A stretch of DNA of 64,000 nt from assembly GCA_025544715.1 (NCBI GenBank), contig GCA_025544715.1_4109.3. One strand, 5' to 3'. The notes beneath the pieces were generated by a model. It worked only from the letters and a program-made list of their open reading frames with translations, was not told where the DNA came from and did not search any database. The stretch comes from Escherichia coli (GTDB taxonomy: Bacteria > Pseudomonadota > Gammaproteobacteria > Enterobacterales > Enterobacteriaceae). A program made the translations under genes and the position numbers. Of this stretch, positions 1 through 64,000 are shown one piece after another (position 1 is the stretch's first letter; each line of letters opens with the position of its first letter).

Positions 1-2196
1 ACTTGCAGCGTTTGTTACAACACCACGAGTTGTACCAGCAGGTGGATACCATACATAACTAACACTATCACTATATGCATATGTACGCATTGCAATAGTA
101 CTACCAGGAACTGCAACTTCTTCACCATCAACGTTAGTACTTAGACACCAACCCATATACTGAGCAGCATAATCATAAGCAGTTGTACGACCAACTGAAC
201 CGTTACTTGGTGCATTGTTAGCATTAGTAGCCCATTGTTGTACAGCACTACCGTTTCCGGTTGGATTCAAACGTGCTGGAACGTCAGTAACAATAAATGC
301 AGTTTCTTTACGATCAGTGTTTAAAGTTACACATTCATCAAGTGTTTCAACGTAACCAGGTACACAAATTAGGTTAAAATCAATAAATTCAGAACGAATG
401 TCATCATTACCAATAATAACAGCAGCTAGTGCTTCAACTACTAGTTGACGTTGTGCAGCACGACCAAATAGACCAGCACCATCAAGACTTACACCACTAA
501 CAACTTCCCATTGACCATTAACCATTTTCTTAACAACACCTTCAGTGTTACCTAGGTCAACAGCAAGCATACCATTTTGATACAATGCCGCAGCAGGAAC
601 TTGGCTTGGGAAATTAAAGTCTTGGAAAATCATACCATTTAGTGTACTTTGGTCAGTACTGTCAAGTTTAACCCATTCACCATCAACGTTACGATAGAAA
701 TCATAACCATCAATGCCTTGAGATAAAGGACAAACCCAAATTAAACGGTCAGCCGCTGGTTCGTCAACTTGTACATATTTGTTTTCTTCTTGTACTAGAT
801 CCCATTCATCATTAGCAACATCAGCAACATACATAGTTACAGTTAGATTATCGGAGTTCCCGAAATCATACCAGAGAGTTCCTTCTTTTGCTACACTACG
901 TGGTACTGAATAACTAACACGGAAGTTATTAACGTTAATTAGAGAGTAGTTGTTACTATCTACAGTTAGTTTTTGTAGTTCAGATTCAGCAAAAATATCA
1001 TCACCACTTTGTGTGATTTTGAAACTGTAACCTTTTGTATTGGAAACAACTAAACCACCATTAGTTTCACGTTTAAATTTAAAACCATCGTTAATAATTT
1101 CAGCATTTGCATTTAGATTATTGATGATAGTTTGGGTATTAATAACACCGCCTTGTGGAACTGCTAGTACTTTAACTGATTTATTCAAATAAACAAAAGT
1201 CATATAACTATCAGCACCTGCTTGTTCAATAATAGTTTCACCAAGTGGCAAAGCAGGAGCACTAATTGTTGTTAGTTTTGCACTTTGAATATAGAAAGAG
1301 AAACTCTTACTATCTTCATCAAAACGAGATGCGATATAACTATTGTTTAGTACACCACTTTTCGCTTCAATTTCTTGGAATGAATTACCAGTATATGCTG
1401 GTACAATATTCCAAACTTGAGTTAGGGATGCATAACGTTTAATAACAAAACGAGTACCAAAATAGTTTGAACCATTTTGGGTGTAACCATCACGAATCCA
1501 AATGTTACCTTTTTCTACAGTTGAGCCAACTGGAACTTTGTTAATTGGTGATAGGTAAGTTTCCATTTGCACTAGCCCAGAAGCAGAACGTTTATACATT
1601 AGCATCTGACCATTGCTTGGTTTGTAACGTAGAACTAAATCATCAACATTTAAACCTACTAGACTTACATCTTCAACTTCTTCAGCACTTACAATAGTTA
1701 CTGGCTTAAGTTGCCAATCATAAAAACTGCTTGGACTATCTTTCTTCGCTACATACGCTTCTACTTGTGATTGTGCGGTATCAAACCACAAAGTACCATT
1801 GGATACTGGGCCAGTTGGTGCTTCAGCACTTGGTGCTAGTTGTGCTAGATCGATATCAGCACGAATTACATATGCACGGTTAGTAATGCCTAGATAAGAA
1901 TATACTGCATGTAGGCCATATTCGTTTAGTTCATCACCTTGAACAACAGAACCGTTATTCATTTGAAAAATTGGTGTACCATAGGTATCAAGTGAGCTTT
2001 TTTGTGATGTTAGAAGCTGTAGTTTTCCAGCGTTTGATTTAGTAGTTCCCGCAGCTATTGCACTGCTTCCAGGGACAAGTTTGTCTTCAGCAGTAGCGAT
2101 TACAAATAGTGGTACAGTGCCAGGAGCAGCAGCGGTACTCATACTTTCATCAGTTACTGAAATGGAAACGCCAGGTGAGAGTAGATCTCCTGCCAT
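1..2196 (-). CDS. Tail sheath protein, N-terminal ~730 aa; gene continues beyond window start
   Basis: Own translation from ATG at 2196 (GGAGG RBS 8 nt upstream) is open to position 1; N-terminus MAGDLLSPGVSISV resembles T4 gp18 MTLLSPGIELK from memory; not in ORF track because no stop in window. Confidence 0.6.
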   Translation of the reverse strand, partial: MAGDLLSPGVSISVTDESMSTAAAPGTVPLFVIATAEDKLVPGSSAIAAGTTKSNAGKLQLLTSQKSSLDTYGTPIFQMNNGSVVQGDELNEYGLHAVYSYLGITNRAYVIRADIDLAQLAPSAEAPTGPVSNGTLWFDTAQSQVEAYVAKKDSPSSFYDWQLKPVTIVSAEEVEDVSLVGLNVDDLVLRYKPSNGQMLMYKRSASGLVQMETYLSPINKVPVGSTVEKGNIWIRDGYTQNGSNYFGTRFVIKRYASLTQVWNIVPAYTGNSFQEIEAKSGVLNNSYIASRFDEDSKSFSFYIQSAKLTTISAPALPLGETIIEQAGADSYMTFVYLNKSVKVLAVPQGGVINTQTIINNLNANAEIINDGFKFKRETNGGLVVSNTKGYSFKITQSGDDIFAESELQKLTVDSNNYSLINVNNFRVSYSVPRSVAKEGTLWYDFGNSDNLTVTMYVADVANDEWDLVQEENKYVQVDEPAADRLIWVCPLSQGIDGYDFYRNVDGEWVKLDSTDQSTLNGMIFQDFNFPSQVPAAALYQNGMLAVDLGNTEGVVKKMVNGQWEVVSGVSLDGAGLFGRAAQRQLVVEALAAVIIGNDDIRSEFIDFNLICVPGYVETLDECVTLNTDRKETAFIVTDVPARLNPTGNGSAVQQWATNANNAPSNGSVGRTTAYDYAAQYMGWCLSTNVDGEEVAVPGSTIAMRTYAYSDSVSYVWYPPAGTTRGVVTNAAS

Positions 2197-2290
2197 ATTA
2201 AATCCTCCAAAAATAATTGGTTATTCGAAATATATTCGTATAGTCTTATTTATTGAAGGATTTAATTGTCCAGTCCTTATTGTTTATAAT

Positions 2291-2917
2291 TTATGTATTA
2301 GAATAAATAATGTCCATTGCTTTTTTATGTAAATCATCAATCGTACTGTTATTCTGTACAATTATATCAGGATTGTTTATTCCAATCCAAGCCCACTCAG
2401 ATTCGTGTACTGATTCTAGTTCAACTGGTTTAATATTAATATCCCCTTTATTATAAGAGGCAGCCAAACCATACCAATGTGGTAGAACACGTTGAACTTC
2501 AATAATAGTCCCATTATTTGATCTAATCATTTTTAATTCATTTGGAAAACGGCAATCAGTGATGATGATATTTCCATCTATGTCTTGCATTGATTTTTCT
2601 AAACTGAATACCCAAATATCATTATGAAAATACTTACGCAAAATATTAGTACCATAATTCTGCAATACCCATCGAGGGGATACATCATTACGACCTAACT
2701 TATCACACCAGTACTGATCCGGTTCTTCACGAATCTTACGACTTTCCTTAGTTGACCCCTCAAGCATTTCACGGTCCCATCCAAAGATAGCAGCAACTGA
2801 ATCTTTTAGATTGGTTGCGAATGACATTCGTGTGTAACCATTATTAATAAAAGATTCACCAAATGTATCTTTACCACTTCCAATAGTTCCGTTGATTGCA
2901 ATTATTTGTCTTCCCAT
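2291..2917 (-). CDS. Deoxynucleoside monophosphate kinase (T4 gp1-like)
   Basis: P-loop GTIGSGKDT; segments resembling T4 gp1 as recalled. Confidence 0.75.
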   Translation of the reverse strand: MGRQIIAINGTIGSGKDTFGESFINNGYTRMSFATNLKDSVAAIFGWDREMLEGSTKESRKIREEPDQYWCDKLGRNDVSPRWVLQNYGTNILRKYFHNDIWVFSLEKSMQDIDGNIIITDCRFPNELKMIRSNNGTIIEVQRVLPHWYGLAASYNKGDINIKPVELESVHESEWAWIGINNPDIIVQNNSTIDDLHKKAMDIIYSNT

Positions 2918-2935
2918 TATACTACTCCATGTATT

Positions 2936-3205
2936 TTATATAATTTCTATTAAATCCTTTCCTACTAAACTTTCAAGTAATCCAAGAATTGACTCATTAC
3001 CATAATATATAGAAACATAAGTAATAAAAAATGTTTCCCCATCATCATCACGATATATACTCGCCCATGCATTTATTCGATCTCTACCGATAACATCAAT
3101 GATTGAATCTTTGATAAATTTCCAGTACTTTTCAGTTGATTCATAATCAAGCGTTGGTCTACCACAACGATATCTGTTATACGTTACATTTATGTTATTA
3201 TTCAT
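2936..3205 (-). CDS. Hypothetical protein (89 aa)
   Basis: ORF in co-directional array; no motif recognised. Confidence 0.4.
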   Translation of the reverse strand: MNNNINVTYNRYRCGRPTLDYESTEKYWKFIKDSIIDVIGRDRINAWASIYRDDDGETFFITYVSIYYGNESILGLLESLVGKDLIEII

Positions 3206-3250
3206 GACAAGTTCCTTTAGATTAATATTATCATTATATCACATAATATG

Positions 3251-3275
3251 AAAAAAGACTCCATATAGGAGTCCT
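3251..3275 (-). terminator. Rho-independent terminator
   Basis: Hairpin GGACTCC-TATA-TGGAGTC then T6 on minus strand, after stop of 3282-4088. Confidence 0.6.
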
Positions 3276-3281
3276 TTTAAT

Positions 3282-4088
3282 TTAACCAATAATCATACCG
3301 AGTGGTTCAGCACCATCTTGATAACGTTTCAAACGCTCTTTAAGCTGTTCTTGAAGCTGTAAACCTTCATTGCGTAAGGTATCACCATCCATAGAAAACG
3401 TTCCCTGTGGTCCAGGAAGCGATGCAAATTTAGCACGGTTACGACCCAACATTATCATTGCTTCGGATAAAGCCCAATCACGCAACCAAGGATAACTTTG
3501 CTGCCTTTGGAACAACAATGGTTCAGGAATATTATGATACACGTGTAATAGTACTTCTTCAGTACCACGAATATCACGATCTATAATTAATTTTTTGGTC
3601 ATTGGGTTAAATTGAAATATAATATCACGACCAAACATACGACCTACCAGTTCTTGGAACTGAAAACTAAAATCATATGTAGTTAGATCATATCCACCAG
3701 CATTTCGTGCTGAAGTCAATAAGTAAGTGTTGGTGAATGCTAGAGAAAACGGGTCTACTGAGTTCCCACTACCAGAACTTAAGTAACCATTACCATAACG
3801 ATAAATCTTTTTAACAATTTCAACTTCAGTTGGTAGCATATATACAGATTGTGAATCATAAAATTTCATATTTAAAAATGCTTCTTCTTTAGAAGCAGAA
3901 CTCCACGCTCTGTAATTCGATACCGCATTATCAATTGCAATTTCTAATTGACCATCAGTAATTTCTACCTCAACGGCCCCAGCACCCAACATTTGAGTGA
4001 TAACATCTTTCAGTTTTTCACGATGGTCAAAGTTAGGAGCATCAGGGTTTCCACCCATATAATCGTAAGACATAAAAAAGCACCTCAT
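3282..4088 (-). CDS. Hypothetical protein (268 aa), possibly virion or tail-associated
   Basis: ORF followed by terminator hairpin at 3251-3275; position near sheath; no motif recognised. Confidence 0.45.
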   Translation of the reverse strand: MRCFFMSYDYMGGNPDAPNFDHREKLKDVITQMLGAGAVEVEITDGQLEIAIDNAVSNYRAWSSASKEEAFLNMKFYDSQSVYMLPTEVEIVKKIYRYGNGYLSSGSGNSVDPFSLAFTNTYLLTSARNAGGYDLTTYDFSFQFQELVGRMFGRDIIFQFNPMTKKLIIDRDIRGTEEVLLHVYHNIPEPLLFQRQQSYPWLRDWALSEAMIMLGRNRAKFASLPGPQGTFSMDGDTLRNEGLQLQEQLKERLKRYQDGAEPLGMIIG

Positions 4089-4123
4089 TAATGTTTATAT
4101 ACATTATTTAGAGGTGCTAATAG

Positions 4124-4342
4124 TTATTTTGAATTATACAAGCAGTACAGGTATACCAATGGAGTAAAATGTTCGGAATCTATTATATATATTAACTGAG
4201 TAACATATATTCCATATAGATCTCGTGATTTATCTCTGTACATTAACAATGATTTATTTAAGTAAGGATCAACCCAGTACTTAATATCATTGTACTTCAA
4301 CGTGTTGTTACGGTAACCTGATAGTTTTGAATTTTTATTCAA
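4124..4342 (-). CDS. Hypothetical protein (72 aa)
   Basis: ORF in array. Confidence 0.35.
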   Translation of the reverse strand: MNKNSKLSGYRNNTLKYNDIKYWVDPYLNKSLLMYRDKSRDLYGIYVTQLIYIIDSEHFTPLVYLYCLYNSK

Positions 4343-4712
4343 TTTTCTTACAATTACTCAGTAAGTGAATGATATCATCAGCAGTGAATGGTCCCAATAC
4401 CAGAACTTCTTCACCATTACCGAAAATGCTCAATGGTACTGATTGTTGACCAGCTAGATATTCAATTTGTTCCAGTTCGAAAATGTCATCAGCAGCATAA
4501 ACTACCTGCTCCATTTCATTATCTTTAATCCATGACTGCCAATGTTCTTTAAACTTCTTAGCTTCGTATTCTTGAACATAGTTAGGTGATTCAGGGTTAT
4601 ATTGATGTAACATAGTCATCCCAGCCATTACTAATTCTTTAGGGGATGGTGTAGAATCTTTCAGTACTACGATAGCTTGGATAGTTTTTACTTTAACGTC
4701 ATTAGCAGCCAT
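4335..4712 (-). CDS. Hypothetical protein; possible peptidyl-tRNA hydrolase PTH2-like fold
   Basis: C-terminal VLVLGPFTADDI resembles PTH2 VLGIGPxPADLI from memory; weak. Confidence 0.3.
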   Translation of the reverse strand: MAANDVKVKTIQAIVVLKDSTPSPKELVMAGMTMLHQYNPESPNYVQEYEAKKFKEHWQSWIKDNEMEQVVYAADDIFELEQIEYLAGQQSVPLSIFGNGEEVLVLGPFTADDIIHLLSNCKKIE

Positions 4713-4724
4713 TATATACCTCTA

Positions 4725-5042
4725 TTATAGAATGATTTTATTCTCAGGAACGAAAACTTTTGGAGTGTTTTCGATTGCTTTAATAGCATCAACATAAGCA
4801 TCAACTAATGCAGGGTTTGCATCACTAACACTAATAATGTTGGATTTATAAAAAATAACATTTTTCTCCATACTAACAAACTCTAGATAATCACGAAGAA
4901 TGATTTCACCATTTTCGTCAGTCCCTAGTTGTGCTGGGTAGTTAACTACAACAGCTTCAGCAGAATCGGTTTGAAGAACTGCTAGTACTGGGCCAATGTT
5001 ATTGATGTTTAGTAGTTTAACGGTCATAGTCATTTTTGTCAA
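4725..5042 (-). CDS. Hypothetical protein (105 aa)
   Basis: ORF in array. Confidence 0.4.
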   Translation of the reverse strand: MTKMTMTVKLLNINNIGPVLAVLQTDSAEAVVVNYPAQLGTDENGEIILRDYLEFVSMEKNVIFYKSNIISVSDANPALVDAYVDAIKAIENTPKVFVPENKIIL

Positions 5043-5052
5043 GTCCTTTTGT

Positions 5053-5529
5053 TTATTTTAGAATATATAAGTGTTTTTCTGCATTGACCAGACGGTGATC
5101 AATGATTTCTTTGATAACGTTCCAGTTACCGCCGCCCAAATCGGCTCCAATTTTCGGGAAATGTACATGAACATCTCGATCAACTTTACAAAAATAATTT
5201 AGATGTTTGAACACATCGTCGATTGCATCATAACTGACATATTTAGCACCGTCATTACCGTACATTTTTTGGGTAATACAGTTTGCAATAATCAAATTAT
5301 CGTTAATTGCTGAATATGCAATTTGTCCAATTCTAAGAAATCCCATTTCCTTTTCATATGCTTTATAATCATCATATGCCATTGGATAACGATTTCTTAG
5401 TTCTTTTGCAAAACCTGAACCCATTTTACCCTGTGCGTTACAACCATGAGCAATTATATGTATTGCTGTTTTATCATCTGTTACAGTACTGAATAATTCA
5501 AACAGATTACCTCGGTGTTCATGAATCAT
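5053..5529 (-). CDS. Macro-domain-like (ADP-ribose binding/processing) protein
   Basis: Gly-rich loops HGCNAQGKMGSGFA and FPKIGADLGGGNW resemble macro domain signature. Confidence 0.45.
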   Translation of the reverse strand: MIHEHRGNLFELFSTVTDDKTAIHIIAHGCNAQGKMGSGFAKELRNRYPMAYDDYKAYEKEMGFLRIGQIAYSAINDNLIIANCITQKMYGNDGAKYVSYDAIDDVFKHLNYFCKVDRDVHVHFPKIGADLGGGNWNVIKEIIDHRLVNAEKHLYILK

Positions 5530-5540
5530 TATATTCTCCG

Positions 5541-5568
5541 AAAAGAAAGGACTCTGTGGTCAGAGTCC
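5541..5568 (-). terminator. Rho-independent terminator
   Basis: Hairpin GGACTCTG-ACCA-CAGAGTCC then T-rich tract. Confidence 0.6.
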
Positions 5569-5578
5569 TTATTTTAAA

Positions 5579-5836
5579 TTATTCTTCTTCACCGAAACGG
5601 ATTTTCTTTAATTCTTTTCGATGCTTTCTAGCTATTGTACTTTTGTGAAGTCTATTACTGCGTTTTGTGTCTTTTGTAATGTACCATGAATCTTCTGGTG
5701 CATCATAATCACAAAATCCATCTTCCGTAATTGTTCCTAAAAATGCAGATTTTTTAGGAATATTAGTTTGAGCTTTAGCCTGAAATTGACCTTTTGCTAA
5801 TTGTTCACGAAAACTGAGCATAATAGTATCTCCCAA
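5579..5836 (-). CDS. Hypothetical protein (85 aa)
   Basis: ORF in array; terminator just downstream. Confidence 0.4.
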   Translation of the reverse strand: MGDTIMLSFREQLAKGQFQAKAQTNIPKKSAFLGTITEDGFCDYDAPEDSWYITKDTKRSNRLHKSTIARKHRKELKKIRFGEEE

Positions 5837-5867
5837 ATTGTTAAGAAGAACTTTTTGTTCTTCACAT

Positions 5868-6119
5868 TTATTTAGGGTTGCCAGAAACCTTCACATATTT
5901 GATAAATGCCAAAATATCATCTTTACTAAAAGATTTTACAATAAATTCGACAGCGGAATCATACTGTTCTTGTTTAGATAGATATTCTTTCATCTTGTTA
6001 ATTTTAATCTGGGCTTTTTCTTTAGCTATTGAAATATCAGGAATTTTGAACTCTACTCCCAACGTATCAGCTAGTTGTTTTGCACGAGATGATACTTTTT
6101 CAATATCCATTAGTTCCAA
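5868..6119 (-). CDS. Hypothetical protein (83 aa)
   Basis: ORF in array. Confidence 0.4.
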   Translation of the reverse strand: MELMDIEKVSSRAKQLADTLGVEFKIPDISIAKEKAQIKINKMKEYLSKQEQYDSAVEFIVKSFSKDDILAFIKYVKVSGNPK

Positions 6120-6358
6120 CGACCTTCTTTAAGACCTTCAATAAACCCAGTACAACCACCTGGTACATAAATGTCATTTACGAAAATTTGAGGAACTTGA
6201 CGAACTGGTTCACCACAAATTTCAGACAGTTTTGAACCATCGATACCTTCAGCAACAATATCTACAAACTCCATTTCAAATTTATTTTGTTCACATACAG
6301 CTTTTGCAGTGTCGCAAAATTTACAACCAGTCTTGCGACCATAAATTTTAACTTTCAT
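6110..6358 (-). CDS. nrdC: Glutaredoxin/thioredoxin (NrdC-like)
   Basis: CKFC active-site CxxC in ~80 aa thioredoxin-fold sized protein. Confidence 0.7.
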   Translation of the reverse strand: MKVKIYGRKTGCKFCDTAKAVCEQNKFEMEFVDIVAEGIDGSKLSEICGEPVRQVPQIFVNDIYVPGGCTGFIEGLKEGRWN

Positions 6359-6359
6359 G

Positions 6360-6761
6360 TTATTTCCTTCTATTTCTTTGAAAAGCTTTAACAGCTTTAA
6401 TAATACTGTTACACATTCGTTCAGTCAAATACTTTTGACATTCTCGTACATCAATGTACATGAACTTATCCAATTCTGGATGACTCTTACCATATCTATT
6501 AGTGTAAGTACTTTTACAAACTAATTCATCTGGTATTGGTTTGTCTTTGGCAGTATAAAAGAAAAGTACTAACCTTTTTCCCTTTCTATAGGATACATCA
6601 CCAAGAAACAGAAGATCATCTTCATCGATTTCGTATCCTGTCTCTTCGAAACATTCACGTACAGCAGCTTCTTTGAAAGTTTCATTACCCTCAGCTTTCC
6701 CTTTAGGTAAATCCCAATGATTCTGTCCGTGTTGTATGTCCGATAAGTATCTGACCATCAC
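6360..6761 (-). CDS. Nudix hydrolase
   Basis: Canonical Nudix box GKAEGNETFKEAAVRECFEETGY. Confidence 0.75.
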   Translation of the reverse strand: MMVRYLSDIQHGQNHWDLPKGKAEGNETFKEAAVRECFEETGYEIDEDDLLFLGDVSYRKGKRLVLFFYTAKDKPIPDELVCKSTYTNRYGKSHPELDKFMYIDVRECQKYLTERMCNSIIKAVKAFQRNRRK

Positions 6762-6868
6762 GATAAAATATTATACCACAACTATAACGCATATCTTATC
6801 TCTTTGTCATCAATCGATGTTCAGATACTAATAATTATATCAGTTATTGGTTTTTTGTCCCACTATTT

Positions 6869-7981
6869 TTAGAACATTTGTTTGATTGCTTCGTAACGAA
6901 GTTCACAAACAAAATCACGAATTTCTGACGTTTCAAGTTCACCATCTTTAACCATTTGCTGAATATCAGGTAATTCAACATCAGTATAACGATCATAAAC
7001 TTTAATAATTAGATCTTCAAGTTCTAAATCAATTTCTTTTCGCAAAATGAAGTATTCCAAAACTTTATAAAGGAATTCTTCACCTCCGTTATTTTTAATA
7101 TTCATATCCAATAAAATATTACCCATTTCAATTGGGGTCTTTTTACGGAATGTTTTGATATCATCACGGAAACGTTTGATATAATTACTAAATTTAACAT
7201 ACTTAACTGGAACTTTAATAGCACCGTTAAGTACTGAATCATTATTTACTTCTTCATTTTCTAGAAGAATAGACCACAGAAAATATGGTTTATATACATC
7301 AGTACAGTTATCTGAAATATAATCAATAAGGTCTAAATTCTTTTTGGTCAAAGATGTATTAAACACCTTTTCGTAATAACCAAATTTACTTAGCGTCTTA
7401 AGGAACTTTGAAGGCTTTTCTTCAGAAAATGCTTTTTCGAATTCCACAAAAACACGGTCAGGAACAAGATGATTTAGCTCACCACTATTGACCATTCCAA
7501 TAGCGAGTTCCTCAGTGCTTTCATGAATAGTAAAGTCTGAATAACGAGTAGCAAATCGAGCAAGACGTAACACGCGTAATGGATCTTCTTTAAAATGGTC
7601 AGAAACATGACGTAGTACCTTGTTCTTGATATCAGCTTTACCACCGTATGGATCGATGTGAATTTGTAGTACTGGATCATACGCAATTGCATTAATTGTA
7701 AGGTCACGGCGATACAAATCTTGTTCTAGTGTTACGCCTTTTGTATCCACTTCAAAGCCACCATATCCAGTACCAGTTTTACGCTCAGTACGGGCTAATG
7801 CGTGTTCATTACCTTCTGGACTTAGATATACTGGGAAATCCTTACCTACTTGCTTATAGCCAATACTTTGCAAGTACTTAAGATCAGATTCGGATGCACC
7901 AACAATGACATAATCTTTGTCTTTTGCACGAAGACCCATTAAACGGTCACGGACGTAACCGCCAACCAAATACTTTTTCAT
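6869..7981 (-). CDS. cca: tRNA nucleotidyltransferase (CCA-adding enzyme / poly(A) polymerase family)
   Basis: Head-domain motifs GGYVRDRLMG...DKDYV and RRDLTINA. Confidence 0.75.
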   Translation of the reverse strand: MKKYLVGGYVRDRLMGLRAKDKDYVIVGASESDLKYLQSIGYKQVGKDFPVYLSPEGNEHALARTERKTGTGYGGFEVDTKGVTLEQDLYRRDLTINAIAYDPVLQIHIDPYGGKADIKNKVLRHVSDHFKEDPLRVLRLARFATRYSDFTIHESTEELAIGMVNSGELNHLVPDRVFVEFEKAFSEEKPSKFLKTLSKFGYYEKVFNTSLTKKNLDLIDYISDNCTDVYKPYFLWSILLENEEVNNDSVLNGAIKVPVKYVKFSNYIKRFRDDIKTFRKKTPIEMGNILLDMNIKNNGGEEFLYKVLEYFILRKEIDLELEDLIIKVYDRYTDVELPDIQQMVKDGELETSEIRDFVCELRYEAIKQMF

Positions 7982-8116
7982 GTTATTCCCCCATCAACCA
8001 ATCACGTAGACGTTCCCAGAAGCCTTTTGGTTGGTATTCTGGGTATTCATATTCATCAGTGCCTTGCTCGGAAACACCCCAATCTTCTTCTAGCATAGCA
8101 ATCATAATGCCTCCAA

Positions 8117-8539
8117 TTAAATTAATCTGTCACGTAGACGGTCGTAATATTTTTTGTGTATAGCTAGTATACACTGATATGCAGAATAGTCAATACCAAA
8201 TGTATCATCAATGAACATGTACTGATCAAGTGTTTCGGGTCCATTATCATCAACTGGTAATGTCCCTTCTTTTTTTGATAGTGTGTGCCACATCAACTCA
8301 CTTTCAATATGGTGAGTTGCGTATGTCAATTCTATCTTACTTTTTCGTAGTAAAATTAACAATTCATCATTGTCGTCGAGTGCATTACGAAATTTAATAC
8401 GAACTGTACCCTGGAAATTATTAGTGTACATAACACGATGATGATTGTATGAAATCAAACCACGCCTTTCAGTACTGATTTCGTGTTCAGCAAAGTACTT
8501 TAACGTTTCATTAAATTTTGGAATTTTAGTAACGTCCAA
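8117..8539 (-). CDS. Hypothetical protein, tandem paralog A
   Basis: Shares YMFIDDTFGIDYSAYQ-like block with adjacent ORF 8526-8942. Confidence 0.5.
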   Translation of the reverse strand: MDVTKIPKFNETLKYFAEHEISTERRGLISYNHHRVMYTNNFQGTVRIKFRNALDDNDELLILLRKSKIELTYATHHIESELMWHTLSKKEGTLPVDDNGPETLDQYMFIDDTFGIDYSAYQCILAIHKKYYDRLRDRLI

Positions 8540-8942
8540 TCACATAATCCTCATAAAGTTCGTATACCCTCATTATACTCTGATATGTATCAAAGTCAAT
8601 ACCAAAGGTATCCTCAATGAACTGATATTGCAAAAACTCTTCCTCTGTGGCAGCAATAGGAAGAGTCCCGTTTCGTTGTTCTGGGGATTGAACATCCTCA
8701 ATATACATCAACACTATACCTTCATCCAGATTTATATCTATCATAAAAACATCTTCACTATAAAATATGTTATATGTACGGATGAAGAGATTTCCTGTTC
8801 TATCATAACTTGACACGTGTGTTTCATAATACATTTTATCTAAACTAAAGAACAAACCTGTACTATCTGGCTTTTTAGTATTTTTTAATTTAATTTCGAT
8901 AGCATCAATAATAGGTTTAATATCAAACTTTTTCATAGACAA
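8526..8942 (-). CDS. Hypothetical protein, tandem paralog B
   Basis: Shares YQFIEDTFGIDFDTYQ block with 8117-8539. Confidence 0.5.
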   Translation of the reverse strand: MSMKKFDIKPIIDAIEIKLKNTKKPDSTGLFFSLDKMYYETHVSSYDRTGNLFIRTYNIFYSEDVFMIDINLDEGIVLMYIEDVQSPEQRNGTLPIAATEEEFLQYQFIEDTFGIDFDTYQSIMRVYELYEDYVIGRY

Positions 8943-9118
8943 ATCACATACTTATTACTATGTGGGTCGTAACAATATGAATCATTTACCTTAATACCAG
9001 GCTTAAGTTCAATAGTTGTTCCTGTTTCAGTACTGGATTCCGCATCACAGTAAATCATCACACCAACTCCTGCGAGTAATGCTACGATACATACAATTAC
9101 ACCAATGGTATATTCCAT
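8933..9118 (-). CDS. Small membrane protein (61 aa)
   Basis: Hydrophobic N-terminal segment. Confidence 0.4.
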   Translation of the reverse strand: MEYTIGVIVCIVALLAGVGVMIYCDAESSTETGTTIELKPGIKVNDSYCYDPHSNKYVICL

Positions 9119-9131
9119 TTCAATTCCTCGG

Positions 9132-9527
9132 TTATAAAAAGTAATTATACATTTTATTGTACAATATAAAAAGATCTTTCACATTATCATAAGTAATATC
9201 AGATACATCATGAATTAATGATAACTGAAAAAATGAAGCTTCGTCTATTTCTGCTGGAATTATAACATCACCATCGTCTTCGTCCATTTTATTAGTGTAG
9301 TATTTTATGTGATCTACATTCAACTCAATAGAGAACGCAATGTTGGTTTTTGTATAATCTTCAATTAATCCAATATATTGAGATTTTTCATTAATAAAAA
9401 ATCCAATCCCAATACAACGGTTATCTGTATATGGATAGTACCATCTATTAATAACTAGGTGTTCAGGTAAGTCCATATCATGTGTTGATATTAGAGATTT
9501 TACAATTTCCATCCAGGAATAATTCAT
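9132..9527 (-). CDS. Hypothetical protein (131 aa)
   Basis: ORF in array. Confidence 0.45.
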   Translation of the reverse strand: MNYSWMEIVKSLISTHDMDLPEHLVINRWYYPYTDNRCIGIGFFINEKSQYIGLIEDYTKTNIAFSIELNVDHIKYYTNKMDEDDGDVIIPAEIDEASFFQLSLIHDVSDITYDNVKDLFILYNKMYNYFL

Positions 9528-9542
9528 AATTAAAACTCCATA

Positions 9543-9569
9543 AGAAAAGGGACAGAATTAATCTGTCCC
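9543..9569 (-). terminator. Rho-independent terminator after hpf
   Basis: Hairpin GGGACAGA-loop-TCTGTCCC then T-rich tract. Confidence 0.6.
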
Positions 9570-9580
9570 TTTAGTCTATA

Positions 9581-9913
9581 TTACTCTTCGTTTTCTGTCA
9601 AATCATCAAGAACTGGGTGTTCTGGATGGTTTCGGCGGTGTAATTTAATGCTTTTGTCTTTACTGAATACAGTTTCCATCTTATCAAAAGATTCAACAAT
9701 TGCTTTATACAAATCAGCATCATCAGCAGTGACTGATTTACTACCAGCAGTTAAAGTTACAGCATATTGAGTTTTATGCTCTTTCTTAACATGAACACCA
9801 ATGTCTAGTACTGAAGAAGTACGGTACTTATCCAGACTTTTTGCTTCATTGTAAATAGCATCTTGGATTGCTGGAGTGATATCAACGTTGCCTTGAATAT
9901 TTAGATTTAGCAT
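9581..9913 (-). CDS. hpf: Ribosome hibernation promoting factor (HPF/RaiA family)
   Basis: N-terminus MLNLNIQGNVDITPAIQDAI...KSLDKY parallels E. coli HPF MQLNITGNNVEITEALREFV...KLEQY from memory. Confidence 0.7.
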   Translation of the reverse strand: MLNLNIQGNVDITPAIQDAIYNEAKSLDKYRTSSVLDIGVHVKKEHKTQYAVTLTAGSKSVTADDADLYKAIVESFDKMETVFSKDKSIKLHRRNHPEHPVLDDLTENEE

Positions 9914-9929
9914 ATTTCACCTTCCTTTT

Positions 9930-10889
9930 TTAGAGTGAACTTAACAACAAATCTGCTCGGTTTGTAACTTGACGATACCATAAGGAATTCATGATTTCTT
10001 TTTTAAATTTCTTAGGGTTATCATTTTTTACGCTTTTCCAAAGCTTATTAAACGTAGCCAATTTATCGACACCCATTGTATAGGACATTTCAAAAAGAAT
10101 ACGTTGTTGTTCTTTGGTCAGATTTACTGCTTCTTTTTTCTGCATCAACAATAAAAAGTCATTATATGTTCTTTTCATATCTTGCATTAAAAGTTTATTG
10201 GCTTGAGCTTTGGTAATACCGTTTCTGTACTTAATCGCATCAGATTCTTTTCTACCCAAATAATGCCCATAACCTATTGTATAATTACCTTTCATGTCCT
10301 TGTAGGGATGAAATTTAGAATTGTGGAAAGGAACTCCGACTTTCCCACCAAGTAAACGGCGTTTGTTCTTGGACTGAAATTCAATTGAACCTTCAGCTTC
10401 TTTGATGTGATTGACAATTTCTGGATCATTATAATCAAACAGTACAGTCACATCTGGTAACAATACGTTCTTCAAATCCTCTTTTGTTGGGATAAAGATA
10501 CCCTGAGAAGTATGAAGAGTAGCATTTAAATTGATATTTTTCAACAAAATAACATACTCTTCAAGTTGTACATTTTTAGGTTTAAACTTTTTAGCAATAG
10601 AATAATAACTATCACCAGGTTGAACCGTATAATGCTTCTCGCCGCGTGGAACATCCTTTGATATTTCTACCTTTGGTAATTCCTGCTTTTGAATTTGCGT
10701 AACTTGTGGTTTTAAATTGTGTACCTGACTTTCGTCCGATGATGATACACGATCATTTTGAGAAAAACCATAAAATCCAATCGCAGCGACAAGTACTGTG
10801 CAAACTAGAACACCATAAGTAGTCTTAGTTTTCAGTGCTTTTTTCGCTTGTTTCAAAACGCCTCCTTTGTTGATTGTTAAGATGGGCAA
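9930..10889 (-). CDS. Membrane-anchored LysM plus T4-lysozyme-like (GH24-like) protein
   Basis: N-terminal TM segment, LysM-like HYTVQPGDSYYSIAKKF, C-terminal domain aligning to T4 lysozyme (YKDMKGNYTIGYGH); catalytic Glu position appears to be His. Confidence 0.65.
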   Translation of the reverse strand: MPILTINKGGVLKQAKKALKTKTTYGVLVCTVLVAAIGFYGFSQNDRVSSSDESQVHNLKPQVTQIQKQELPKVEISKDVPRGEKHYTVQPGDSYYSIAKKFKPKNVQLEEYVILLKNINLNATLHTSQGIFIPTKEDLKNVLLPDVTVLFDYNDPEIVNHIKEAEGSIEFQSKNKRRLLGGKVGVPFHNSKFHPYKDMKGNYTIGYGHYLGRKESDAIKYRNGITKAQANKLLMQDMKRTYNDFLLLMQKKEAVNLTKEQQRILFEMSYTMGVDKLATFNKLWKSVKNDNPKKFKKEIMNSLWYRQVTNRADLLLSSL

Positions 10890-11024
10890 TCACAAAGATG
10901 GCAAAGAGGCCATTTGCAAAAGCCTCATCGGACTTTCTACAGTACAAAAACGTTCTTTTCAAATGTTTAAGTAGTATAGCATATTTTTATTTTATTACAA
11001 GACATATTTACTGTAAAAACCACA

Positions 11025-11435
11025 TTAATCGTAGTAGGTTCTACCTACAGTTATGTGATATTTAAAGTACTTGGTTGGTAGTCCTAGTTCGTTTCTAATG
11101 TGTGTGATGAAATCATCTTCAAATTCAATGATAAAGAATGAACCTGGATTCTTTTTATCTTTTACTATCTCAATAGAAGGATTGAACTTTATCTTTACTT
11201 TCATTCCATCGTATTTTTTCCAGAACTCTTCATGTGGTGGTACTTCACCACGCACTATACTAACATGTGCTCCCCATTGAGGATCTTTAACATCAATATG
11301 TAAATCAGTTCTGATGAAGTACTGGTAGTATCTAACCAACTGTAATGGAAGTTGTAGTACTAACCAGAAGTCCTTCTTCTTTTTCATAGTGCCACGATCT
11401 GGATCATACACCAGAGTTCCTTCCATTTCAATCAT
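11025..11435 (-). CDS. 2H phosphoesterase superfamily protein (LigT/Acb1-like)
   Basis: Two H-x-[ST]-x motifs (HVSIV and HITVG) with spacing typical of 2H fold. Confidence 0.5.
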   Translation of the reverse strand: MIEMEGTLVYDPDRGTMKKKKDFWLVLQLPLQLVRYYQYFIRTDLHIDVKDPQWGAHVSIVRGEVPPHEEFWKKYDGMKVKIKFNPSIEIVKDKKNPGSFFIIEFEDDFITHIRNELGLPTKYFKYHITVGRTYYD

Positions 11436-11442
11436 ATGTTAC

Positions 11443-11646
11443 CTATAAAATTACATATATGTTTTTATTTTCAATACGAACATATGTTTCCAAAACATCT
11501 TTCGGAATTTTATTACTTGTTTTGAACCATGTAGTATTCTCTACTAAAACAAAAGTTTCACCTTCAGTTTCACCAAATGTACTTAGTGCATAAATGAAGT
11601 AATTGGGTGATGCACTACAATATATATCAGCATTAATTTCAATCAT
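11443..11646 (-). CDS. Hypothetical protein (67 aa)
   Basis: ORF in array. Confidence 0.35.
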   Translation of the reverse strand: MIEINADIYCSASPNYFIYALSTFGETEGETFVLVENTTWFKTSNKIPKDVLETYVRIENKNIYVIL

Positions 11647-11649
11647 ATG

Positions 11650-11781
11650 TTACACCACAATAAAGCTTAATACAACGAGTGTAATAAACACACCCACGAT
11701 GGCAGTCATTTCTGGGTTTGCATCATATGTATAGCGTATACATTTTAGAAAATCTTTACCAAATTTCTTTAGTCCATTCAT
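11650..11781 (-). CDS. Small tail-anchored membrane peptide (43 aa), not in ORF track
   Basis: Own translation MNGLKKFGKDFLKCIRYTYDANPEMTAIVGVFITLVVLSFIVV; AAGGA RBS upstream; abuts next gene start. Confidence 0.3.
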   Translation of the reverse strand: MNGLKKFGKDFLKCIRYTYDANPEMTAIVGVFITLVVLSFIVV

Positions 11782-11792
11782 ATATTTTCCTT

Positions 11793-12149
11793 TTATTTCT
11801 TGTGTAAAGGTTCATCACTTTCATAATAAATTGTATCATTATTTCGCTCTATAGTAAAGCTCTTTTGACACAACTCTTCAGCTAAACCCTTTGCATAGTT
11901 TAATACATCTCGGTTGAGATATACTTCTTCTTTTGGAAAGCGTGGGTACTGAATAATACGAGCACACATCCCACTTTCAAGACCACCCGTGTAGATGTAT
12001 TCACACGGAATCAATTGTACACAAAAACCAAGATTGAATGCAAACTTTCTTGTGTACTCTCTTGCTGTTTGAATATCACCAGCAATATGGATATTCCAGT
12101 ACTGTGTCTCCACTGTACCTTTATCGATGTATTTCATACTCATCTCCAA
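11793..12149 (-). CDS. Hypothetical protein (118 aa)
   Basis: ORF in array. Confidence 0.45.
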   Translation of the reverse strand: MEMSMKYIDKGTVETQYWNIHIAGDIQTAREYTRKFAFNLGFCVQLIPCEYIYTGGLESGMCARIIQYPRFPKEEVYLNRDVLNYAKGLAEELCQKSFTIERNNDTIYYESDEPLHKK

Positions 12150-12166
12150 TTATAGCACTAAAAATC

Positions 12167-12556
12167 TCACTTTCCCAACTCTTCTATGATTCTTTTTATT
12201 GAATCATGATTTTCCAGACATAAAGTACTGTAATTTCTGCCAGTTTTTTCATTGAGGTCGTCGATTTCAATCATAAGATATCCATATGTAATATCTTGAA
12301 CCCTACTTCGTTTTACCCTTGAGTACAGCTTGATTGGTACTGATACACGAGTATTCAAAAACAATTCAGATAAATCATAACGATACACCAGGTATTCATT
12401 CTTGTAACGCTTACGACTGTAAGATTCTAAACACTGCGGATAACGTCTATCAAAAATACTGGTCCTTAGCTGAAGATTCATCGGATCTAACTTATGTGAG
12501 TAATATTTTTTAATTATTTTCTCAAAACGCTTAATGTGACGTTTCTTCCATCTCAT
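12167..12556 (-). CDS. Hypothetical basic protein (129 aa)
   Basis: ORF in array. Confidence 0.45.
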   Translation of the reverse strand: MRWKKRHIKRFEKIIKKYYSHKLDPMNLQLRTSIFDRRYPQCLESYSRKRYKNEYLVYRYDLSELFLNTRVSVPIKLYSRVKRSRVQDITYGYLMIEIDDLNEKTGRNYSTLCLENHDSIKRIIEELGK

Positions 12557-13050
12557 GTTCTAACTCCTTTCAATAATACAATAGGAAAATACTGTGTATC
12601 TGTATCAGAAATACTATTACAGTACTCAATAATTTCTTGATGGAGTGTGTTTATATAAATGCTAGGATATGGAATTGGTGTTTGTATTAGTCCAGAACTA
12701 TAAACACAATCAGTTCTTTGACAATCAATATAGTGTGTTGTCGGTATACCTTTACCACGTTCCTCAACTACAATTGAGTACGTGTCAGCAATAAAAATGA
12801 ACGCATTGTTAATTGATACATATTGGAGGGAATACACATCATCATGAACTTCAATCAAAGGACCATCAAAATTCATCAATACCGAACGGCGATATCCTAA
12901 CACATCACTCATTGCATCGAACTGTTCCTGTGATGAAAGATAACAAAAACACGTATCACGACATACGTCAATAAAACGCTTAAATGTTTCTGTTTCTATA
13001 AGCATATAATTTTCCTTAAAAAAGACCCCACATAGTGAGGTCAAATACAT
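12553..13050 (-). CDS. Hypothetical protein (165 aa)
   Basis: ORF in array; ATGA-type overlap. Confidence 0.45.
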   Translation of the reverse strand: MYLTSLCGVFFKENYMLIETETFKRFIDVCRDTCFCYLSSQEQFDAMSDVLGYRRSVLMNFDGPLIEVHDDVYSLQYVSINNAFIFIADTYSIVVEERGKGIPTTHYIDCQRTDCVYSSGLIQTPIPYPSIYINTLHQEIIEYCNSISDTDTQYFPIVLLKGVRT

Positions 13051-13275
13051 TTAATCGTTATCATCATCCAATGCGTCACGGTAAACATAATAAACATGTG
13101 CACCTAGCAGAGCAATAAGTACAATAAAGACTAACCAGAATGGTACAAAATGCAGTACTAGAGAAAACGCCAGTACTGTAATAACCATTACAACTGAACT
13201 GAAAATAAGACTGACTGCTTTTTCAAATCCAGATAGTAAATTTTTAAAGATTTTTTTCATAAATGAATCAACCAT
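13051..13275 (-). CDS. Small membrane protein (74 aa)
   Basis: Two hydrophobic helices. Confidence 0.45.
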   Translation of the reverse strand: MVDSFMKKIFKNLLSGFEKAVSLIFSSVVMVITVLAFSLVLHFVPFWLVFIVLIALLGAHVYYVYRDALDDDND

Positions 13276-13618
13276 TTTTAATCCTCAAGAAAGTATGCTT
13301 ACATTTTAGTTTATTACCATAGAATGAAATAGGAACATTAAACATTTCAATCTTATCTTCTTTCAACAAACGTAGAATATCAGGATCGTTTTTTGTTTGA
13401 ATACAATGAAGACCATTAACCTGAATTTCTAAACCTTTCTTTAGATATTCATAAATTTTTTGACGACGCATCCCGCCATAACTATCATTATGCACCACAT
13501 CACGTAGTTCTTTATATTCTTGCTTCAATGCTCGGTCTACAAGTGTTCCATCTTTCTTCCTGATCTCTGCAATACATTTATATTGATTTGAACCTCTAAG
13601 AGCCATGCTGTACCTCAT
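13268..13618 (-). CDS. Hypothetical protein (116 aa)
   Basis: ORF in array. Confidence 0.45.
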   Translation of the reverse strand: MRYSMALRGSNQYKCIAEIRKKDGTLVDRALKQEYKELRDVVHNDSYGGMRRQKIYEYLKKGLEIQVNGLHCIQTKNDPDILRLLKEDKIEMFNVPISFYGNKLKCKHTFLRIKNG

Positions 13619-14075
13619 TAGGGTATTTTTTCATCAATTCGTGTAAACGCTGAATCTCTTGTTCTTTTTTTCTATCACTCTCGTATTTTCGAGAAAGTTT
13701 CTTTTTTGTATTTGCTTCTTCTAATCTAATATCAGTACAGAATTTGTCATTTTTTAAAAAATTCTTACGCAATGCATTGTAAACAGCATTGAAATCGTTT
13801 CCTAATTCTTTAGAAGTGTCAGTGTAATTATGAAAATATATGTTATTTGTCATATTTACATGTTCAATTACTGCACCATTATGAGTTACGATAAACATTA
13901 TATCGCCATACTGTTCATGTGGTTCTGTACGATACAGATATATATGTTTACGTAGATAATCTTTTAATTCATGTTCAATGCCACTTTGTTCATAACTTTG
14001 ATATACTAAAACCTCACCATCAGTTGAACTGTTGTCAGATTCATATGGTTCGCGGATAATTATAAGATTATACAT
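13596..14075 (-). CDS. Hypothetical protein (159 aa)
   Basis: ORF in array. Confidence 0.45.
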   Translation of the reverse strand: MYNLIIIREPYESDNSSTDGEVLVYQSYEQSGIEHELKDYLRKHIYLYRTEPHEQYGDIMFIVTHNGAVIEHVNMTNNIYFHNYTDTSKELGNDFNAVYNALRKNFLKNDKFCTDIRLEEANTKKKLSRKYESDRKKEQEIQRLHELMKKYPNEVQHGS

Positions 14076-14083
14076 ATTACTCC

Positions 14084-14365
14084 TTATACCGGAGATACGG
14101 TACTCAACATTAGTAAAGCTGTATTTTCATCAATTTCATGATATTTGTCACACACAAGAGTTTCCAACAAATCAGGATGATAATAATAATGTTCATAATC
14201 AGTATCATTAGGAATATGATGATATACAAATACAATATCAAACACATCATCATCATTTTCACTTTTGAAACGCTTTAATTCATCTACACTTTCAACAAAG
14301 CCATATTCTTCAAAAGCAGTTGTACCATCTGGTAGTTTCATCCATGCACTTGCAACAATTTTCAT
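14084..14365 (-). CDS. Hypothetical protein (93 aa)
   Basis: ORF in array. Confidence 0.4.
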   Translation of the reverse strand: MKIVASAWMKLPDGTTAFEEYGFVESVDELKRFKSENDDDVFDIVFVYHHIPNDTDYEHYYYHPDLLETLVCDKYHEIDENTALLMLSTVSPV

Positions 14366-14382
14366 AAATTTGTGAATCCTTA

Positions 14383-14967
14383 TTATTTTGTAATGTTTAG
14401 TTTAGAAACGAAGTATTCTTTGGCTTCTTCATATGTCATTGAAGTATACATAGGATTCCATTTATCGTCAATATCCATAAGTACTTTAACTTCCATTACA
14501 TCTTCTGGTGTATAGAATTGCCATGTATTGTGATCTGGCTCATAGTTAGGGTCCAGTACAAAAACCGTACCATCCTGACCATAAACTTCTCCATCCTCTA
14601 ATAGCTCACGGAAGAAATCTTCTCCAGTAGTTGGGTCTTCGTATGCATTATAAAAACGAAAAACAACATTCTCAACATCAGTTTGGGTAGTACCATCGTC
14701 TTCATCATATTCCACCAAACGGTCCTGATGAAATACTAGGTCAATAGCACCAATGCGAGGTTTATTATGTGGAGTTTTGATTTCTTGCTGGGAATTCAAA
14801 TCAATACGTTCAGTGCTGATGAATACTCCACTAGGGGTAATTTCAATACCAGACACATTTTCTGGTGAATAGTAAGCGTCACACATGTCATCAATGTGCA
14901 TGTGCTCATGATACACTTCCATTTCAGGATTCTGCATCAACAGTGCTGCTAAGTCTTTTGCTTTCAA
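14383..14967 (-). CDS. Hypothetical protein, paralog of 15337-15999
   Basis: Shared N-terminus (MKxxELAxLL..P) and TPSGVF / DPNTW blocks. Confidence 0.5.
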   Translation of the reverse strand: MKAKDLAALLMQNPEMEVYHEHMHIDDMCDAYYSPENVSGIEITPSGVFISTERIDLNSQQEIKTPHNKPRIGAIDLVFHQDRLVEYDEDDGTTQTDVENVVFRFYNAYEDPTTGEDFFRELLEDGEVYGQDGTVFVLDPNYEPDHNTWQFYTPEDVMEVKVLMDIDDKWNPMYTSMTYEEAKEYFVSKLNITK

Positions 14968-15356
14968 TCTTCAATCTCCATAGAATTATCATCATCATAA
15001 TCATCACTGGTGTACTTAGTTTTTACCTCAATACCATTCTCATGTAGGTATGTGATAAAACCATTACCATAAACGAATTGATTATAATATGTATTTTCTT
15101 CTACATGTGCATCATAATCATCTTCATAATATGTGGGTATTGTAACATCATGACCGACACTTTGCAAGTACTGGAACAATTCTTTCAGTACTACTTCGAT
15201 ATCACCTTCTTCTGTGCCATAACAGTAAGCAGGTTCACCATGAGTGAATTTGAAACCTTTACAGGAAACTGTATAAATATCACTCATTTGTATACCACAA
15301 TCATCACATTCATGTATAGAACAATGCTGGTGGAATTTAATCTTTTTGATTTGCAT
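14964..15356 (-). CDS. Hypothetical Cys/acidic-rich protein (130 aa)
   Basis: ORF in array. Confidence 0.45.
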   Translation of the reverse strand: MQIKKIKFHQHCSIHECDDCGIQMSDIYTVSCKGFKFTHGEPAYCYGTEEGDIEVVLKELFQYLQSVGHDVTIPTYYEDDYDAHVEENTYYNQFVYGNGFITYLHENGIEVKTKYTSDDYDDDNSMEIED

Positions 15357-15999
15357 TTAGAAATTCACCAATTTTGGTAGTTGATGCTTTAACATTGAAT
15401 TCAGAATCAGGAAAATCTTTAGAAAATGATTCATTTTGTTCTTGTGAAAGTTCTTTTTTCGGTGGAAATAACATTTTGGCTAAATTTTTACCACATTCAA
15501 TTGCTTCATCATATGACATATTTTCCCATGTTTCATGCCAAGTATTAGGATCATATTCTGTCAGTACTGAAATGAAATCAATATCATCAGATGTATAACA
15601 AACAGCATGTTGATTAGAGAATTGTGTTGATTGATTTTTACCTAATAAAACAATTGGCTTTTCATAAGGAATGTTAAATACCAACCCATATTCTAAGCTA
15701 AGAACAGTTTGAATATGTGAACCCTCCAATTTTGGAGTAATAGTACCATCCTTAAAAAAAATTTGGACGTGACCCAAGAGTGGTGTATGGTATGGAGTAA
15801 GTACATTTTCATAATCTAATGTGGTTTTTACTGTGGTGAAAATACCAGATGGTGTAACCATTAATCTATTATCAAAATTCTGATAATGCAAGTCACTCTC
15901 TGCATCATAATGAAAAATGTCTAGATTCGGTTGAGACAGTAGTAATTTTGCTAATTCATGCGATTTCATATTATTTCTCCAAAAGAAAAGGAGAGTCAT
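15337..15999 (-). CDS. Hypothetical protein, paralog of 14383-14967
   Basis: See 14383-14967. Confidence 0.5.
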   Translation of the reverse strand: MTLLFFWRNNMKSHELAKLLLSQPNLDIFHYDAESDLHYQNFDNRLMVTPSGIFTTVKTTLDYENVLTPYHTPLLGHVQIFFKDGTITPKLEGSHIQTVLSLEYGLVFNIPYEKPIVLLGKNQSTQFSNQHAVCYTSDDIDFISVLTEYDPNTWHETWENMSYDEAIECGKNLAKMLFPPKKELSQEQNESFSKDFPDSEFNVKASTTKIGEFLNANQKD

Positions 16000-16010
16000 A
16001 GCGACTCTCC
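15981..16010 (-). terminator. Rho-independent terminator
   Basis: Hairpin GGAGAGTC-loop-GACTCTCC then TTTTCTTTT. Confidence 0.6.
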
Positions 16011-16017
16011 ATATAGT

Positions 16018-16458
16018 TTATTGTAAAACTTTAAGTTTGTAAAGTGTTCCTTCAACAAAACTCATAATATCTTCTAATGTGTTTACACTGCCGTAATCAC
16101 CCGATTCTTCAAGCATATCATGAATTGCTCTGCATTGCTCAACATATTCTTCAAGAATTGGTACACAATCTTCAATTGGTGTAAAACGATAACTATTACC
16201 AGTCCCAACTTGTAAAGCACCACGATTATTCATGATACCTTCAACAAATGCGTCTACATATTCTGGTAATTCTTTATATAGTTCATCTAATTGTAAATGC
16301 TTTGTATAAAAATGACATTGTAAGTGCCAGTTATGTGCAGCAGAACTTAAAAACAAACTATTTTCAATAAAAGTTAATAGTACTTCATCATATGAATTAT
16401 CTTCTTCAGTACTTCCGATAAAGTCCATTACGTGTCGTAAATCATTAATATCTTCCAT
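16018..16458 (-). CDS. Hypothetical protein (146 aa); possibly ferritin/Dps-like helical
   Basis: ORF in array; His/Glu-rich helical pattern, weak. Confidence 0.4.
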   Translation of the reverse strand: MEDINDLRHVMDFIGSTEEDNSYDEVLLTFIENSLFLSSAAHNWHLQCHFYTKHLQLDELYKELPEYVDAFVEGIMNNRGALQVGTGNSYRFTPIEDCVPILEEYVEQCRAIHDMLEESGDYGSVNTLEDIMSFVEGTLYKLKVLQ

Positions 16459-16490
16459 AATATCTCTCCTTAGAGTTATTCTCTTATTAT

Positions 16491-16919
16491 TTAGTTAATA
16501 ATAAAGGTAATTTCAGGATTCATTTCCGAAACTGCATTTCGTTTACTTCTATCCCATAGTATTCTGTTATTATACAAAGAAGAATCACATACTACAAGTA
16601 AGCAATGTCTTAATCTACTTACAGTACTTTGATTATTTAAATCAGTTTCTGAAATAAAAAATACATTTTCAGGAACTATTAAAGGAATAGATTTATCAAA
16701 AAACAAAACTACAATAGGTCTTGTTGTATGAACTGATTTAACGAAATCCAAAATACTATTATAAAAATTACTTTCTTTATTAATTACTGACGGATCTTTA
16801 ATTCTTTTCAAATATTGCTGTGGTAATTGATGTTCGTCTTTTATCTGGAACTCAAAATATTCTTTGAATAACATTTGTGTTAATTCAGATTTATCGGATA
16901 TTTTCGTTGTGTTACTCAT
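16491..16919 (-). CDS. Hypothetical protein (142 aa)
   Basis: ORF directly downstream of the non-coding structured region. Confidence 0.45.
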   Translation of the reverse strand: MSNTTKISDKSELTQMLFKEYFEFQIKDEHQLPQQYLKRIKDPSVINKESNFYNSILDFVKSVHTTRPIVVLFFDKSIPLIVPENVFFISETDLNNQSTVSRLRHCLLVVCDSSLYNNRILWDRSKRNAVSEMNPEITFIIN

Positions 16920-17058
16920 TCACTTCGTTCTCTCGTAACTCAAGAAGTCACTGCGTTTACTTCGTAAACTAGTTCCTTCTGAAAATGATAATGTACTTTA
17001 AAAACTTGACGGGATTTGTTGAGGACTATTACATCCCCCCGCAGGGGAATGAAGGTAA

Positions 17059-17082
17059 TAAAAAAGAGACAATTAAGTCTCT
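17059..17082 (-). terminator. Rho-independent terminator at 3' end of ORF-free region
   Basis: Hairpin AGAGAC-TTAATT-GTCTCT then T6. Confidence 0.55.
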
Positions 17083-17122
17083 CTTGACGATGATGGCATC
17101 GGATATTATCGAATTGCGAATT

Positions 17123-17151
17123 TCTCAAATTTTGGACGGATCTTTCTTGTA
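17123..17151. repeat. Direct repeat unit A (TCTCAAATTTTGGACG-N4-TTTCTTGTA) with stem AAATTTTGG/CCAAAATTT
   Basis: 25/29 nt identical to unit B at 17275-17303. Confidence 0.6.
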
Positions 17152-17274
17152 CCAAAATTTAGAGAGCGAAAGCGGGTTGCTCGGTTTCTCTCTATCGCAG
17201 TCATATGCAACGGTCGCTGGTCTTTTCATCAACAGCACTCAGTACTAACTCTATTCGATCAAAGTAGTACCTGT

Positions 17275-17303
17275 TCTCAAATTTTGGACGCAACTTTCTT
17301 GTA
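17275..17303. repeat. Direct repeat unit B with stem GGACGCAA/TTGCGTCC
   Basis: See unit A; similar loop sequence CTTTCTTGTA. Confidence 0.6.
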
Positions 17304-17608
17304 AAATTGCGTCCGCTATTCTTAAACTCCCTTAGCAAATCTGGTAAGGTGCGAACCTTATACATCTATCTAGGAACTCTCTGTATGCTTATCGGAGTTC
17401 TTTATACAGCCGTGTCGCCGTGATTCGTGGTCTTACATCGTGTTTGTTTAAATGCCAGTACTCTAACAGGTTTCTTCTGCTGTTCGCTACAACGGTAAAG
17501 CTCATCTATCCTTTACATTTTCAAGAGAAGTAGGTTCTCAGTGTCCATTTTTCAATGTCCGTTGTCATTTTCTATATACATTATATCATTGGAACATATA
17601 ATGTCCCA

Positions 17609-18082
17609 TTACATGTATACTTTTTTTAAATCCTTAGAACAACGATCAAAAATTGTGTTTATGAATTCAACATCTTCGATAATATTCGAATCGTTAGCAA
17701 CATTTTCATTTCTTGTCGTATTCCTATATGTGTGTTCAGGATGATTGTATACCACCTTGACTACATTATTTAGGTCTATAAAATTTGACGTTTTTTGCGT
17801 ATAGGAAGCCTGAAGCTTGATGAGTTTACCATCATTCTCAAGATTGGTTTTATGAATTAGTTCTTCAATGCCAGTTAAATGGCTATAGCTATCTTTTTCT
17901 TTTACAAAAGTAATAGTAACAAGAACTGCTTTCTCATCTCCCATATCGGAAATGTTTTTTACAGCACTGATAATTTCTAAGTTTGAAAAATCTAATTCTT
18001 TAAGCATTTTACAAATATTTCCACAAAGTTCGATAAGTGATAATTTCTTCTCTGGTAACAGAAACTTCATTGCACTTAACAC
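17609..18082 (-). CDS. Hypothetical protein (157 aa; likely true start at 18007, 132 aa)
   Basis: Internal ATG at 18007 lies 1 nt past the upstream gene stop. Confidence 0.45.
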   Translation of the reverse strand: MLSAMKFLLPEKKLSLIELCGNICKMLKELDFSNLEIISAVKNISDMGDEKAVLVTITFVKEKDSYSHLTGIEELIHKTNLENDGKLIKLQASYTQKTSNFIDLNNVVKVVYNHPEHTYRNTTRNENVANDSNIIEDVEFINTIFDRCSKDLKKVYM

Positions 18083-18365
18083 CGTCAGTTTCAGTACTGA
18101 ATGGTTGTACTAGTCTATCTTCTGTTAAACCTCGTTCATAAGTACAATGATAAAACTTATTTGTGCTCATGTCAAGAAATACGAGATCAAATTCTTCAGT
18201 CCACCTTCTGTGTCCTTTGCTTTCATTGCAGATGATTTTATATTTTACATCTGGTTTAAAAGTTTCAGTACTGTCATCCCATGCACCATAGTCAGTATAT
18301 TCATCATCTTCATCTAACTCTGCTAGATGCCACATTAATTGTGGTAAAAAGATTTTAGATTTCAT
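18009..18365 (-). CDS. Hypothetical protein (118 aa)
   Basis: ORF in array. Confidence 0.45.
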   Translation of the reverse strand: MKSKIFLPQLMWHLAELDEDDEYTDYGAWDDSTETFKPDVKYKIICNESKGHRRWTEEFDLVFLDMSTNKFYHCTYERGLTEDRLVQPFSTETDGVKCNEVSVTREEIITYRTLWKYL

Positions 18366-18376
18366 TTATTTTCTCC

Positions 18377-18404
18377 AAAAAAAAGGACTTGAATACTCAA
18401 GTCC
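18377..18404 (-). terminator. Rho-independent terminator
   Basis: Hairpin GGACTTGA-loop-TCAAGTCC then T8. Confidence 0.65.
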
Positions 18405-18417
18405 CTATAATATCATA

Positions 18418-19074
18418 TCAATCATGTTTATTCAATTTCTTCTGTTCTTTTTTCAAAGCTTTCATATGACGACCAAACTCTCGAACATGCCATAGATGAT
18501 CGGTTTCCCATAATTCTTGACGTAACCTACGTTCTTCTAGTAGTTTCGACTTGTCAATGTTATTTTTCTTTTTTTGTACATTAAAGAAATTATTCATATG
18601 TTCTTGAAGAAGATTACGACCTTTAACTTTCTCAAGAAACTCATCAACTGTTTCAGTTTTATTAGAACGTAGTTGATTGCATTTGGAGCACATAGTATTA
18701 AAGTTTGTTTCTAAATCAGGACCACCCTTAGATGCCAGATGGTTGTGATCAACTGTCATCAACACTTCATAAAGACCACATACAGCATATACATTTAAAT
18801 GTGGTTTACCATATACTGGATCAGAACTAAATGAACGTTCAATGCGTACTTCAGTGGCTTCAATCCCACATGCCACGCATTTTGGATTCTTAACAAAAGT
18901 AAGAACTTTTTGTGGGAAATATCGAAAAGTAATACCATTTAAAGTATAACGTTTCATCTTAGTACTTCGTTGATTTAATTCGTCAAGAAGTGATAATTTT
19001 GTCGTATAGTAAACATGATATTTGTTCATTTTATTCCTTGATATTGATTTTAATATCTTTACCTTGTAAATCAC
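18418..19074 (-). CDS. HNH homing endonuclease (likely start at 19029)
   Basis: HNH motif DHNHLASKGG...N...CSKCN with flanking Cys pairs. Confidence 0.6.
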   Translation of the reverse strand: MIYKVKILKSISRNKMNKYHVYYTTKLSLLDELNQRSTKMKRYTLNGITFRYFPQKVLTFVKNPKCVACGIEATEVRIERSFSSDPVYGKPHLNVYAVCGLYEVLMTVDHNHLASKGGPDLETNFNTMCSKCNQLRSNKTETVDEFLEKVKGRNLLQEHMNNFFNVQKKKNNIDKSKLLEERRLRQELWETDHLWHVREFGRHMKALKKEQKKLNKHD

Positions 19075-19339
19075 GAATAGTTTTAATTAATGCATCATGT
19101 TTTAAAGCACATTCGTTGTATACTGCATCCCAACGAGTAAGTACTTTAAGAATTTCTGCACCATCATAACCTTTAAAACCATTTTTGTCAATCATAATTT
19201 TTTGTGGTAGAGGTGTATCATCATCACATCTTTCTAACAGAATTTCTTGTTTAATTGGTGCAGGGGATTGTAGTTTTACTTGTTCTGCACATCCACTTAT
19301 AATTAAAAAAGAAATAAACGGAACTAATAATTTTTTCAT
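19031..19339 (-). CDS. Outer-membrane lipoprotein, putative o-spanin
   Basis: Signal peptide with lipobox LIISGC; directly downstream of TM plus coiled-coil gene. Confidence 0.45.
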   Translation of the reverse strand: MKKLLVPFISFLIISGCAEQVKLQSPAPIKQEILLERCDDDTPLPQKIMIDKNGFKGYDGAEILKVLTRWDAVYNECALKHDALIKTIRDLQGKDIKINIKE

Positions 19340-19710
19340 TTGAATTTATTCCTCGCAGCTTGAGAATTTTGTTTTAGTTCATTCAGTACTTTTACACCAT
19401 CTTCATCTAAACATACATTCTTATAAACTTCACGTTCTACAATAAAAGGAACTTTTGTTTCAATAACTTTAGCATTATCTTCCATGATTTTTTTAGTTTC
19501 AAGGTAATTTTTTGCATTTTCTTGTTGCATTTTATCCAAGGCGGTATCAACTTTTTTAGCTATTTGTTGCTCTATGCTTTGTTGATAGCCACTGTAATAA
19601 GTATTAGCTTCCCAACCAGCATAAGCTGAACCGCCAATCAATAATACAAAAGAAATTGGTTTCCAAAATGGAATAAGAATTTTCGAAACAATTATTTCTA
19701 ACATACTCAT
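19336..19710 (-). CDS. Putative i-spanin (N-terminal TM, coiled-coil periplasmic domain)
   Basis: N-terminal TM helix, charged helical remainder; overlaps lipoprotein gene. Confidence 0.45.
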   Translation of the reverse strand: MSMLEIIVSKILIPFWKPISFVLLIGGSAYAGWEANTYYSGYQQSIEQQIAKKVDTALDKMQQENAKNYLETKKIMEDNAKVIETKVPFIVEREVYKNVCLDEDGVKVLNELKQNSQAARNKFK

Positions 19711-19763
19711 AATAATATCTCCTATAGTTGATGATATTATTTAGAGTATATAATTGTATAGAT

Positions 19764-20183
19764 TTACAACATTTTTTGAATATGTTCTGCTAGTTCATAC
19801 AGCTTAGTTTCATTATTCTCGAACTTTTCATCAACTTGAACATTGAATTTTTCTTCTAGTTCCATGACCATTTCAATCCAATCAAGCCAATCAAAATTGA
19901 ATTTTTCTTCAACTTCCAATTTAGTAAGATTGAAGTTCGCTAATACATCATTCTCTGATGTATCAGAGTAACGAGTAGTGATGAATTTGACAATTTCTTT
20001 TTCAACATCGTTTAATTCACTAGTTTGATATTCTGGCTGAAGATACCACCATTCTCCCTTATTAATAGATTCCAATTCTTGTTTGATTTCATGCATTACT
20101 TTATAACGGTCAGTACTTTTATGAATAGAATTAACTTCTTGATTCAATACATGTAGTGCATTTTTAATACGTTCATTTAACAT
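19764..20183 (-). CDS. Acyl-carrier-protein-like protein with N-terminal extension; Ser to Trp at pantetheine site
   Basis: FDWLDWIEMVMELEEKFNVQVDEKF aligns with ACP helix II DSLDTVELVMALEEEF; codon TGG at Ser position. Confidence 0.5.
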   Translation of the reverse strand: MLNERIKNALHVLNQEVNSIHKSTDRYKVMHEIKQELESINKGEWWYLQPEYQTSELNDVEKEIVKFITTRYSDTSENDVLANFNLTKLEVEEKFNFDWLDWIEMVMELEEKFNVQVDEKFENNETKLYELAEHIQKML

Positions 20184-20195
20184 TTTATCACCTTA

Positions 20196-20226
20196 TAAAA
20201 AAAGAGAACTCCATATGAAGTTCTCT
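20196..20226 (-). terminator. Rho-independent terminator after 929-aa gene
   Basis: Hairpin AGAGAACT-loop-AGTTCTCT then T-rich tract. Confidence 0.6.
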
Positions 20227-20257
20227 AATTATACATAATTACTTTTTCTATGTCAAG

Positions 20258-23047
20258 TTATAAATCACGGAAACGATTTGGTGTGTTTAAACGGTACATT
20301 GAGTATAACCCCAATCCACGCATAATCTCACCTGCCCAGAAACCAAAAAACATACCATTATCAGTACCTTCTCTAACTGCTGGACTCCATGATCCATTCA
20401 TTGGGGAACTTGGATTTACAATAACATAATTCTTTTGAAGTTCTAAAACTAAGTTATCAGCGAGTGTCGTTAGACCTTCTATTTTACATCCAGCTAATCC
20501 AGCAGCACAAGCCCCAGCTAACCACAACCCACACATATGACCTGTAAAGTCCCAATCTGGTCCTTCAACTGTGCCATCTTTATTGAAGATTGTTGGTGAA
20601 CGACCATCATTATCTTTTTGAAATTGAATTAAAAAGTGAATCCAATTCTCACAAAAATCAACAAGATCTGCTGGTGGTTCGATTCCTCTTTCTGCAAGTT
20701 CTTGCCATGCTCTTGCAGCCCCAAAGAATGCACGAGGTTCATACCCGCTCCATGCTTGATCTCCCCAGTGTAGCATTGTGAACGTGTCTGGTTCACCATA
20801 TTTTAAGTTATCCCAGCGGTTCCAAACATATGCTTGTGCACATGGACCAACAGTACCGAATTGTTGAGTAAACCATGTTTGAGAATCTTTCATAAAGCTT
20901 AACATGTTGCCTAAACGTGTGTTATCTACTGGTTGGTCTTTAAAACAATATATCACTGGATACTGATAACCAGGATAAGGCAATCCACGCCAACCAGAAT
21001 ACTGATTCGCATACGGGTCAGTGATGTTAGAAAATGGTATTGTTCCAGGAGTGTAATGCAATGAGTTTAACAAATAATCTTTGATTACACAATCCCCTAA
21101 CTGTGCAGTATAAGGTGATTCACCTGCAATTGTTATTGAGAATGTCATGGTATAGTCATCACCGTCAGCATCCGTATATAATTCTGGAATGTCATTAATA
21201 CAATACCAATCAATTATTGCAGCAACACCATCTACTGGGGTTGTATCAGGTAAAATAGTAATATCTTCTAGCTCACTATAAACTGGTGCATCTGGTCTTG
21301 GATCAGAACTTGGATGATTTGGCTGATACCCAGATAAACGTAATGTATCAGAACTTAGTGTGATAGTAGTCCATTCCCCGTGTGTTGCAGGAATCATCCA
21401 CCACCATCTCCAACCATTATCATCTACAATTCGTATATTATAATCATCTTCATATGAACGATATGTGAAAGATTTAACTTCAGACTTATTTGTTGCTAAT
21501 AACCAAAATCCAATAACAGCACCATCATCTTCACCACAAACCAACTGATTAATTGTATCGCGTCTTGTGATTAATATATCAGTACTATATAACATTTCTG
21601 ATGTAGCTGCACCATAAGGAACAACAATTCTACTATCAGCAATTATATAAGGGGAACCATCTGCTTTCTTTTCTCTAACAAATGCACTTAAAGGTGTTAA
21701 TGAATGTGTGATATTTTGGTCTTTACTTTCTGGTAAGCCGCAACGATAACGAACAACATCATGGTCATTTTTTGTTTTTGACAATTCCAGTACTGGTTTA
21801 AATGATAACGGTTTACCATCATCGCACACGCCACCATAGTCAACTAGCAATTTTGAATCAGCATTTACCCTGAACCAAATAGCTTGTTGCTCCATCGTAC
21901 TCTGTGCACTTTGGTCTTGTCTGATAGTAATGTATCCTAACGAATTTCTACCAAACTTAGCAATAGCATCACTTGGATAAAAATATTCATAGGAAATACC
22001 ATCAGTGAATGGTGTGGTTACAATTGTACTTTGTCTGAAAAATTTATCTCTGGAGTCGATATCACCATAAGCATAGCATGTGAGTAGTGAACATTTCCAA
22101 CCCAAATAATGTTTTCTTTCTTTAGTTATTTTATATAACAAATACGAAGCATCACTGAACCATAATTCTGCATCTGATGCGTTATCAGCAAATTCTAAAT
22201 TAATTGGAACATGAAGTGGGCGGTTGTGTTGCATTTCATTTCGTTGAATTATTACACCACCATATTCTACTGGTTGACGATTAGCAAAATTTAATTTATA
22301 TACACCATTAATTGTTGTATTCTTTAATTGAACAGTTCCTTTTTCAGATTCGTCAAAACCTTCTGCTAAAATATTACCATCCCAGTCGATTTTTCTACCC
22401 ATGAAATCAATAACCCAGTCAACATCATATTGTTCACCTGGTGTATCCCAATCAACACTACCATCTGGTAATAAAGCTTTTACTGACGCATTTATTTGGT
22501 TCCATGCTAAAGCACCTTTGAATGCAAATGTCACTTTATCCAAGAACTGACCATAATATGGTGCACCATGTGGTATTTTGCATTGACCATTAGTAAATGT
22601 AAATTCTACTCCCTTGAAACCACCATGTGTGGGCCAGCCATCATCAGCTAAAGGCCAGTTAGCCAATATAGGTTCTTTTGCATTAACTATCCAGTTACAT
22701 TGTAGCGGTGTAGGTGGATCTGGTAATTCACGTCCAGCATAAAAGTACTGATGATATGCGTCCCAATACCACTTTGCCTTATCTAAAAACATTGGATCAT
22801 TTGTAGCCAGATATGCATAAATGTATCCTAAAATTAATAGACTTTGACCTTCTGTTGTCCCGTCACCGTTTGGTTGACCTTCCATTGCAGAATAGTTAAT
22901 AAAATGGCGGTTGTTCGCCAAAACACCCTGATTGTTCACCACATAATGCTGTACTGTTGGGTCTATTGTATCACCAGTATTTCTTTCAATAAATTTGTGA
23001 TGCCCATAAAGAAGTTGTACAATATTATCAATATTATTGTTTAACAT
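20258..23047 (-). CDS. Large protein (929 aa), unknown function; possible glycosidase-like or virion-associated
   Basis: Long ORF; Trp/Gly-rich C-terminal region; followed by terminator. Confidence 0.55.
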   Translation of the reverse strand: MLNNNIDNIVQLLYGHHKFIERNTGDTIDPTVQHYVVNNQGVLANNRHFINYSAMEGQPNGDGTTEGQSLLILGYIYAYLATNDPMFLDKAKWYWDAYHQYFYAGRELPDPPTPLQCNWIVNAKEPILANWPLADDGWPTHGGFKGVEFTFTNGQCKIPHGAPYYGQFLDKVTFAFKGALAWNQINASVKALLPDGSVDWDTPGEQYDVDWVIDFMGRKIDWDGNILAEGFDESEKGTVQLKNTTINGVYKLNFANRQPVEYGGVIIQRNEMQHNRPLHVPINLEFADNASDAELWFSDASYLLYKITKERKHYLGWKCSLLTCYAYGDIDSRDKFFRQSTIVTTPFTDGISYEYFYPSDAIAKFGRNSLGYITIRQDQSAQSTMEQQAIWFRVNADSKLLVDYGGVCDDGKPLSFKPVLELSKTKNDHDVVRYRCGLPESKDQNITHSLTPLSAFVREKKADGSPYIIADSRIVVPYGAATSEMLYSTDILITRRDTINQLVCGEDDGAVIGFWLLATNKSEVKSFTYRSYEDDYNIRIVDDNGWRWWWMIPATHGEWTTITLSSDTLRLSGYQPNHPSSDPRPDAPVYSELEDITILPDTTPVDGVAAIIDWYCINDIPELYTDADGDDYTMTFSITIAGESPYTAQLGDCVIKDYLLNSLHYTPGTIPFSNITDPYANQYSGWRGLPYPGYQYPVIYCFKDQPVDNTRLGNMLSFMKDSQTWFTQQFGTVGPCAQAYVWNRWDNLKYGEPDTFTMLHWGDQAWSGYEPRAFFGAARAWQELAERGIEPPADLVDFCENWIHFLIQFQKDNDGRSPTIFNKDGTVEGPDWDFTGHMCGLWLAGACAAGLAGCKIEGLTTLADNLVLELQKNYVIVNPSSPMNGSWSPAVREGTDNGMFFGFWAGEIMRGLGLYSMYRLNTPNRFRDL

Positions 23048-23048
23048 A

Positions 23049-23585
23049 TCATACTCCTGCTCTAATTAATGCACCGTACCATGTAACTCCTTTATCATAT
23101 GTTTCTAATGAAATAATATCTTTTTCACCAATTTCATAAGAAAGAACAACTGGTCTATTATATGACCATTTAACATTTGAACCCCAATTAACGAGGTTAG
23201 ACCCTGTTTGCTGAGTTAATAGGATAGTAATTGAATAAACTTCAGTAGGAGCAGCACCAATAGCAATAGTGGTATTTCTGTCAGATAAATTAATATTAAA
23301 AACTGTATTACCTGATAGGGGATTAATTAAAATATTATTAGAACTCAATACATTATATAACTTGTTACTAGCACTATCATACAATGTTACCCATTCTGTT
23401 TCATGATTCTCATTAGTAGCTTTAGCTTTTATTTTTACATTATTTTCGGAAGAAGTCATTCCAGTCCAGCCAGAAATAATAAAAGAACTGTTTTTATTTG
23501 TTCCAAATGATGCAATTACCGAATCACTAAGAGAACTATCTTCACCGTCAATAGATCCGAGTACTGACAATGTTAAAACCATCAT
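23049..23585 (-). CDS. Hypothetical beta-rich protein (178 aa), possibly fibre-like
   Basis: Ser/Thr/Asn-rich composition. Confidence 0.45.
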   Translation of the reverse strand: MMVLTLSVLGSIDGEDSSLSDSVIASFGTNKNSSFIISGWTGMTSSENNVKIKAKATNENHETEWVTLYDSASNKLYNVLSSNNILINPLSGNTVFNINLSDRNTTIAIGAAPTEVYSITILLTQQTGSNLVNWGSNVKWSYNRPVVLSYEIGEKDIISLETYDKGVTWYGALIRAGV

Positions 23586-23748
23586 TTTTAATGTCTACAC
23601 CAGTTGCACCTGAAAAATTATTTTGAAATTTAATAACTCCGGTAGTGTGGATATCTGTGAAAATTTGTTGTGCCATACTTAATCCTTGCGTTAATTTATA
23701 TTGAGTATTTATCGAGTATAATGGCATTTTTAGTACCATTATACTCAT
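23548..23748 (-). CDS. Hypothetical protein (66 aa); may be joined to 23049-23585 by frameshift
   Basis: 38-nt out-of-frame overlap with downstream ORF. Confidence 0.3.
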   Translation of the reverse strand: MSIMVLKMPLYSINTQYKLTQGLSMAQQIFTDIHTTGVIKFQNNFSGATGVDIKNDGFNIVSTRIY

Positions 23749-23753
23749 GTATA

Positions 23754-24986
23754 TTACTTATACCATTGCATTTCTCTGATATCAATGATAATTTTTGATG
23801 CTAATTTAATGTTTGGTTTTTTGGGAAGTACTGATTTCTTATATAGAACATCACGAATGTATTGTACTTTATCATCGAAATATTCTAATACTTCTTCATA
23901 CTTCCACTTACCATTACGAATATCCATCAACATTTGTGCATCAGGTCGTTTAACTTGAATAATTCCACTCTGTAATGCTTCTTCTGCACTATTCAAAAGT
24001 CTAATTGTGTGCATAGCATGTTTACAATCGTATCCGTGTTGTGATTCTAAAATAGCACGTTTGGCATTACGATTTTCTTTCCATTTATGATAACTTTTCC
24101 TATTCTCACTATTCTCCTGATATTCTTTTTCGTTAAATTTTACAATTAGTTCTGGTTTGGTTTTCAACTCTTCAGTACTACGTTCTTTAGAAAAATAACG
24201 CAATGAACCATCATGGTTAATAGTGCTTTCATTAGGATTCTTAACAATCGCAAAAATGTTTTCTCCGTAATGAATTAGTTCATAACCATTATTAAAATTC
24301 AATAAATTGAAATCACGATCAAGAATTTTTTCAGTAGTGTAGTTATGTACTAATCTTACGAAATGATATTGCTTTAATGGATTTTTCGAAACTAACTGCA
24401 ATGATGTATCACGCATATATTTTTCAAAATCAATCTTTTTAGCATTAAATGGATGTAAGTTGGATGTATCTAAACGTTCAACAAGATACTGTGGGAATGA
24501 ATCATACATCCACGCAAGAACCTCATCGACAGGGTGTTCTTCTAAAATCTCATTTAATCGTTTTTCAGCAATACGCTCTTTATCCATCCAACCGTGATGA
24601 TTTGTCATACGCTTAATCTGATTATATGCATATCCAGTGTATGAAAATGCAATCTTGGAACTAAGAAGTTTTTGGTTAAATGAACGAAGATAGTCATAAA
24701 TTTCAGTACTTTCAACAATGTGTTCAGGTTCAACCCAAAGTGATTCAAGAATATTAGGGTTAGCTTCAGTGTATAATTTTAAATACTGATTCAACTCATA
24801 GAATTTAGTATCTTCTTCGCTTTTATCAGCTACCTCTTTGACCTTATAGAAGGGTGTAAGAATAAATTCTTTATTAGCAAGAAAAATACCACGATAATCA
24901 GTATCACTTTCAGGTGTACTGGTTCCGTAGGCTTGTGACCCAGCCAAGTGTTTCACTATTGTTTGTTCAATATATTGGTTATTCAT
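23754..24986 (-). CDS. Pol-beta-superfamily nucleotidyltransferase
   Basis: N-terminal motif GSQAYGTSTPESDTDYRGIF (GS...DxD). Confidence 0.5.
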   Translation of the reverse strand: MNNQYIEQTIVKHLAGSQAYGTSTPESDTDYRGIFLANKEFILTPFYKVKEVADKSEEDTKFYELNQYLKLYTEANPNILESLWVEPEHIVESTEIYDYLRSFNQKLLSSKIAFSYTGYAYNQIKRMTNHHGWMDKERIAEKRLNEILEEHPVDEVLAWMYDSFPQYLVERLDTSNLHPFNAKKIDFEKYMRDTSLQLVSKNPLKQYHFVRLVHNYTTEKILDRDFNLLNFNNGYELIHYGENIFAIVKNPNESTINHDGSLRYFSKERSTEELKTKPELIVKFNEKEYQENSENRKSYHKWKENRNAKRAILESQHGYDCKHAMHTIRLLNSAEEALQSGIIQVKRPDAQMLMDIRNGKWKYEEVLEYFDDKVQYIRDVLYKKSVLPKKPNIKLASKIIIDIREMQWYK

Positions 24987-25384
24987 AGATAAATTGTTAA
25001 CTCCTTTAAGAAACCATTATAATAACGATTAAAGTCATGTTCTAATGTTTTATAATCATCAAAACTAAAACCTAAATTGATAATTGTATCTTCTTGAAAG
25101 AAAGTTTCTTCATTCATACATTCAATAGGTTCGTAATTAATTCCACCTTTGAAAACTTTTGTAAAAAACATTCCATCATTATTAATTTCAACATACATAA
25201 AATTATTTTCTGGGTCACGAGGACAGACGATATTCAGTGAACTATTTCCACTCGTATTGTACTCATAAGAAATTATATCAAAAGAATCAATACCATAACA
25301 CTTAGATTTTTCTTTATCGCCAAATACTTTTCTATCTGTACTCATATTGCGTATAGTGCTATAGATATCATCAACTGTAGTCAT
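24983..25384 (-). CDS. Hypothetical protein (133 aa)
   Basis: ORF in array. Confidence 0.45.
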   Translation of the reverse strand: MTTVDDIYSTIRNMSTDRKVFGDKEKSKCYGIDSFDIISYEYNTSGNSSLNIVCPRDPENNFMYVEINNDGMFFTKVFKGGINYEPIECMNEETFFQEDTIINLGFSFDDYKTLEHDFNRYYNGFLKELTIYL

Positions 25385-25386
25385 AG

Positions 25387-25896
25387 TTAACCACCATACT
25401 TTGACTTGTATGTTTCAAGTGATAAAGATATACGATTTTGCTTTTTAATTCTTTCATCAATATCCTTTGAATTCTTCACACTTCGGTATACGTCAGCTAA
25501 TAAATTATAATCTTCTTTATTTGAGCTATGCTGTGTCCAACCTATGTCTGTTTTAATACGAACACTTGCTTTATTTGACCAGTAAAAGAAACTGAAACCA
25601 TTTGACCCATCAAAAATATCAAAAGTATCTACCCAATCACCATAAGGAAAACTCGTCGGGACTGACTCGTGGTCGATTGTGATATCCGATAAATTGTTTG
25701 AACAGTACTTCGCAAAGTGATAAACAATTGGATCACATTTAGATAATTCATATTTGTATTCAATGATAGTTTTTCTATTAGCATCATTGATAGCATATTC
25801 TTTCATCAATGGGCTTTTTTTGATGATAAGAGTCCACAGAAACGATTCTAATCCGGTTTCATCAACTTTTTGTTTCTTTTTGAAAAATGAAATCAT
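25387..25896 (-). CDS. Hypothetical protein, member 1 of tandem triplicated family
   Basis: Shared block DxxRKxIIEYKYxLSK with the next two ORFs. Confidence 0.5.
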   Translation of the reverse strand: MISFFKKKQKVDETGLESFLWTLIIKKSPLMKEYAINDANRKTIIEYKYELSKCDPIVYHFAKYCSNNLSDITIDHESVPTSFPYGDWVDTFDIFDGSNGFSFFYWSNKASVRIKTDIGWTQHSSNKEDYNLLADVYRSVKNSKDIDERIKKQNRISLSLETYKSKYGG

Positions 25897-26414
25897 TTAT
25901 ATAAACCCTTAATTTTCTGTCTATTATGTATATCATTTTGCTGGATTTTCAATTTAGTAAGGTTGTTTCTTACACCTTCAACTCCACGCATTATTTGTAA
26001 CATAATTAGTGATTCGTCATATGTTAGTACATTGCTATTATTATCGATATATACTTTCACTCCACTTTCAAGATAATCATTTTCTTTGGAGTTAAAGTTT
26101 CTAATAGCAAACTTAACTTTATTTGTTGTATCACTGAATACATATCGTTCCGCACCGTAGAATGTTTTTCCACGAAATAAACCGCCGTCTTCCCACTTCC
26201 AACGGCTAGATTCATAATCATTAACGTAATCAAGGATTAAAGAAAGTAAAGGATGTTTACTTAATTTATATTTTGCTTCTAACAGGATACGTCTATCATT
26301 ATCTGTGGTGATAATATCCTTTAGTGAGTAGCTTTTAGATATAATTTTAAAGATAATTTCATGCCAAATTAATGTACTGTTTTGTTTTCCAACTGATCCA
26401 AAAAACATATCCAT
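25893..26414 (-). CDS. Hypothetical protein, member 2 of tandem triplicated family
   Basis: DNDRRILLEAKYKLSK and SSRW blocks. Confidence 0.5.
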   Translation of the reverse strand: MDMFFGSVGKQNSTLIWHEIIFKIISKSYSLKDIITTDNDRRILLEAKYKLSKHPLLSLILDYVNDYESSRWKWEDGGLFRGKTFYGAERYVFSDTTNKVKFAIRNFNSKENDYLESGVKVYIDNNSNVLTYDESLIMLQIMRGVEGVRNNLTKLKIQQNDIHNRQKIKGLYK

Positions 26415-26420
26415 TCCTCA

Positions 26421-26987
26421 TTAGTATAAATCAGTAATGTCTTTGTATGCATTAATCTGTTTTTGTTGTAATGAAAGTTCATTGAGTTTAGTTACCATCT
26501 TATCTACACCAACACGTGTATAGAAAATAATTAATGAATCTAAATTGCCTAGAGTAATTCTTGAACTGTAAGTTGAAAGTTTTCTTGCATAAACATAAAT
26601 TTCTTCTTCACTTGGTAAACGTTTCTCAATCAGCAAGTTTTCCACACCATTCGGCTCATAATCAATCTCGAACTCTACGCCTATCACTGTGTCTTGAATG
26701 CGATCCGTATATGAACCACCGTAAAAATACTCTCTTGGTTTGGATCTCCAACGAGAACTAAATGGGTCTGTTGCGTATTCTTTTACAAATTTGTAAAAGG
26801 ACATTTTACTGAGCATATACTTCATCTCAATTAGTGCTTTGCGGTCATCATCAGTTTTAAACTCTGCTTTGAGCGATGGACTTTTACACAGTAACTTAAC
26901 TAAATTGTTGTACATCTTTAATGTACGTTGTTCTTTCATTTCTTTGATTTTGTGACGTTTTGGTGGTGGTAATAAAGATTTGACCAT
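26421..26987 (-). CDS. Hypothetical protein, member 3 of tandem triplicated family
   Basis: DDDRKALIEMKYMLSK and SSRW blocks. Confidence 0.5.
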   Translation of the reverse strand: MVKSLLPPPKRHKIKEMKEQRTLKMYNNLVKLLCKSPSLKAEFKTDDDRKALIEMKYMLSKMSFYKFVKEYATDPFSSRWRSKPREYFYGGSYTDRIQDTVIGVEFEIDYEPNGVENLLIEKRLPSEEEIYVYARKLSTYSSRITLGNLDSLIIFYTRVGVDKMVTKLNELSLQQKQINAYKDITDLY

Positions 26988-27020
26988 AATTTCCTCCTAT
27001 TTTTATTCAATTATACACAT

Positions 27021-27048
27021 AAAAGAAAAGCCCGTCAATAGACGAGCT
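27021..27048 (-). terminator. Probable terminator after fibre-like gene
   Basis: Imperfect hairpin AGCTCGTC-TATT-GACGGGCT then TTTTCTTTT. Confidence 0.45.
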
Positions 27049-27054
27049 TTAAAT

Positions 27055-29784
27055 TTATTTCCAACGTGTACCTGGACCTGATGGTACACCAGTACTGGCA
27101 GGTATCGCTGAACCACGTTTCGTTGTACTTGGGCGATATGTCAAAAAACGAGTCACTTTTTCAGTATCAATCGAAGTAATTCCTGAAGTTCCAGTAACTA
27201 TCTTACCAATGTAAGTGCTAGTTAAAGATTCATCAATAGTTTCAGTACTAATAACATATGACGCTTTCTTAGTATTCCTGTTCATTTGTATATACAAATA
27301 GAACGTAGTATTAGCTGGATTACTTTTTACCGTACTTAAATCTACACTTTGTATAGGTAGTCTGTCGAAAATTCCACCTAAAAACACCGGAACTTCACGT
27401 GTAAAGTACACTGAGAATCCTTGTGCAACGTCTTGTGATACTACCACAATCTTTTCTTTAACGCTACCATTTCCGCTAATTAAACCATCCATTTCAGCAG
27501 ATGTTGTACCAAAAACGCTGAATACAGATTTGGTTTGATAGTCAGAATCTTGAAAATTGTAATATCCAAAACCAACACCAGGAATAACACCATGTTGATA
27601 TGCTGCACCGAGTTGGATGTAACTAGATGACAAAAAACGATTTGATGTTATGACACCATCTACCGTTTTAGCTATCATCATCTTAAATTGTGCATTACCT
27701 GGTTGTGAAAATTGATGAACTGCATCAACACCAATGTAACCGAATCCTGAATATTTAGCAACTGTTAGACCAGTACAACGTTTCATATATGCTTCAGTAA
27801 TAATTCCTGTAACAGAACTAAGTGTCTCATATCTAGTACTTACCAATGAAGCTGAAGTTATGTTAGTTCCAGATAATACAACATCAACTTCGGCATAAAT
27901 TGCATAACCTTGGTTATTGTTAAGATTATATGCTGAAACTACTGCAATGGATTTAGAAAAAGTATTATCAGGTACATAATATAATACAATTTGTCCAGAT
28001 AGTGTACCAACAATGCCAGAGTTTCCTAGATTAGCAAAAATATCTTGTTTTAATGATTCTAATACCGTTGGTTCTATTGTATATGTTTCATCAAATTCTA
28101 AAGTATCTGGGTTTAATAATCCACCACTTGTTTTATATACACCTTCAATGAATGATGTTCCATAGCATCTAACACTACCATCGGTATCAACAAGAGAAAT
28201 CATAGCAGTGTATGTAAAATCATCACCTATTTGTTTACGATTAGATTGTGGTGCAAAACCATTTAATGTAGTATTATTTTGAACTGAGTTATATTGATAT
28301 GTTGGTTGTGAGCCTATTTCAGAAAAAACAGTATTATTATAATTATATGTTACATCATCATACGTACCAGAACATGCTAATAATATTTTTCTATTATCGA
28401 TGAAACGTACACCTAATAGGTTTGCACCAACAGCACTACCAAAAACTGGTAAAACGTTTGCATTTATAACGTTACTTGCGGATCTAGTACTAGCAACCCA
28501 TGAATCAAACGGTGTGCCACTAACCTTATATCGTTGTAGACCATAAAATTCAGTTGAACTCCATCTAAATTTAGATGCAAATACTAAACCATCTTTGGTT
28601 TGACATAAACCACCTGCGTTTCCTAATACACCAGCAGCAGTTGTCCCAGTGAAGTTGACCATATCGATTTCAAATGGGTTAGAAACTTGAAATCCATTAT
28701 TATATGAAACTGTAGCAGGAGCACGAGCAGAACCATCTAGTGACATAGATTTTGAGTTTATATTATAAACAAAACTGATACCAGTACCATACACTGTTGA
28801 AATATATAAAGGTGTAACCATTCTATGTGTTGGGTATAAAGTTACACGTATTTTGGATAAATCAGTACTAACGTTTGCTTGTATATTAAAGTCTGTATAA
28901 TCCGAAAATTCTACACGTGAGACTGGTGATGTAACTTCGAATAATGAATCCGAGCTAGTACCAACACTATATAATCTATCAAACACTCTTATGTTATTAG
29001 ATGCAGAATAACTTGTATTTCTAACAGTTTGCCCTGATAATCCAGTAACTTTTGTTAATGATGCCATTGAGCTTGCTTTCACATCACTTAGCTCTACTGT
29101 ATAAATTGAAAGTGCTAATCCTAAATTAGAAACACTTTTATCTTTACACCAAATATATACTTTTGTTCCAACAATATGAGTATATATAGGCATATCATTA
29201 CCAAAAGAAGTACTTGGTACTTTAGCATGAATATGTGATACTTCGTTGAATGTACCATTAGTTATAGTAAAAATATAATTATCTTCTGTACTTAAACATC
29301 CAAGCATTTCATAACCATTAGAGCCAATAAAATACTTAATATTCTCTGTACTACTCATAATTGAAGGTTTATACATTGAATTGGTTGAAATAACACTTTC
29401 TTGTGAAATCATGGTTATATTTCTGATTTCTCGTATAAATGAATAATAAAAACCTTTAGTACTGCCATTCGTCCCACTACGTAGAACAACAGCAGTACCA
29501 TCATCTTCAATAATAGTCGGTTGAACAACTTGATCACTTGACATAGGTGTAGCACCTTCATACGACCCACTTACGTTTAATGGTAAGTAATCCATTTCTC
29601 CTACACGTGATATAGGCAACATATCTAAAATACTTTGAACTTCAGAACGCTTGTATATTGGATATTGAACAATTCCAGTATTTGCATTCGGTGAGGTTCC
29701 ATTGAAAGTACGCATAGCGTACCTTCCTCCAATTGCTAAGTTCCCAAGGATCTCGGCACTTCCTATAATTCGTTTTGATGACAT
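27055..29784 (-). CDS. Tail-fibre-like large protein (909 aa from ATG 29784), paralog of 30400-33096
   Basis: Start MSSKRIIG parallels paralog MSKKIYGG; track start 29874 would overlap upstream gene; shared C-terminal module incl. KSNPANTTFY. Confidence 0.5.
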   Translation of the reverse strand: MSSKRIIGSAEILGNLAIGGRYAMRTFNGTSPNANTGIVQYPIYKRSEVQSILDMLPISRVGEMDYLPLNVSGSYEGATPMSSDQVVQPTIIEDDGTAVVLRSGTNGSTKGFYYSFIREIRNITMISQESVISTNSMYKPSIMSSTENIKYFIGSNGYEMLGCLSTEDNYIFTITNGTFNEVSHIHAKVPSTSFGNDMPIYTHIVGTKVYIWCKDKSVSNLGLALSIYTVELSDVKASSMASLTKVTGLSGQTVRNTSYSASNNIRVFDRLYSVGTSSDSLFEVTSPVSRVEFSDYTDFNIQANVSTDLSKIRVTLYPTHRMVTPLYISTVYGTGISFVYNINSKSMSLDGSARAPATVSYNNGFQVSNPFEIDMVNFTGTTAAGVLGNAGGLCQTKDGLVFASKFRWSSTEFYGLQRYKVSGTPFDSWVASTRSASNVINANVLPVFGSAVGANLLGVRFIDNRKILLACSGTYDDVTYNYNNTVFSEIGSQPTYQYNSVQNNTTLNGFAPQSNRKQIGDDFTYTAMISLVDTDGSVRCYGTSFIEGVYKTSGGLLNPDTLEFDETYTIEPTVLESLKQDIFANLGNSGIVGTLSGQIVLYYVPDNTFSKSIAVVSAYNLNNNQGYAIYAEVDVVLSGTNITSASLVSTRYETLSSVTGIITEAYMKRCTGLTVAKYSGFGYIGVDAVHQFSQPGNAQFKMMIAKTVDGVITSNRFLSSSYIQLGAAYQHGVIPGVGFGYYNFQDSDYQTKSVFSVFGTTSAEMDGLISGNGSVKEKIVVVSQDVAQGFSVYFTREVPVFLGGIFDRLPIQSVDLSTVKSNPANTTFYLYIQMNRNTKKASYVISTETIDESLTSTYIGKIVTGTSGITSIDTEKVTRFLTYRPSTTKRGSAIPASTGVPSGPGTRWK

Positions 29785-29800
29785 CTTTCTTTTCCTTAAT

Positions 29801-30388
29801 TTACCAACCAATTGTACCAGTTTCTGATGGTTTCCCAGTACTGACTGGGAATGAAGAACCTTTTTGTGTAACACTAGGTCTATATGTACTAAATCTGGAT
29901 ACTTTATTAATGTTTATATTTGTAATGCCACTTGTACCAACGGTAAGAGTTCCAATAAACATTATAATTTCAGATTCTTGTATTTGTGTTGGTGATACTT
30001 TATATATTGGTTCACCGAGAACTAACGTTGCATATACATATTGTGTTTGTGTCCCAGATGAAACTGTTGAAGCAAAAATAGAAACTGCTGGAAATTTATA
30101 AAGATAACCACCAATAAATGATGGTATTTCTCTATTAAATGTAAGACTATAACCAGACGAAGTAATATTTAGACTTGCATCATCATACAATTCACCGTAT
30201 TGTGTGAGTGGTAATCCATTTACAATAAAATTAACTTCATCTTTAGTAATAGAGGGGAATGTACATTCCCCATTTGAATTTGTTGGGTAATAAGTCATAT
30301 TATTACCTAATACACCAAGTCCAGTACTTTTACCCTGTACTGTAACTTGTTGCATTGCCTTAAGGTCTGCTCTTATTTTATATGCCAT
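29801..30388 (-). CDS. Short fibre-like protein (195 aa) carrying the shared C-terminal module
   Basis: C-terminus SSFPVSTGKPSETGTIGW parallels large paralogs. Confidence 0.5.
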   Translation of the reverse strand: MAYKIRADLKAMQQVTVQGKSTGLGVLGNNMTYYPTNSNGECTFPSITKDEVNFIVNGLPLTQYGELYDDASLNITSSGYSLTFNREIPSFIGGYLYKFPAVSIFASTVSSGTQTQYVYATLVLGEPIYKVSPTQIQESEIIMFIGTLTVGTSGITNININKVSRFSTYRPSVTQKGSSFPVSTGKPSETGTIGW

Positions 30389-30399
30389 TATGTAATCCT

Positions 30400-33096
30400 T
30401 TACCAGTTTATGGTTCCTGTTTGTGATGGTAGACCGTAGCTAACTGGGAACGATGAACCTGCTGATTCAAGTGAAGCACCAAATATATCTAAACGTGAAC
30501 GTTTTTGTATATTAATTGTTTCGATTTGAATTGCATTAGTTTGAATTGTACCTATCCAAAAAATATTATATGCAGTTGTTCCTGTTTCAGAAATAACATC
30601 AGTAGTTATGTAATAGTTTGCCAATCCTTGGTCCAATTTAACATATACATAAAATGTTGTATTTGCTGGATTAGACTTAATAGTTCTCAAATCAATATTT
30701 GAAACTGGTAGTGAAAATGACTTACCTGAAAGAATAACTGGTGTTTCTTCTGTAAAATATACAATAAACCCTTGAGCAACGTCCTGTGATACTACGTTAA
30801 TTGGGCTACCTTGTGCAGTCCAGTTATTATAGTCTGTAATCGTTGTCCCATATTTTTTGAATGTCATTTTATTTGAGTAATCCATTGGTTCAAAAATTCC
30901 AAAACCAATACCAGGTAACGCTGCTGGTTGACTTCCCTGTTCATAACTGGCATGAGAACCAGTAATTATAAAACTTGTAAATTGTGCAGTTGATTTAGTT
31001 ACATATGCTCTAAATTGATGAGTTGCAGTATTACCTATTGTTGGATGTGATAATGGGTCAGAACCACCAATGAAGTAGAATGAACCTCCATCATATATTG
31101 TCAAACCAACAGAAGAAGATGCAATCGAACCATTTCCAGTTGGTGTAAAGTTATCACCATACGTATTCTCAAGTACTAAACGCTTGAATGTAATAGATGT
31201 AATATTACCAACTCTAGTATTGACGTTAACTTCAGCAATTCTAATATAGTTTCTATAATCATTAGTAATTGTACTCAACATAACAAAAGCTGGAATGTCT
31301 GTTTGTTGTGGAACAAATAGTGTCATATCACGGTATGCTTGTGGTGATAAATTCCAATCACTTAGAACTTTAGCATATTCAGTATTTCTAAAATTGTCCA
31401 GTACTGATTGTGTAACACTTATAATGCCTGTACCATTTAAGTTTTTATCATAGGATAATGATTGTGAATAACGTTGCCCAACCATAAAAATACCACCATT
31501 GGTTGTAACAGTTGACCCAGAAATACTACTAATGAAAATTCTATTATTTGCATTATCATCAACGTTAGCACGTTCAACTGTAGGTTCATAACCTTGTATT
31601 GTTCCTAAAGATAATGATTTAAATGTAAAATTAGGAGTACTTTTATGAACTGCATATGATGGTCTAAATCCACCACTACCTGATGCACGTGAATATTGTT
31701 TAGTACTGTTATCTGGTAGTAATTCTACACCATTAATAAATGAACCAACCGCTGAACCAAAAGACGGGCGAACTATACCACCTTTGAAGTCAGTAGAAAG
31801 TACAGCACGCACATTCAGCATACTATAAACTATTTGAATAGGAAACTTAGCTTTTTGCATAAGCAATGGTTCTGCTAAGTTTGGACATGCAGTACAAAAT
31901 GCTTCACCTGAATTTAAATAAAAATATGAACTGTAAATATTCCTTGCATTTGCATGGTTATACAATGGATCGTTATTTAAAACGTTTCCAGTAGGAACTA
32001 ATGCTGAACCGGTATCAGTAATAACTAATGGTGCTTGGTATGAACCAATATCATTACCTGCATCTAATGTACATTGTTTAGTACTCATGTTGAATACAAA
32101 ACTGTAACTATGTTGTGGTCGTGTATTATAAGTTGCCATTGTGAACCAAGCATCACCATTCATTCTAAAGCGGAAGTTCTGTGTACCTGGCTGCTGTGCA
32201 ACACATAAATCGATTGATGTCATGTAAATCCCAATACCACGTAGATTTTTTGGAACATACACATAAGGTTTATCAGCGATATTTGTTGATGTTACCTGAT
32301 TAGTTATAACCATATTATTTTGTGCAGAATAAGTTGTGTTATAAAATGTTTTAGTAGTCCATCCAGTAACACGAGTTGCGGTATAAGTACCATTACTGAT
32401 ATTATAAACCACTTTAACTACAACTAATTGTAATTGGTTATTTGCATTAAGTACGTTAAAAACATATATAGAACCATCTTCTGCCATCATAGCATATTCA
32501 ATACCACCTTCAGGTGATATATCTGCTTGGTTAACGAAAAAACCAGTATGCAATTTATCATCTAATGTACCATTAGTAATTGATATGAACAAACCATTAG
32601 TACTGTTAGAAGTGTCTACATATCTACCGAGTAAAATATTTGGATCAGTATTGTATAAGCCAATTGCGACTCGATTAGAACCGAAAAAACCAGGCTTGTA
32701 TTGACGACTGGTGTTAATTGTACGGCTCATGTCATCAACTGATAATGCGTTAGCCAAATATGAATAAAATAATCCCTCAACACTACCGTTTGTTCCACTA
32801 CGTAAAAGTACTAGTGTACCATCGTTTTCTAATAAAATTTTATTTCTACGTTGGGTCTGGTTTTCGGATGCACCATTGAAATCTCCAGAAACACCAGCAG
32901 GTAGATAGTTTTGTGAACCATAATGGGAGATTGGCATCATGCTTACTATATCTAGTACTTCATCTCTGGAATACGTGTCTAATTCCATGTTACCATTTGA
33001 ATCAAACACTTGTTCATTTATTCCTTGAATTGTTCTTTTACCATTAACTGTCACATTATGTGTGACATCTAAGCCACCATATATTTTCTTTGACAT
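30400..33096 (-). CDS. Tail-fibre-like large protein (898 aa)
   Basis: Paralog of 27055-29784; TATAAATA-like box upstream; Ser/Thr/Asn/Gly-rich. Confidence 0.5.
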   Translation of the reverse strand: MSKKIYGGLDVTHNVTVNGKRTIQGINEQVFDSNGNMELDTYSRDEVLDIVSMMPISHYGSQNYLPAGVSGDFNGASENQTQRRNKILLENDGTLVLLRSGTNGSVEGLFYSYLANALSVDDMSRTINTSRQYKPGFFGSNRVAIGLYNTDPNILLGRYVDTSNSTNGLFISITNGTLDDKLHTGFFVNQADISPEGGIEYAMMAEDGSIYVFNVLNANNQLQLVVVKVVYNISNGTYTATRVTGWTTKTFYNTTYSAQNNMVITNQVTSTNIADKPYVYVPKNLRGIGIYMTSIDLCVAQQPGTQNFRFRMNGDAWFTMATYNTRPQHSYSFVFNMSTKQCTLDAGNDIGSYQAPLVITDTGSALVPTGNVLNNDPLYNHANARNIYSSYFYLNSGEAFCTACPNLAEPLLMQKAKFPIQIVYSMLNVRAVLSTDFKGGIVRPSFGSAVGSFINGVELLPDNSTKQYSRASGSGGFRPSYAVHKSTPNFTFKSLSLGTIQGYEPTVERANVDDNANNRIFISSISGSTVTTNGGIFMVGQRYSQSLSYDKNLNGTGIISVTQSVLDNFRNTEYAKVLSDWNLSPQAYRDMTLFVPQQTDIPAFVMLSTITNDYRNYIRIAEVNVNTRVGNITSITFKRLVLENTYGDNFTPTGNGSIASSSVGLTIYDGGSFYFIGGSDPLSHPTIGNTATHQFRAYVTKSTAQFTSFIITGSHASYEQGSQPAALPGIGFGIFEPMDYSNKMTFKKYGTTITDYNNWTAQGSPINVVSQDVAQGFIVYFTEETPVILSGKSFSLPVSNIDLRTIKSNPANTTFYVYVKLDQGLANYYITTDVISETGTTAYNIFWIGTIQTNAIQIETINIQKRSRLDIFGASLESAGSSFPVSYGLPSQTGTINW

Positions 33097-33130
33097 TGTA
33101 TATCCCTTATAAATTAGATATTAGTTAATG

Positions 33131-33138
33131 TATTTATA
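33131..33138 (-). promoter_or_regulatory. T4-late-promoter-like box TATAAATA (minus strand)
   Basis: Exact octamer ~35 nt upstream of start codon 33096. Confidence 0.3.
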
Positions 33139-33145
33139 TACATAA

Positions 33146-33168
33146 CAAAAAAGCACCCAACGGGTGCT
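33146..33168 (-). terminator. Rho-independent terminator after nrdG
   Basis: Hairpin GCACCC-loop-GGGTGC then T6. Confidence 0.6.
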
Positions 33169-33172
33169 TATG

Positions 33173-33643
33173 TTAAAAATCTTTATTTTTATATAGTATT
33201 CTTTGATTATTTGAACCACGGAAAGGTAATTTTAAATTCTTTTCGGACTCGATAAACTTACCATCAACTAATACATCTAAGTACTGAAGTATATCTTTAG
33301 AATGATTTTTCATAATCTCATCTAAAGTATACCCACTCCAGCACCAAATAGTTTTACTAGGATAAGTTTCTTTAACTACTTTGCATAGATTTAAAACTTC
33401 ATCTATATTCTTTTTCATTAATGGATCGCCGCCTAGAAGTGATAAACCACTAACATATGGTTTTTTTAGTTCCTGTAGTATAATCTCAACTGTTTCAGTA
33501 CTGAACTCTTGACCACTTCTGTAGTCCCATGCTTCTTCATTGAAGCAACCATCACATCCGTGCGAACACCCACTAACAAATAAAGAGCAGCGAACACCCT
33601 CTCCATTTACTAAATCATCCTTGATTATCGTCTGGTAATTCAT
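33173..33643 (-). CDS. nrdG: Anaerobic ribonucleotide reductase activating protein (radical SAM)
   Basis: CxxxCxxC cluster GCSHGCDGC near N-terminus; adjacent to nrdD. Confidence 0.85.
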   Translation of the reverse strand: MNYQTIIKDDLVNGEGVRCSLFVSGCSHGCDGCFNEEAWDYRSGQEFSTETVEIILQELKKPYVSGLSLLGGDPLMKKNIDEVLNLCKVVKETYPSKTIWCWSGYTLDEIMKNHSKDILQYLDVLVDGKFIESEKNLKLPFRGSNNQRILYKNKDF

Positions 33644-33947
33644 CTAATATTGCACTCACTATTTCGACAAGAACATCGCCGTGACATGATTTGGGTTTAC
33701 AGAAACAACCAAGGCGTTTCCCTGCGAGTTCAAGTAATTCATCAATCTTAACTTCTCCACAAGAAATACGTTCAATAATGTATTCTCTGAATTTTTCAAT
33801 TGATTCTTCTCTTGTACTAACAATGAATTCGGCTTTGGTTTGTTTATCTTTAATATGGGTAAATGGGTTTCCCCATTTAGACCCACGCCCAATATACACA
33901 TCATACGGTTCTTTGTATTTGTTAACCACAATTGGCTTTAAATCCAT
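33615..33947 (-). CDS. Conserved hypothetical protein between nrdD and nrdG (possibly DUF4326-like)
   Basis: YIGRGSKWGNPF motif; family name from memory. Confidence 0.4.
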   Translation of the reverse strand: MDLKPIVVNKYKEPYDVYIGRGSKWGNPFTHIKDKQTKAEFIVSTREESIEKFREYIIERISCGEVKIDELLELAGKRLGCFCKPKSCHGDVLVEIVSAILDELPDDNQG

Positions 33948-33955
33948 AATTTACC

Positions 33956-35824
33956 TTATTTGTGCTGAATACGCTCACAACACTCTTGTTGTTTGCCTTT
34001 ATTGAATCCACGCGAAGAAGGATTACCCAAGTAACCAGAAACACGACGAATCACTGAGATTGTCTTCTCATTACGATTATCACATACCGGACAGTGGAAA
34101 CCATGTTTATCTACACTGAACTCACCCTGGAAGCCACATTCATAACAATGGTCAACGGGTTGGTTAATACCAAAATATGGTATCTTCGTGTAAGCATAGT
34201 TAACTAATGTTTCAAGTGCTTGAATGTTGTTTGCTAAGTTTGGAGATTCAACATAACTGATGTTTCCACCGTTACTTAGGTAAGCAAAGCCTTCTTCATA
34301 ACTCCATTTATCAAATGGAGAACTTTCTACCCATACTGGTTGATGAAAGGAATTTGTGATGTAATCACGTTTTAGTACTGACGGATATTTTGCTTCAATA
34401 CAACGTGCAAATTTATAACAAAGTGACTCTGCTGGAGTTCCATATAGACTAAAAGCTATATTACTCTCTTTTTTGAACTCATCACATTTTACTTTCATAT
34501 AATTCAGTACTGACATACAAAACTCCTTACTGATAGAACCAGTGAGGATTTCTGAACATTCAACAAGTCCAACATAACCAATACTAATACTAGCATAACC
34601 ATTGTAAAATAGCTTGTCAATGGTTTCTTCTGCACCTAAACGTGCTAATGCACCTTCCATGAACAAAATTGGATTTTGCTTTGCTTTAGTGCCTTTTAAA
34701 CGCTCTACGCGGTTCATCTGAGCACGATATGCAATATTCATATGCTCGTCTATCTTATCAAAAAACTCTCCGTCAGAAGCACTCTCAAGAGCAATTAGAG
34801 GTAAATTGATAGAAACCACACCTAAATTGAAACGACCGTTGTATTGTTCATTTCCATTAGAATCTTCCCATTTTCCTAAGAATGAACGACAGCCCATCGG
34901 TGTTACCGCAGTACTACTACTTCCAGTCACTTTGTGATTTAATGGTACGGAAACAAAGTCAGGGTAGATTCGTTTTGATGCACAACGCATAGCTAACTGT
35001 TTAAGGTCATAATTACTATCATTGGTATTCATGTTTATACCATCTTGTAAAAAGAAAATTACTTTAGGAAACACTGGAGTAATCTTATCTTTACCTAAAC
35101 CATTCTCATGAACTTTTAAGTACTGTTCAGTGATTAATTTACCAAATTTAGAAGTGTTAAGACCTAAACTAAGAGAAATAAATGCAGCTTGACCATTAGT
35201 ACTAATCATTGAATTAGTTTGGTAAAGTAATGTTTGGCAGCCATCGTATACTTCTTTTCGTAGTTCTTCTTCAATGAATTCATCACTTAGATTATATTTC
35301 TTTTGTTTTTCTAACAGCTTATCCCATGACTTTTGAACGTAAGGTTCTAATCCGACATCAATGTGAGCCAAAGATTGACCACCATACTGGGAACTGGCAA
35401 CAGCTTGGACAATTTGTGTCAGTACTGTACATGCTACACTAAAACTCTTTGGTTCTTCAATTTTAGCACAACCAATGGTGAATCCATTTTTTAGCATATC
35501 TGGGTAGTTAACTAAGCAACAGTTGGTTAATGGGCTGATATAGTAGTCTAAATCATGGATATGACCATAACCATCATTATGCCACTGCATTAGCTCATTT
35601 GGAATAACATCTTGTGAATAATGCTTAGATAGGATACCTGCAAGTAAATCCCTGTGTGTATTGACGCATTTCGCATCTTTGTTCGCATTTTCGTTTGTAA
35701 GATCAGTATTGCTCTGATTGAGGAAATTCGTTACGTCAGTATATAATTTATCTAATTGCATTGTACATTCCTTGTATTTTGAAATCATCTGGGGGTGAAG
35801 ATATTTAATATCACCAGACAACAT
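33956..35824 (-). CDS. nrdD: Anaerobic ribonucleoside-triphosphate reductase
   Basis: C-terminal zinc ribbon CYECG...CPVC and glycyl-radical motif RRVSGYLG; uninterrupted 622 aa. Confidence 0.9.
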   Translation of the reverse strand: MLSGDIKYLHPQMISKYKECTMQLDKLYTDVTNFLNQSNTDLTNENANKDAKCVNTHRDLLAGILSKHYSQDVIPNELMQWHNDGYGHIHDLDYYISPLTNCCLVNYPDMLKNGFTIGCAKIEEPKSFSVACTVLTQIVQAVASSQYGGQSLAHIDVGLEPYVQKSWDKLLEKQKKYNLSDEFIEEELRKEVYDGCQTLLYQTNSMISTNGQAAFISLSLGLNTSKFGKLITEQYLKVHENGLGKDKITPVFPKVIFFLQDGINMNTNDSNYDLKQLAMRCASKRIYPDFVSVPLNHKVTGSSSTAVTPMGCRSFLGKWEDSNGNEQYNGRFNLGVVSINLPLIALESASDGEFFDKIDEHMNIAYRAQMNRVERLKGTKAKQNPILFMEGALARLGAEETIDKLFYNGYASISIGYVGLVECSEILTGSISKEFCMSVLNYMKVKCDEFKKESNIAFSLYGTPAESLCYKFARCIEAKYPSVLKRDYITNSFHQPVWVESSPFDKWSYEEGFAYLSNGGNISYVESPNLANNIQALETLVNYAYTKIPYFGINQPVDHCYECGFQGEFSVDKHGFHCPVCDNRNEKTISVIRRVSGYLGNPSSRGFNKGKQQECCERIQHK

Positions 35825-35898
35825 TATAGCGTCAGAACAGGTTATTTCTCTTGACCTATATCAAGGAAAAGTCACATTGGTTTTTATTTGCACAAATA

Positions 35899-35920
35899 GA
35901 AAAAGCACCACTAGGGTGCT
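35899..35920 (-). terminator. Rho-independent terminator upstream of nrdD
   Basis: Hairpin GCACC-loop-GGTGC then T5. Confidence 0.55.
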
Positions 35921-36037
35921 TTAAAGTACTGCTAATATAACAACTGCCCAAATTAACAGTAATACATTGGTTGGGGCTGAAAAAATCATATATGCAGCAA
36001 TTGCACTACAACCTATGACAAGTTTAGCTAGTCTCAT
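35921..36037 (-). CDS. Small hydrophobic peptide (38 aa), not in ORF track
   Basis: Own translation MRLAKLVIGCSAIAAYMIFSAPTNVLLLIWAVVILAVL; GGAG RBS; terminator immediately after. Confidence 0.3.
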   Translation of the reverse strand: MRLAKLVIGCSAIAAYMIFSAPTNVLLLIWAVVILAVL

Positions 36038-36209
36038 CTGGACTCCATGTAATAGTCACTGTGAACGTCCCTTCCTGAAAACCAAACTCATCTTGTGGGA
36101 TTTGTTCAGCTAATGGGTTAAATCTTGAATCGAAGGCTTCATGTACGTCTCTTTGAATATCATAGAGACTTTCACCATCATATTCTTTTTTAAATATTAC
36201 ACTTCCCAT
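36024..36209 (-). CDS. Hypothetical protein (61 aa)
   Basis: ORF in array. Confidence 0.35.
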   Translation of the reverse strand: MGSVIFKKEYDGESLYDIQRDVHEAFDSRFNPLAEQIPQDEFGFQEGTFTVTITWSPDETS

Positions 36210-36222
36210 AATATAACTCCTA

Positions 36223-36438
36223 CTACAAAACGTTACAGTAGAACTGAATGATGTAAGGAAATAAAGGATTATTTACGTATGTTGCAAAATTAGCTATTGT
36301 AACTTTTTTATAGTACGAGTTGTGAATTGTTATAATAGTGTGAGGATCTATTGATTCTCTATTAGAGAGTTCAACAAAACGCCCACACTTCATATAAGCC
36401 TTACCATAATAATCGTAAATTATATCGTATTTTTCCAT
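36223..36438 (-). CDS. Hypothetical protein (71 aa)
   Basis: ORF in array. Confidence 0.35.
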   Translation of the reverse strand: MEKYDIIYDYYGKAYMKCGRFVELSNRESIDPHTIITIHNSYYKKVTIANFATYVNNPLFPYIIQFYCNVL

Positions 36439-36798
36439 TTATTCAGGATCTTTGTTTTTATCAACTGTGTTGTTTTTATTCAAATCAATTTGTAAAGCCA
36501 TTGCAGCTTCAGCATTTTCTTCATGTGTGCCATTGAATTTATACCCATTCTTAATGAGATTCACTGTGTAGTACTTATTATAAAGAAATGCCCAAACGAT
36601 CATCGCAATAGTACCTACAATCCAAAAAGACACTGCGTTTAGGATGAAGTAAATTACAAATGCACCAATGAACGTAATAAAGTCACCACGGAACAATGCA
36701 GGGAAAGGTCCAAAAAATAATGTAGTCCAAGAAAAACCAAAGAAACCATCTTTGCGTTGTCCTACATTTTCATTTTTTAAAGAAATTGTTTTAGCCAT
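36439..36798 (-). CDS. Membrane protein (start likely MAKTISL at 36798)
   Basis: Two TM helices; motif GFSWTTLFFGPFPALFRG. Confidence 0.45.
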   Translation of the reverse strand: MAKTISLKNENVGQRKDGFFGFSWTTLFFGPFPALFRGDFITFIGAFVIYFILNAVSFWIVGTIAMIVWAFLYNKYYTVNLIKNGYKFNGTHEENAEAAMALQIDLNKNNTVDKNKDPE

Positions 36799-36808
36799 TT
36801 TTAATCTC

Positions 36809-37030
36809 CTACTTTTTATTTGGGTTTGGTATGCAGTACACAAATACTAAATGATTAAAATGTTCTGTATTCGCATACTTTGCTAAGTCGGTTATGATGA
36901 AGTTTGTATCTTTAAATCTGCCATCATTGAATGTTGTGATTTGAAAACGTAGTTCAGGTGCAAAAATATAATAATAGAATATATCATTTACACACCCAAC
37001 AGTATGTTTAGCATATCTTTCAATTTTCAT
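36809..37030 (-). CDS. Hypothetical protein (73 aa)
   Basis: ORF in array. Confidence 0.35.
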   Translation of the reverse strand: MKIERYAKHTVGCVNDIFYYYIFAPELRFQITTFNDGRFKDTNFIITDLAKYANTEHFNHLVFVYCIPNPNKK

Positions 37031-37395
37031 GTGTGGATGATCTCTTTTACCCCGTATTCATAGATTGCCAATGAGCAAATCTCACAAGGTTTTGCTGGAA
37101 CTGGAATTCCATCTTTACTTACACGAGCAATCAGAAGAGTATGAACTTCAGCACGTGCAGCAAGTAAACATGAAATTTCAGCATGAAGAAACTCACCTTG
37201 TGGTCGCCCAGCACGAATTGCGAAACCCTTCTGTACTGGGTGAGTCTGTGTATAAGAATTTGTGCGAGTTGCTAGTACTCTACCTTTTTTATCAAGTGCA
37301 CGAGCAATAACACGATACCGTTTGTAATTTCCTACTTGTTCAATAGGCGGCATCTGGCGTAATTCTTCGATTAGTTTCTCCAATTTACTATTCAT
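37027..37395 (-). CDS. Compact cytidine/dCMP-deaminase-fold zinc-binding protein
   Basis: HAE...PCEIC zinc-binding motifs with ~24 aa spacing. Confidence 0.55.
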   Translation of the reverse strand: MNSKLEKLIEELRQMPPIEQVGNYKRYRVIARALDKKGRVLATRTNSYTQTHPVQKGFAIRAGRPQGEFLHAEISCLLAARAEVHTLLIARVSKDGIPVPAKPCEICSLAIYEYGVKEIIHT

Positions 37396-38018
37396 AAGTC
37401 TAAGTCTATACCTTTTTCAATAGATTTCTCTAGAACCCAAAGTTTACATTCTTCACTCTCCAAATGTATCTTTGCCTCTTTCTGTTGTTCTATTGTACAA
37501 GACTTTATGAATTCACGCAAGGCTTCTATCGTATTTTTTAAATTTTTTATATCATCGATAATTTTTTCTTTGGTTTCTTCATCGATTACACATGAACTCC
37601 AACTGTGTCGTTCCTCCCAAACAGTTTTAGTAGGATTATAAATTGATGGAGTAGATTTGAATGCATGGATCTTATTAAAGGTATCGTCCGCTTCTTGTTG
37701 GGTGTAATCACCATATGTTCTTAGCACATTTTTGTATAATTCATCAATGGCCTCTTCATACGTATCACCACCACAATCCAATTGATAATCATGTGCTTGT
37801 ACCCATTCGTCGTCTTGCTCAATATACATTGGTGAAAGAAATTCTACCCAAAATTGATTCTTTGTATTCAATGCTTTGAAATCTTCAATTCGATTTGTCA
37901 TTGGACACACATCATGAGGTTCAATATCAATCCTAGCTGGAACCATATCTTTGTTTATGAATTTAGGATGACCCAAAATCCACCAGTACTTTTCCGATGT
38001 AGTCATAATAATCTCCAA
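37392..38018 (-). CDS. Hypothetical protein (208 aa)
   Basis: ORF in array. Confidence 0.45.
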   Translation of the reverse strand: MEIIMTTSEKYWWILGHPKFINKDMVPARIDIEPHDVCPMTNRIEDFKALNTKNQFWVEFLSPMYIEQDDEWVQAHDYQLDCGGDTYEEAIDELYKNVLRTYGDYTQQEADDTFNKIHAFKSTPSIYNPTKTVWEERHSWSSCVIDEETKEKIIDDIKNLKNTIEALREFIKSCTIEQQKEAKIHLESEECKLWVLEKSIEKGIDLDL

Positions 38019-38052
38019 TTAAAAAGTACTGCCCGTGATGGCAGTACTGATG

Positions 38053-38412
38053 TTAAACGTAACGTTTCTTTTTATAATCATACCCTACTGCTTTGTAAAA
38101 GTCAAACAAAGAAGCATGTTCAAATGTAGGTAATAGATCATATGGGTGCTGATAGTTCGCAATACCAACAATAGCCATCATTGATTCAGCAGTTCTTACG
38201 TTCTCACTATCCCATTCATCTAAACGCCAAAGTGAGCAAAGTACCTCTCGTTCATGTTGCTTACCCAGAAAGAATCCAGCTTCACGGTCACGAAATGCAC
38301 CTACACTGACAGTACTTTTGTACCAGTCTTTTTCACCATATAATGGCATACGGATAATATGTTTTTCTTTAGCTTCTCCAAAGCGATGAAGAAATGCTAC
38401 ATAATCACTCAT
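38053..38412 (-). CDS. Hypothetical protein (119 aa)
   Basis: ORF in array. Confidence 0.45.
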   Translation of the reverse strand: MSDYVAFLHRFGEAKEKHIIRMPLYGEKDWYKSTVSVGAFRDREAGFFLGKQHEREVLCSLWRLDEWDSENVRTAESMMAIVGIANYQHPYDLLPTFEHASLFDFYKAVGYDYKKKRYV

Positions 38413-38579
38413 AATTTATAACCCATTACAGGTTTGTTATGATCCGGTTCGTAAGACTTTTCAGTACTGAACCCTCTGAAATTACCACGTCCTGGATTTG
38501 GACAAGCCATCCCTTGTATTGAATGCTTACCCTTATCTTTGCCACAATTTTTACATTTGTAGCCAATTACTTCTTTCAT
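38409..38579 (-). CDS. Small zinc-ribbon protein (56 aa), not in ORF track
   Basis: Own translation MKEVIGYKCKNCGKDKGKHSIQGMACPNPGRG...; ATGA overlaps on both sides. Confidence 0.35.
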   Translation of the reverse strand: MKEVIGYKCKNCGKDKGKHSIQGMACPNPGRGNFRGFSTEKSYEPDHNKPVMGYKL

Positions 38580-38806
38580 TGTGCATCCTTCGGAACAGTA
38601 TTAAGACGTTTGCGATTCACAATCTTCCTGCACATGAGATTAAGATCTTGCCCATGACGCATAGTATGACATGCATATAGTGTTCCTTGATGATTTAGTT
38701 TTGTTAAACCTTGACGGATGATTTCAGCATCCATCTCATCAACTTTAGGAGCACAGCCACTGAGAAATACAATAGAAGAAATAATAAAAATATATAATAA
38801 TTTCAT
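38576..38806 (-). CDS. Small lipoprotein (76 aa)
   Basis: Signal peptide with lipobox FLSGC. Confidence 0.4.
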   Translation of the reverse strand: MKLLYIFIISSIVFLSGCAPKVDEMDAEIIRQGLTKLNHQGTLYACHTMRHGQDLNLMCRKIVNRKRLNTVPKDAQ

Positions 38807-38809
38807 AAT

Positions 38810-38989
38810 TTAATCACCTATACATAAGTACTCGATTGATGGTTTACCATTAACTAACACAATTCCAGTGTGAGTTAATACACAGTTGTCGGGAGCTTCT
38901 TCAAACACTGATACGTAAATGTATGAACCATTACTAACTGAACAAGATAATACCATAATAACTGCGATTAGTACAAGTAAAATTTTCAT
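38810..38989 (-). CDS. Small lipoprotein (59 aa), not in ORF track
   Basis: Own translation MKILLVLIAVIMVLSCSVSNG...; lipobox VLSC; ATGA overlap with upstream gene. Confidence 0.3.
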   Translation of the reverse strand: MKILLVLIAVIMVLSCSVSNGSYIYVSVFEEAPDNCVLTHTGIVLVNGKPSIEYLCIGD

Positions 38990-39645
38990 ATAAACCTACT
39001 TTTTGATTTATGTAATGCAATTTGTACTCGTGTAATGAACTCACGCTGTACTTCTTCAGCACTGTATCCTTCATATTGTGTCTTGAAAAGTTCCATTGCT
39101 TTTAGTGCCATCTGTACAGAAATGTCTGTAATACTTTCTGTACTGGTGCTTTCAAATACGTTTTTGAGAGTTAGTTCACCATCACAAACATCATCAACTA
39201 CAACTGGGGTATTGTTTTGTTCATCAATGTAACGTAAAGCTTTGTACTCTGCTTTTGTTAGATTTTCATACCAACGTGGGTGGTGGAACAAATCATGCAT
39301 TGTAACTTTTGCTGCTTCCATGAGAAGTAATAGCTCTTCATTTCTGCGAATATGTTTTTCTTCACCTTTATGATTTTTGTAAGTATATGCACAACGCATA
39401 ATGGCTAATCGAACTTCACCTGCTTTGGTGATAGTGTATGAATGTATTGCATTATCATAATCACTTTCCCATTTCTGACCAGCATATTCGTACCAAAGTT
39501 CATTAGTTTCCCATTTAATGAAATCAAATTCTAACAAACTGTCAATCAACTTAGCCAAATTACCACTGTACTCACGGCTAATGATATTGAAACCACCATT
39601 GTACTTTGCAAGGTACAGAATCTTTTCTTGAGTTACATTTTTCAT
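38986..39645 (-). CDS. Hypothetical protein (219 aa)
   Basis: ORF in array. Confidence 0.45.
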   Translation of the reverse strand: MKNVTQEKILYLAKYNGGFNIISREYSGNLAKLIDSLLEFDFIKWETNELWYEYAGQKWESDYDNAIHSYTITKAGEVRLAIMRCAYTYKNHKGEEKHIRRNEELLLLMEAAKVTMHDLFHHPRWYENLTKAEYKALRYIDEQNNTPVVVDDVCDGELTLKNVFESTSTESITDISVQMALKAMELFKTQYEGYSAEEVQREFITRVQIALHKSKSRFI

Positions 39646-39983
39646 TACATGTAATCCTTGATGTATTTTAGCAGTTTAGATTTCTCTTCGGTACTTAATG
39701 ATTTCTTGTTCATTAAATGTTTCATTTCTTGACGTTCAATTTCTTCACATCTTTTAGATTCAGCTTCAATTCGTGTATTATATTCTTCGTCAGTTTCTTC
39801 TCTGGTCCAAATTACATTGTATCCATGAAAACCGCCATAACCACTGTCTGGTGAAAGACTAATGTGACCGTTATATTCAGCACGATACTTATTAAGAGTG
39901 TCAATAAAGGTATCAATGCCACACGGTTCAATTTCAATATAACCAATCACTACAGTAACGTCAATTTTGTTCATAAAGTTCAC
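39645..39983 (-). CDS. Hypothetical protein (112 aa)
   Basis: ORF in array. Confidence 0.45.
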   Translation of the reverse strand: MNFMNKIDVTVVIGYIEIEPCGIDTFIDTLNKYRAEYNGHISLSPDSGYGGFHGYNVIWTREETDEEYNTRIEAESKRCEEIERQEMKHLMNKKSLSTEEKSKLLKYIKDYM

Positions 39984-40001
39984 CTATAAAATTAGGGAGC
40001 A

Positions 40002-40559
40002 TTAGCTCCCTTTGTATTGATGTTTACGTTTAGTACTGTATTTCCAGCCAGTACTGTGTCTTGTTCTGATATCGTCCCAATACGATGGTAATGAACGCAT
40101 CTTACGTCTTCCACGTATATCAGGTTCCCCCTCATCCTTCAGTACTGCACAAGCCATACGACGCTCTTGTTGAGTCTTAGGACGCTTGTATCGGGAGTGG
40201 TTATGTTTGTACATATACGAACGCTTATGTCGCCATTCCGTATCACGAGCTTTGCGTTTATGTTCCCAGTACTCATTATAGAGTATCATGTATTCACCCA
40301 TAAGTAAATCAGGAGATACAAGTAATCCTTTTTCAGTACAAAGATAATAACCCACAAACTCTTCTGGGAACATTTCGTAATAGAAACGGTTCTTCCAAAA
40401 AGTTTCACGATTCTTTTTGTTGAATTCTGCTAAATCAAATTTCATCTTACTGTGGAAACGATCTATCCCTTGATGGTCAGCAATGTATTGAAGTAGATCG
40501 TCTACAATCTCAACTTTACCAGAATCGTGATACAACGTAAATGTTTGGTCAAAAAACAT
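40002..40559 (-). CDS. Hypothetical protein with basic C-terminus (185 aa)
   Basis: ORF in array. Confidence 0.45.
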   Translation of the reverse strand: MFFDQTFTLYHDSGKVEIVDDLLQYIADHQGIDRFHSKMKFDLAEFNKKNRETFWKNRFYYEMFPEEFVGYYLCTEKGLLVSPDLLMGEYMILYNEYWEHKRKARDTEWRHKRSYMYKHNHSRYKRPKTQQERRMACAVLKDEGEPDIRGRRKMRSLPSYWDDIRTRHSTGWKYSTKRKHQYKGS

Positions 40560-40654
40560 ATGAAATCTCCTTTAAGTTAAAATAACCTAATGGAAAGTCA
40601 TTCTTCCTTTAATACATGTTCTCATGATTTGTTCCTTTTGTCAAGATATAGATA

Positions 40655-40681
40655 TAAAAAATCCCTGCCAAAAGACAGGGA
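40655..40681 (-). terminator. Rho-independent terminator
   Basis: Hairpin TCCCTG-loop-CAGGGA then T6. Confidence 0.55.
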
Positions 40682-40785
40682 CGAAAAACTGAAATAACAC
40701 ATGGAGTTCTTTTTAATTTAATAAAAAGTATTATTATTCTTATAAAAGTATTTATTAAGAACTCCACAATATGGCTTCAAATGAA

Positions 40786-40974
40786 TCAAAAACCTTTCTG
40801 AGCTACTAGTTCACGGTACTGTGCACGAGTTAGTACACCTTGTTTGCGTAGAGCTTGTAGACCGGATAGGGTTTCACTCTTACGTTGTTCGTACATACGT
40901 TGTTCTTTGGATTGAATAACTTTCTCTTTCTTAACTTTTGCTACTGGTTCTTGTTTCTTAGGTTGTTTAGCCAT
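40786..40974 (-). CDS. Small basic protein (62 aa)
   Basis: Lys-rich N-terminus; ORF. Confidence 0.4.
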   Translation of the reverse strand: MAKQPKKQEPVAKVKKEKVIQSKEQRMYEQRKSETLSGLQALRKQGVLTRAQYRELVAQKGF

Positions 40975-41042
40975 TTTATATCTCCTTCTGTATTATGATA
41001 ACAACATTATATCATGTATGGGACATAATGTCCCATACAATA

Positions 41043-42482
41043 TTACATATTTTCTTCAGCAAATTCAGCCAGTGGTGAACGAACAACACCTTCTAGTTCG
41101 ATGACACGACAACCTGCCCAGTCTTTAAACTTCTCAGTTACATAAGTCAAACCACTGTTAACTGGACTAATAAACTTACTGTCAATCTGACTCAAGTTAC
41201 CCATAATTACTACTTTACAGTTTAACCCTGCTCGTGTCAAGATGGTTTTTGCTTGTGCAGGTGTAATGTTTTGGAATTCATCAACTACTAGAATAGTGTT
41301 GGTGAATGAACGTCCACGTACAAAGTTTAGTGCTTTAAATTGAATAACATTACGTTTCATAATCTCTTCAATACTACCTTGTGGGTTAGCATCATCTTTA
41401 TGAAGAAACTCTAACGCATCAATCGCGGCTCCACAGAATGGAATCACTTTTTCTGCTTCTGAACCTGGCAAGAAACCAATATCTTCAAACTGTGAGTCTT
41501 GAGTTTTAGAGAAGATGATTCGGTCGTATTTACGTTTTTCCAGTACTAATTCCAATGCAGTAGCAATCGTAATTAGTGTTTTACCAGTACCAGCAGAACC
41601 TAGCAGTACTGTTAGATGTACATCAGGATCGAGAATACTGTTGATAGCGAGTGCTTGTTGGATATTCTTTGCTTTAATATCCCATACTTTAGCACGTAAA
41701 GCCACTGATTGTCCAATGTCTTGGAATACCAAAATATCTTCTGGTGTTAGTGTTCCATCATCTTCCTCAATTGCTGATTGTCCTTCGTACACAAATAATA
41801 CGTCAGCATCATCATATAGGTAATCACCGATGCATAGATTTTGTGGAAGCAGATGTTCAATCAAGCTTTTAGAAATGTAATGATACAAACGACGACCAAC
41901 TTGTTCGGATTGAATATTAGTATTGGTTAAGTTGCTGTATACTTCCCAAAAATTGATTTCCAGATGGTGTTGACCAATGTGAATCAAATCACTATCACCA
42001 ATAACAATATCATGGCGATAATCTTGTACCTCGACACCATAACTTAGTGCTTTGATACGCATGTTGATATCACGAGTTACCAGTACTGATTCTGTTGCTA
42101 AAGCTACCAGAATGATTTTATCATCAGGTACAGTACTTTTGAGAAGGGTTTGAACTTTCTCTTCTGTACCTTTAGTACGAATTAGTGCCTCAGCTTCTTC
42201 GTTTGTAATAACAAACAATTTGCTATCAGGATTCATATTGGTATGAACATCAGCAATATTAACACCAGTACTACTAATCTCGTCATGTGATGCATCTGCA
42301 ATAATTGCTTCAATGTTACGAATAGCAACACGTGCATCGCGTGAAACATCTACATTACGACTCTTAATCGAATCTAATTCTTCCAGTACTGTAAATGGTA
42401 GAATGATTGCAGCACCATCAAAAGCAATAGATGCATTAGGGTCAGATAGTAGTACGTTTGTGTCAATTGTATATTTTTTCAT
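41043..42482 (-). CDS. phoH: PhoH-family ATPase with N-terminal PIN domain (PhoH2-type)
   Basis: Walker A GSAGTGKT; N-terminal PIN-like YTIDTNVLLSDP. Confidence 0.7.
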   Translation of the reverse strand: MKKYTIDTNVLLSDPNASIAFDGAAIILPFTVLEELDSIKSRNVDVSRDARVAIRNIEAIIADASHDEISSTGVNIADVHTNMNPDSKLFVITNEEAEALIRTKGTEEKVQTLLKSTVPDDKIILVALATESVLVTRDINMRIKALSYGVEVQDYRHDIVIGDSDLIHIGQHHLEINFWEVYSNLTNTNIQSEQVGRRLYHYISKSLIEHLLPQNLCIGDYLYDDADVLFVYEGQSAIEEDDGTLTPEDILVFQDIGQSVALRAKVWDIKAKNIQQALAINSILDPDVHLTVLLGSAGTGKTLITIATALELVLEKRKYDRIIFSKTQDSQFEDIGFLPGSEAEKVIPFCGAAIDALEFLHKDDANPQGSIEEIMKRNVIQFKALNFVRGRSFTNTILVVDEFQNITPAQAKTILTRAGLNCKVVIMGNLSQIDSKFISPVNSGLTYVTEKFKDWAGCRVIELEGVVRSPLAEFAEENM

Positions 42483-42542
42483 AAAACATCCTTGAGTTAT
42501 GAGTACATCCTTGTACTCGACTAATGTTATTGACTCGGATTA

Positions 42543-42845
42543 TTACATATTTGGTTCGTATTCAACATAGCAACGTGAACCTCGAACCTTTTCTTCCCAG
42601 CACTCCTGGTAAACAAGTTGACCAATTGAAACTGGTTCTCTTGATAGTCCATTACGTACTTCACCACTTTGGGTTTTATACATGAATGAACATTTGGACT
42701 CGCTACATTGTCCTAAACTAACAACTTCTGCGGTATTGTAGTGAATGTTGGTACGCTTAGTGTTCTCGTGATACTGTCCGAACCAAAGAACTCCTGCACC
42801 TAACAGAACAGTACAAATAAGACTTTTAATGTGTGTTTGAATCAT
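42543..42845 (-). CDS. Membrane-anchored small protein (100 aa)
   Basis: N-terminal TM helix; Cys-rich. Confidence 0.4.
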   Translation of the reverse strand: MIQTHIKSLICTVLLGAGVLWFGQYHENTKRTNIHYNTAEVVSLGQCSESKCSFMYKTQSGEVRNGLSREPVSIGQLVYQECWEEKVRGSRCYVEYEPNM

Positions 42846-43162
42846 AATGCGTTAAATCCATTGTTTAAGTATGTTTCAATATTAATTTTACCAACAGGAT
42901 TACTACTGTGAACAAAGTACTCAAACGGTTCTTTAATATTATTATCAAACATATAATCAATAAGAAACTTAGCAAAAGAATATCCAGTCTTTTCGTCTTC
43001 GCTCACATCACCCAAGTCATGGTCGAATGATACAAATGCTGGAATTCCATTTTCAATAACATATTCACATGCACTTTTAAAGTCACGACATACCACCATA
43101 TCTTGGTTTGGATAATATAGATTTGCATCACGAATATCATCCAAAAACATTGAGTAAGACAT
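42842..43162 (-). CDS. Cyclic-phosphate processing receiver (CPR) domain protein
   Basis: Pattern FLDDIR...VSFDHDLG...TGYSFAKFL matches CPR signature as recalled. Confidence 0.55.
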   Translation of the reverse strand: MSYSMFLDDIRDANLYYPNQDMVVCRDFKSACEYVIENGIPAFVSFDHDLGDVSEDEKTGYSFAKFLIDYMFDNNIKEPFEYFVHSSNPVGKINIETYLNNGFNAL

Positions 43163-43171
43163 GTTAAACTC

Positions 43172-43723
43172 CTATAGATAACTAATTAGTAAGTTTTCTT
43201 TTTGAACCAGATACTCCAATTCTTGTTTTGCTGTACCGATGAAGTTCTGTGTCATAAGATTATTATATCCCGCTTCTCGATTTTGTCCCTTAGAATAACG
43301 AGAAATATGACATAAATTTACACCAGCAACTTCAGCACTCGCATGTTTAGCATTAGTGTATCCATCTCTAATGTGTTTCAACTCGTCATAGCTTACTTCA
43401 TAGCTAAAACTATGACTGTTTGCACCTGGGTAAATTTCAAAAGTTTTGAGTGGTCGGAGATGGGAAACAAAAATATTGTAATCCATTTCTTCTTGAACTT
43501 CACGACGCAATGCATCTTCTAATGAGATATCAGTACTTTCTACGGTTCCACCACATCCACCAAGAAGACCATCCCATCGTAATTGTAGTAAAACTAAATT
43601 TACTTCTGGTATATCATTCAACTCATAGTTTTTGTAAGGGTTGCATTTTCTTGCAAAGAAATAACAAAATACAAAATTTGCACGTGAGCCATATTCACCA
43701 AAGGGAACTTCTTTAACACTCAT
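43172..43723 (-). CDS. Nudix-like hydrolase (second copy)
   Basis: Degenerate Nudix box ...RREVQEEMDY; operon with Sir2 and CPR. Confidence 0.5.
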   Translation of the reverse strand: MSVKEVPFGEYGSRANFVFCYFFARKCNPYKNYELNDIPEVNLVLLQLRWDGLLGGCGGTVESTDISLEDALRREVQEEMDYNIFVSHLRPLKTFEIYPGANSHSFSYEVSYDELKHIRDGYTNAKHASAEVAGVNLCHISRYSKGQNREAGYNNLMTQNFIGTAKQELEYLVQKENLLISYL

Positions 43724-44478
43724 TTCATACGTTCCTTAATTATAGTCTCTAGATGTGGTATTGCTTTGGTTGCTGGCTTGATAACTTTTTCATTAAACAA
43801 AAAATCATTATCATTTTTACGAATGTTAACATTAACACTATAACATGGCAATGCTGCTGCTAATCTCGACCATACCAGTACTGTATCGCTACTACCAATT
43901 ACAATAACTGTATCATTTTCATTAAGAGATTTCAACACATTATTTCGTTCTTCGTAAATTGGTAAGCGAATACCATCAACATAACGATGATATTCTCCAA
44001 TCATTACTACATTTGGTTTAGCAAAAACATCATGCTTTGGTATGTATGGTTCGTATCCGCAGTTAATAACATTATAATCATCGGAATTAATACTATAATT
44101 TTCAATAACTTCGCACAAGTTTCCATGAAGTTTAAGCTCATGACCACCAATACGAGTATAAAGATCATCCATGTTAGAAGTCATATGAAGGAAGCAATCA
44201 CCATATTGATCTTCTAACGATTTTATAAAATAATGCATTGCATTGGGTTCGCATTGTCCCAATTTTACACGTAATGTATTATAGAAGGAATGAACAACGT
44301 GATATTTTGTAGTTAAACTAGCAATGTTACATACATCATTAATTTTAAATGTATCCCACAAACCATCATCAAATCGAAAAGGTTCCATACCACTTTCAAC
44401 GGAAAGTCCTGCACCTGATATAATCAGTAATCGTTTTTTACCTTCATTGCTTATAAATTTTTCTGATATCATATTCAA
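43720..44478 (-). CDS. Sir2-family (sirtuin/CobB-like) NAD-dependent enzyme
   Basis: GAGLSVESGMEPFR, PNAMH, TSNMDDLYTRIG, HGNL align with CobB GAGISAESGIRTFR, PNAAH, TQNIDNLHERAG, HGEL. Confidence 0.75.
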   Translation of the reverse strand: MNMISEKFISNEGKKRLLIISGAGLSVESGMEPFRFDDGLWDTFKINDVCNIASLTTKYHVVHSFYNTLRVKLGQCEPNAMHYFIKSLEDQYGDCFLHMTSNMDDLYTRIGGHELKLHGNLCEVIENYSINSDDYNVINCGYEPYIPKHDVFAKPNVVMIGEYHRYVDGIRLPIYEERNNVLKSLNENDTVIVIGSSDTVLVWSRLAAALPCYSVNVNIRKNDNDFLFNEKVIKPATKAIPHLETIIKERMK

Positions 44479-44481
44479 TCC

Positions 44482-44676
44482 TTATAAAAAACCAATTAAA
44501 TATATTGATAATAACAGAATGATTCCAATATGATAGGCATACATAAAATTATTATCTTTGTGATAACCTTTGGATGTCAAGTCCCTATATAAGCATTTAG
44601 CATTGTTATAAATTACAACAATAGAAAAAACTATAAAAAAACTCAAAACCCATTCATAAATTGTGTATGCCATCAT
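44482..44676 (-). CDS. Small membrane protein (64 aa)
   Basis: Two hydrophobic helices. Confidence 0.35.
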   Translation of the reverse strand: MMAYTIYEWVLSFFIVFSIVVIYNNAKCLYRDLTSKGYHKDNNFMYAYHIGIILLLSIYLIGFL

Positions 44677-44694
44677 CTATTCTCTCTTATAATT

Positions 44695-45291
44695 TTAATA
44701 CTTTAAAACATCAAACTCTGCACTTACACTAGTTACATTATCACTGACAATTTTAAAAATTGATTTGATGCGTTCATGTAGTGGTACTTTTGATTCATTC
44801 TCAACTTCAATATATGCTTGCATTGCTGCAATAGCATGATATGTCCCGCTACCTACGGCTGTGATTCGTGTTTTCGGTTGAAGAACTGAAAAATCTTCTT
44901 GAACTTCATAAATTGTATGATTGTGGAGAATGATGAACTGACCACCACCTACTTCTTGTGAAGGATCACGAGAACCCCATTCCTCTTTGAACATTTGACG
45001 AATAATAGGAATAACTTTCAGTACTAAGTACTGTGGGAACGTCTCATTGGCATCTTGCTGTGGTAGATTCAAACTGTAAGTAAGAAGTTGACCCATACGG
45101 AATGATGTGGTGTAACCAATCGCCATAATTTCTTTTGTACGGGTCAAACCAGCATCATCATTGATTTTAATGAATTCTTTCTCAAATACTTTAGGCTCAG
45201 TTTGAACTGATTTTGTGAAACCATTACTTCCTAGTTTGTCCCCTGCAATAAAAGAAGTTACACCATCAGTGTGTGCAATGATACATGTCAT
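44695..45291 (-). CDS. HslV/proteasome-beta-like Ntn-hydrolase (start MTCIIA at 45291)
   Basis: N-terminal Met-Thr, IAGD and GSGTYHAIAA blocks parallel HslV; ATGA overlap with upstream gene. Confidence 0.5.
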   Translation of the reverse strand: MTCIIAHTDGVTSFIAGDKLGSNGFTKSVQTEPKVFEKEFIKINDDAGLTRTKEIMAIGYTTSFRMGQLLTYSLNLPQQDANETFPQYLVLKVIPIIRQMFKEEWGSRDPSQEVGGGQFIILHNHTIYEVQEDFSVLQPKTRITAVGSGTYHAIAAMQAYIEVENESKVPLHERIKSIFKIVSDNVTSVSAEFDVLKY

Positions 45292-45548
45292 AAAATAGCT
45301 CCAATTGCAAATAAAGTTGTATATAAAATATAAATCAATGTACCTAATAACATTAGACACACCAAATATGATGTTGCCAGAACATAATAAATTATTGCTT
45401 CAAACTTTGAATTGAACTTCATTGTTGTGTTATCAATAAAGCCATTTTTGTAATCTTTGTAAATGAAAACTGTTAGGAAAAGTACAGTAATATACATCAC
45501 TACTGTAGCATAAAAAATAATAGATGTCAAATTTTGGATGTTTGTCAT
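45288..45548 (-). CDS. Membrane protein (86 aa)
   Basis: Hydrophobic helices. Confidence 0.4.
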   Translation of the reverse strand: MTNIQNLTSIIFYATVVMYITVLFLTVFIYKDYKNGFIDNTTMKFNSKFEAIIYYVLATSYLVCLMLLGTLIYILYTTLFAIGAIL

Positions 45549-45618
45549 AGTTATATAATCTCAATATAATTAATAACAAAGGAAGTACAACATAATCATC
45601 CTGTTATTTTAATTATTT

Positions 45619-46227
45619 TTATTGGTTTACTGATCCATATCGGATTAGTTCAGTTTTTGTCAAGATAACAACATCTTCACCACGAGAACGGCTAACTTTA
45701 TATAGAACGTCTGGTGGAATTCCATTTGCAGAATATAGTGTAAATAGAAAACCTACTTTAGTTGCCATTTCTTCAGTAAAAGTTGATAGCTGCCTAACTG
45801 ATACAAAAGAATTATCACCGTCTTTAACATTACTTTTAATAGAAATGTTATGAAGTCCCAGTACTGAGCGATTTATCATGTATCGCTTTTCAAAAGCTAC
45901 ACTAAAGAATACCACAGTACATGCTGAGTTGCAATACCTAGAAACAATTAAATTTATACCATTGTCTCTAACGAAGTTTGCCATTTTAATTCCAGCATCA
46001 AAATCACCACCTGGTGATGTGATTGTAATGGTATCATAGTGTTCTTTATCATACAACTCCATCATACGCTTGAGTGATCCATCTGTAATATCTGAGATGA
46101 AATATACATTACGTGTTTCTGGATTGTACTTTATCACATTTTTACGTTCAACACCAGCACTGGCTGGAAAATTTATCAACATCAGAAGCATTACTGCTTG
46201 TACTACCTCAAGCCATAGTCTTTTCAT
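45619..46227 (-). CDS. Secreted ClpP/S49-fold serine peptidase-like protein
   Basis: Signal-peptide-like N-terminus; ITSPGGDFDAG motif. Confidence 0.5.
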   Translation of the reverse strand: MKRLWLEVVQAVMLLMLINFPASAGVERKNVIKYNPETRNVYFISDITDGSLKRMMELYDKEHYDTITITSPGGDFDAGIKMANFVRDNGINLIVSRYCNSACTVVFFSVAFEKRYMINRSVLGLHNISIKSNVKDGDNSFVSVRQLSTFTEEMATKVGFLFTLYSANGIPPDVLYKVSRSRGEDVVILTKTELIRYGSVNQ

Positions 46228-46255
46228 AACAAATCCTTAATTTTGGTTAGGAAGA

Positions 46256-46263
46256 TATAAATA
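46256..46263 (+). promoter_or_regulatory. T4-late-promoter-like box TATAAATA (plus strand)
   Basis: Exact octamer ~150 nt upstream of plus-strand gene start. Confidence 0.25.
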
Positions 46264-46409
46264 ATATAGTACTTAAACACTTAAGTCAAACTTTTTCTGT
46301 ACTTAACTCAAATTTCCCTCATCAGATAATCCCCTTAGTACAATCACTGTGAAGATTCTATCACAAACCCATACCAAATGTAAAGCTTTTTTTATAAGGA
46401 GTGCCCTTC

Positions 46410-48335
46410 ATGGGAAAACCAATTGCAGGACAAGACCAATTTCCATTCACTATAGGTGGATATTTAGTTGATGGTGCAAACATAAAAGGTACAACATATG
46501 TAAAATCGTTGTACATCTACAAACAGCGTTCCTCTGATTTGTATGATTTAATGGATTCAAATGGAACAATATATCGTTTTATTCGTATTGTTGGATATGG
46601 TCAAGATGGTAACAGATTAAATTATTTTACACCAGCAGAAGAAATTGTACCAAATCTGGCGACCAATACATTTTTTATAAAAGTTCAAGATGCTGAAAGA
46701 AATATATTTTCATTTGTTAGATTGTACCAATTAAATAAAATAATAACATTCGATGGTGATTATATTTTTAGAAAAATAGATAAAGATCGTTATCTAAGTG
46801 GTGTGTTAATTCAACCATCATTAACTACATTACAAGTTGGTAAAACCAGTTCACTGCATTGTGTATTCTACCCTAATGATTACTATGATACTGATGGAAC
46901 TTGGTACATAAACGACCATTCTGATATAAATCCAGAAATACCTAGTAAGTATGCTAAAATCATAGAATATAATAAAAATGAAGTATCTATTGAAGGAACA
47001 TCGGTGGGTATGTCAATACTTTCATTTGTTCCTAAAAATAATAAATCCATAATTTCACATTCTCTTATTAACATTGTTAATGAAAATGTAGATATAGAAT
47101 ACATGGTTGCCGAAAGAAGTTCTCCATTTTTTAATCATTATATTGGCAATGAATGGACTATTCAAATAGTCACATATCCGTATGACGCGACTATACAATA
47201 CCCTCTTGAAATCGTAATCGATGCGGAAGTAGATCCTTATATGAAAATTGCCACTACCGAGTTAGTTGGAGTCTCTGAAAATAATAAAATATATACATTT
47301 AAATCAACACTTGAGCCAGATTTAGAATATTATATAGATTATTATCCACAAATCACCTTCACTATGAATGAACCTTACAAATTTAGTGCATTGTTTGAAA
47401 ATAAAATTTGTTTGTCTGGTTGGGAAAGATATTGTGAAAAAATTACCAGTCCTGGAAAGTTATTTTCTATTGATGAATATGTACGTCCAAACACGACTAA
47501 AACATTAAAATATTGGTTAATGAATGATTATGACCAACATATGTATCCAATACGTTCAACTGATGATGAAATTGCCACAATTGATGTAACAACTGGTATA
47601 TTGAGAACTTACGATAAAAGAGGAACAGTATCTTTCTATACAAATTATACTGATATAACTACTGGGGCCATTAGTCAAGATGAATATTTAGTTGGGAAAC
47701 TAACCGTTACAGACGATGTGTACGATTTAATCGAGGTAGAACCATCAAATATACAATATATGTTCCCAAATCAATCACAACAATTCACGTTAACTGGTTA
47801 TAGAGAAGGTTATCCAAATACATCTTTTAATGTTAATGTAAGTATGTTGAACAATTATGCAACTTCTTCAAACAATATCGTCACTATTAACGAAAATACA
47901 TCTAATAACTCTAGATTTAAGATAGTATCAGATTTCAATGGTAATTATAAAAACTTTAGTAGTATATATTCTAATCAAACACCATCTATTATAGTAAAAA
48001 CAAATCCAAATGATTTAACTCCAATACAAAGTATTGATGTTTCTGAAAATGAAATTTTATCTATAAGAATGGCTGAAGAAAATGAAATAGATGATTATAA
48101 AGTTAGTTTTTATCCAAAACCAAATTATTGTGTTAATTATGAACTTGAAATTGTATCATATGATAATACTATAATTGAAATATATGATAAAGAAAATGCA
48201 TTAAAAAACGGGCTAAATTATTATGGTAATATTATGTTATACATAACACCAAAAAGTCCTGGAAGTACCGAGATTGTTGTTAGATCTGTTCATTACCCAG
48301 ATGTACAACAATCTGTAAAAGTAGTTGTTTATTAA
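46410..48335 (+). CDS. Plus-strand large protein (641 aa from ATG 46410), possible virion decoration/adhesin
   Basis: AGGAG RBS 9 nt upstream; N-terminal ~110 aa paralogous to next gene; Asn/Ser/Thr/Tyr-rich. Confidence 0.55.
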   Translation: MGKPIAGQDQFPFTIGGYLVDGANIKGTTYVKSLYIYKQRSSDLYDLMDSNGTIYRFIRIVGYGQDGNRLNYFTPAEEIVPNLATNTFFIKVQDAERNIFSFVRLYQLNKIITFDGDYIFRKIDKDRYLSGVLIQPSLTTLQVGKTSSLHCVFYPNDYYDTDGTWYINDHSDINPEIPSKYAKIIEYNKNEVSIEGTSVGMSILSFVPKNNKSIISHSLINIVNENVDIEYMVAERSSPFFNHYIGNEWTIQIVTYPYDATIQYPLEIVIDAEVDPYMKIATTELVGVSENNKIYTFKSTLEPDLEYYIDYYPQITFTMNEPYKFSALFENKICLSGWERYCEKITSPGKLFSIDEYVRPNTTKTLKYWLMNDYDQHMYPIRSTDDEIATIDVTTGILRTYDKRGTVSFYTNYTDITTGAISQDEYLVGKLTVTDDVYDLIEVEPSNIQYMFPNQSQQFTLTGYREGYPNTSFNVNVSMLNNYATSSNNIVTINENTSNNSRFKIVSDFNGNYKNFSSIYSNQTPSIIVKTNPNDLTPIQSIDVSENEILSIRMAEENEIDDYKVSFYPKPNYCVNYELEIVSYDNTIIEIYDKENALKNGLNYYGNIMLYITPKSPGSTEIVVRSVHYPDVQQSVKVVVY

Positions 48336-48351
48336 TAAGAGGAAATAAAAT

Positions 48352-48729
48352 ATGAAAGCTATAGCAGCACAAGGTAAATTACCATTCAATATCGGCGGCT
48401 TTTGTGTAACCGCAGCTAATATAAACGGTGAATTGAAATATAACTTGAACATCTTTAATCAACGTTCTAGTTGTGTTTACGATCTTATCGACACTGATTT
48501 TAATGTTTATCGTTTTGTAACTATAACAAGTTTTGATAAAGATAAAATCAGATTAGACGCATCTAAAACTGCACTAGAGATTGCACCAACTTTAGCAAAA
48601 AATACTTTTTGTATTAAGATTGATGATAGTGCATTTGCCGAATCATTCCAGTTTCATAAAATTAAATTGAGTACTGGAGAAATGAAATATCACCCTTGGG
48701 ATTTGTATTATTGTAACATCCCTGGTTAA
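48352..48729 (+). CDS. Plus-strand protein (125 aa), paralog of N-terminal domain of 46410-48335
   Basis: AAGAGGA RBS; shared blocks PFxIGG..., RSSxxYDL, YRFxxI. Confidence 0.55.
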   Translation: MKAIAAQGKLPFNIGGFCVTAANINGELKYNLNIFNQRSSCVYDLIDTDFNVYRFVTITSFDKDKIRLDASKTALEIAPTLAKNTFCIKIDDSAFAESFQFHKIKLSTGEMKYHPWDLYYCNIPG

Positions 48730-48730
48730 C

Positions 48731-48760
48731 AAAAAAGGAGCCACAAGGCTCCTTTTTTTT
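48731..48760. terminator. Bidirectional terminator between convergent plus and minus genes
   Basis: Hairpin GGAGCC-ACAA-GGCTCC flanked by A6 and T8. Confidence 0.7.
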
Positions 48761-49016
48761 ATTCTACAGTATTAAGCTTCTGACAAATCATGTCAGCTTC
48801 TACTCGGTCTTTATAATAAATGGTAAATCCAAATCTACTTGTTACCCTTTTCTCACTACGGTGTATACAGTTTACAATATAGTACTTATTATTTTGTGCA
48901 GAAAAACGAACTTCATAATTTCGAAAATAAGTATTAGGTTCATCTATAGCAACTATATATAACATAAAAATGAAAAGCACTATTATTAGAAAAGCAATAA
49001 TAATTATTACTGTCAT
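48759..49016 (-). CDS. Small membrane protein (85 aa)
   Basis: N-terminal hydrophobic helix. Confidence 0.4.
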   Translation of the reverse strand: MTVIIIIAFLIIVLFIFMLYIVAIDEPNTYFRNYEVRFSAQNNKYYIVNCIHRSEKRVTSRFGFTIYYKDRVEADMICQKLNTVE

Positions 49017-49504
49017 TTATCAAGACCCTTATCATAAATGCAATTAACAATAATTCCAGCATCTTCCAGTACTTTAATAGCTTCTGGTGGTGTACGAGGA
49101 TAATTTTTGAGATAAATTACACGTGAAATACCACTACCCGCAATCAACTTAGAACAAGTATAACATGGTTGTAGTGTTGTGTAAAGAGTAGCACCTTGAC
49201 GTTCAGTAGGAGAACTATAGAGTAAAGCGTTCATTTCGGCATGGATTTCATGAATATTACTCCACTCATGATGTTGATGCTTTGCTTCATCACTAACCCA
49301 GTCTTGAAAAGACCCATCATTTACTAAGTGTTGATTCACGTCACAGCAATTTGGTTGTTTTGATGGAGTACCATTGTATCCAGTACTCAATACTCGATTA
49401 TTTTTAACAATAACACAACCAACTTTTTGTGAAATACATTTACTTTCCTCAGCAACTACTTCTGCTATCTTCAACCAAGTCGTATGTTTCATTATAAGCT
49501 CCAA
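49013..49504 (-). CDS. cd: dCMP deaminase
   Basis: HAEMNAL...PCYTCSKLIAGSGISRVIY and N-terminal VGCVIVKNNRVLSTGYNG. Confidence 0.8.
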   Translation of the reverse strand: MELIMKHTTWLKIAEVVAEESKCISQKVGCVIVKNNRVLSTGYNGTPSKQPNCCDVNQHLVNDGSFQDWVSDEAKHQHHEWSNIHEIHAEMNALLYSSPTERQGATLYTTLQPCYTCSKLIAGSGISRVIYLKNYPRTPPEAIKVLEDAGIIVNCIYDKGLDK

Positions 49505-49973
49505 TACTTAACAATGCGTTTTTACACAAATCATGAATTTTCATAACTCGAATATAGTTTAACACATCTGTTTCATTAATTTCAAATGGTTTATCTGCAT
49601 ATGTAGACCACGTTTGATTTAATTCAATAACAAATGTAATTTTATCTGTATCCATAATATTATCACAAAATCTACGAAAATCTTGCTCTTCATCGGAAAG
49701 TCTGAAATTTAAATCATTTTTTAAACCATTAACTGTGAAGCAAATACCAGTACTGTAACCTATGCAAATATCTTCAATATCATATAATCCATAAATTAAT
49801 TTAGAGATAAACGTGCTATATTTGTTTCTATGATAATAGTTTAATATTTCTTTTTTAATATTATTTTCAATATCAGTAGTTTTTTGTAATGTAAGTTTAA
49901 TTAATTCTAATGTCTTGATTATGTTATCTAACCAGATATTAGTATCATCTATACTTAGGTGTGTGTATTTCAT
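49449..49973 (-). CDS. Hypothetical protein (174 aa)
   Basis: ORF in array. Confidence 0.4.
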   Translation of the reverse strand: MKYTHLSIDDTNIWLDNIIKTLELIKLTLQKTTDIENNIKKEILNYYHRNKYSTFISKLIYGLYDIEDICIGYSTGICFTVNGLKNDLNFRLSDEEQDFRRFCDNIMDTDKITFVIELNQTWSTYADKPFEINETDVLNYIRVMKIHDLCKNALLSIGAYNETYDLVEDSRSSC

Positions 49974-50499
49974 TATGTCCCTCTAGATTCCAATCATCAA
50001 CGAGTTTAGAACAAACTTCCATATGATTATAGTACTTTTCATTCAATACATAAGGTTTATTATGATATTGTCGTACATCAGTGAATATATCATAATTTCT
50101 ATATATGAATGACATATTTTTGTGCATGAATTCTATAGTTTTCCAAATCTTTTCTATATCATATAAAATTGTTTTTAATGATAAACCTGTAAGCTTTGAA
50201 ATTCTTTCAACTTTAAAACCGGATAACATCATAGTATTATTGTGTTTAGTCAAATAACTATATCCAATTGAACTATGTATCATTTCTACACTATCAACTT
50301 GTGTTATTGTTTTTAAAAATGACTTTAAATTTCTATTAAACCAATACCACTTTTTGTTTTTATTATAACATGAATACCATTTCTTCAATATATCAATTGC
50401 TTCAGAATTAATTTTCAAAGCAAACTCATCAATTAAAAACATATGATGATAAAAAATATCACTTTGTTCTTCAGTTAAATTATATTGCTGCATATTCAC
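49945..50499 (-). CDS. Hypothetical protein (184 aa)
   Basis: ORF in array. Confidence 0.4.
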   Translation of the reverse strand: MNMQQYNLTEEQSDIFYHHMFLIDEFALKINSEAIDILKKWYSCYNKNKKWYWFNRNLKSFLKTITQVDSVEMIHSSIGYSYLTKHNNTMMLSGFKVERISKLTGLSLKTILYDIEKIWKTIEFMHKNMSFIYRNYDIFTDVRQYHNKPYVLNEKYYNHMEVCSKLVDDWNLEGHNEIHTPKYR

Positions 50500-50576
50500 C
50501 TACCCTAGTAACAATGATTCCTTGGGTATTTAGCTTATATAGATCATTTTTTGATCGATGAAAATTGATATACAGC

Positions 50577-50606
50577 AATAAAAAGAGGAATCCAGTACTG
50601 GATTCC
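50577..50606 (-). terminator. Terminator formed by 20-nt perfect palindrome GGAATCCAGTACTGGATTCC
   Basis: Perfect palindrome centred on CAGTACTG; T-rich tract follows on minus strand. Confidence 0.55.
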
Positions 50607-50617
50607 TATTTGTAATA

Positions 50618-51064
50618 TTATTTTTGATATGGGGTGTACTGATATTTTTCACAATCAGAAACAGTTAGGACACCTTCATCATAACCATATTGAAGTACAA
50701 GGTCAAATGCTTTATCAACCATAGCAACAACATCTTTATAACGAACAATCTTATGAGATTGATTCTCAACTGCTTTCATAATCCCCATTAGCAACCAGCG
50801 ACCTTCATCGGTGTGTAATTTAGCAAAACGTGGACGCTTTGTTGCTGCCATAATATCAGTCCATTCAGCTTTAAAAATGTGTGGACGTTTTGGAATATCA
50901 TATAGTGTAGTAGGGAAAGTTACATTATTTTTCTTCATTGCTTCTGCTTGTGCTGCACGATAGCCCTGACGATATAATGGATGCTGCATTTTTAGCTGTT
51001 CAGCACTTAGAACTACTTTTGCTTTGTATGCGTCATAACCATCTTTATATTGTGCATTGGACAT
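50618..51064 (-). CDS. Hypothetical protein (148 aa)
   Basis: ORF followed by palindromic terminator. Confidence 0.45.
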   Translation of the reverse strand: MSNAQYKDGYDAYKAKVVLSAEQLKMQHPLYRQGYRAAQAEAMKKNNVTFPTTLYDIPKRPHIFKAEWTDIMAATKRPRFAKLHTDEGRWLLMGIMKAVENQSHKIVRYKDVVAMVDKAFDLVLQYGYDEGVLTVSDCEKYQYTPYQK

Positions 51065-51065
51065 A

Positions 51066-51383
51066 TTATTCTTTTACCTCATCAGTTTGAATGTATTTTT
51101 TGTCAGAGAATGTACCGTGTTCTTTACGCACAGCTTCTGCATGTTGAACCGCATCAACTGGATTAATGTTCTTTTTAATTAGTACTTCTTTCATTAATTC
51201 AAGTACAATTGCAAAACCATTTAGTACACGCTCAGATTCATCCACATTTTTTAACTCAAGTGCTACTGCACTAATTTGATCGAACGCAACATTAATAAAA
51301 TCGGAATCTTCTAATACATTTGCTACTTCCGTATTATTACGTACTAGTACTTTCATATAATCTCCACAAAGATGATGCCCCAA
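51066..51383 (-). CDS. Hypothetical protein (105 aa)
   Basis: ORF in array. Confidence 0.45.
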   Translation of the reverse strand: MGHHLCGDYMKVLVRNNTEVANVLEDSDFINVAFDQISAVALELKNVDESERVLNGFAIVLELMKEVLIKKNINPVDAVQHAEAVRKEHGTFSDKKYIQTDEVKE

Positions 51384-51404
51384 ATTGAGGCATCAAAATC
51401 TATC

Positions 51405-52100
51405 TTACACCCACTCTTCCACACCACCGCGACGCTTAACTAAGTACTTGCCTTCTTCGTTACGTGGTCCAAGAATAATACCATCAATGAAACCATGTTC
51501 ACCATATTCAAGTGCTTCTTCTGCATTTAACCACAAATCTCGGTCAGCATCTTTTAGTAATTGTTCATGTGATACACCTACTGCTTCTGCAATTTCTTTG
51601 GTCAACAATGTATTCAGTGCATCAGAATGTTGTAGTGAAATCTTCTGGTCTGTAATTAGACCTTGTGTACCAGAACTTACTTGGTGACACATGAAGTATG
51701 AGCGTTTACCACCTAAACGGAAACCTTTAGTTCCAATAACAGATTGTGTATAGCAACCCATTGATGCTGCATAACCCATAACTACAGTGCGAATTGGGGA
51801 AATACAAGACTTAGCAACGTCTGCAATACCCAAACCTGCGTGTACTGAACCACCTGGTGAACTAATGTAGAATGTAATAGGGGAATCACCTTGTGAGTCT
51901 AACCACACCAATTGTTGTTTGATGATATGTGCCATTTGATCATTGAAATCAGTATCAAGGAAAATGATACGGTCTTGCATCATACGAGATGCTAGATCAT
52001 ATGTACGTTCTGAACCATTAACTTTCTCAACTACGTAAGGAATAGAAATGTTACGTACTTCGCCATTAGCATAACCACCAAACATGAATTGTTCAACCAT
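51405..52100 (-). CDS. clpP: ATP-dependent Clp protease proteolytic subunit
   Basis: ISSPGGSVHAG, GYAASMG (Ser) and MCHQ (His) in ClpP order. Confidence 0.8.
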   Translation of the reverse strand: MVEQFMFGGYANGEVRNISIPYVVEKVNGSERTYDLASRMMQDRIIFLDTDFNDQMAHIIKQQLVWLDSQGDSPITFYISSPGGSVHAGLGIADVAKSCISPIRTVVMGYAASMGCYTQSVIGTKGFRLGGKRSYFMCHQVSSGTQGLITDQKISLQHSDALNTLLTKEIAEAVGVSHEQLLKDADRDLWLNAEEALEYGEHGFIDGIILGPRNEEGKYLVKRRGGVEEWV

Positions 52101-52164
52101 TGTTAATTTCCTCTATTATTTCGTTGTTGTGAGTATTATATCACTAAGATTTAAAATGTCCAAA

Positions 52165-52587
52165 CTATTTTACTGGAATATTTGAAAAGAAATCAGTCAT
52201 CCAATACGCCGTTTCTTTGTTGAATAATACTGGATCAAACTTAAGTAACTCAACATGACTTGTATCATACACGCTTGTATCGGTAATGTCAAACAAAGTT
52301 TTAGTACTGAATAGTGGGTTACTCACTAGAAAGTAGTAATCAGCAGTACTGCTAATGTCATCATAAAACACACCGTCATACCATCCATCATCATATACAA
52401 AAACAGAATCGTCTTGAAGATAGTAAACTTCTATATGTAAACTCAAGATCTTCATGGTTTCAATCATTTTTGCCGTATGAGGATTTAACTTATTGACATT
52501 TTCAAACACATAAGAGTGTTTTTCATTCATATCAACAAATGAAAATATTCGTACTGCACGTATATTCATATTACTCCAAATAAACAA
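52165..52587 (-). CDS. Hypothetical protein (140 aa)
   Basis: ORF in array. Confidence 0.45.
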   Translation of the reverse strand: MFIWSNMNIRAVRIFSFVDMNEKHSYVFENVNKLNPHTAKMIETMKILSLHIEVYYLQDDSVFVYDDGWYDGVFYDDISSTADYYFLVSNPLFSTKTLFDITDTSVYDTSHVELLKFDPVLFNKETAYWMTDFFSNIPVK

Positions 52588-52954
52588 GTGAATTAATGAA
52601 ATCGTATTTCAATTTATCATCCACATCATTTAAATCAACTTTAATCATCGGAGAATGGGAACGTATAGACAGTGTTTCCATAAAGTACTGATTAAGTTTG
52701 TATGTATGGAAAAGATGAGTATCACCTTTCATCACCACCAACACTTCCCCGAACAGATCACTGAGTTCAACTTCAGTACCACTTGAGTTAAACCCATAAC
52801 GATTCTTTAATGTACGTGGTTCTTTATTTCGATAATAATGCACAGCTTTATTACTATTCACTAACAAGTGATGATATGCATTACTATAAACTGAGCAAAT
52901 AACTCGGCTTGGATAATTGGTATATTCTGGTAGTTCAAAATAAATCAATGACAC
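52571..52954 (-). CDS. Hypothetical protein (127 aa)
   Basis: ORF in array. Confidence 0.45.
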   Translation of the reverse strand: MSLIYFELPEYTNYPSRVICSVYSNAYHHLLVNSNKAVHYYRNKEPRTLKNRYGFNSSGTEVELSDLFGEVLVVMKGDTHLFHTYKLNQYFMETLSIRSHSPMIKVDLNDVDDKLKYDFINSLVYLE

Positions 52955-52966
52955 TGTATCCTCACA

Positions 52967-53770
52967 TTAAATTTCAAATACAAATTTAGGATTGTAATCA
53001 AAATTCTCACAAGCTCCACTATACGATTCATAGCCTCGTGGATTACAAATGATACGTGTCTTACCAATGTGGTAGTCAAAGCTACTATGAACATGACCAT
53101 GAATCCAAACATCAGCACCCAAATCTTCAATGTACTGATCCATATCGGAACAGTAACAACCATTCAGTGAATCATTTTTATATTTTGGTGAAACACTTTG
53201 ATAACTTGGTGCGTGATGAGTAACCACGATGACCTTGAAATCATTATCATGCATAAAGCGAACTGTGTCAATAGAATTTTTGATAAATTGTTTATCTTTG
53301 TGATGCATAAACTCAGTATCATCAGGTGTCAGTTTCTTACGCCAAGGCTCGGTTGTTGTTCCATGACGGATATGTTTGTAATCGTTCATCTTCTGACGAG
53401 CATCAAACTTCGTCAAAGAATTACCTTTATCGAAGTCTGTCCACAGAGTACTACCAACAAGCAGTACTCCATCCAGCCATACAAATTTGTTTTGCAAAAA
53501 GATGAAATTTGGAATCTCATCTTGCATATCGGACAGTACTTTATGCGTTTTGATGATATTGGAACCATAATATTCATGATTGCCAGGAACCAGTACTACA
53601 TTTTTGAACTGCTTACACAGTGATTCGATACCAGTACGGTAACGACTGCGTTTAACTTCATCGAAGTCCCCAGCAATGATCAGTACTGTATCACTGTAAT
53701 CACCACTATGGAGGTAATCAGTGCCACCGTGTACATCAGATGTTACAACAAATTTCATAATTACCTCCAA
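52967..53770 (-). CDS. Calcineurin-like metallophosphoesterase
   Basis: Motifs DVHG, GDFD, GNHE, GHVH. Confidence 0.7.
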   Translation of the reverse strand: MEVIMKFVVTSDVHGGTDYLHSGDYSDTVLIIAGDFDEVKRSRYRTGIESLCKQFKNVVLVPGNHEYYGSNIIKTHKVLSDMQDEIPNFIFLQNKFVWLDGVLLVGSTLWTDFDKGNSLTKFDARQKMNDYKHIRHGTTTEPWRKKLTPDDTEFMHHKDKQFIKNSIDTVRFMHDNDFKVIVVTHHAPSYQSVSPKYKNDSLNGCYCSDMDQYIEDLGADVWIHGHVHSSFDYHIGKTRIICNPRGYESYSGACENFDYNPKFVFEI

Positions 53771-53777
53771 TAAATGG

Positions 53778-55196
53778 TTAACCTAATGATTCAATAATAC
53801 TGTTTGAGAACACTTCAACCGCACTCTCACGAATTTCTAAGATACGAGTATAATCGTCACAAGTGTTTTTGTCAAATCTAAATTCAATAAACACAGGTAA
53901 GAACAGTGATGGTTCACCAGTACGCTTGTCGAATACAATGTCATTACACTCAACAGTAACCACTTTACCAATAAGTTCTTGCATTCTTTCCCAAATGGTT
54001 TTAAATGTCCATTCAGCATCTTTTTCGCGGATGCCTGTTCCTACGCTTACTTTTAGTGTACCACAAGCACTTTCCAGTTGTAAAGAACCAAGCATACCTT
54101 TACGTTTACCTTCACCTTTATTGAAACCAACAATACGCAAGTCCAGTTGCATTTTCAATTTCATTTTCAACTGCTTAGGAGAAGTATGAGATTTCCAGAT
54201 ACCATCTTCACATTTCAGTACTGAACCTTCTTCACCTTCAGCCATGAGTTCGCTATTGTACTCAAATGCTTCTTTGATATTTTGGACTTTACGATAACCT
54301 ACCATACGAACAAATTCACTACCCAATGCATTGATTGCACCTTCAAGAATCTCTCGGCGTTCTTTACGTTTTACATTCCATACACCTTCACAGAAAGCAT
54401 CATATGGCACGACATCCCATAGAACGAATACTGTACGCATTGCTTCGCTTTGGTTAATGGTATCCTTACCTGCTTTCTGAATGATCCCGTTGCCAGTTGT
54501 ACGTGGTAGAATAGTTTCCCCATCAGTATCAAGTACCAACCCTTCCCCCATAAAGACTACACCACTACTGAAACGTTCATCTTTACTTTGGATGATGTGA
54601 GCAAGACCTGCCATCTCACCATCACGACAACCCAGGAAGTCGTACAGTTTGCCATTACGGGATGTAGAAGTTAATGAACCATTAATGACAACGTGGTTCA
54701 AGTACTGACCATCCATTTTCACTTCTGATATAGCGTAACCATAATCTTTGAAGTTGATGTTCTTTGCAGTCTTTTTGTCAATCAAAGAACAACGCATATA
54801 TGGTTCGTCTTTGATGAATCCTTTACCAAACACATCATTGCAGTTCTTCTCCTGAATACCACAATCAAGGTTCTTAGTGAGCATTTTACGGAGAACTTCC
54901 TGATCATCTTCAGATACAGAACCCAGTACTGAAGCAATGAAATCACGCCCCGCATTTCCTGTCACATCACGCTTGTAAATGCATTCCAGCTTATCAATTG
55001 CTTCATCTAACGTCATATGTTGATATACGTCATCAGCGACTGGTAGCTTCTTATAGCCACTTACGATAGAAGGGTCGAGAGTATATTTCAGAACTTTTTG
55101 TAAAGTTACATTATCTTTATTTTGTTCAAGAATAGCCTTTTTGCCCAGAGTACTGCTAGTATTTTTAATGCTTTCAAGAATTGCTAAAATGCTCAT
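53778..55196 (-). CDS. ATP-dependent DNA ligase
   Basis: Adenylation motif EVKMDG; size and organisation like T4 gp30. Confidence 0.8.
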   Translation of the reverse strand: MSILAILESIKNTSSTLGKKAILEQNKDNVTLQKVLKYTLDPSIVSGYKKLPVADDVYQHMTLDEAIDKLECIYKRDVTGNAGRDFIASVLGSVSEDDQEVLRKMLTKNLDCGIQEKNCNDVFGKGFIKDEPYMRCSLIDKKTAKNINFKDYGYAISEVKMDGQYLNHVVINGSLTSTSRNGKLYDFLGCRDGEMAGLAHIIQSKDERFSSGVVFMGEGLVLDTDGETILPRTTGNGIIQKAGKDTINQSEAMRTVFVLWDVVPYDAFCEGVWNVKRKERREILEGAINALGSEFVRMVGYRKVQNIKEAFEYNSELMAEGEEGSVLKCEDGIWKSHTSPKQLKMKLKMQLDLRIVGFNKGEGKRKGMLGSLQLESACGTLKVSVGTGIREKDAEWTFKTIWERMQELIGKVVTVECNDIVFDKRTGEPSLFLPVFIEFRFDKNTCDDYTRILEIRESAVEVFSNSIIESLG

Positions 55197-55207
55197 TGTA
55201 TATTCCT

Positions 55208-56410
55208 TTATAGATAATACTTTCCAATATAAAGTGGATTACTAATTGATAGTTGAACGTGACACGGCTTATCTTGGTAGTAACGAGAACTTGATGTTTT
55301 GCGTTCATTTGGTGGGAAGAATGGTGAACGATAACCGTTCCATGTACTAAATGATGTGTGCTCATTAATATCAACATCCATTGACATAATTCCATTATCA
55401 TCAATTTGAACTGGGTATGCACTAAAGCGTTCAAATTTATCATTATAATGAATATTATAATCCCCGCTACGTCCATAATAACTACGTGTTGTATTATTAC
55501 TTACACCAAAAAATACGCGATAAGATTGTTCATTATCTTTAGTCATAAATGGTACGTTCTCGTTGAAACGTCCATTATTCATAAGATCATCAACATTTAT
55601 TTCTTCATATTTAATTTTTAGGTCTTTTGCTTTAAATGATTTATTGTGTACCAGTACTGGAATGTTAGATTCACCTAATGGGTTATGTCTGTTTGTTCTA
55701 TAGCTTTGCCAAAATTCATTAGCAAGTTTAATTTCTTCATCTGCCGTAGTCTTCTTATTCAAGAGTGCACGAGGTTCCAGATTGTAATTATCCAAACGTT
55801 GATTCAATGCATAAGTTCCACGAGTACTGTTATAAAGTAAATGATAAACAGAACTTTTGTCGGGGTATGCAAATTCTTTAGTTTTCTTTATACAAATTGC
55901 ATGTACTTTACCGCAGTAATAGTAATCTTCTTTGAGATACGTGAAGCCATCACCAACTTTAAGACCTGCTACAGTTTCTTTTTGTTGTTCTTTTTTATTT
56001 TCTTTTTCAACTAACTTAGCAAATGTTTTTGTTTTACCATTAATTAATTCTAAGTTATTGTTGAAAAACATTGGGTCTACAAAAACACCTTTGATTATAT
56101 CGTTATTGATAATTAAATCATTCATGTTTTTGGCACTAATCATAAATTCAAATCCTTCTGGGTGACGGATTGTGAAATATGTTTCTCGTGCATGAATTGT
56201 TAATTTATCAACTACACAAAATCCAGTAGTTGGAACGTTGTCAATATATAACGATGGAAGATTGTTCTTCTTTGCCCAGTACTCTGCTCTCTCTTTCTTT
56301 GTTTCAAACGCTTTTGTATGTGATTTTGTTGCATCGATAATAAAACCATCAACTTGGTTGTGGTTTACATAGGAACGTGCAACAAATAACTTCTCTGGAA
56401 AATCCATCAA
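55208..56410 (-). CDS. Hypothetical protein (400 aa)
   Basis: ORF in array. Confidence 0.5.
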   Translation of the reverse strand: MMDFPEKLFVARSYVNHNQVDGFIIDATKSHTKAFETKKERAEYWAKKNNLPSLYIDNVPTTGFCVVDKLTIHARETYFTIRHPEGFEFMISAKNMNDLIINNDIIKGVFVDPMFFNNNLELINGKTKTFAKLVEKENKKEQQKETVAGLKVGDGFTYLKEDYYYCGKVHAICIKKTKEFAYPDKSSVYHLLYNSTRGTYALNQRLDNYNLEPRALLNKKTTADEEIKLANEFWQSYRTNRHNPLGESNIPVLVHNKSFKAKDLKIKYEEINVDDLMNNGRFNENVPFMTKDNEQSYRVFFGVSNNTTRSYYGRSGDYNIHYNDKFERFSAYPVQIDDNGIMSMDVDINEHTSFSTWNGYRSPFFPPNERKTSSSRYYQDKPCHVQLSISNPLYIGKYYL

Positions 56411-56826
56411 ATAGTCCTCATTGTACTGATTGCTTTTAGTGTGTCAAACAATGCACCATATTTTACTTGCATTAGTTGATCACCCGCAGGAAGATTCATA
56501 CGCATAACAGCCATGTCTTCAATCATTTCAGACGTACACAGTACTGCTACACAGGTAATAGCATCATTTAATCCAGCTTCATTGAATTTGGCAAAAGGAA
56601 CTTTTCCCTGTTTGCTAAGGTTGTTATAATAAGAATTTAATTTATCATGTCCACCAGCATTTAGTACTACAATAGTTTCGTGTTCATAGTACCATTCATC
56701 AATAATAGTACTGAAAGCAGTACCTTCATATTCTTTAATTAGTTTAACACCAGCATGGAATGCTTGAATACCAGCTTGGACACCTTGACAGTACATATTA
56801 GTTAAGCAATACAATTTCATTTCCAT
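56407..56826 (-). CDS. Hypothetical protein (139 aa)
   Basis: ORF in array. Confidence 0.45.
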   Translation of the reverse strand: MEMKLYCLTNMYCQGVQAGIQAFHAGVKLIKEYEGTAFSTIIDEWYYEHETIVVLNAGGHDKLNSYYNNLSKQGKVPFAKFNEAGLNDAITCVAVLCTSEMIEDMAVMRMNLPAGDQLMQVKYGALFDTLKAISTMRTI

Positions 56827-57044
56827 ACCTCTTGTTTTTCTACATAGCCTTTCCCATCACAGTGTGGACAAGCAAAAAAGCTGCGGTAATCTTCTGACGG
56901 TACTTGTTGTGTTCCATTACATGTAGGACACACTTTACGTGCACCCGAAATAATACGTTCATGGTGTTCAGCTTGTTTAGCTGAATCAAAAATACGACCA
57001 TCTTCAGTTTGGTATTTTTCTACCATAACTTGAATTACTTTCAT
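56817..57044 (-). CDS. Zinc-ribbon protein (75 aa)
   Basis: CPTC...CPHC. Confidence 0.45.
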   Translation of the reverse strand: MKVIQVMVEKYQTEDGRIFDSAKQAEHHERIISGARKVCPTCNGTQQVPSEDYRSFFACPHCDGKGYVEKQEVWK

Positions 57045-57054
57045 TTCTATTTCC

Positions 57055-57324
57055 TTATAAAAATGTTAAATCTTCAGTACTTAATTGTGATAATTTACCA
57101 TCATATTCAATTTCAACATATACATTTTGGTCATAAACAGCAACTACACGTTTAATAACTCCAATCTTCACTACATTCTTTTTGTAGTAGAACTCAACTG
57201 AACAACCAATAAGTTTATTTGATAGAATCTCACGTATTTGATTAGCATGATCTTTTAGGATAGAATTAATAGATTTTTTCATAATATATCTATCATTCAA
57301 ATATTTTTTAACTACATCATGCAT
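57055..57324 (-). CDS. Hypothetical protein (89 aa)
   Basis: ORF in array. Confidence 0.4.
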   Translation of the reverse strand: MHDVVKKYLNDRYIMKKSINSILKDHANQIREILSNKLIGCSVEFYYKKNVVKIGVIKRVVAVYDQNVYVEIEYDGKLSQLSTEDLTFL

Positions 57325-57329
57325 AATTA

Positions 57330-58088
57330 TTACCTTTTGAAACGATTGAATGAGTACTCATCTTTTTCTTTACGTAAGTATCTCATCCCACCACTTTGTG
57401 GAGTAGCAAGAGTTAAGTCACCCGTCAAGAACTGACTATCAATCCAAATGCGATTACCATAAATGAGTGGTTCAGTAACGGCTGTATGTCCACTAAAGAC
57501 ACAATGCACTCCATCTAACTTAGGTGCATAATAGGTATTATTCATTCTACAATAATCGAATGTTTTCCTATCCCACAAGCACTTATCAATTATATCAGCA
57601 CTAAGTGATTTTGTCCCATTAACAAATCGTTCCCATGTTGTATATTCCAACGGAACTCCAGCATGAACTAACCCAATCTTCAATCCTCGGTGATTGATTT
57701 GGATAATCATGGGTAAATCTTTTAAGTACTGACGAAAGAATTGAATGCCTGTTCCTCCAACTTCATCAAGGAATTTATCACCACCATTACTTATCCAACA
57801 ATGATACCAATCTCGAAGTGTTTCCGAATCAACGCACATCATCTCATGATTACCCGCAATCATGTAACGATTTTCTCCGAACAAAAATTCAAAAAGGAGC
57901 TTTGAATTTTGTTCTCCACGGTCGATAATATCACCTACACTGAAAACATAATCATTGTGTGTAATACCAAATTCTTTCACTGTAGCATCCCATAGTTTAC
58001 CATTACCATGCAAATCACCTACAATGTATAAATCTTTATCATCAGGTACGGTTACTTCTAAGAAATGTTTCATTATTACTCCAACCAT
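57330..58088 (-). CDS. Ser/Thr protein phosphatase (PPP-family metallophosphatase)
   Basis: GDLHG, GDIIDRG, GNHE motifs. Confidence 0.7.
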   Translation of the reverse strand: MVGVIMKHFLEVTVPDDKDLYIVGDLHGNGKLWDATVKEFGITHNDYVFSVGDIIDRGEQNSKLLFEFLFGENRYMIAGNHEMMCVDSETLRDWYHCWISNGGDKFLDEVGGTGIQFFRQYLKDLPMIIQINHRGLKIGLVHAGVPLEYTTWERFVNGTKSLSADIIDKCLWDRKTFDYCRMNNTYYAPKLDGVHCVFSGHTAVTEPLIYGNRIWIDSQFLTGDLTLATPQSGGMRYLRKEKDEYSFNRFKR

Positions 58089-58327
58089 ATAATATTAGTG
58101 TGTTTAGTAACTTGTGTTCCAGCAAAAGAACCATCTTTAAGATAAGTATTAATTTTAAAACGCCATTCACCACCACTAATATACATATCAGTAATAATAT
58201 ACTTTCCATACCCTCTAGAGTTTATTAATCGTACTTCTTGACCAATATATTTTGGCTTCAGATCATTTATAAAATCATCAGCCAAAGACATAAGATATCG
58301 CAAATGTGATAAGTCGTGGTTGAACAT
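58076..58327 (-). CDS. Hypothetical protein (83 aa)
   Basis: ORF in array. Confidence 0.4.
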   Translation of the reverse strand: MFNHDLSHLRYLMSLADDFINDLKPKYIGQEVRLINSRGYGKYIITDMYISGGEWRFKINTYLKDGSFAGTQVTKHTNIIWLE

Positions 58328-58542
58328 TATTTCTTTCTCTTATATTTGTTAATAATATCTTGGGTAAGTGAAATAAAAATATATACTAACGTTACAGGCC
58401 AAATAATAGCCATCAGTGCTGCTGTTTGGAGATTCATGATAATCATGAATTCATCTTTAAAACAACCCCAATTAAGTACTAGAAAGTTGGTTATAAATGT
58501 AACAAATGCTACAAATCCATATATTGCAAAAAATGTTATCAT
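58327..58542 (-). CDS. Small membrane protein (71 aa)
   Basis: Two hydrophobic helices. Confidence 0.4.
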   Translation of the reverse strand: MITFFAIYGFVAFVTFITNFLVLNWGCFKDEFMIIMNLQTAALMAIIWPVTLVYIFISLTQDIINKYKRKK

Positions 58543-58544
58543 AA

Positions 58545-58874
58545 TTATTCCTCATCATCCACTAAAACAAGATAATCCAAACTCAACTCTGTATCTATGT
58601 AACAATCACAATTCAAGTACTCAATTTCAGCACCTATAGTTCTCCCATTCTTAAATATCTCAATGATTTTCATTCTAGTATTGGGATTAATGTGTTCAAT
58701 GTCGTATTCGTATTCAGGGTCAATATACTGACTTGTAATACGTTTGATGTATTGTTCCGAATATCGTACAGTTTTACCTATAAGATCATTACTCAACGTC
58801 TGATAAAAATCATCTTGAATTTTGAATAATGACCTATAAAAAATATTATGTTGAATTAGTGGTTTCATAGACAT
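58545..58874 (-). CDS. Hypothetical protein (109 aa)
   Basis: ORF in array. Confidence 0.45.
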   Translation of the reverse strand: MSMKPLIQHNIFYRSLFKIQDDFYQTLSNDLIGKTVRYSEQYIKRITSQYIDPEYEYDIEHINPNTRMKIIEIFKNGRTIGAEIEYLNCDCYIDTELSLDYLVLVDDEE

Positions 58875-59503
58875 TAATCACAACTTCCAGAAGATGAACT
58901 TGAATCAGAACTAGAGCTATCATAGGAACAAGAATCAGAGGAAGAACTGCTGTGACGGCTATAATCACTGTAATCATCATTGTTGTAGATTGGTGATGTT
59001 ACGATTGCTGCTGCGGTCGCTGCCGTTGCAATTTGTGCAGTATGGTCATGAACACCTAGTTGTGGTTCATCCTTAGATTTACCTTTGTTCTTACCTTTAG
59101 TGTAACGAGCTTTCTTTGCAGTTTTAGTATTTTTCTGTGCTTTAGGAGCTTTTGGTTTCACATCTTCAACGACTGGAACTACATTCACTACAACTTTAGG
59201 GTCAGTTTCTTCAAGTGTATTATACACTTTAACTTGCATTTGCACTTCAACTTCTTTAACTTCTTCTTTAACTTCTGGAATAACTGTTTCTGGTGCTGGG
59301 GTGATTTTATCAAGTTCTTCAGTAATAAAGAAGCTTGTATTTTTCTCACCTAGCATAACAAGAAGACCAATAGCAATCACTGGACTTAGTACTGTACCAA
59401 GTACTACATAACCTAGAACACTTCTGTTATAGTTATATGCAAGCATACCAGAAATAATAATACCGATTACATATGCACTGCTAAGAATAATTGGGGTTAA
59501 CAT
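58874..59503 (-). CDS. Membrane protein with Lys-rich linker and Ser-rich C-terminal tail
   Basis: Two N-terminal TM helices; C-terminal low-complexity Ser/Asp/Cys tail. Confidence 0.45.
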   Translation of the reverse strand: MLTPIILSSAYVIGIIISGMLAYNYNRSVLGYVVLGTVLSPVIAIGLLVMLGEKNTSFFITEELDKITPAPETVIPEVKEEVKEVEVQMQVKVYNTLEETDPKVVVNVVPVVEDVKPKAPKAQKNTKTAKKARYTKGKNKGKSKDEPQLGVHDHTAQIATAATAAAIVTSPIYNNDDYSDYSRHSSSSSDSCSYDSSSSDSSSSSGSCD

Positions 59504-59807
59504 ATTCTACTCCTTTGTATATAAATTTACTAACTTCTTCGATGTATAAAGACGTCCCTAAACGTTCATTTAGAACTAACCAAGCACCAAAACCACATCG
59601 AATCTCGGATATATGAAACTCTTCTACACTGTAATTTGAATACGCCTTAAATGGACATATTTCATCAGATATACTTACCACATAGTTATTACTAATTGAA
59701 TCTAACACTTGGGTATTGTATAAATTATTAGTACTGAAAATGTGCATTAACGAACTAGAAAGCATCTCGAATGTCTTTTCTAAAATTGTTAAAAACGAAC
59801 CATTCAC
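59481..59807 (-). CDS. Hypothetical protein (108 aa)
   Basis: ORF in array. Confidence 0.4.
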   Translation of the reverse strand: MNGSFLTILEKTFEMLSSSLMHIFSTNNLYNTQVLDSISNNYVVSISDEICPFKAYSNYSVEEFHISEIRCGFGAWLVLNERLGTSLYIEEVSKFIYKGVEYVNPNYS

Positions 59808-59864
59808 TTCAACTTCTCCACATTGGTGATGTAATCAAATTATATCACCGAATTCTGATACGTC

Positions 59865-60170
59865 TCATGATATTCGCATTTCATCTATATATAATGAACA
59901 TGATTCAGAATTATCGTCTAAACTTAAACCTAAATCAACCATTAAACCACAATGAGTTCCCCAGAATTTCTTTATGTATAGTTTTTTCCTACTATTACCT
60001 AAATCATAAACATATTCATTTTTAAACATACTTTTTAATTCTTCACATATACATTTTACTATCTTCATTAATTGATTATGATATTCGTATGGTATCCCAT
60101 CAAGTTCGTTAATTATTAATGCAAAACCATTATCATAGTACTTTAGCTTATTGAATGTTTGTATATCCAT
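59865..60170 (-). CDS. Hypothetical protein (101 aa)
   Basis: ORF in array. Confidence 0.4.
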   Translation of the reverse strand: MDIQTFNKLKYYDNGFALIINELDGIPYEYHNQLMKIVKCICEELKSMFKNEYVYDLGNSRKKLYIKKFWGTHCGLMVDLGLSLDDNSESCSLYIDEMRIS

Positions 60171-60467
60171 TTAATATATAATCTCACTAGCTTCTATTGT
60201 GTAGACACCATCATCAGTCATTAATCTTACTGCAACTTTAATATTACTAGACAATCGTGTAACTATCAATCCAATAATTATACCATCCTTTAAAGTACCA
60301 TTATGGTATCTTACTTGTACTTTAGTTTTGTTATCAATTAGGTATCTTCGAATATAATGAATTTCAGTTCTAAACAGTTCTAAGTAAACTTCACTATATT
60401 CCTTATCTGAACCGTCTGAACACCAGTACAATAAATTTACTTGTTCAAATAATTTTTTTATATTCAT
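60171..60467 (-). CDS. Hypothetical protein (98 aa)
   Basis: ORF in array. Confidence 0.4.
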   Translation of the reverse strand: MNIKKLFEQVNLLYWCSDGSDKEYSEVYLELFRTEIHYIRRYLIDNKTKVQVRYHNGTLKDGIIIGLIVTRLSSNIKVAVRLMTDDGVYTIEASEIIY

Positions 60468-60766
60468 AAAAATCTCACAGATTTAATATTACTAGTTACA
60501 TGATTAACCCAAGTGTTATCGAACTTGTAAACAATTGTATTAAGTGATTTATGAAAATTAACCTCAGACACCACAGCCTTGGAACCATTGATTACACAGA
60601 CGGTTGACGGTAAATTATTTGCTAATATCTCTTTTTCATCTAAAGATAGTGAACTAATACAATCATAATAGAGAGGTTCAAGAACTTGTTCAGTACTGAG
60701 AAATTCAAAAGAAAGATCATCTATTAGTTTTATGTAATCGAATAAATTATGATAATATTCATTCAT
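60464..60766 (-). CDS. Hypothetical protein (start likely MNEYYHN at 60766)
   Basis: Internal ATG avoids 65-nt overlap with upstream gene. Confidence 0.4.
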   Translation of the reverse strand: MNEYYHNLFDYIKLIDDLSFEFLSTEQVLEPLYYDCISSLSLDEKEILANNLPSTVCVINGSKAVVSEVNFHKSLNTIVYKFDNTWVNHVTSNIKSVRFL

Positions 60767-61013
60767 TGCAGATCCTTTTAAATTTAGCATTATTAGAATA
60801 TGTATATGAATGACCAAAATCATTTACGCCATGTACATTTAGTACACCGTCACTGAAATAAATTCGTTCAATAGTGAGTTCACGTTTATAATCCCAATCA
60901 TCATACCAGCACAGAACACGAATACCTTTGTACTTTGTAGTTAAATCATTTTCTAATATAGTCAAGTAATCAATATGACTTTTGAATATCTCTAAGTCCT
61001 GCTCAAACATCAT
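60759..61013 (-). CDS. Hypothetical protein (84 aa)
   Basis: ORF in array. Confidence 0.4.
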   Translation of the reverse strand: MMFEQDLEIFKSHIDYLTILENDLTTKYKGIRVLCWYDDWDYKRELTIERIYFSDGVLNVHGVNDFGHSYTYSNNAKFKRICNE

Positions 61014-61270
61014 TGTTCCTCGTATAATTCTATATCATCAACTCCAACTTGGCGAATTGCAGTACTTCTGTTGAATGTATTTTTTTCAAACAAACATACT
61101 GTTAAACGTATTTCACACTTCAATGCACTGTAATAAATCATATCAATAACACCATATGTTTCATACATTTCTACGTATACATTTCGACCTAAATACTTTT
61201 CTTCTAAATCAGTAATTAGACTATTGATAAGATTACCTATCTGTGTTATATCTGTGTGAAATTTATCCAT
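61010..61270 (-). CDS. Hypothetical protein (86 aa)
   Basis: ORF in array. Confidence 0.4.
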   Translation of the reverse strand: MDKFHTDITQIGNLINSLITDLEEKYLGRNVYVEMYETYGVIDMIYYSALKCEIRLTVCLFEKNTFNRSTAIRQVGVDDIELYEEQ

Positions 61271-61515
61271 TATAATAAACCTCTCACATAAAACATTGAT
61301 GAAAATAGATAATCATTAGTACTTGTGTTTAGTTGTTTAGAAAAGTTATATTTTTTATCTTTATTTTCGTATAAAGACAATCTATAGAACATTTCTATAT
61401 TTTCTAAGTATTCTTTTTGTAACAACATCTGTGTTTTTACATTCATTACAATATACCTTAAAAGAAAAAGGGACCAACATATGATCCCTTTTGTATTAGA
61501 AATTTCCTTCTGCAA
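61270..61515 (-). CDS. Hypothetical protein (81 aa)
   Basis: ORF in array. Confidence 0.35.
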   Translation of the reverse strand: MQKEISNTKGIICWSLFLLRYIVMNVKTQMLLQKEYLENIEMFYRLSLYENKDKKYNFSKQLNTSTNDYLFSSMFYVRGLL

Positions 61516-62428
61516 CTTGAAAAACTTTCAAGCCAAGTAGTTTACGCCACATGAATACAACTTGATCGCGGTCATCATAAACCTTTTTAACATCGTAATG
61601 ATCAACCACATTTTTCATGTACAGGTCGAATTTTACAACATCATCGGGACGTTTATCATCGATGTCTCGCATAAACAATGCATCGTAAGGAACACCCCAA
61701 TTCTTAAGCCACTGTTCGGTATCAGCACGACACCCTTCAGTACGCCCACTCATGACGATAATCTTGCGTTTATGAAAAACTGCTTCAGCGATAATAGACA
61801 AAATAACTTCTTCATCTGGTGTATCCTGAAGAACAGTACTTTCATCGTAAGGATTACGACCCCATTTATGAGCAAGAGTACCGTCAATATCAACGATAAC
61901 AGCAGCTTCTCGTGAATTACCATAGTAACCAATGTGCATGGCCTTACTATAATAGTACGTATCTGCCATAGTGTCAATGATATTATCTTGTACAGAACGC
62001 TCACGCATGAGGTTACGTTTCTTACAAAGTTTTACGAACTCTTTAATCTTAAAGAAAACATGAACATCTGCACCACGATCTTCATTCGGTACAAAATCTT
62101 CGTAGAAGTTCTTTTCTTTGTAGTCGTATTCATTATCTTTAGCCCAACGTTTCCATTCATCACGGAAATGTTGTTTAAGGTTCGTATCGGACACAATGAT
62201 GTTCCAACCATTCTCTGCTGCTGAATTTGCTGCACTGAACTGCATTTTAGTTACGTACTGCTCATTAGCGTCGTTGAATTTGTATGCATCATGTGACCCA
62301 GCCATAGATTCACGAATATCATCACGGTTGATGTTGATAGTCTTTGATTTGGCATTTTTAATTTCTTGAACTGCCCATGTAGTTTTACCACAACCAGGCA
62401 ACCCAACTGTTAGTGTAATAGTTGGCAT
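61496..62428 (-). CDS. pseT: Polynucleotide 5'-kinase/3'-phosphatase (T4 PseT-like)
   Basis: P-loop GLPGCGKTT; HAD motif VIVDIDGTL; C-terminus DDRDQVVFMWRKLLGLKVFQVAEGNF parallels T4 Pnk from memory. Confidence 0.85.
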   Translation of the reverse strand: MPTITLTVGLPGCGKTTWAVQEIKNAKSKTININRDDIRESMAGSHDAYKFNDANEQYVTKMQFSAANSAAENGWNIIVSDTNLKQHFRDEWKRWAKDNEYDYKEKNFYEDFVPNEDRGADVHVFFKIKEFVKLCKKRNLMRERSVQDNIIDTMADTYYYSKAMHIGYYGNSREAAVIVDIDGTLAHKWGRNPYDESTVLQDTPDEEVILSIIAEAVFHKRKIIVMSGRTEGCRADTEQWLKNWGVPYDALFMRDIDDKRPDDVVKFDLYMKNVVDHYDVKKVYDDRDQVVFMWRKLLGLKVFQVAEGNF

Positions 62429-62440
62429 TATTACTCCTTG

Positions 62441-62755
62441 TTACTCAATGAATTCAACATCTTCGAGTTTGTGCCATCCTCTTGAAAGGTTTCTTGTTCC
62501 GTTATTGTATTCAGTGTATACAAAGCATTCACCATTTACTAAATTACCAATAGCAGTACGCGATACTTTAACATCAAGAATTATAGTACTGAACCATTCT
62601 CTGATTGTATGATCCCAGCATTTAACTTTACATCCAATCAATGTTTTCTTAAAATCGAAAACGTAATCTTCGACCATTGATTCGACAGATTCTATTAGTT
62701 CCTTTTCAATGTACTTTAACTTTTCGATCCTCTCAAATGCAAGTTCTTTATTCAT
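62441..62755 (-). CDS. Hypothetical protein (104 aa)
   Basis: ORF in array. Confidence 0.4.
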   Translation of the reverse strand: MNKELAFERIEKLKYIEKELIESVESMVEDYVFDFKKTLIGCKVKCWDHTIREWFSTIILDVKVSRTAIGNLVNGECFVYTEYNNGTRNLSRGWHKLEDVEFIE

Positions 62756-62761
62756 ATGTCC

Positions 62762-63016
62762 TCAATTATCTAGAACATCCACTATCAAACAAGCTTCAAT
62801 AACGAAACAATCATCTAATTCAAAGAGTAATTGATAGTCATCAGAAAACTTCACTTTAGTAATGTAAGCACTTTCAATTCCACCACTATGATAAGAACTA
62901 TATAAAATACATTTACCTGTATATTCCTTACGGATACGACTAAATTCTTCATATAAATGAGTAATAAACGTATCCGCAGTTTTGTTGTAGTATTTTAGGT
63001 CACTTACTGTGCTCAT
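62762..63016 (-). CDS. Hypothetical protein (84 aa)
   Basis: ORF in array. Confidence 0.4.
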   Translation of the reverse strand: MSTVSDLKYYNKTADTFITHLYEEFSRIRKEYTGKCILYSSYHSGGIESAYITKVKFSDDYQLLFELDDCFVIEACLIVDVLDN

Positions 63017-63230
63017 TAACTTTTCCTACTCCAAATCGTTTGGAGATTTTCACAAGTACAGATTCATCACAACGAATACTAGCTGTATCATTGGATGAAC
63101 TGTACTTTAATGGGGTCCACTGTAATTGAGATTCTTCTAGGAACTTGATACATCTGAAGTAATCTTTCAGAGAAAGAAATTTAACTACTGACATATCCTG
63201 AACAATACTATGCTGAACTTCAACTTTCAT
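63000..63230 (-). CDS. Hypothetical protein (76 aa)
   Basis: ORF in array. Confidence 0.4.
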   Translation of the reverse strand: MKVEVQHSIVQDMSVVKFLSLKDYFRCIKFLEESQLQWTPLKYSSSNDTASIRCDESVLVKISKRFGVGKVNEHSK

Positions 63231-63239
63231 ATGAACTCC

Positions 63240-63497
63240 TTATAGTGGATCAAATTTATTTTCACGTTTCGATGTATAGCGAGTTACATCATGTATTCTC
63301 GGCTTAACACCTTTTGGTTTCCTTTTCTTCTTGTATTCAGTACTACTACATCCGAAGGTATTCTCGATTCGTTTCTTACTTATCTTCACACCTTTCATTG
63401 AGCGTTTGTGCTGTAATTCATCGATTTCTTCTTGTATTTTCCTGAACTCAGTCGGAGAAAGGGAACCGTCATTTTTATACTTAGGTTTAGCCATCAC
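63240..63497 (-). CDS. Small basic protein (85 aa; GTG start)
   Basis: Lys/Arg-rich. Confidence 0.4.
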   Translation of the reverse strand: MMAKPKYKNDGSLSPTEFRKIQEEIDELQHKRSMKGVKISKKRIENTFGCSSTEYKKKRKPKGVKPRIHDVTRYTSKRENKFDPL

Positions 63498-63524
63498 TTC
63501 TCCTTGTGCTTAGGCTAGATAGTA

Positions 63525-63974
63525 CTAAAAATCCTTTAGTACAATTTTCATGTATTTTATAAGAGTCTCTTTGTAATCAACTTTCTTATTGTTATACATT
63601 GCAAAGGCCAAGCCCTGACGATTCAGTTCATTAGTTAAACACTCCTGAACCTTCATTGCGAATTCCTTTCGCTCCAAGTGCTTGTGTTCCTTGACGAAGC
63701 TTTCTACTTCATCTTGTAATGCATTATAGCACGAAAATACCAATTGTTCCATTCTTAATATCTTTTGCATAGCATATTCATCAGTACTGAACAATTGTTT
63801 TAAATCATCACTTGAACCATTTAATACGGCTTCATATAAATGAGAATCAATAATAATACTATCTTTTGTAAGATGTAATGAACTGTACCAGTCAGTCTTT
63901 ATTTTACACATTGTTCCATTATTTAGGATGCACACAAAACCCTCAATATCAAGCATTTTATGAACTTCCTCCAC
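63525..63974 (-). CDS. Hypothetical protein (149 aa)
   Basis: ORF near window end. Confidence 0.4.
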   Translation of the reverse strand: MEEVHKMLDIEGFVCILNNGTMCKIKTDWYSSLHLTKDSIIIDSHLYEAVLNGSSDDLKQLFSTDEYAMQKILRMEQLVFSCYNALQDEVESFVKEHKHLERKEFAMKVQECLTNELNRQGLAFAMYNNKKVDYKETLIKYMKIVLKDF

Positions 63975-64000
63975 GCTTTCACGGAAGGTATTTCGTACCG

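Follow-up and report, generated by a model that had tools for sequence, protein, structure and literature searches.

The word and its excess

The window that we analysed, a stretch of 64,000 nucleotides (64 kb) from an Asteriusvirus-type jumbo coliphage of the PBECO4/121Q group, raises the following question: why is the palindromic octamer CAGTACTG so frequent in it, and what could read this word? A preliminary description had reported at least 35 copies against an expectation below one; an exact search finds 36, and 100 dinucleotide shuffles of the window give a mean of 0.79 and never more than 4. The copies lie at 654-661, 2709-2716 (in the dNMP kinase gene, where the site does read Q-Y-W as had been proposed), 5484-5491, 8470-8477 (with a further AGTACT at a distance of 23 bp), 9028-9035, 12097-12104, 13171-13178 (missed in the earlier list; further AGTACT at 18 bp), 15562-15569, 18092-18099, 18266-18273, 21788-21795, 27090-27097, 29836-29843, 31399-31406, 33496-33503, 34505-34512, 35420-35427, 38042-38049 (not in called ORFs; further AGTACT at 18 bp), 38462-38469, 40049-40056 (again with an AGTACT at 18 bp), 40140-40147, 41604-41611, 42081-42088, 42384-42391, 43876-43883, 45859-45866, 49748-49755, 50593-50600, 52344-52351, 53681-53688, 54216-54223 and 54924-54931 (both in the DNA ligase gene), 55652-55659, 56539-56546, 60691-60698 and 63782-63789; those at 40140 and 63782 had been placed one base off. 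The copy at 50593-50600 lies in the middle of a hairpin resembling a terminator, GGAATCC-AGTACT-GGATTCC and then a run of T (about 50587-50606).

The core palindrome AGTACT is found by exact search 148 times between positions 97 and 63788, the shuffle mean being 17.4, the shuffle maximum 33 and the overall expectation 17-22. Its enrichment, announced as about 5-fold on a count of about 110, is real and higher, and it grows step by step: 2.1x for GTAC, 3.6x for AGTAC, 6.9x for AGTACT, 18x for CAGTACT and 60x for CAGTACTG. Among all 6-, 7- and 8-mers in the window, AGTACT, CAGTAC/GTACTG and CAGTACTG respectively show the greatest over-representation. Markov models of orders 0 to 4 predict 21.5, 17.5, 29, 51 and 121 hexamers. 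For the octamer, the predictions of orders 0 to 6 are 0.6, 0.8, 1.6, 3.6, 13, 27 and 34. Only models trained on the enriched sub-words match the counts, which means that the signal has the form of a weight matrix, graded and with GTAC at its centre.

The base preceding AGTACT is C in 74 of the 148 sites and G, which is depleted, in 7; the base following it is G in 68, so that the described preference for C on the 5' side and G on the 3' side holds. The two flank preferences are mutually independent and mirror images of each other, and the centre of the hexamer is more tolerant of changes than G2/C5. The density of AGTACT, 2.3 per kb, is equal in and out of ORFs; there are about 900 copies per genome, and the word is 40-fold denser in phage than in host DNA.

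Coding frame and spacing

According to crude ORF calls, the octamer is distributed 2/18/12 over the three reading frames with 4 copies outside ORFs, and the hexamer 52/31/50 with 15 outside; all three frames are used, as already remarked. A synonymous shuffle within genes leaves 6.5 +/- 1.5 octamers (4 of which are fixed non-coding sites) and 49.7 +/- 5.1 hexamers, while a shuffle of codon order leaves 4.7 and 35.4. Shuffles preserving codons or dinucleotides thus give 0.8 to 6.5 octamers instead of about 35, and codon or dipeptide bias is insufficient, as the preliminary description had argued. We concluded that the AGTACT excess is not a coding artefact and is independent of the encoded proteins.

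The words are also spaced slightly more evenly than at random. Gaps between octamers average 1804 bp and have a CV of 0.69 where random placement gives 0.96 (P=0.014), which bears out the fairly even spacing of about one per 1.8 kb described before. For AGTACT the CV is 0.84 in the window against 0.99 at random (P=0.02), and 0.80-0.84 against 0.99 in four genomes out of five.

The largest AGTACT gap of the window, from 46268 to 48670, covers the plus-strand island, which, as had been noticed, contains no CAGTACTG. A 644-aa ORF on the plus strand at 46401-48335 (GC 30%) has no AGTACT, about 4.5 being expected at the local density; it has no Pfam match and is not annotated in phage E9.1. It is probably a recent insert which has not yet acquired the word. 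Such an apparent insert is compatible with a model of selection as well as with one of mutation bias.

Phylogenetic range and conservation

All five of the enterobacterial genera sampled, namely Asteriusvirus, RaK2, GAP32, CBB and an Erwinia Eneladusvirus, show a 7-9 fold enrichment of AGTACT; there is no DNA similarity among them. What they conserve is the hexamer. Its preferred flanks differ: Asteriusvirus and RaK2, and only these, have C..G, the Erwinia phage has A..T, and GAP32 and CBB show a mixture. Co-evolution of a phage protein with its site would be expected to make the flanks drift in this way between genera. The word is depleted or absent in the non-enterobacterial relatives PA5oct, XacN1 and Atu_ph07, and depleted in E. 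coli (3 seen for 11.6 expected), T4 (4 for 17), T5 (1 for 6.5) and Vi01 (1 for 5.8); the host and unrelated phages do not share the enrichment, a possibility that the preliminary description had raised against itself. Avoided in all these other genomes, AGTACT behaves in the present clade in the opposite way to restriction sites, whose avoidance is strong in the same genomes (GCGC zero, CTTAAG and GATATC near zero).

When sites are compared with those of an 83%-identical relative, 62% are intact against 31-39% for the background, and third codon positions within sites are 82% identical against 68% in flanks and background. On a short time scale, 12 sites were lost where 18 losses would be expected under neutrality, and 3 were gained against 2.6; short-term selection per site is weak. 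Gains and losses so close to neutral would suit a word without function, a by-product of directional mutation, repair or gene-conversion bias in the replication machinery of the clade, much as very-short-patch repair shifts oligomer frequencies in E. coli. We nevertheless hold this to be very unlikely: single-mismatch neighbours of AGTACT are not depleted, those keeping GTAC being themselves about 2-fold enriched, and the conservation of synonymous positions within sites above their flanks, the evenness of spacing, and the concentration in the early control region and fixed promoter position described below all speak against such a bias. Selection on the DNA itself keeps the word at 7-9 times its chance frequency throughout the genome. 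The five genera, the synonymous-site conservation and the fixed promoter position in two genera support the claim of DNA-level selection made at the outset.

The word-bearing phages all infect Enterobacterales, and the relatives from Pseudomonas, Xanthomonas and Agrobacterium lack the word, as would be expected if a host protein of the Enterobacterales read it and the phage exploited this protein. The candidate is the nucleoid-occlusion factor SlmA, which, when bound to phage DNA dispersed in the cell, would block FtsZ rings and with them cell division; infection by Asteriusvirus Sharanji does turn cells into filaments, along which the DNA is spread (PMC11895373). SlmA sites, GTGAGTACTCAC, resemble the phage word in their AGTACT core with tolerant central positions, their palindromic form, their mostly intragenic location, their non-transcriptional nature and their host order (PMC3020112). 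However, SlmA depends on G1, T2 and a purine in position 3, and it has about 50 sites in 4.6 Mb, while the phage word occurs about 2.3 times per kb (PMC3020112). The pattern GT.AG..CT.AC is absent from the window, where GT flanks are as frequent as chance predicts (7 and 11 of 148). At the equivalent of position 3, G is avoided, being the least used base (5-8%). Moreover, T4, T5 and Vi01 deplete AGTACT on the same hosts, the flank preference varies between phage genera, tblastn detects no SlmA homologue in these phages, and a host protein of repressor type, if bound to early promoters when the phage enters, would be harmful to it. We consider a host reader unlikely.

Early promoters

AGTACT sites are about three times denser in the early-gene region; in that of Sharanji their density reaches 9.2 per kb outside genes and 4.0 inside, against 2.3 elsewhere. 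In Sharanji, 121Q and RaK2, AGTACTG occupies a fixed place in consensus sigma-70 promoters, TTGACA-N9-AGTACTG-TATAAT. Between 0 and 50 kb of Sharanji, TTGACA-N9/10-AGTACT is present in 16 of 30 near-consensus promoters, AGTACTG being kept while the remaining spacer is variable. An exact search of 2.9 million viral contigs for the 19-base promoter pattern gives 11 hits in the 121Q contig, 9 in that of RaK2 and only single occurrences elsewhere. In RaK2 promoters a second AGTACT, 20 bp away, often overlaps the -35 element. The window has only one site which, by comparison with these early promoters of relatives, appears promoter-like and of this class: TTGACT-N10-AGTACT-A-TATTAT at 46261-46289 on the minus strand, upstream of the ORF at 45619-46227. 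No spacer site is found in the promoters of CBB, GAP32 and the Erwinia phage; as the embedding is confined to two of the five genera, an operator function cannot be the general cause of the genome-wide enrichment.

Modification and enzyme action as possible alternatives

AGTACT is a known restriction-modification specificity (ScaI and its isoschizomers), and about 900 ScaI sites per genome would need protection from such restriction systems. The word could be the target of a covalent modification, for example by an orphan methyltransferase of ScaI specificity, its abundance being linked to the enzyme as argued for HIP1, which tracks its CGATCG/GATC methyltransferases in cyanobacteria (PMC4390886); several methyltransferases are indeed encoded by these phages (PMC11895373, PMC3622015, PMC5259590). 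This seems to us improbable. When native DNA of the Mimasvirus phage Kaldavass was compared with amplified DNA by nanopore sequencing, in a single study of another genus, the modified motifs were GATC, CCWGG and TGCAT only (10.1101/2024.10.22.619576), and the three annotated DNA methyltransferases of CBB match three motifs (PMC5259590). AGTATT/AATACT, the neighbours that methylation-coupled short-patch repair would deplete, are at expectation (0.95), and modification alone explains neither the enrichment nor the fixed promoter position.

The near-even spacing, of about 0.4 kb for the hexamer and 1.8 kb for the octamer, would suit repeated loading or decatenation, and hence an enzyme acting at the word during infection: a site-specific nickase, at whose nicks replication or late transcription would be loaded, a type II topoisomerase of the phage, or an endonuclease that initiates recombination. 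The phAPEC6 virion contains topoisomerase II (PMC7247149), and motif-linked nicks are known in T5 and in tf/Rembedalsseter Pseudomonas phages, where the motifs are, like the phage word, short, enriched, conserved across DNA-dissimilar relatives and of unknown function (10.1101/2024.10.22.619576). But known nick motifs are asymmetric, on one strand and present in 10-20 copies per genome, those of the phages just named numbering 9-13 and clustering at one end, and two jumbo phages of the same study had no reported coverage drops (10.1101/2024.10.22.619576). AGTACT, in contrast, is palindromic and found everywhere, and nicking both strands at it would break the genome. T4, with homologous topoisomerase, replication and recombination proteins, depletes the word, and enzymes of this kind would not be expected to act at a fixed place in promoter spacers; we regard their action at AGTACT as quite unlikely.

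A proposed phage DNA-binding protein as reader

We propose, with a probability of roughly one half, that AGTACT is the recognition word of a two-fold symmetric, sequence-specific dsDNA-binding protein peculiar to enterobacterial RaK2-like jumbo phages, a word which in Asteriusvirus would be extended to ttCAGTACTGaa. The symmetry and graded specificity of AGTACT are typical of a dimeric binder, and the protein is most likely encoded by the phage. The search for it gave no candidate: no homologue of the HTH protein CBB_511 is present in the Asteriusvirus or RaK2 DNA examined, and the genes neighbouring the sigma factor of Sharanji have no Pfam match. The preliminary description had suggested a phage binding, modifying, nicking or condensing factor; published evidence, though only of an indirect kind, favours binding over modification or nicking. 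It had also known of no described system, and we found no description of the word in the literature searched.

The nearest analogue is the cyanobacterial HIP1, GCGATCGC, likewise a palindromic octamer with a hexamer/tetramer core, over-represented tens to hundreds-fold, mostly intragenic in all frames beyond codon usage, conserved above background, quasi-regularly spaced, lineage-wide and unsettled in function (PMC5861425, PMC4390886). The phage word differs in its sequence, in belonging to a phage clade and not to a bacterial phylum, and in flanks that drift between genera. It shows no sign of a cognate methyltransferase acting on it, and it is also found at a fixed position in early promoters.

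SPO1 TF1, phi29 p6 and P1 C1 are global regulators of phages that bind DNA at many sites of the phage's own genome; like the proposed reader, they bind early promoters and many other places and tell phage from host DNA. TF1 uses a modified base, p6 uses DNA bendability, and P1 C1 has about 15-20 asymmetric, scattered operators; in SPO1, hydroxymethyluracil gives TF1 the discrimination here ascribed to AGTACT. To our knowledge, none of the three is reported to drive a genome-wide intragenic excess of a short palindrome, and we know of no such regulator yet in the RaK2-like clade.

A dimer of the proposed protein at the promoter word would occlude the host RNA polymerase, so that early transcription would be stopped, or regulated in some other way, from the time when the protein is synthesised or delivered. 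That hundreds of intragenic sites are useful is something we only infer: the approximately 900 copies would let the protein load selectively on phage DNA, in itself chemically ordinary, over host DNA, and this loading may serve to organise, condense, protect or counter-silence the phage genome.

Abundance and shape of the word in the window

An exact search found 36 copies of the palindromic octamer CAGTACTG in the 64-kb window, where 0.6-0.8 are expected; in 100 dinucleotide-preserving shuffles of the window the mean was 0.79 and the maximum 4. Its core hexamer AGTACT, which we call the word, occurs 148 times against 17-22 expected (shuffles: 17.4, maximum 33). The massive excess of at least 35 octamers announced in the preliminary description is therefore real, although the copy at 13171 had been missed and those at 40140 and 63782 had each been placed one base off; the enrichment of the hexamer also stands, but its count had been put too low, at about 110. 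When all words are ranked without prior choice, the 6-, 7- and 8-mers with the greatest excess in the window are AGTACT, CAGTAC/GTACTG, CAGTACT/AGTACTG and CAGTACTG.

The excess over chance climbs from the centre of the palindrome outward: 2.1x for GTAC, 3.6x for AGTAC, 6.9x for AGTACT, 18x for CAGTACT and 60x for CAGTACTG. In the Markov comparison that had been proposed as a check, the expectation for the octamer is 0.6, 0.8, 1.6 and 3.6 at orders 0 to 3 and reaches 13, 27 and 34 at orders 4 to 6. Markov models thus match the counts only after training on the enriched sub-words, which means that the signal resembles a graded symmetric weight matrix and not a single rigid word. The preference for C on the 5' side and G on the 3' side of the hexamer had been correctly perceived: the -1 base is C in 50% of the sites and the +1 base is G in 46%, the two choices being mutually independent and the preferences on the two sides mirror images of each other. 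G at -1 and C at +1 are avoided (5-8% of sites). T-rich and A-rich outer positions widen the consensus weakly to ttCAGTACTGaa, and beyond about 4 bp the flanks carry no information. Since, moreover, the sites lie in unrelated genes, a dispersed repeat or mobile element is ruled out. The density of the word in the window is 2.3 per kb, equal outside and inside genes.

Some smaller features of the window may be recorded here. AGTACT and CAGTACTG form pairs exactly 18 bp apart at 13154/13172, 38025/38043 and 40032/40050, two of them within ORFs and one intergenic; this may be chance or a favoured pair spacing. One octamer is the centre of a perfect hairpin, GGAATCC-AGTACT-GGATTCC (50587-50606), which a T run follows on the minus strand, at a terminator-like site separating two genes. 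Words that overlap the Chi reverse complement occur in excess (CACCAGCA, 9 seen where 0.4 are expected; in the phage GAP32, CTGGTGCA, 18 against 0.6), and TGCA is enriched 1.5-2 fold throughout the clade; runs of Ala/Gly codons are probably the cause. TGCAT is also an unexplained modification motif reported in phage Kaldavass.

The excess is not imposed by the encoded proteins

With a crude ORF calling (some 110 genes, of which 100 lie on the minus strand), we found the octamer 2, 18 and 12 times in frames 0, 1 and 2 and 4 times outside called ORFs; for the hexamer these numbers are 52, 31, 50 and 15. The sites thus fall in all three reading frames, as had been claimed, and the reading Q-Y-W of the octamer site in the dNMP kinase gene is correct. 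We then permuted synonymous codons within each gene, preserving the proteins and the codon usage. Only 6.5 +/- 1.5 octamers remained, 4 of which are the untouched non-coding sites, and 49.7 +/- 5.1 hexamers against 148 observed. Permuting the order of codons left 4.7 octamers and 35.4 hexamers. Hence codon or dipeptide bias, which the preliminary description had already judged insufficient, is ruled out as the cause by both codon-preserving shuffles.

The record of the phage Sharanji annotates a tRNA-Ser with anticodon ACT (Sharanji 95470-95561), which would read the AGT codon, and AGT-ACT is the frame-0 reading of the word (52/148 window sites). The tRNA set of the phage may offset the codon use imposed by the DNA word.

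The word in related phages and in their hosts

The sequence of the window matches jumbo coliphages of the PBECO4/121Q/E9.1 group at 94-97% identity; these belong to the genus Asteriusvirus and are very large phages (about 350 kb) related to T4. For one member, fEgEco12, digestion of the DNA by ten ordinary enzymes went as predicted (PMC13070987). Samples of 20-50 kb from relatives and from control genomes were searched for the word. Within Asteriusvirus it was seen 129 times in E9.1, 128 times in vB_Ec-M-J and 209 and 146 times in two samples of Sharanji, 17 being expected in each case. RaK2 (Klebsiella) and GAP32 (Cronobacter) both have 114 copies against 17, CBB (Pectobacterium) 162 against 17 and pEa_SNUABM_12 (Erwinia) 132 against 14. 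Elsewhere the word is scarce: 3 copies against 17 in PA5oct (Pseudomonas), 0 against 13 in XacN1 (Xanthomonas), 3 against 17 in Atu_ph07 (Agrobacterium), 4 against 17 in T4, 1 against 6.5 in T5, 1 against 5.8 in Vi01 and 3 against 11.6 in E. coli K-12. The host and the unrelated phages therefore do not share the enrichment, an outcome on which the preliminary description had made its proposal depend. The enrichment is 7-9 fold and extends to 100 kb of Sharanji and to four other genera. These counts make the excess of AGTACT a characteristic of the enterobacterial RaK2-like clade, kept across genera with no remaining DNA similarity and opposite to the general avoidance of the word in the hosts and in other phages of those hosts. 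With 2.3 per kb in the phage against about 0.06 per kb in E. coli, the difference is 40-fold; a total of about 900 sites per genome is an extrapolation from samples of 50-164 kb.

What is conserved between genera is the hexamer. Asteriusvirus and RaK2 favour C..G flanks, GAP32 and CBB show a mixture, and the Erwinia phage prefers A..T (AAGTACTT 24 copies, CAGTACTG 5).

These flanks bear on the possibility that the host protein SlmA reads the word. The SlmA site GTGAGTACTCAC has the identical core AGTACT (PMC3020112), the host range of the trait would suit this protein, and cells infected by Sharanji filament (PMC11895373). However, SlmA needs G1, T2, a purine at 3, A4, G5 and a pyrimidine at 6 in both half-sites (PMC3020112), and the window contains 0 matches to GT.AG..CT.AC. 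GT flanks occur as often as chance allows, G at position 3 is used less than any other flank base (5-8% of sites), and other enterobacterial phages avoid AGTACT. The core is common to both but the flanks fail, and we rejected the reading as SlmA sites; these phages contain no SlmA homologue either.

The counts also speak to the idea that nicking, topoisomerase or recombination enzymes act at AGTACT. A palindrome present about 900 times, which T4 depletes, is a poor fit for such enzymes. The T4-type topoisomerase, primase and recombination proteins were dismissed as readers of the word, since T4 has them and yet depletes it.

Selection on the sites and their spacing

We compared the window with vB_Ec-M-J, which is 83% identical. 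In this phage 18 of the 29 aligned octamers and 73 of the 117 hexamers (62%) are intact, against 31% and 39% of arbitrary words of equal length. Third codon positions are 82% identical inside the hexamer; for the 40-bp flanks around these sites the figure is 68%. About 40% of the sites have turned over with equal totals, which is the pattern of many weakly selected sites. Recent changes polarised by an outgroup go weakly in the same direction, on few events (losses 12 against 18 expected neutrally, gains 3 against 2.6).

One-mismatch neighbours of AGTACT are not depleted; those which keep GTAC are about 2-fold enriched, and the excess vanishes with changes at G2 or C5. This spectrum argues against a drive by repair or conversion and for graded affinity. 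In particular, a drive by methylation-coupled short-patch repair predicts a depletion of AGTATT/AATACT which is absent.

The hexamers are spaced more evenly than at random in four of five genomes (coefficient of variation 0.80-0.84 against 0.99, P 0.007-0.02 each); in RaK2, at 0.97, they are not. No discrete period appears in any of the five. The largest gap of the window coincides with a 644-aa ORF in the plus-strand island (46401-48729); the ORF has 30% GC and no AGTACT. It matches no Pfam family, and the E9.1 annotation has nothing equivalent to it, only the gene for a 125-aa virion protein that lies downstream. The ORF is probably a recent insertion without the word.

AGTACT at a fixed place in early promoters

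Hexamer density varies along the first 100 kb of Sharanji, with 28-34 copies per 5 kb at 15-40 kb and 10-18 elsewhere. The dense part is a cluster of very small minus-strand genes and intergenic cassettes, and there the word reaches 9.2 per kb outside genes and 4.0 inside, compared with 2.3 for both in the window. Intergenic copies lie in near-consensus sigma-70 promoters at a fixed place: TTGACA, 9 or 10 variable bases, AGTACTG, then TATAAT or G-CATAAT. This arrangement is present in 16 of the 30 near-consensus promoters of Sharanji 0-50 kb and in 5 of 24 at 50-100 kb. When 2.9 million viral contigs were searched for exact matches to TTGACA-N9/10-AGTACTGTATAAT, the contig of 121Q had 11 and that of RaK2 had 9, and any other match stood alone in its contig, as by chance. 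The arrangement is thus common to two genera without DNA similarity.

RaK2 often has a second AGTACT that overlaps the -35 element (AGTAC directly followed by TTGACA), its centre 20 bp from that of the first. Sharanji, 121Q and RaK2 thus each have several promoters with a palindrome at a fixed place overlapping or between the -35 and -10 elements, and two palindromes bracketing these elements suggest the classical layout of a repressor and its operators. The window contains one promoter with the arrangement (46261-46289) and its other 14 near-consensus promoters have no AGTACT; nor was a spacer AGTACT found in the regions examined of CBB, GAP32 and pEa_SNUABM_12. Hence the use in promoters looks like a speciality of the C..G group, atop a more general function genome-wide.

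Neutral mutational bias, as a source of the word, fits poorly with the promoter position, and equally with the neighbour spectrum, the conservation at synonymous positions and the spacing. We conclude that the excess of AGTACT is genuine and strong, runs through the whole clade and is selected at the DNA level.

Some further observations concern these phages. In Sharanji (15000-41000), 121Q and RaK2, TTGACA-N9-AGTACTG-TATAAT is followed by a conserved leader, gtttACATCAAGGGGAGAA...TTCTCCCC, which can form a hairpin about 10-35 nt downstream. In a second promoter cassette of the same three phages AGTACT abuts a TTGCAA -35 element, another AGTACT lying about 24 nt upstream. About 12 head-to-tail units of 8 bp (TCTAGCCG / TTTAGCCG / TCCAAACG) occupy Sharanji 35545-35672, in a 2-kb non-coding stretch dense in CAGTACTG and with divergent promoter-like elements; they look like iterons and could mark an origin or a control locus. 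On the minus strand, Sharanji 36700-40700 is a back-to-back array of about 15 paralogous ORFs of about 60 aa, mostly unannotated in the record. The likeness of ACTGTATAAT...ACA in the promoters to a LexA box was discarded by eye, as its spacing and right half do not fit CTGT-N8-ACAG.

A putative reader of the word

The two-fold symmetry, the graded specificity, the flanks drifting between genera, the concentration in control regions and the fixed place in promoters fit a dimeric protein binding double-stranded DNA. We give a probability of about one half to the reading that AGTACT is the binding site of such a putative protein, special to the clade and, most simply, encoded by the phage.

Covalent modification of AGTACT is disfavoured. 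Mom modifies within the context S-A-S-N-Y, which CAGTA does not fit. A target of ScaI-type restriction-modification is avoided unless protected by a methylase, and AGTACT is enriched 7-9 fold. Nanopore data on Kaldavass (Mimasvirus, another genus) revealed GATC, CCWGG and TGCAT only (10.1101/2024.10.22.619576), and CBB, related to Kaldavass, has three annotated methyltransferases (PMC5259590).

To a binding protein, the intragenic copies would render phage DNA 40 times better as a substrate than host DNA, and such a preference could help to organise, condense, protect or counter-silence the phage DNA. The capsids of Asteriusvirus enclose, within the DNA, an inner body made of protein, as well as several proteins associated with DNA (PMC7247149). 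The candidate CBB_511, a helix-turn-helix protein (HTH_37), has no detectable homologue in the sampled Asteriusvirus and RaK2 DNA, and Pfam scans found no DNA-binding domain in ten genes around the Sharanji sigma factor or in ten ORFs of the window, including that of the plus-strand island.

Relation to known systems

The closest described phenomenon is HIP1 (GCGATCGC) of cyanobacteria, likewise hyper-abundant, intragenic and conserved; HIP1 is quasi-periodic, and its function is still unsettled (PMC5861425, PMC4390886). Like it, AGTACT and CAGTACTG show a many-fold palindrome excess genome-wide, AGTACT lies within genes in all frames beyond what codon usage and protein sequence explain, and its single sites are conserved above background (62% against 31-39%, with short-term changes weakly below neutral). 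It is not HIP1 itself, the word being (C)AGTACT(G) and GCGC being absent from the window. It differs from HIP1 in sequence, in belonging to a phage clade and not to a bacterial phylum, and in being embedded in promoters; the HIP1 core is methylated by cognate orphan methyltransferases, and for AGTACT the Kaldavass motifs give no evidence of methylation. Nick-associated phage motifs are asymmetric, on one strand and present in about ten copies, and go with strand breaks in virion DNA, whereas AGTACT is palindromic and occurs at 2.3 per kb. Strand-skewed guide words (Chi, KOPS) are asymmetric with a replication-linked strand bias, unlike a self-complementary word with mirrored flanks. Literature searches, the genome papers of RaK2, CBB, Sharanji, fEgEco12 and phAPEC6 and a jumbo-phage review make no mention of the excess of the octamer or of AGTACT, which is thus undescribed as far as we searched.

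Absence of GCGC and significance

GCGC does not occur in the window, where base composition predicts 50 copies and a Markov model 19.5. None of the samples of enterobacterial RaK2-like phages, which add up to about 450 kb, contains it. PA5oct, T4, Vi01 and E. coli have it at normal frequencies; in the host it occurs about every 150 bp. The absence of GCGC and the excess of AGTACT have matching phyletic distributions. Avoidance of restriction, or an attack on host DNA directed at GCGC, could lie behind the absence. A bolder reading, which we consider rather unlikely, is that self and host are told apart by composition alone. AGTACT (about 900 copies, 40x the host) would then be a positive barcode loading a phage or virion protein genome-wide and on early promoters, and the lack of GCGC a negative one, letting a GCGC nuclease destroy host DNA and spare that of the phage.

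With AGTACT, a highly iterated palindrome would be described in a phage lineage for the first time. Its fixed place in strong early promoters is a lead still missing for HIP1 after thirty years, and makes the question directly testable. The signature of abundant AGTACT without GCGC is a cheap metagenome marker for the clade, and would constrain the recoding or engineering of these phages, which are therapeutic candidates. Asteriusvirus-group phages form no phage nucleus (PMC11895373). If the reader marks or coats phage DNA, it would explain how a 350-kb phage with neither a nucleus-like shell nor bulk base modification separates its own DNA from that of its host.

Follow-up and report, generated by a model that had tools for sequence, protein, structure and literature searches.

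Diverged paralogue pairs from two orphan gene families, probably of ancient origin, in a 121Q-type jumbo coliphage genome

About 10% of the gene products of phage RaK2 are reported to belong to paralogous families (PMC3622015), and 22 paralogous ORFs are reported for the related phage CBB, in which RpoD-like promoters are concentrated in blocks of short hypothetical genes (PMC5259590). The paralogues in both phages are small hypothetical proteins, often encoded in tandem, which are closest to each other and not to anything outside the phage group, and the genes studied here resemble them in these respects. In the passages of these papers that deal with paralogy, the phenomenon is treated in general terms, the duplications are left undated and the two families described below do not appear (PMC3622015, PMC5259590). 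The stretch of DNA that we analysed, 64,000 nucleotides and hereafter the window, comes from a 121Q-type jumbo coliphage (Asteriusvirus), with 97% DNA identity to phage 121Q over 8 kb and matching annotation. The proteins of its two gene pairs, A and B, are 94-100% identical to 121Q gp536/gp537 and gp519/gp521, respectively; the counterparts in this close relative are the same genes and differ in nothing of substance. The proteins are annotated as hypothetical and their families are uncharacterised. For an RaK2/121Q-type giant phage genome the region is ordinary, and it is no hot-spot of recent duplication. In all probability, each pair arose by an ancient duplication and has long since diverged, within one of two orphan families that occur only in RaK2-like jumbo myoviruses (Table 1).

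Table 1. Positions of the features discussed, numbered from the first nucleotide of the window
Feature	Position	Strand	Length or sequence	121Q orthologue	PHROG match	Remarks
Downstream A copy	8117-8539	-	140 aa	gp537	phrog_20693, E=5e-56, residues 1-139	
Upstream A copy	8526-8936	-	136 aa, from ATG 8936 (probable start)	gp536	phrog_20693, E=2e-65, residues 3-138	
49-nt block, downstream A copy	8168-8216	-	49 nt			Counterpart of 8574-8622
49-nt block, upstream A copy	8574-8622	-	49 nt			Encodes C-terminal motif; 86% identical to 8168-8216; sole DNA similarity of pair A
Putative sigma-70-like promoter, first site	8572-8599	-	TTGACT-N16-TATAAT, 11/12			Within coding block of upstream A copy
Putative sigma-70-like promoter, second site	8166-8193	-	TTGACT-N16-TATACT, 10/12			Within downstream A copy
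Mosaic patch	8200-9120	-				Strongly diverged from PBECO4-type phages; flanks ~99% identical
B1	14383-14967	-	194 aa	gp521	phrog_18200, E=1e-91, residues 1-194	
Gene X	14964-15356	-	130 aa		phrog_9509	Acidic, 5 Cys; between B1 and B2, unrelated to them
B2	15337-15969	-	210 aa, from ATG 15969 (probable start)	gp519	phrog_18200, E=1e-69, residues 11-180	
Terminator-like hairpin and T-run	15990-16010	-				Between Dps-like gene and B2
Dps-like gene	16018-16458	-				Counterpart in contigs L014/L015 has Pfam DUF5856

The first-pass annotation had proposed that four ORFs form two tandem or near-tandem paralogue pairs. All four are present on the minus strand, and both pairs are true paralogues by formal alignment (E=1e-11 for A, E=3e-9 for B), with one PHROG per pair. 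The triplet at 25.4-27.0 kb and the plus-strand pair, also put forward as duplications, are likewise real. Two of the mechanically called ORFs are probably slightly too long, as judged from the 121Q annotation and the family alignments: the upstream A copy (8526-8942, 138 aa) would start at 8936, its ATG overlapping the upstream stop as ATGA, and B2 (15337-15999, 220 aa) at 15969 (MKSHELAKLL). The downstream A copy starts with TTG in the window and with ATG in PBECO4. The C-terminal block said to be shared by pair A was recovered by BLASTP as 44% identity across 50 residues, with the expected motif in both copies (YMFIDDTFGIDYSAYQ vs YQFIEDTFGIDFDTYQ); in an all-versus-all search of the 329 ORFs of the window the pair scored E=3e-9. 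The copies of pair B, which both match along their full length one PHROG without known function, are 24% identical over 188 aa. Of the internal blocks ascribed to this pair, TPSGVF/TPSGIF is a truly homologous family motif (T44 and G47 nearly invariant, P45 invariant, S46 mostly S or D), whereas DPNTW had been partly mis-registered: in B2 it aligns to DIDDKW of B1, with the invariant W170, and not to the B1 stretch DPNYEPDHNTW. No internal repeat was found in family B.

Both families are small. Family A, of ~140 aa, comprises 22 proteins, and family B, of ~180-215 aa, forms 34 clusters in an exhaustive search of 1.84 billion representatives, about 28 of them genuine single-domain proteins. Long matches in several stretches (P0054, P0059, P0061 and P0063) were rejected as unrelated repeat proteins that share only a short TPSG-like word. 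We also rejected ORF 9132-9527 as a third member of family A; it had a BLASTP E of 0.006 and weak phrog_17453 matches in common with the family, but its hhalign probability was 3.6% and a profile scan was empty. The same scan of the 156 window ORFs of at least 60 aa revealed no further hidden member of either family.

The phylogenetic evidence indicates that these duplications are old. In neither family do the copies cluster together to the exclusion of the homologues of other phages. Each A copy groups with its own PBECO4 orthologue; both copies, already diverged, are found in 121Q, PBECO4, A4, EC.P1 and CMSTMSU and in all Asteriusvirus allele classes examined, and one syntenic copy (ORF030) is found in RaK2. 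The tandem duplication of family A predates the divergence of Asteriusvirus species, and the family is single-copy at the RaK2 locus. The tree of family B has two clades, of which that of B2 (100% neighbour-joining bootstrap) includes the window, PBECO4, a metagenome contig, Munch, Hallingskeid and EJP2. This duplication predates the separation of the sampled RaK2-like lineages, and both copies have been kept in a conserved neighbourhood with the Dps-like gene. Indeed, all RaK2-like phages examined have the Dps-like gene near family B, gene X precedes B1 in RaK2 also, and a divergent metagenomic contig repeats the gene order Dps-B2-(053)-X-B1-Y.

All copies of both pairs are intact and under purifying selection, with dN/dS at 0.25 and 0.31 in the two A copies, at 0.45 in B2 and at 0.74 in B1, the last value being based on very few substitutions. 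The mosaic patch takes in a 61-aa membrane ORF (8933-9118), all of the upstream A copy and, of the downstream one, the N-terminal two-thirds, with dS of 0.5-1.5 and dN/dS of 0.2-0.3; dS is saturated only here. Fast positive selection was considered for the 52% and 74% identity of the A orthologues and rejected, because low dN/dS with saturated dS is better explained by allele replacement through recombination. The patch with the upstream A copy may thus have been exchanged between phage lineages. In the Salmonella-infecting relative SD-15_S21 the family A pair is deleted and the promoter-bearing block, including the second sigma-70-like site, is retained, which suggests that at least one such phage can do without family A. 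The deletion could alternatively stem from assembly quality or laboratory passage. The genomes of SD-15_S21 and its sisters are 20-40 kb shorter than those of relatives, and several of their genes are fragmented.

Moron-like cassettes and intragenic phage promoters are arrangements in which a gene carries its own promoter or that of the next gene. By analogy, both family A copies appear to end with a -35/-10 pair, at a distance of 33-61 nt from the gene that follows. At the first site the -10 hexamer ends 33 nt ahead of the start of the downstream A gene; the second lies 61 nt upstream of a 41-aa ORF (7983-8105), which precedes the gene for the CCA-adding enzyme (6869-7981). Both sites have near-consensus hexamers and a 16-nt spacer, inside the 16-18 nt range of RpoD-type promoters, lie on the coding strand upstream of a gene start, and are conserved. 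The hexamers are invariant in both A paralogues across five allele classes, with a variable spacer; they fall in conserved codons, and their conservation is not fully separable from that of the amino acids. The codons concerned are rare ones (Asp GAC, 19%; Ile ATA, 20%). Across the window, 13 coding-strand sites match at least 11 of the 12 positions, where 2.7±1.7 would be expected; the opposite strand has 1. Of these 13, nine are located 10-90 nt ahead of a gene start. The literature searched contained no transcriptome for Asteriusvirus. As in the cassettes, the putative promoter pair seems to be conserved from allele to allele and to survive when the remainder of the genes is deleted; unlike in the cassettes, its predicted place is within the codons for a conserved protein motif and not between genes. 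The family A C-terminal block would therefore be under a double constraint, as a helix-forming protein motif and as a sigma-70-type promoter firing into the next gene. Since the block would supply the following gene with its promoter, each A copy may be viewed as a cassette of a gene plus a promoter for the downstream gene, both of which would have been copied by the tandem duplication. Judging by promoter type and neighbourhood, the A and B genes are probably early or middle genes transcribed by host RNA polymerase.

Neither family has a match in Pfam, NCBIfam, PADLOC or the PDB sequences, and their PHROG annotation is uninformative. The AF2 model of the upstream A copy, with one helix, five antiparallel strands and two C-terminal helices, is of low confidence (pLDDT 57), and that of B1 is confident (pLDDT 87, pTM 0.74) without a significant fold match in the PDB. 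A viral structure library returned only family members and, for the N-terminal ~60 residues, a partial likeness to very small phage proteins that are themselves uncharacterised. The top Foldseek matches were not significant: the p32/gC1qR/MAM33 fold for the unreliable family A model (E=0.09, TM 0.24) and the Whirly-like fold of trypanosome MRP1/MRP2 for the family B model (E=0.027, TM 0.19-0.23). Roughly in common with these proteins, the models would have an acidic character and a sheet of antiparallel strands preceded by an N-terminal helix and followed by C-terminal helices. The superpositions have an rmsd of 17-20 Å, and neither family should be filed under the p32/MAM33 or Whirly/MRP folds. 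The virion mass spectrometry table for phAPEC6 lists the Dps-like gp306c and lacks gp289c, gp290c and gp302c, orthologues of the proteins studied here; similarly, LC-MS/MS notes for fENko-Kae01 mark the Dps-like protein and not the B homologues. We infer that the A and B proteins are non-structural accessory proteins. Their binding partners are probably macromolecules of host or phage, and the copies of each family may have divided or specialised the role. Two further readings are tentatively suggested: that 28 nt of the A block have a dual use, as the ...DxxxYxxI... motif and as a host-RNA-polymerase promoter, and that family B may have a new fold, its two ancient copies perhaps being functionally tied to the packaged Dps-like protein of RaK2-like jumbo phages.

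One alternative is that these families are anti-defence or host-takeover inhibitors, such as DNA mimics or inhibitors of nucleoid or defence proteins, which have been duplicated and swapped under an arms race. B1 is extremely acidic (net charge -28, pI 4.2), as to a lesser degree are B2 (net -14) and the upstream A copy (net -12, pI 4.4) though not the downstream one (net -3), and the neighbouring X, Y and Dps-like proteins are acidic too. Other features consistent with such a role are the location of the genes in a block of small genes with predicted host-type promoters, the failure to detect the proteins in virions, and the position of family A in an exchanged patch and its apparent dispensability in a phage with another host. 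However, neither family resembles a known anti-defence or defence family or a DNA-mimic fold in Pfam, NCBIfam, PADLOC or the PDB sequences and folds, dN/dS values of 0.25-0.45 give no sign of positive selection at this resolution, and B1, unlike typical arms-race genes, shows 97% conservation from the 121Q to the PBECO4 type. An anti-defence role is, hence, unlikely. Still less probable is a partnership of the B proteins with the packaged Dps-like protein, in which they might, for instance, chaperone or regulate its loading or its binding of DNA or iron. Such cooperation would account for the persistent linkage: B1, B2 and the Dps-like gene lie within about 3 kb in Asteriusvirus, RaK2, Munch/Kae01, Hallingskeid, EJP2 and the metagenomic relative, even where their relative order has changed, and the Dps-like protein is packaged in the virions of phAPEC6 and fENko-Kae01. 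Synteny is generally high among these phages, however, and the linkage may be inherited order; moreover, the terminator-like hairpin separates the Dps-like gene from B2, and the distant homologue on contig L013 has no Dps-like gene in 6 kb upstream or in the 2.1 kb that remain downstream.

It is very improbable that the likeness of pair A reflects a promoter-bearing DNA element, or a gene-conversion tract, shared by two otherwise unrelated genes. The limits of the BLASTP alignment, and a nucleotide similarity restricted to the block holding the promoter-like hexamers, are what such an element would leave. Against this, both proteins match phrog_20693, a PHROG without known function, over their full length, their profile-profile alignment extends over 130-140 columns with 100% probability, and the single RaK2 homologue aligns full-length to both. 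Gene conversion as a source of the 49-nt block was also rejected: the paralogues are 86% identical in the block in the window and ~71% in PBECO4, against 82-90% for orthologues, and as paralogue identity does not exceed orthologue identity there is no sign of concerted evolution. Finally, the claim that the region is unusually rich in recent tandem duplications, as an active hot-spot would be, is scarcely credible, for although the copies are adjacent or nearly so and several further paralogue sets share the same 64 kb, the copies are only 24-25% identical overall, DNA similarity is limited to one block in pair A and to chance-length matches in pair B, identities within the paralogue sets of the window are all 22-44%, the trees that refute this view show separate orthologues of each copy in other species or genera, and about 14-15 of the ~110 window genes (~13%) have a paralogue in the window, near the published RaK2 figure that we took as the baseline.

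In summary, the ancient origin of pairs A and B carries little weight for biology at large, and its main value is a corrected reading of the region. About 10% of the genes in jumbo phages of this group are old, diverged paralogues, of which these pairs, already in PHROGs, are typical. As the duplications can be dated relative to genera, they provide orthologue and paralogue labels for annotation. Family B, with a confident predicted structure and no known fold match, is a reasonable target for structural or functional work. A family A coding block that doubles as a conserved, predicted sigma-70-type promoter would be a clean and testable overlap of protein and regulatory constraint; if this dual-use reading is true, the gene duplication also duplicated a promoter, and a natural deletion of both proteins kept it. 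It would also serve as a warning that what looks like a conserved protein motif in a phage early region can in part be a DNA signal.

Both pairs are paralogous, as the first-pass annotation had proposed. The A copies share 44% identity across their last 50 residues (E=1e-11) and the B copies 24% across 188 residues (E=3e-9), and both similarities were still significant in an all-versus-all search of 329 window ORFs. The phrog_20693 profile gave a full-length match to both A copies (family A), as did phrog_18200 to both B copies (family B; B1 and B2). The motifs originally quoted are present, but the DPNTW of B2 pairs with DIDDKW of B1 (invariant Trp) and not with B1 DPNYEPDHNTW. The true starts of the upstream A copy and of B2 are likely to be 8936 and 15969. 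No additional members of either family were found within the window, and a third family A member at 9132-9527 was unsupported; no internal repeat was detected in family B. An 8-kb query spanning both pairs was 97.3% identical over its full length to Escherichia phage 121Q and matched about 30 further Asteriusvirus jumbo phages of ~350 kb each. In 121Q RefSeq, pair A is gp537 and gp536 and pair B is gp521 and gp519, all four named 'hypothetical protein', in a setting with genes for a Dps-like protein, a LysM lysozyme, an HPF/RaiA homologue and a CCA-adding tRNA nucleotidyltransferase. Essentially all window genes lie on the minus strand.

Neither duplication appears recent. DNA-level similarity in pair A is restricted to one 49-nt block (86%). 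RaK2 has a single family A homologue, ORF030, at the same position immediately upstream of the CCA-adding enzyme gene, and all of the Asteriusvirus allele classes examined have the two copies, which group separately with their respective orthologues; this distribution places the family A duplication before the Asteriusvirus species, and it may postdate the split from Alcyoneusvirus. The B paralogues are ~25% identical overall, with no meaningful nucleotide similarity. Iterative HMM searches of syntenic loci revealed two or three family B copies each in Munch, fENko-Kae01, Hallingskeid, EJP2 and a metagenomic relative, and one copy in the RaK2 locus examined. A neighbor-joining tree (300 bootstraps) groups the B2-type copies from the window, PBECO4, a metagenomic contig, Munch, Hallingskeid and EJP2 into a single clade (support 100%), and hence puts the family B duplication before the split of these phage lineages.

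The region had been described as unusually rich in recent duplications, a view which our comparisons do not bear out. All other paralogue sets in the window exhibit only 22-44% identity and are old. Of the ~110 genes, roughly 14-15 have a paralogue inside the window, a fraction near the 'nearly 10%' of gene products given for jumbo phages including RaK2 (PMC3622015); 22 paralogous ORFs are mentioned for CBB (PMC5259590). Both pairs are an ordinary trait of the RaK2-like jumbo phages, being orphan paralogues that are old and diverged and that PHROGs already include.

Coordinates of the genes, sites and paralogue sets discussed (window positions unless stated otherwise)
Feature	Coordinates	Strand	Description	Identity
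Family A, downstream copy	8117-8539	minus
Family A, upstream copy	8526-8942	minus
B1	14383-14967	minus
B2	15337-15999	minus
Sigma-70-like site	8599-8572	minus	TTGACT-N16-TATAAT; 33 nt before start of downstream A gene
Sigma-70-like site	8193-8166	minus	TTGACT-N16-TATACT; 61 nt before 41-aa ORF preceding CCA-enzyme gene
Near-consensus sigma-70 sites	-35 at, for example, 20256, 27038, 52162, 56447, 18175, 19191, 44580, 53875	minus
Paralogue set	25387-26987 (25387/25893/26421)		Tandem triplet, ~170-190-aa proteins	31-42%
Paralogue set	27055-33096 (27055/29801/30400)		Two ~900-aa tail-fibre-like proteins and 195-aa fragment-like ORF	27-43%
Paralogue set	46401-48729 (46401/48352)	plus	644-aa/125-aa pair	43%
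Paralogue set	4124-4342 vs 36809-37030		~72-aa ORF pair	29%
Dps-like gene	16018-16458	minus	Contigs L014/L015 counterpart with Pfam DUF5856
Gene X	14964-15356	minus	130 aa, acidic, 5 Cys; between B copies
Extra ORF	PBECO4 locus 8278-8631; equivalent window point ~15340-15356

The family A genes lie in a mosaic patch. Most genes of the block show 94-100% protein identity to PBECO4-type phages; identity is low for the upstream (52%) and downstream (74%) A copies, and is 74% for a 61-aa membrane ORF between the A copies and gene 9132. DNA alignment with PBECO4 delimits a divergent patch at ~8200-9120 with sharp edges, ~99% identical flanks and, inside it, a conserved island at the putative promoter block. 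With saturated dS in the patch (up to 1.5) and dN/dS of ~0.25, the sequences look like an old allele imported when phage lineages recombined, and they do not point to fast adaptive evolution. A natural deletion in Salmonella phage SD-15_S21 (locus 600-740, equivalent to window 8220-8936) has removed the whole upstream A copy and ~105 codons of the downstream copy, leaving in place the last ~33 codons of the latter, which contain the promoter-like block, and all of the downstream sequence. From this deletion, family A appears to be dispensable on the host of this phage, with the caveat that, compared with related phages, SD genomes are more fragmented and 20-40 kb shorter.

The 49-nt block common to the A copies (8574-8622 and 8168-8216), which belongs to their conserved C-terminal coding sequence, coincides with two of the region's best sigma-70-like matches. 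In the whole window, 13 sites on the coding strand and 1 on the opposite strand agree with the consensus at 11 or more of its 12 positions. First-order Markov simulations (n=200) gave an expectation of 2.7+/-1.7, and none reached 13; 9 of the 13 coding-strand sites precede a gene start by 10-90 nt. This strand bias and placement suggest that host RNA polymerase transcribes the gene block. In CBB, a related phage, RpoD-like promoters are described as clustered in blocks of short hypothetical genes (PMC5259590). The -35 and -10 hexamers are invariant in both A paralogues among 121Q-, A4-, PBECO4-, CMSTMSU- and EC.P1-type alleles, whereas the spacer and its encoded residues vary, and the hexamers demand minority codons (Asp-GAC, 19% usage; Ile-ATA, 20%). 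The first half of the A protein motif, QYxFIxD, is shared by RaK2, where the hexamers are missing, and so a constraint exists at the protein level too. On balance, we lean towards a block that is doubly constrained, each A copy carrying a predicted promoter for the next gene.

Several observations concern the neighboring genes. Gene X has the motif HECDDCG, which is possibly metal-binding, and two segments that match phrog_9509. It shows 100% identity to its PBECO4 counterpart and also precedes B1 in RaK2. An extra ORF of ~115-117 aa (~350 bp) lies between B2 and X in PBECO4-type phages, most other Asteriusviruses and metagenomic contig L014; it is absent from the window and 121Q, and had no family match. 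In phAPEC6, locus 7975-8622 holds an intact B2 ORF of 215 aa. The record lists no more than a 55-aa fragment of it (gp305c), which is an annotation gap and not gene loss. The HPF/RaiA ribosome-hibernation homologue (9581-9913) is more diverged from PBECO4 than its neighbors (83% aa identity, dS 0.55) and is followed by a hairpin at 9546-9572 with an 11-bp stem, terminator-like on both strands.

Searches against Pfam, NCBIfam, PADLOC and PDB sequences gave no match for family A or family B. Among 1.84 billion representative proteins, searched exhaustively with a profile, family B amounted to only 34 clusters, ~28 of them genuine, comprising single-domain proteins of 160-205 aa; the long matches were unrelated repeat proteins. 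For family A, a profile word-search gave 22 proteins, every one of 103-150 aa. The AlphaFold2 model of B1 is confident (pLDDT 87, pTM 0.74) and matched nothing significantly among PDB folds (best, MRP1/MRP2; E=0.027, TM ~0.2), family members being its sole full matches in a viral structure library. Residues 1-60 of family B (B1, 14788-14967) form an N-terminal helix-plus-hairpin module, MKxxELAxLLxxxPDxEV...TPSGxF, that resembles tiny uncharacterised phage proteins in this library (for example A0A7S5SK32: rmsd 2.7 A, 66 columns, Foldseek probability 1.00, but E=0.043), and the module may represent a small domain that is widespread in phages. For family A the model is poor (pLDDT 57), and the top fold matches, to the p32/gC1qR family, are insignificant.

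Net charge is -28 for B1 (very acidic), -14 for B2, -12 for the upstream A copy and near neutral for the downstream copy; an anti-defence or DNA-mimic role is kept as a rival explanation. A second rival is a functional link to the Dps-like protein, annotated elsewhere as a 'starvation-inducible transcriptional regulator', whose gene lies within ~3 kb of the family B genes in all of the RaK2-like phages examined, even though rearrangements have occurred. The Dps-like protein was detected in virions of phAPEC6 (gp306c, 66% coverage) and fENko-Kae01; the phAPEC6 virion proteome lacks orthologues of the A and B proteins, and no virion LC-MS/MS flag is attached to the family B homologues of fENko-Kae01. 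In comparison of the window with PBECO4, dN/dS ranges from 0.25 to 0.74, with very few substitutions behind the values for slowly evolving genes. We infer that the A and B proteins are non-structural accessory proteins whose copies specialised after old duplication. Their interest is modest, and would lie in a family B fold that is confidently predicted yet unmatched and in the candidate dual-use coding/promoter block of family A.

Follow-up and report, generated by a model that had tools for sequence, protein, structure and literature searches.

The locus studied here raised the question of whether a bacteriophage carries a ribosome hibernation factor of its own and, if so, which type of factor it is and what it may do to the ribosomes of the host. 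The stretch of DNA analysed, called the window here, comprises 64,000 nucleotides deposited under Escherichia coli. It was found to be 95-98% identical to the genomes of the Asteriusvirus jumbo coliphages SP27, slurp01, PBECO4 and 121Q, which are approximately 350 kb in size. This identity bears out the phage origin assumed in the original prediction, which had been made from the letters alone, and the window is that of an Asteriusvirus, a PBECO4/121Q-like jumbo coliphage.

The HPF-like gene and its transcription unit

An open reading frame of 110 codons with an ATG start was present on the minus strand, as originally described, and the RefSeq coding sequence of PBECO4 gp039 (83% identical) had the same coordinates once the PBECO4 genome was mapped onto the window. 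The coding sequence and the part of it that is predicted to fold are as follows.

9581..9913, minus strand: HPF/RaiA-family coding sequence, 110 aa, ATG start, orthologue of PBECO4 gp039 and 121Q gp533
9656..9910, minus strand: folded core in the AF2 model, strand-helix-strand-strand-strand-helix, residues 2-86

In the profile search that had been proposed as a check of the prediction, Pfam PF02482 (Ribosomal_S30AE) matched the protein with E=3.3e-10 and 41 bits, above the gathering cut-off of 23.7. The match ran over residues 5-87 of the protein and positions 2-84 of the 88 in the profile. The family assignment therefore stood, but not the statement that only the N-terminal half of the protein matches HPF/RaiA, since the domain is complete, takes up approximately 80% of the protein and leaves residues 88-110 as the sole extra part. 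PHROG 8990, 'sigma 54 modulation protein/S30EA', also matched (6e-6). When PDB sequences were searched, HPF of T. thermophilus was the top match (5e-7) and all matches down to E=0.19 were HPF/pY/RaiA chains. The NCBIfam model TIGR00741 (HPF/YfiA) gave 36.3 bits, just under its cut-off of 40.9. The equivalog models PRK10324 (RaiA) and PRK10470 (short HPF) gave 19.3 and 23.2 bits against cut-offs of 158 and 125, respectively, scores so far below the cut-offs that these models do not discriminate between RaiA and HPF.

The Pfam scan of the 110-aa protein found no second domain. The second Pfam match, dodecin (PF07311; E=0.0012, 19.5 bits), lay under its cut-off of 22.5, and no dodecin was present among the 50 fold matches listed by Foldseek, so that a dodecin identity was rejected. 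Long HPF was rejected as well, because it needs a C-terminal dimerisation domain after a linker and a length of approximately 180-200 aa, while the phage protein has 110 aa and no further domain. The protein is acidic overall (pI 5.5), and E. coli HPF and RaiA are likewise mildly acidic.

The AF2 model, computed from 13 homologues, had a pLDDT of 75, with values of 74-88 in the 10-residue blocks of residues 1-80. Strands were modelled at residues 2-8, 36-44, 50-56 and 59-65 and helices at residues 14-30 and 68-86, and residues 88-110 were predicted to be disordered, mostly with a pLDDT <50. When the model was compared with the PDB by Foldseek, the best 38 matches were all HPF, RaiA, pY or RafH (TM 0.5-0.8), and the best among them included the HPF of Listeria, Vibrio and E. 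coli. The E. coli HPF of the 100S ribosome (6h4n_x) superposed on the model with an rmsd of 1.7 A. Behind the hibernation factors, dsRNA-binding proteins came next among the fold matches (ranks 39 and 41). The RefSeq orthologues in NC_027364 (PBECO4) and NC_025447 (121Q), which are 83-84% identical, carry the annotation 'HPF/RaiA family ribosome-associated protein'. Profile, fold and RefSeq annotation thus firmly support the phage protein as a divergent HPF/RaiA (S30AE) family member.

The same protein was found, 100% identical, in 11 deposited phage genomes. One of these copies is WNN14706.1 of phage Sharanji, and the 2025 paper on that phage names both the identical protein and the CCA enzyme as regulators of translation. 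Mizuno et al. 2019 (PMC6375957) had earlier described HPF genes from rV5-like coliphages and from GAP32, a jumbo phage of Cronobacter, and had proposed that a viral HPF might compete with the cellular factor and prevent dimers. Both the identity of the gene and the general idea were thus publicly recorded before, and the finding, though correct, is not new. The literature on experiments with this HPF clade yielded annotation-level mentions only, and no expression-timing or proteomic data for this gene were found in it. Association with the virion was set aside, as the phAPEC6 virion-proteome paper makes no mention of the protein.

The sequences around the gene contained the elements of a small transcription unit.

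9918..9925, minus strand: Shine-Dalgarno-like GGAAGGTG, 5 nt upstream of the ATG, seen in the sequence and annotated as a ribosome binding site at that place in UE-S1
9546..9572, minus strand: hairpin of an intrinsic terminator, just behind the stop codon of the HPF-like gene, GGGACAG-loop-CTGTCCC, then TTTTCTTAT
9930..10856, minus strand: membrane-anchored LysM-lysozyme, the upstream gene of the unit (Pfam Phage_lysozyme and LysM; RefSeq CDS coordinates)
10973..11000, minus strand: candidate sigma-70-like promoter TTGTAA-16 nt-TATACT with TG before the -10 (extended -10), from a consensus scan

The hairpin folds at -18 kcal/mol (z=-3.75 compared to shuffles) and is identical in four SD Salmonella phages. 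Of the three records examined, two have a terminator annotated behind the HPF-like gene; in UE-S1 its position is the same, and in Munch it follows the orthologue. This agrees with the earlier claim of a terminator immediately behind the gene. The distance from the lysozyme stop codon to the start of the HPF-like gene is only 16 nt, and the promoter-like sites that lie upstream with no intervening terminator are all located before the lysozyme gene. Five of six Asteriusvirus genomes retain the best documented of them, at 10973-11000, and a conserved leader of approximately 100 nt comes after it. The unit is therefore likely to consist of this promoter, which is a consensus match only, the LysM-lysozyme gene, the HPF-like gene and the terminator. 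A candidate promoter of the sigma-70 type would fit early or middle expression. An Rfam scan of positions 8500-11500 gave no match.

A RaiA-type tail and the ribosome

The residues that follow the domain set the phage protein apart from short HPF and were compared with those of RaiA.

9584..9652, minus strand: C-terminal tail of RaiA type, residues 88-110, basic S-I-K-L-H-R-R-N (+3), then acidic DDLTENEE (-6)

The first part of the phage tail, residues 88-97, has a charge of +3 and the remainder, residues 98-110, one of -6, and the protein ends in a conserved acidic DLTExEE. For the last ten residues, the charge amounts to -5 in RaiA compared to +3 in short HPF. The alignment of the phage protein with RaiA is gapless from D67 of the DxY motif until past the Arg-Arg pair, and this places phage R93 and R94 on RaiA R95 and R96, respectively. 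In the cryo-EM study of K. quasipneumoniae YfiA (bioRxiv 10.1101/2025.10.07.680626), Arg95 and Arg96 make strong contacts to 16S rRNA and uS7 and the tail points to where RMF binds, while its final residues are disordered in every case; according to the same study, no ribosome structure has so far resolved the end of the RaiA tail.

Among 13 homologues, down to 61% identity, R94, D104, E109 and E110 were invariant and R93 was nearly so. Alignment A5 contains 11 phage-type sequences that are 25-49% identical to the window protein, among them those of Erwinia phage Hallingskeid, Salmonella phage Munch and four metagenomic relatives. All 11 keep R94 and the acidic residue at the terminus. The Hallingskeid and Munch proteins also retain DLTE. 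In the exhaustive profile search, an acidic stretch ended 25 of the 43 mid-length representatives, the query profile itself having contained the tail. The tail is thus an architecture of the whole family and no invention of the phage.

E. coli RaiA (pY, YfiA; b2597) has the same arrangement as the phage protein, with one S30AE domain followed by a flexible tail of approximately 23 residues (113 aa compared to 110 aa), an Arg-Arg pair equally far from the DxY motif, an acidic C-terminus and the same predicted fold. Judged from its sequence, the phage protein is built as a RaiA (pY/YfiA) type factor and as neither short nor long HPF, with a single domain, a tail of approximately 23 residues and no dimerisation domain.

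Direct support extends to the gene, its family, the fold, the conservation of the tail, purifying selection, synteny and the layout of the transcription unit. Every relative with a solved structure binds the 30S cleft over the A site and the P site, and the most economical reading is that the phage protein does likewise. On vacant ribosomes, the S30AE domain would occupy the head-body cleft of the host's 30S subunit, where it would cover the A site and the P site, and would exclude mRNA, tRNA and initiation factors from it. The tail would run toward the RMF pocket so that RMF could not bind. Host ribosomes that stand idle would in this way be kept as protected and quickly reusable 70S monomers instead of being locked into RMF/HPF 100S dimers or degraded, and this parking would act while the host enters stress or dormancy during the long infection by a jumbo phage. 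RMF goes up in infected cells that are protected by the defence system DRT2 (PMC11100668), and the phage protein could counter RMF-driven hibernation in stress or in defence-induced dormancy. The original suggestion that the protein silences or protects host ribosomes is an inference from homology. The specific version, a RaiA-like parking of vacant host ribosomes as 70S monomers with RMF excluded, is given about an even chance of being right; homology is the only ground in it for ribosome binding, for the binding site, for keeping RMF out and for a benefit to the phage.

PhiKZ014, an early ribosome-targeting protein of the jumbo phage PhiKZ (Gerovac et al., as cited in PMC11895373), is unrelated to the phage protein and would share with it only the host ribosome as target. 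According to the Sharanji paper, a PhiKZ014 homologue is absent from this phage group.

Contact residues and competing explanations

The canonical basic patches on helices alpha1 and alpha2 consist of K27, R30, K84 and R87 in S. aureus HPF and of K26, Q/K29, K80, R83, K87 and K91 in E. coli, where K87 and K91 were added as contacts by the cryo-EM study (bioRxiv 10.1101/2025.10.07.680626). At contact positions the phage family kept the basic residues K29, K78, K85, K87 (invariant) and K90, while S26 and T81 replace K26 and E. coli R83, respectively, so that, of the four basic residues that all HPF/YfiA homologues are reported to conserve, the phage protein lacks two. Moreover, T53 and S58 stand where HPF has the His55/Glu60 pair that contacts uS9, and the beta2-beta3 loop of the phage family has a 3-residue deletion together with an invariant, family-specific VHVKKEHKTQ block. 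RaiA differs from the phage-encoded protein in the same points, since it has K26 and R83 and lacks the 3-residue loop deletion. The lost contact residues and the altered loop call for caution about ribosome binding by the phage protein.

These features would be expected if the fold had been kept and the function had shifted. The protein would then not bind stably in the decoding cleft and might instead bind another RNA or protein, for example serve as a decoy for host RMF or for some other factor of hibernation or defence, or act on phage transcripts. Besides the replaced residues (S26, T81, T53/S58) and the family-specific loop, this explanation draws on the acidic pI and on the dsRNA-binding proteins that come next among the fold matches. 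It also draws on the rV5 HPF, the only phage HPF tested by experiment so far, which belongs to a different clade; when expressed in E. coli, it was undetected in purified 70S and 100S ribosomes and the levels of 100S were unchanged (Mizuno 2019, PMC6375957). In contrast, the structurally characterised proteins within the best 38 PDB matches are all ribosome-bound factors, K78, K85, K87, R93 and R94 are kept at RaiA/HPF contact positions, and a mildly acidic character is shared by E. coli HPF and RaiA. A shift in function is considered unlikely.

A second explanation keeps the same 30S site and reverses the outcome, with the phage protein acting like short HPF and driving, together with host RMF, the formation of 100S dimers by which host ribosomes would be shut down or stored; this corresponds to the silencing named in the original prediction. 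E. coli HPF (YhbH; b3203) has the same domain and fold, and the core of the phage protein is marginally closer to it (28% identity over 89 residues, BLASTP 31.6 bits) than to RaiA (25% identity, 27.3 bits). The NCBIfam scores lean the same way (HPF 23.2 compared to RaiA 19.3 bits), as do the HPFs of Listeria, Vibrio and E. coli among the best fold matches. The architecture speaks against it. Short HPF is tailless, its chain ending at residue 95 in a basic KLKQH (+3 over the last 10 residues); the phage protein, in contrast, continues for approximately 23 residues into a conserved, acidic-ended tail like that of RaiA. In RaiA a tail of this kind is directed at the RMF site, while short HPF forms 100S dimers with RMF, and so the phage tail argues against the role of a 100S helper. 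The K84A/R87A double mutant of S. aureus HPF could no longer dimerise ribosomes; R87 corresponds to R83, which is missing from the phage protein (T81). A phage that needs translation over a long infection would also gain little from dimerised ribosomes. Action as a short HPF therefore appears quite unlikely, and RaiA-like parking is preferred in what follows.

Inheritance in jumbo phages and the meaning of the gene

Among seven Asteriusvirus genes, pairwise dN/dS was 0.12-0.27 with dS up to approximately 1.8, which indicates purifying selection on the gene. When 1.8 billion representative proteins were searched with the family profile, only 63 matches were obtained at E<=0.001, and the best of them after the family itself were small proteins with the same tail. 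The best small tail-bearing relative belongs to the Salmonella/Klebsiella jumbo phages Munch, 7t3, SE_PL and fENko-Kae01. P0015, a protein of 1605 aa and the second-best match of the exhaustive search, was rejected as a relative because its score sums weak matches over 29 near-identical 55-residue repeats. The homologues of Munch, 7t3, SE_PL, fENko-Kae01 and Hallingskeid are of the same length class and have the same tail, K/R-R followed by an acidic end, but differ in that their protein identity to the window protein is only 31-46% (tblastn).

The rV5-like coliphage HPFs (Vequintavirinae; Mizuno 2019, PMC6375957) are also S30AE proteins of approximately 105 aa encoded by large coliphages and are annotated as HPF or sigma-54 modulation factor. 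They are 42-44% identical to host HPF compared to 28% for the Asteriusvirus protein, which suggests a more recent capture in the rV5 group. E. coli HPF as a query retrieved 130 phage records (tblastn, 1e-3), mostly rV5-like and at 42-44% identity, and the clade studied here was absent both from these and from the 11 phage records retrieved by RaiA at the same threshold. Cronobacter phage GAP32, listed in Mizuno 2019 (PMC6375957), encodes a 111-aa S30AE protein in a genome of 359 kb; it was not among the phages retrieved in the tblastn searches.

Conservation of the neighbourhood among distant jumbo phages was examined in Munch and Hallingskeid. In both, the gene order is lysozyme, (one ORF), HPF, small ORFs, CCA nucleotidyltransferase and NUDIX. 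The relatives in jumbo phages, this synteny and the failure of E. coli HPF or RaiA to retrieve the clade point to an old resident of the lineage and not to a recent capture from E. coli. These comparisons of sequences provide evidence for an HPF-like gene that has long been carried, by vertical inheritance, in a lineage of enterobacterial jumbo phages of approximately 350 kb.

The Salmonella-infecting Asteriusvirus records SD-15_S21, SD-2_S15, SD-1_S14 and SD-6_S16 each have a different internal deletion in the HPF-like gene. Clean gaps of 107-701 bp are numerous in this region of the SD records, with six of them within 12 kb around the gene in SD-15_S21, and three of the four records break the neighbouring lysozyme gene into two to three CDS. 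Clean gaps and split CDS point to possible assembly artefacts; the deletions were therefore rejected as a natural knockout series and not used as evidence of dispensability. That the gene is a dispensable passenger with no selected function, as these four records could be read, is highly improbable given the dN/dS values, a neighbourhood kept despite divergence to 30-46% protein identity and the doubt that hangs over the deletions.

Two genes downstream add to the picture.

6869..7981, minus strand: CCA tRNA nucleotidyltransferase, 1.6 kb downstream of the HPF-like gene (PolyA_pol head 67.6 bits, RNA-binding domain 33.6 bits)
4335..4712, minus strand: PTH2-fold protein of 125 aa, 'hypothetical' in public records (family Pfam matches and Foldseek)

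The CCA-adding enzyme named in the original prediction was recognised by both of its domains, and it is syntenic with the HPF gene in the distant jumbo phages Munch and Hallingskeid. The open reading frame at 4335-4712 matched PTH2 (PF01981) with 12.5 bits and E=0.18, below the cut-off of 23, and nine of ten close homologues matched the same profile at E<=1 (best 5.6e-7). The best 12 PDB matches of its AF2 model (pLDDT 71) were all archaeal Pth2 or human Bit1, with E values of 9e-6 to 2e-4 in Foldseek. A PTH2 (peptidyl-tRNA hydrolase 2) fold is supported by this model, and the earlier guess of a PTH2-like protein holds for the fold. The Asp of the 'RDAG' motif is the proposed catalytic residue of Pth2, and it aligns with an invariant N99 in 'FGNGE' of the 125-aa protein. 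With the CCA enzyme and the PTH2 fold confirmed, the idea that the phage carries several genes for the translation apparatus was a reasonable one. No tRNA genes were found in the 64-kb window.

The surrounding genes encode a macro domain, a NUDIX protein, a glutaredoxin and a weak match to 2H phosphoesterases, and an RNA ligase lies nearby in Hallingskeid. Judged by this gene context, the region resembles an island for the maintenance of RNA and translation. The 'starvation-inducible transcriptional regulator' of PBECO4, which is the window ORF at 16018-16458, was set aside as a DUF5856/ferritin-like protein that has no bearing on hibernation.

A bolder extension of RaiA-like parking would make the protein an anti-hibernation and possibly an anti-defence factor. 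By occupying the HPF/RaiA site and blocking RMF with its tail, it would stop the host from locking ribosomes as 100S when ppGpp and RMF rise through infection or through a defence system that induces dormancy. This is held to be as doubtful as the action of a short HPF. If it were true, hibernating ribosomes might be reopened on infection of stationary-phase E. coli in the gut, and the CCA enzyme, PTH2-fold, macro, NUDIX and 2H-like genes would form, together with the HPF-like gene, a 'translation maintenance' island conserved within this lineage of jumbo phages.

To the public record, the present analysis adds the RaiA-type tail, the missing canonical basic residues and the long vertical inheritance in jumbo phages. 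The tail and the two lost basic residues give concrete mutants and predictions. Ribosome hibernation is central to bacterial dormancy and to antibiotic tolerance. A phage factor that controls it would serve as a tool to manipulate hibernation and would explain how large, slowly replicating phages keep up translation in cells that are starving or arrested by defence.

Profile-search false positive and possible assembly artefacts

When 1.8 billion representative proteins were searched with the HPF-family profile, P0015, a 1605-aa predicted protein from outside the window consisting of 29 near-identical 55-residue repeats, was matched with an E-value of 2.6e-34. It was rejected as a relative of the family, because the score came purely from the summing of weak repeat matches. 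P0015 is probably an oddity of assembly or gene prediction, and is a false positive worth remembering in profile searches.

In the records of four closely related Asteriusvirus phages that infect Salmonella (SD-15_S21, SD-2_S15, SD-1_S14 and SD-6_S16), the HPF-like gene was found to carry an internal deletion, different in each.

9742-9850 region: deletions in the HPF-like gene, four Salmonella-phage records

In SD-15_S21, six clean gaps of 107-701 bp were also present, falling between positions 2770 and 12213 of the window. Since the lysozyme gene is also broken into pieces in the SD records, the deletions may be assembly artefacts and not natural knockouts.

Flanking leader and small ORFs

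The following features were found in the vicinity of the HPF-like gene.

8117-8539 and 8526-8942, minus strand: adjacent, overlapping tandem ORFs of 138-140 aa, both PHROG 20693
9132-9527, minus strand: next ORF, sharing a weaker PHROG 17453 match with one PHROG 20693 ORF
10857-10972, minus strand: conserved leader of approximately 100 nt that separates the lysozyme start from the predicted promoter
16018-16458, minus strand: DUF5856/ferritin-like (Dps-like) protein (Pfam)

The two overlapping ORFs, located between the CCA tRNA nucleotidyltransferase (CCA enzyme) and HPF-like genes, are tandem paralogues, because both belong to PHROG 20693. The lysozyme leader (GTAGAAAGTCCGATGAGGCTTTTGCAAATGGCCTC...) was strongly conserved among Asteriusvirus genomes, including the divergent EJP2, and contains a GAGGC/GCCTC hairpin; no match to it was found in Rfam. 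The PBECO4 orthologue of the ferritin-like ORF is named 'starvation-inducible transcriptional regulator' in RefSeq.

PTH2-fold protein and ADP-ribose/RNA-repair-like genes

4335-4712, minus strand: PTH2-fold protein of 125 aa, 'hypothetical' in public records
5053-5529, 6110-6358, 6360-6761, 6869-7981 and 11025-11435, all minus strand: five ORFs around the HPF-like gene

In the profile search, PF01981 was matched by 9 of the 10 homologues of the 4335-4712 protein, and the best 12 PDB fold matches of its predicted model were all Pth2/Bit1. The modelled structure identifies a PTH2 fold, that of a peptidyl-tRNA hydrolase of the archaeal/eukaryotic type. Because an invariant Asn (FGNGE) replaces the Asp of the RDAG motif, this activity may be altered or lost.

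The gene set near the HPF-like gene encodes a macro-domain protein and a glutaredoxin/thioredoxin-like protein, together with a NUDIX hydrolase and the CCA enzyme. It also includes a weak match to 2H-phosphoesterase, which at 25.6 bits falls short of the cut-off of 27. The order of the CCA enzyme and NUDIX hydrolase is kept in distant jumbo phages, likewise with an 'ADP-ribose binding protein' in the Salmonella phage Munch, and an RNA ligase lies near the HPF-like gene of the Erwinia phage Hallingskeid. Taken as a whole, the set around the HPF-like gene is reminiscent of enzymes acting on ADP-ribose and RNA-repair by-products.
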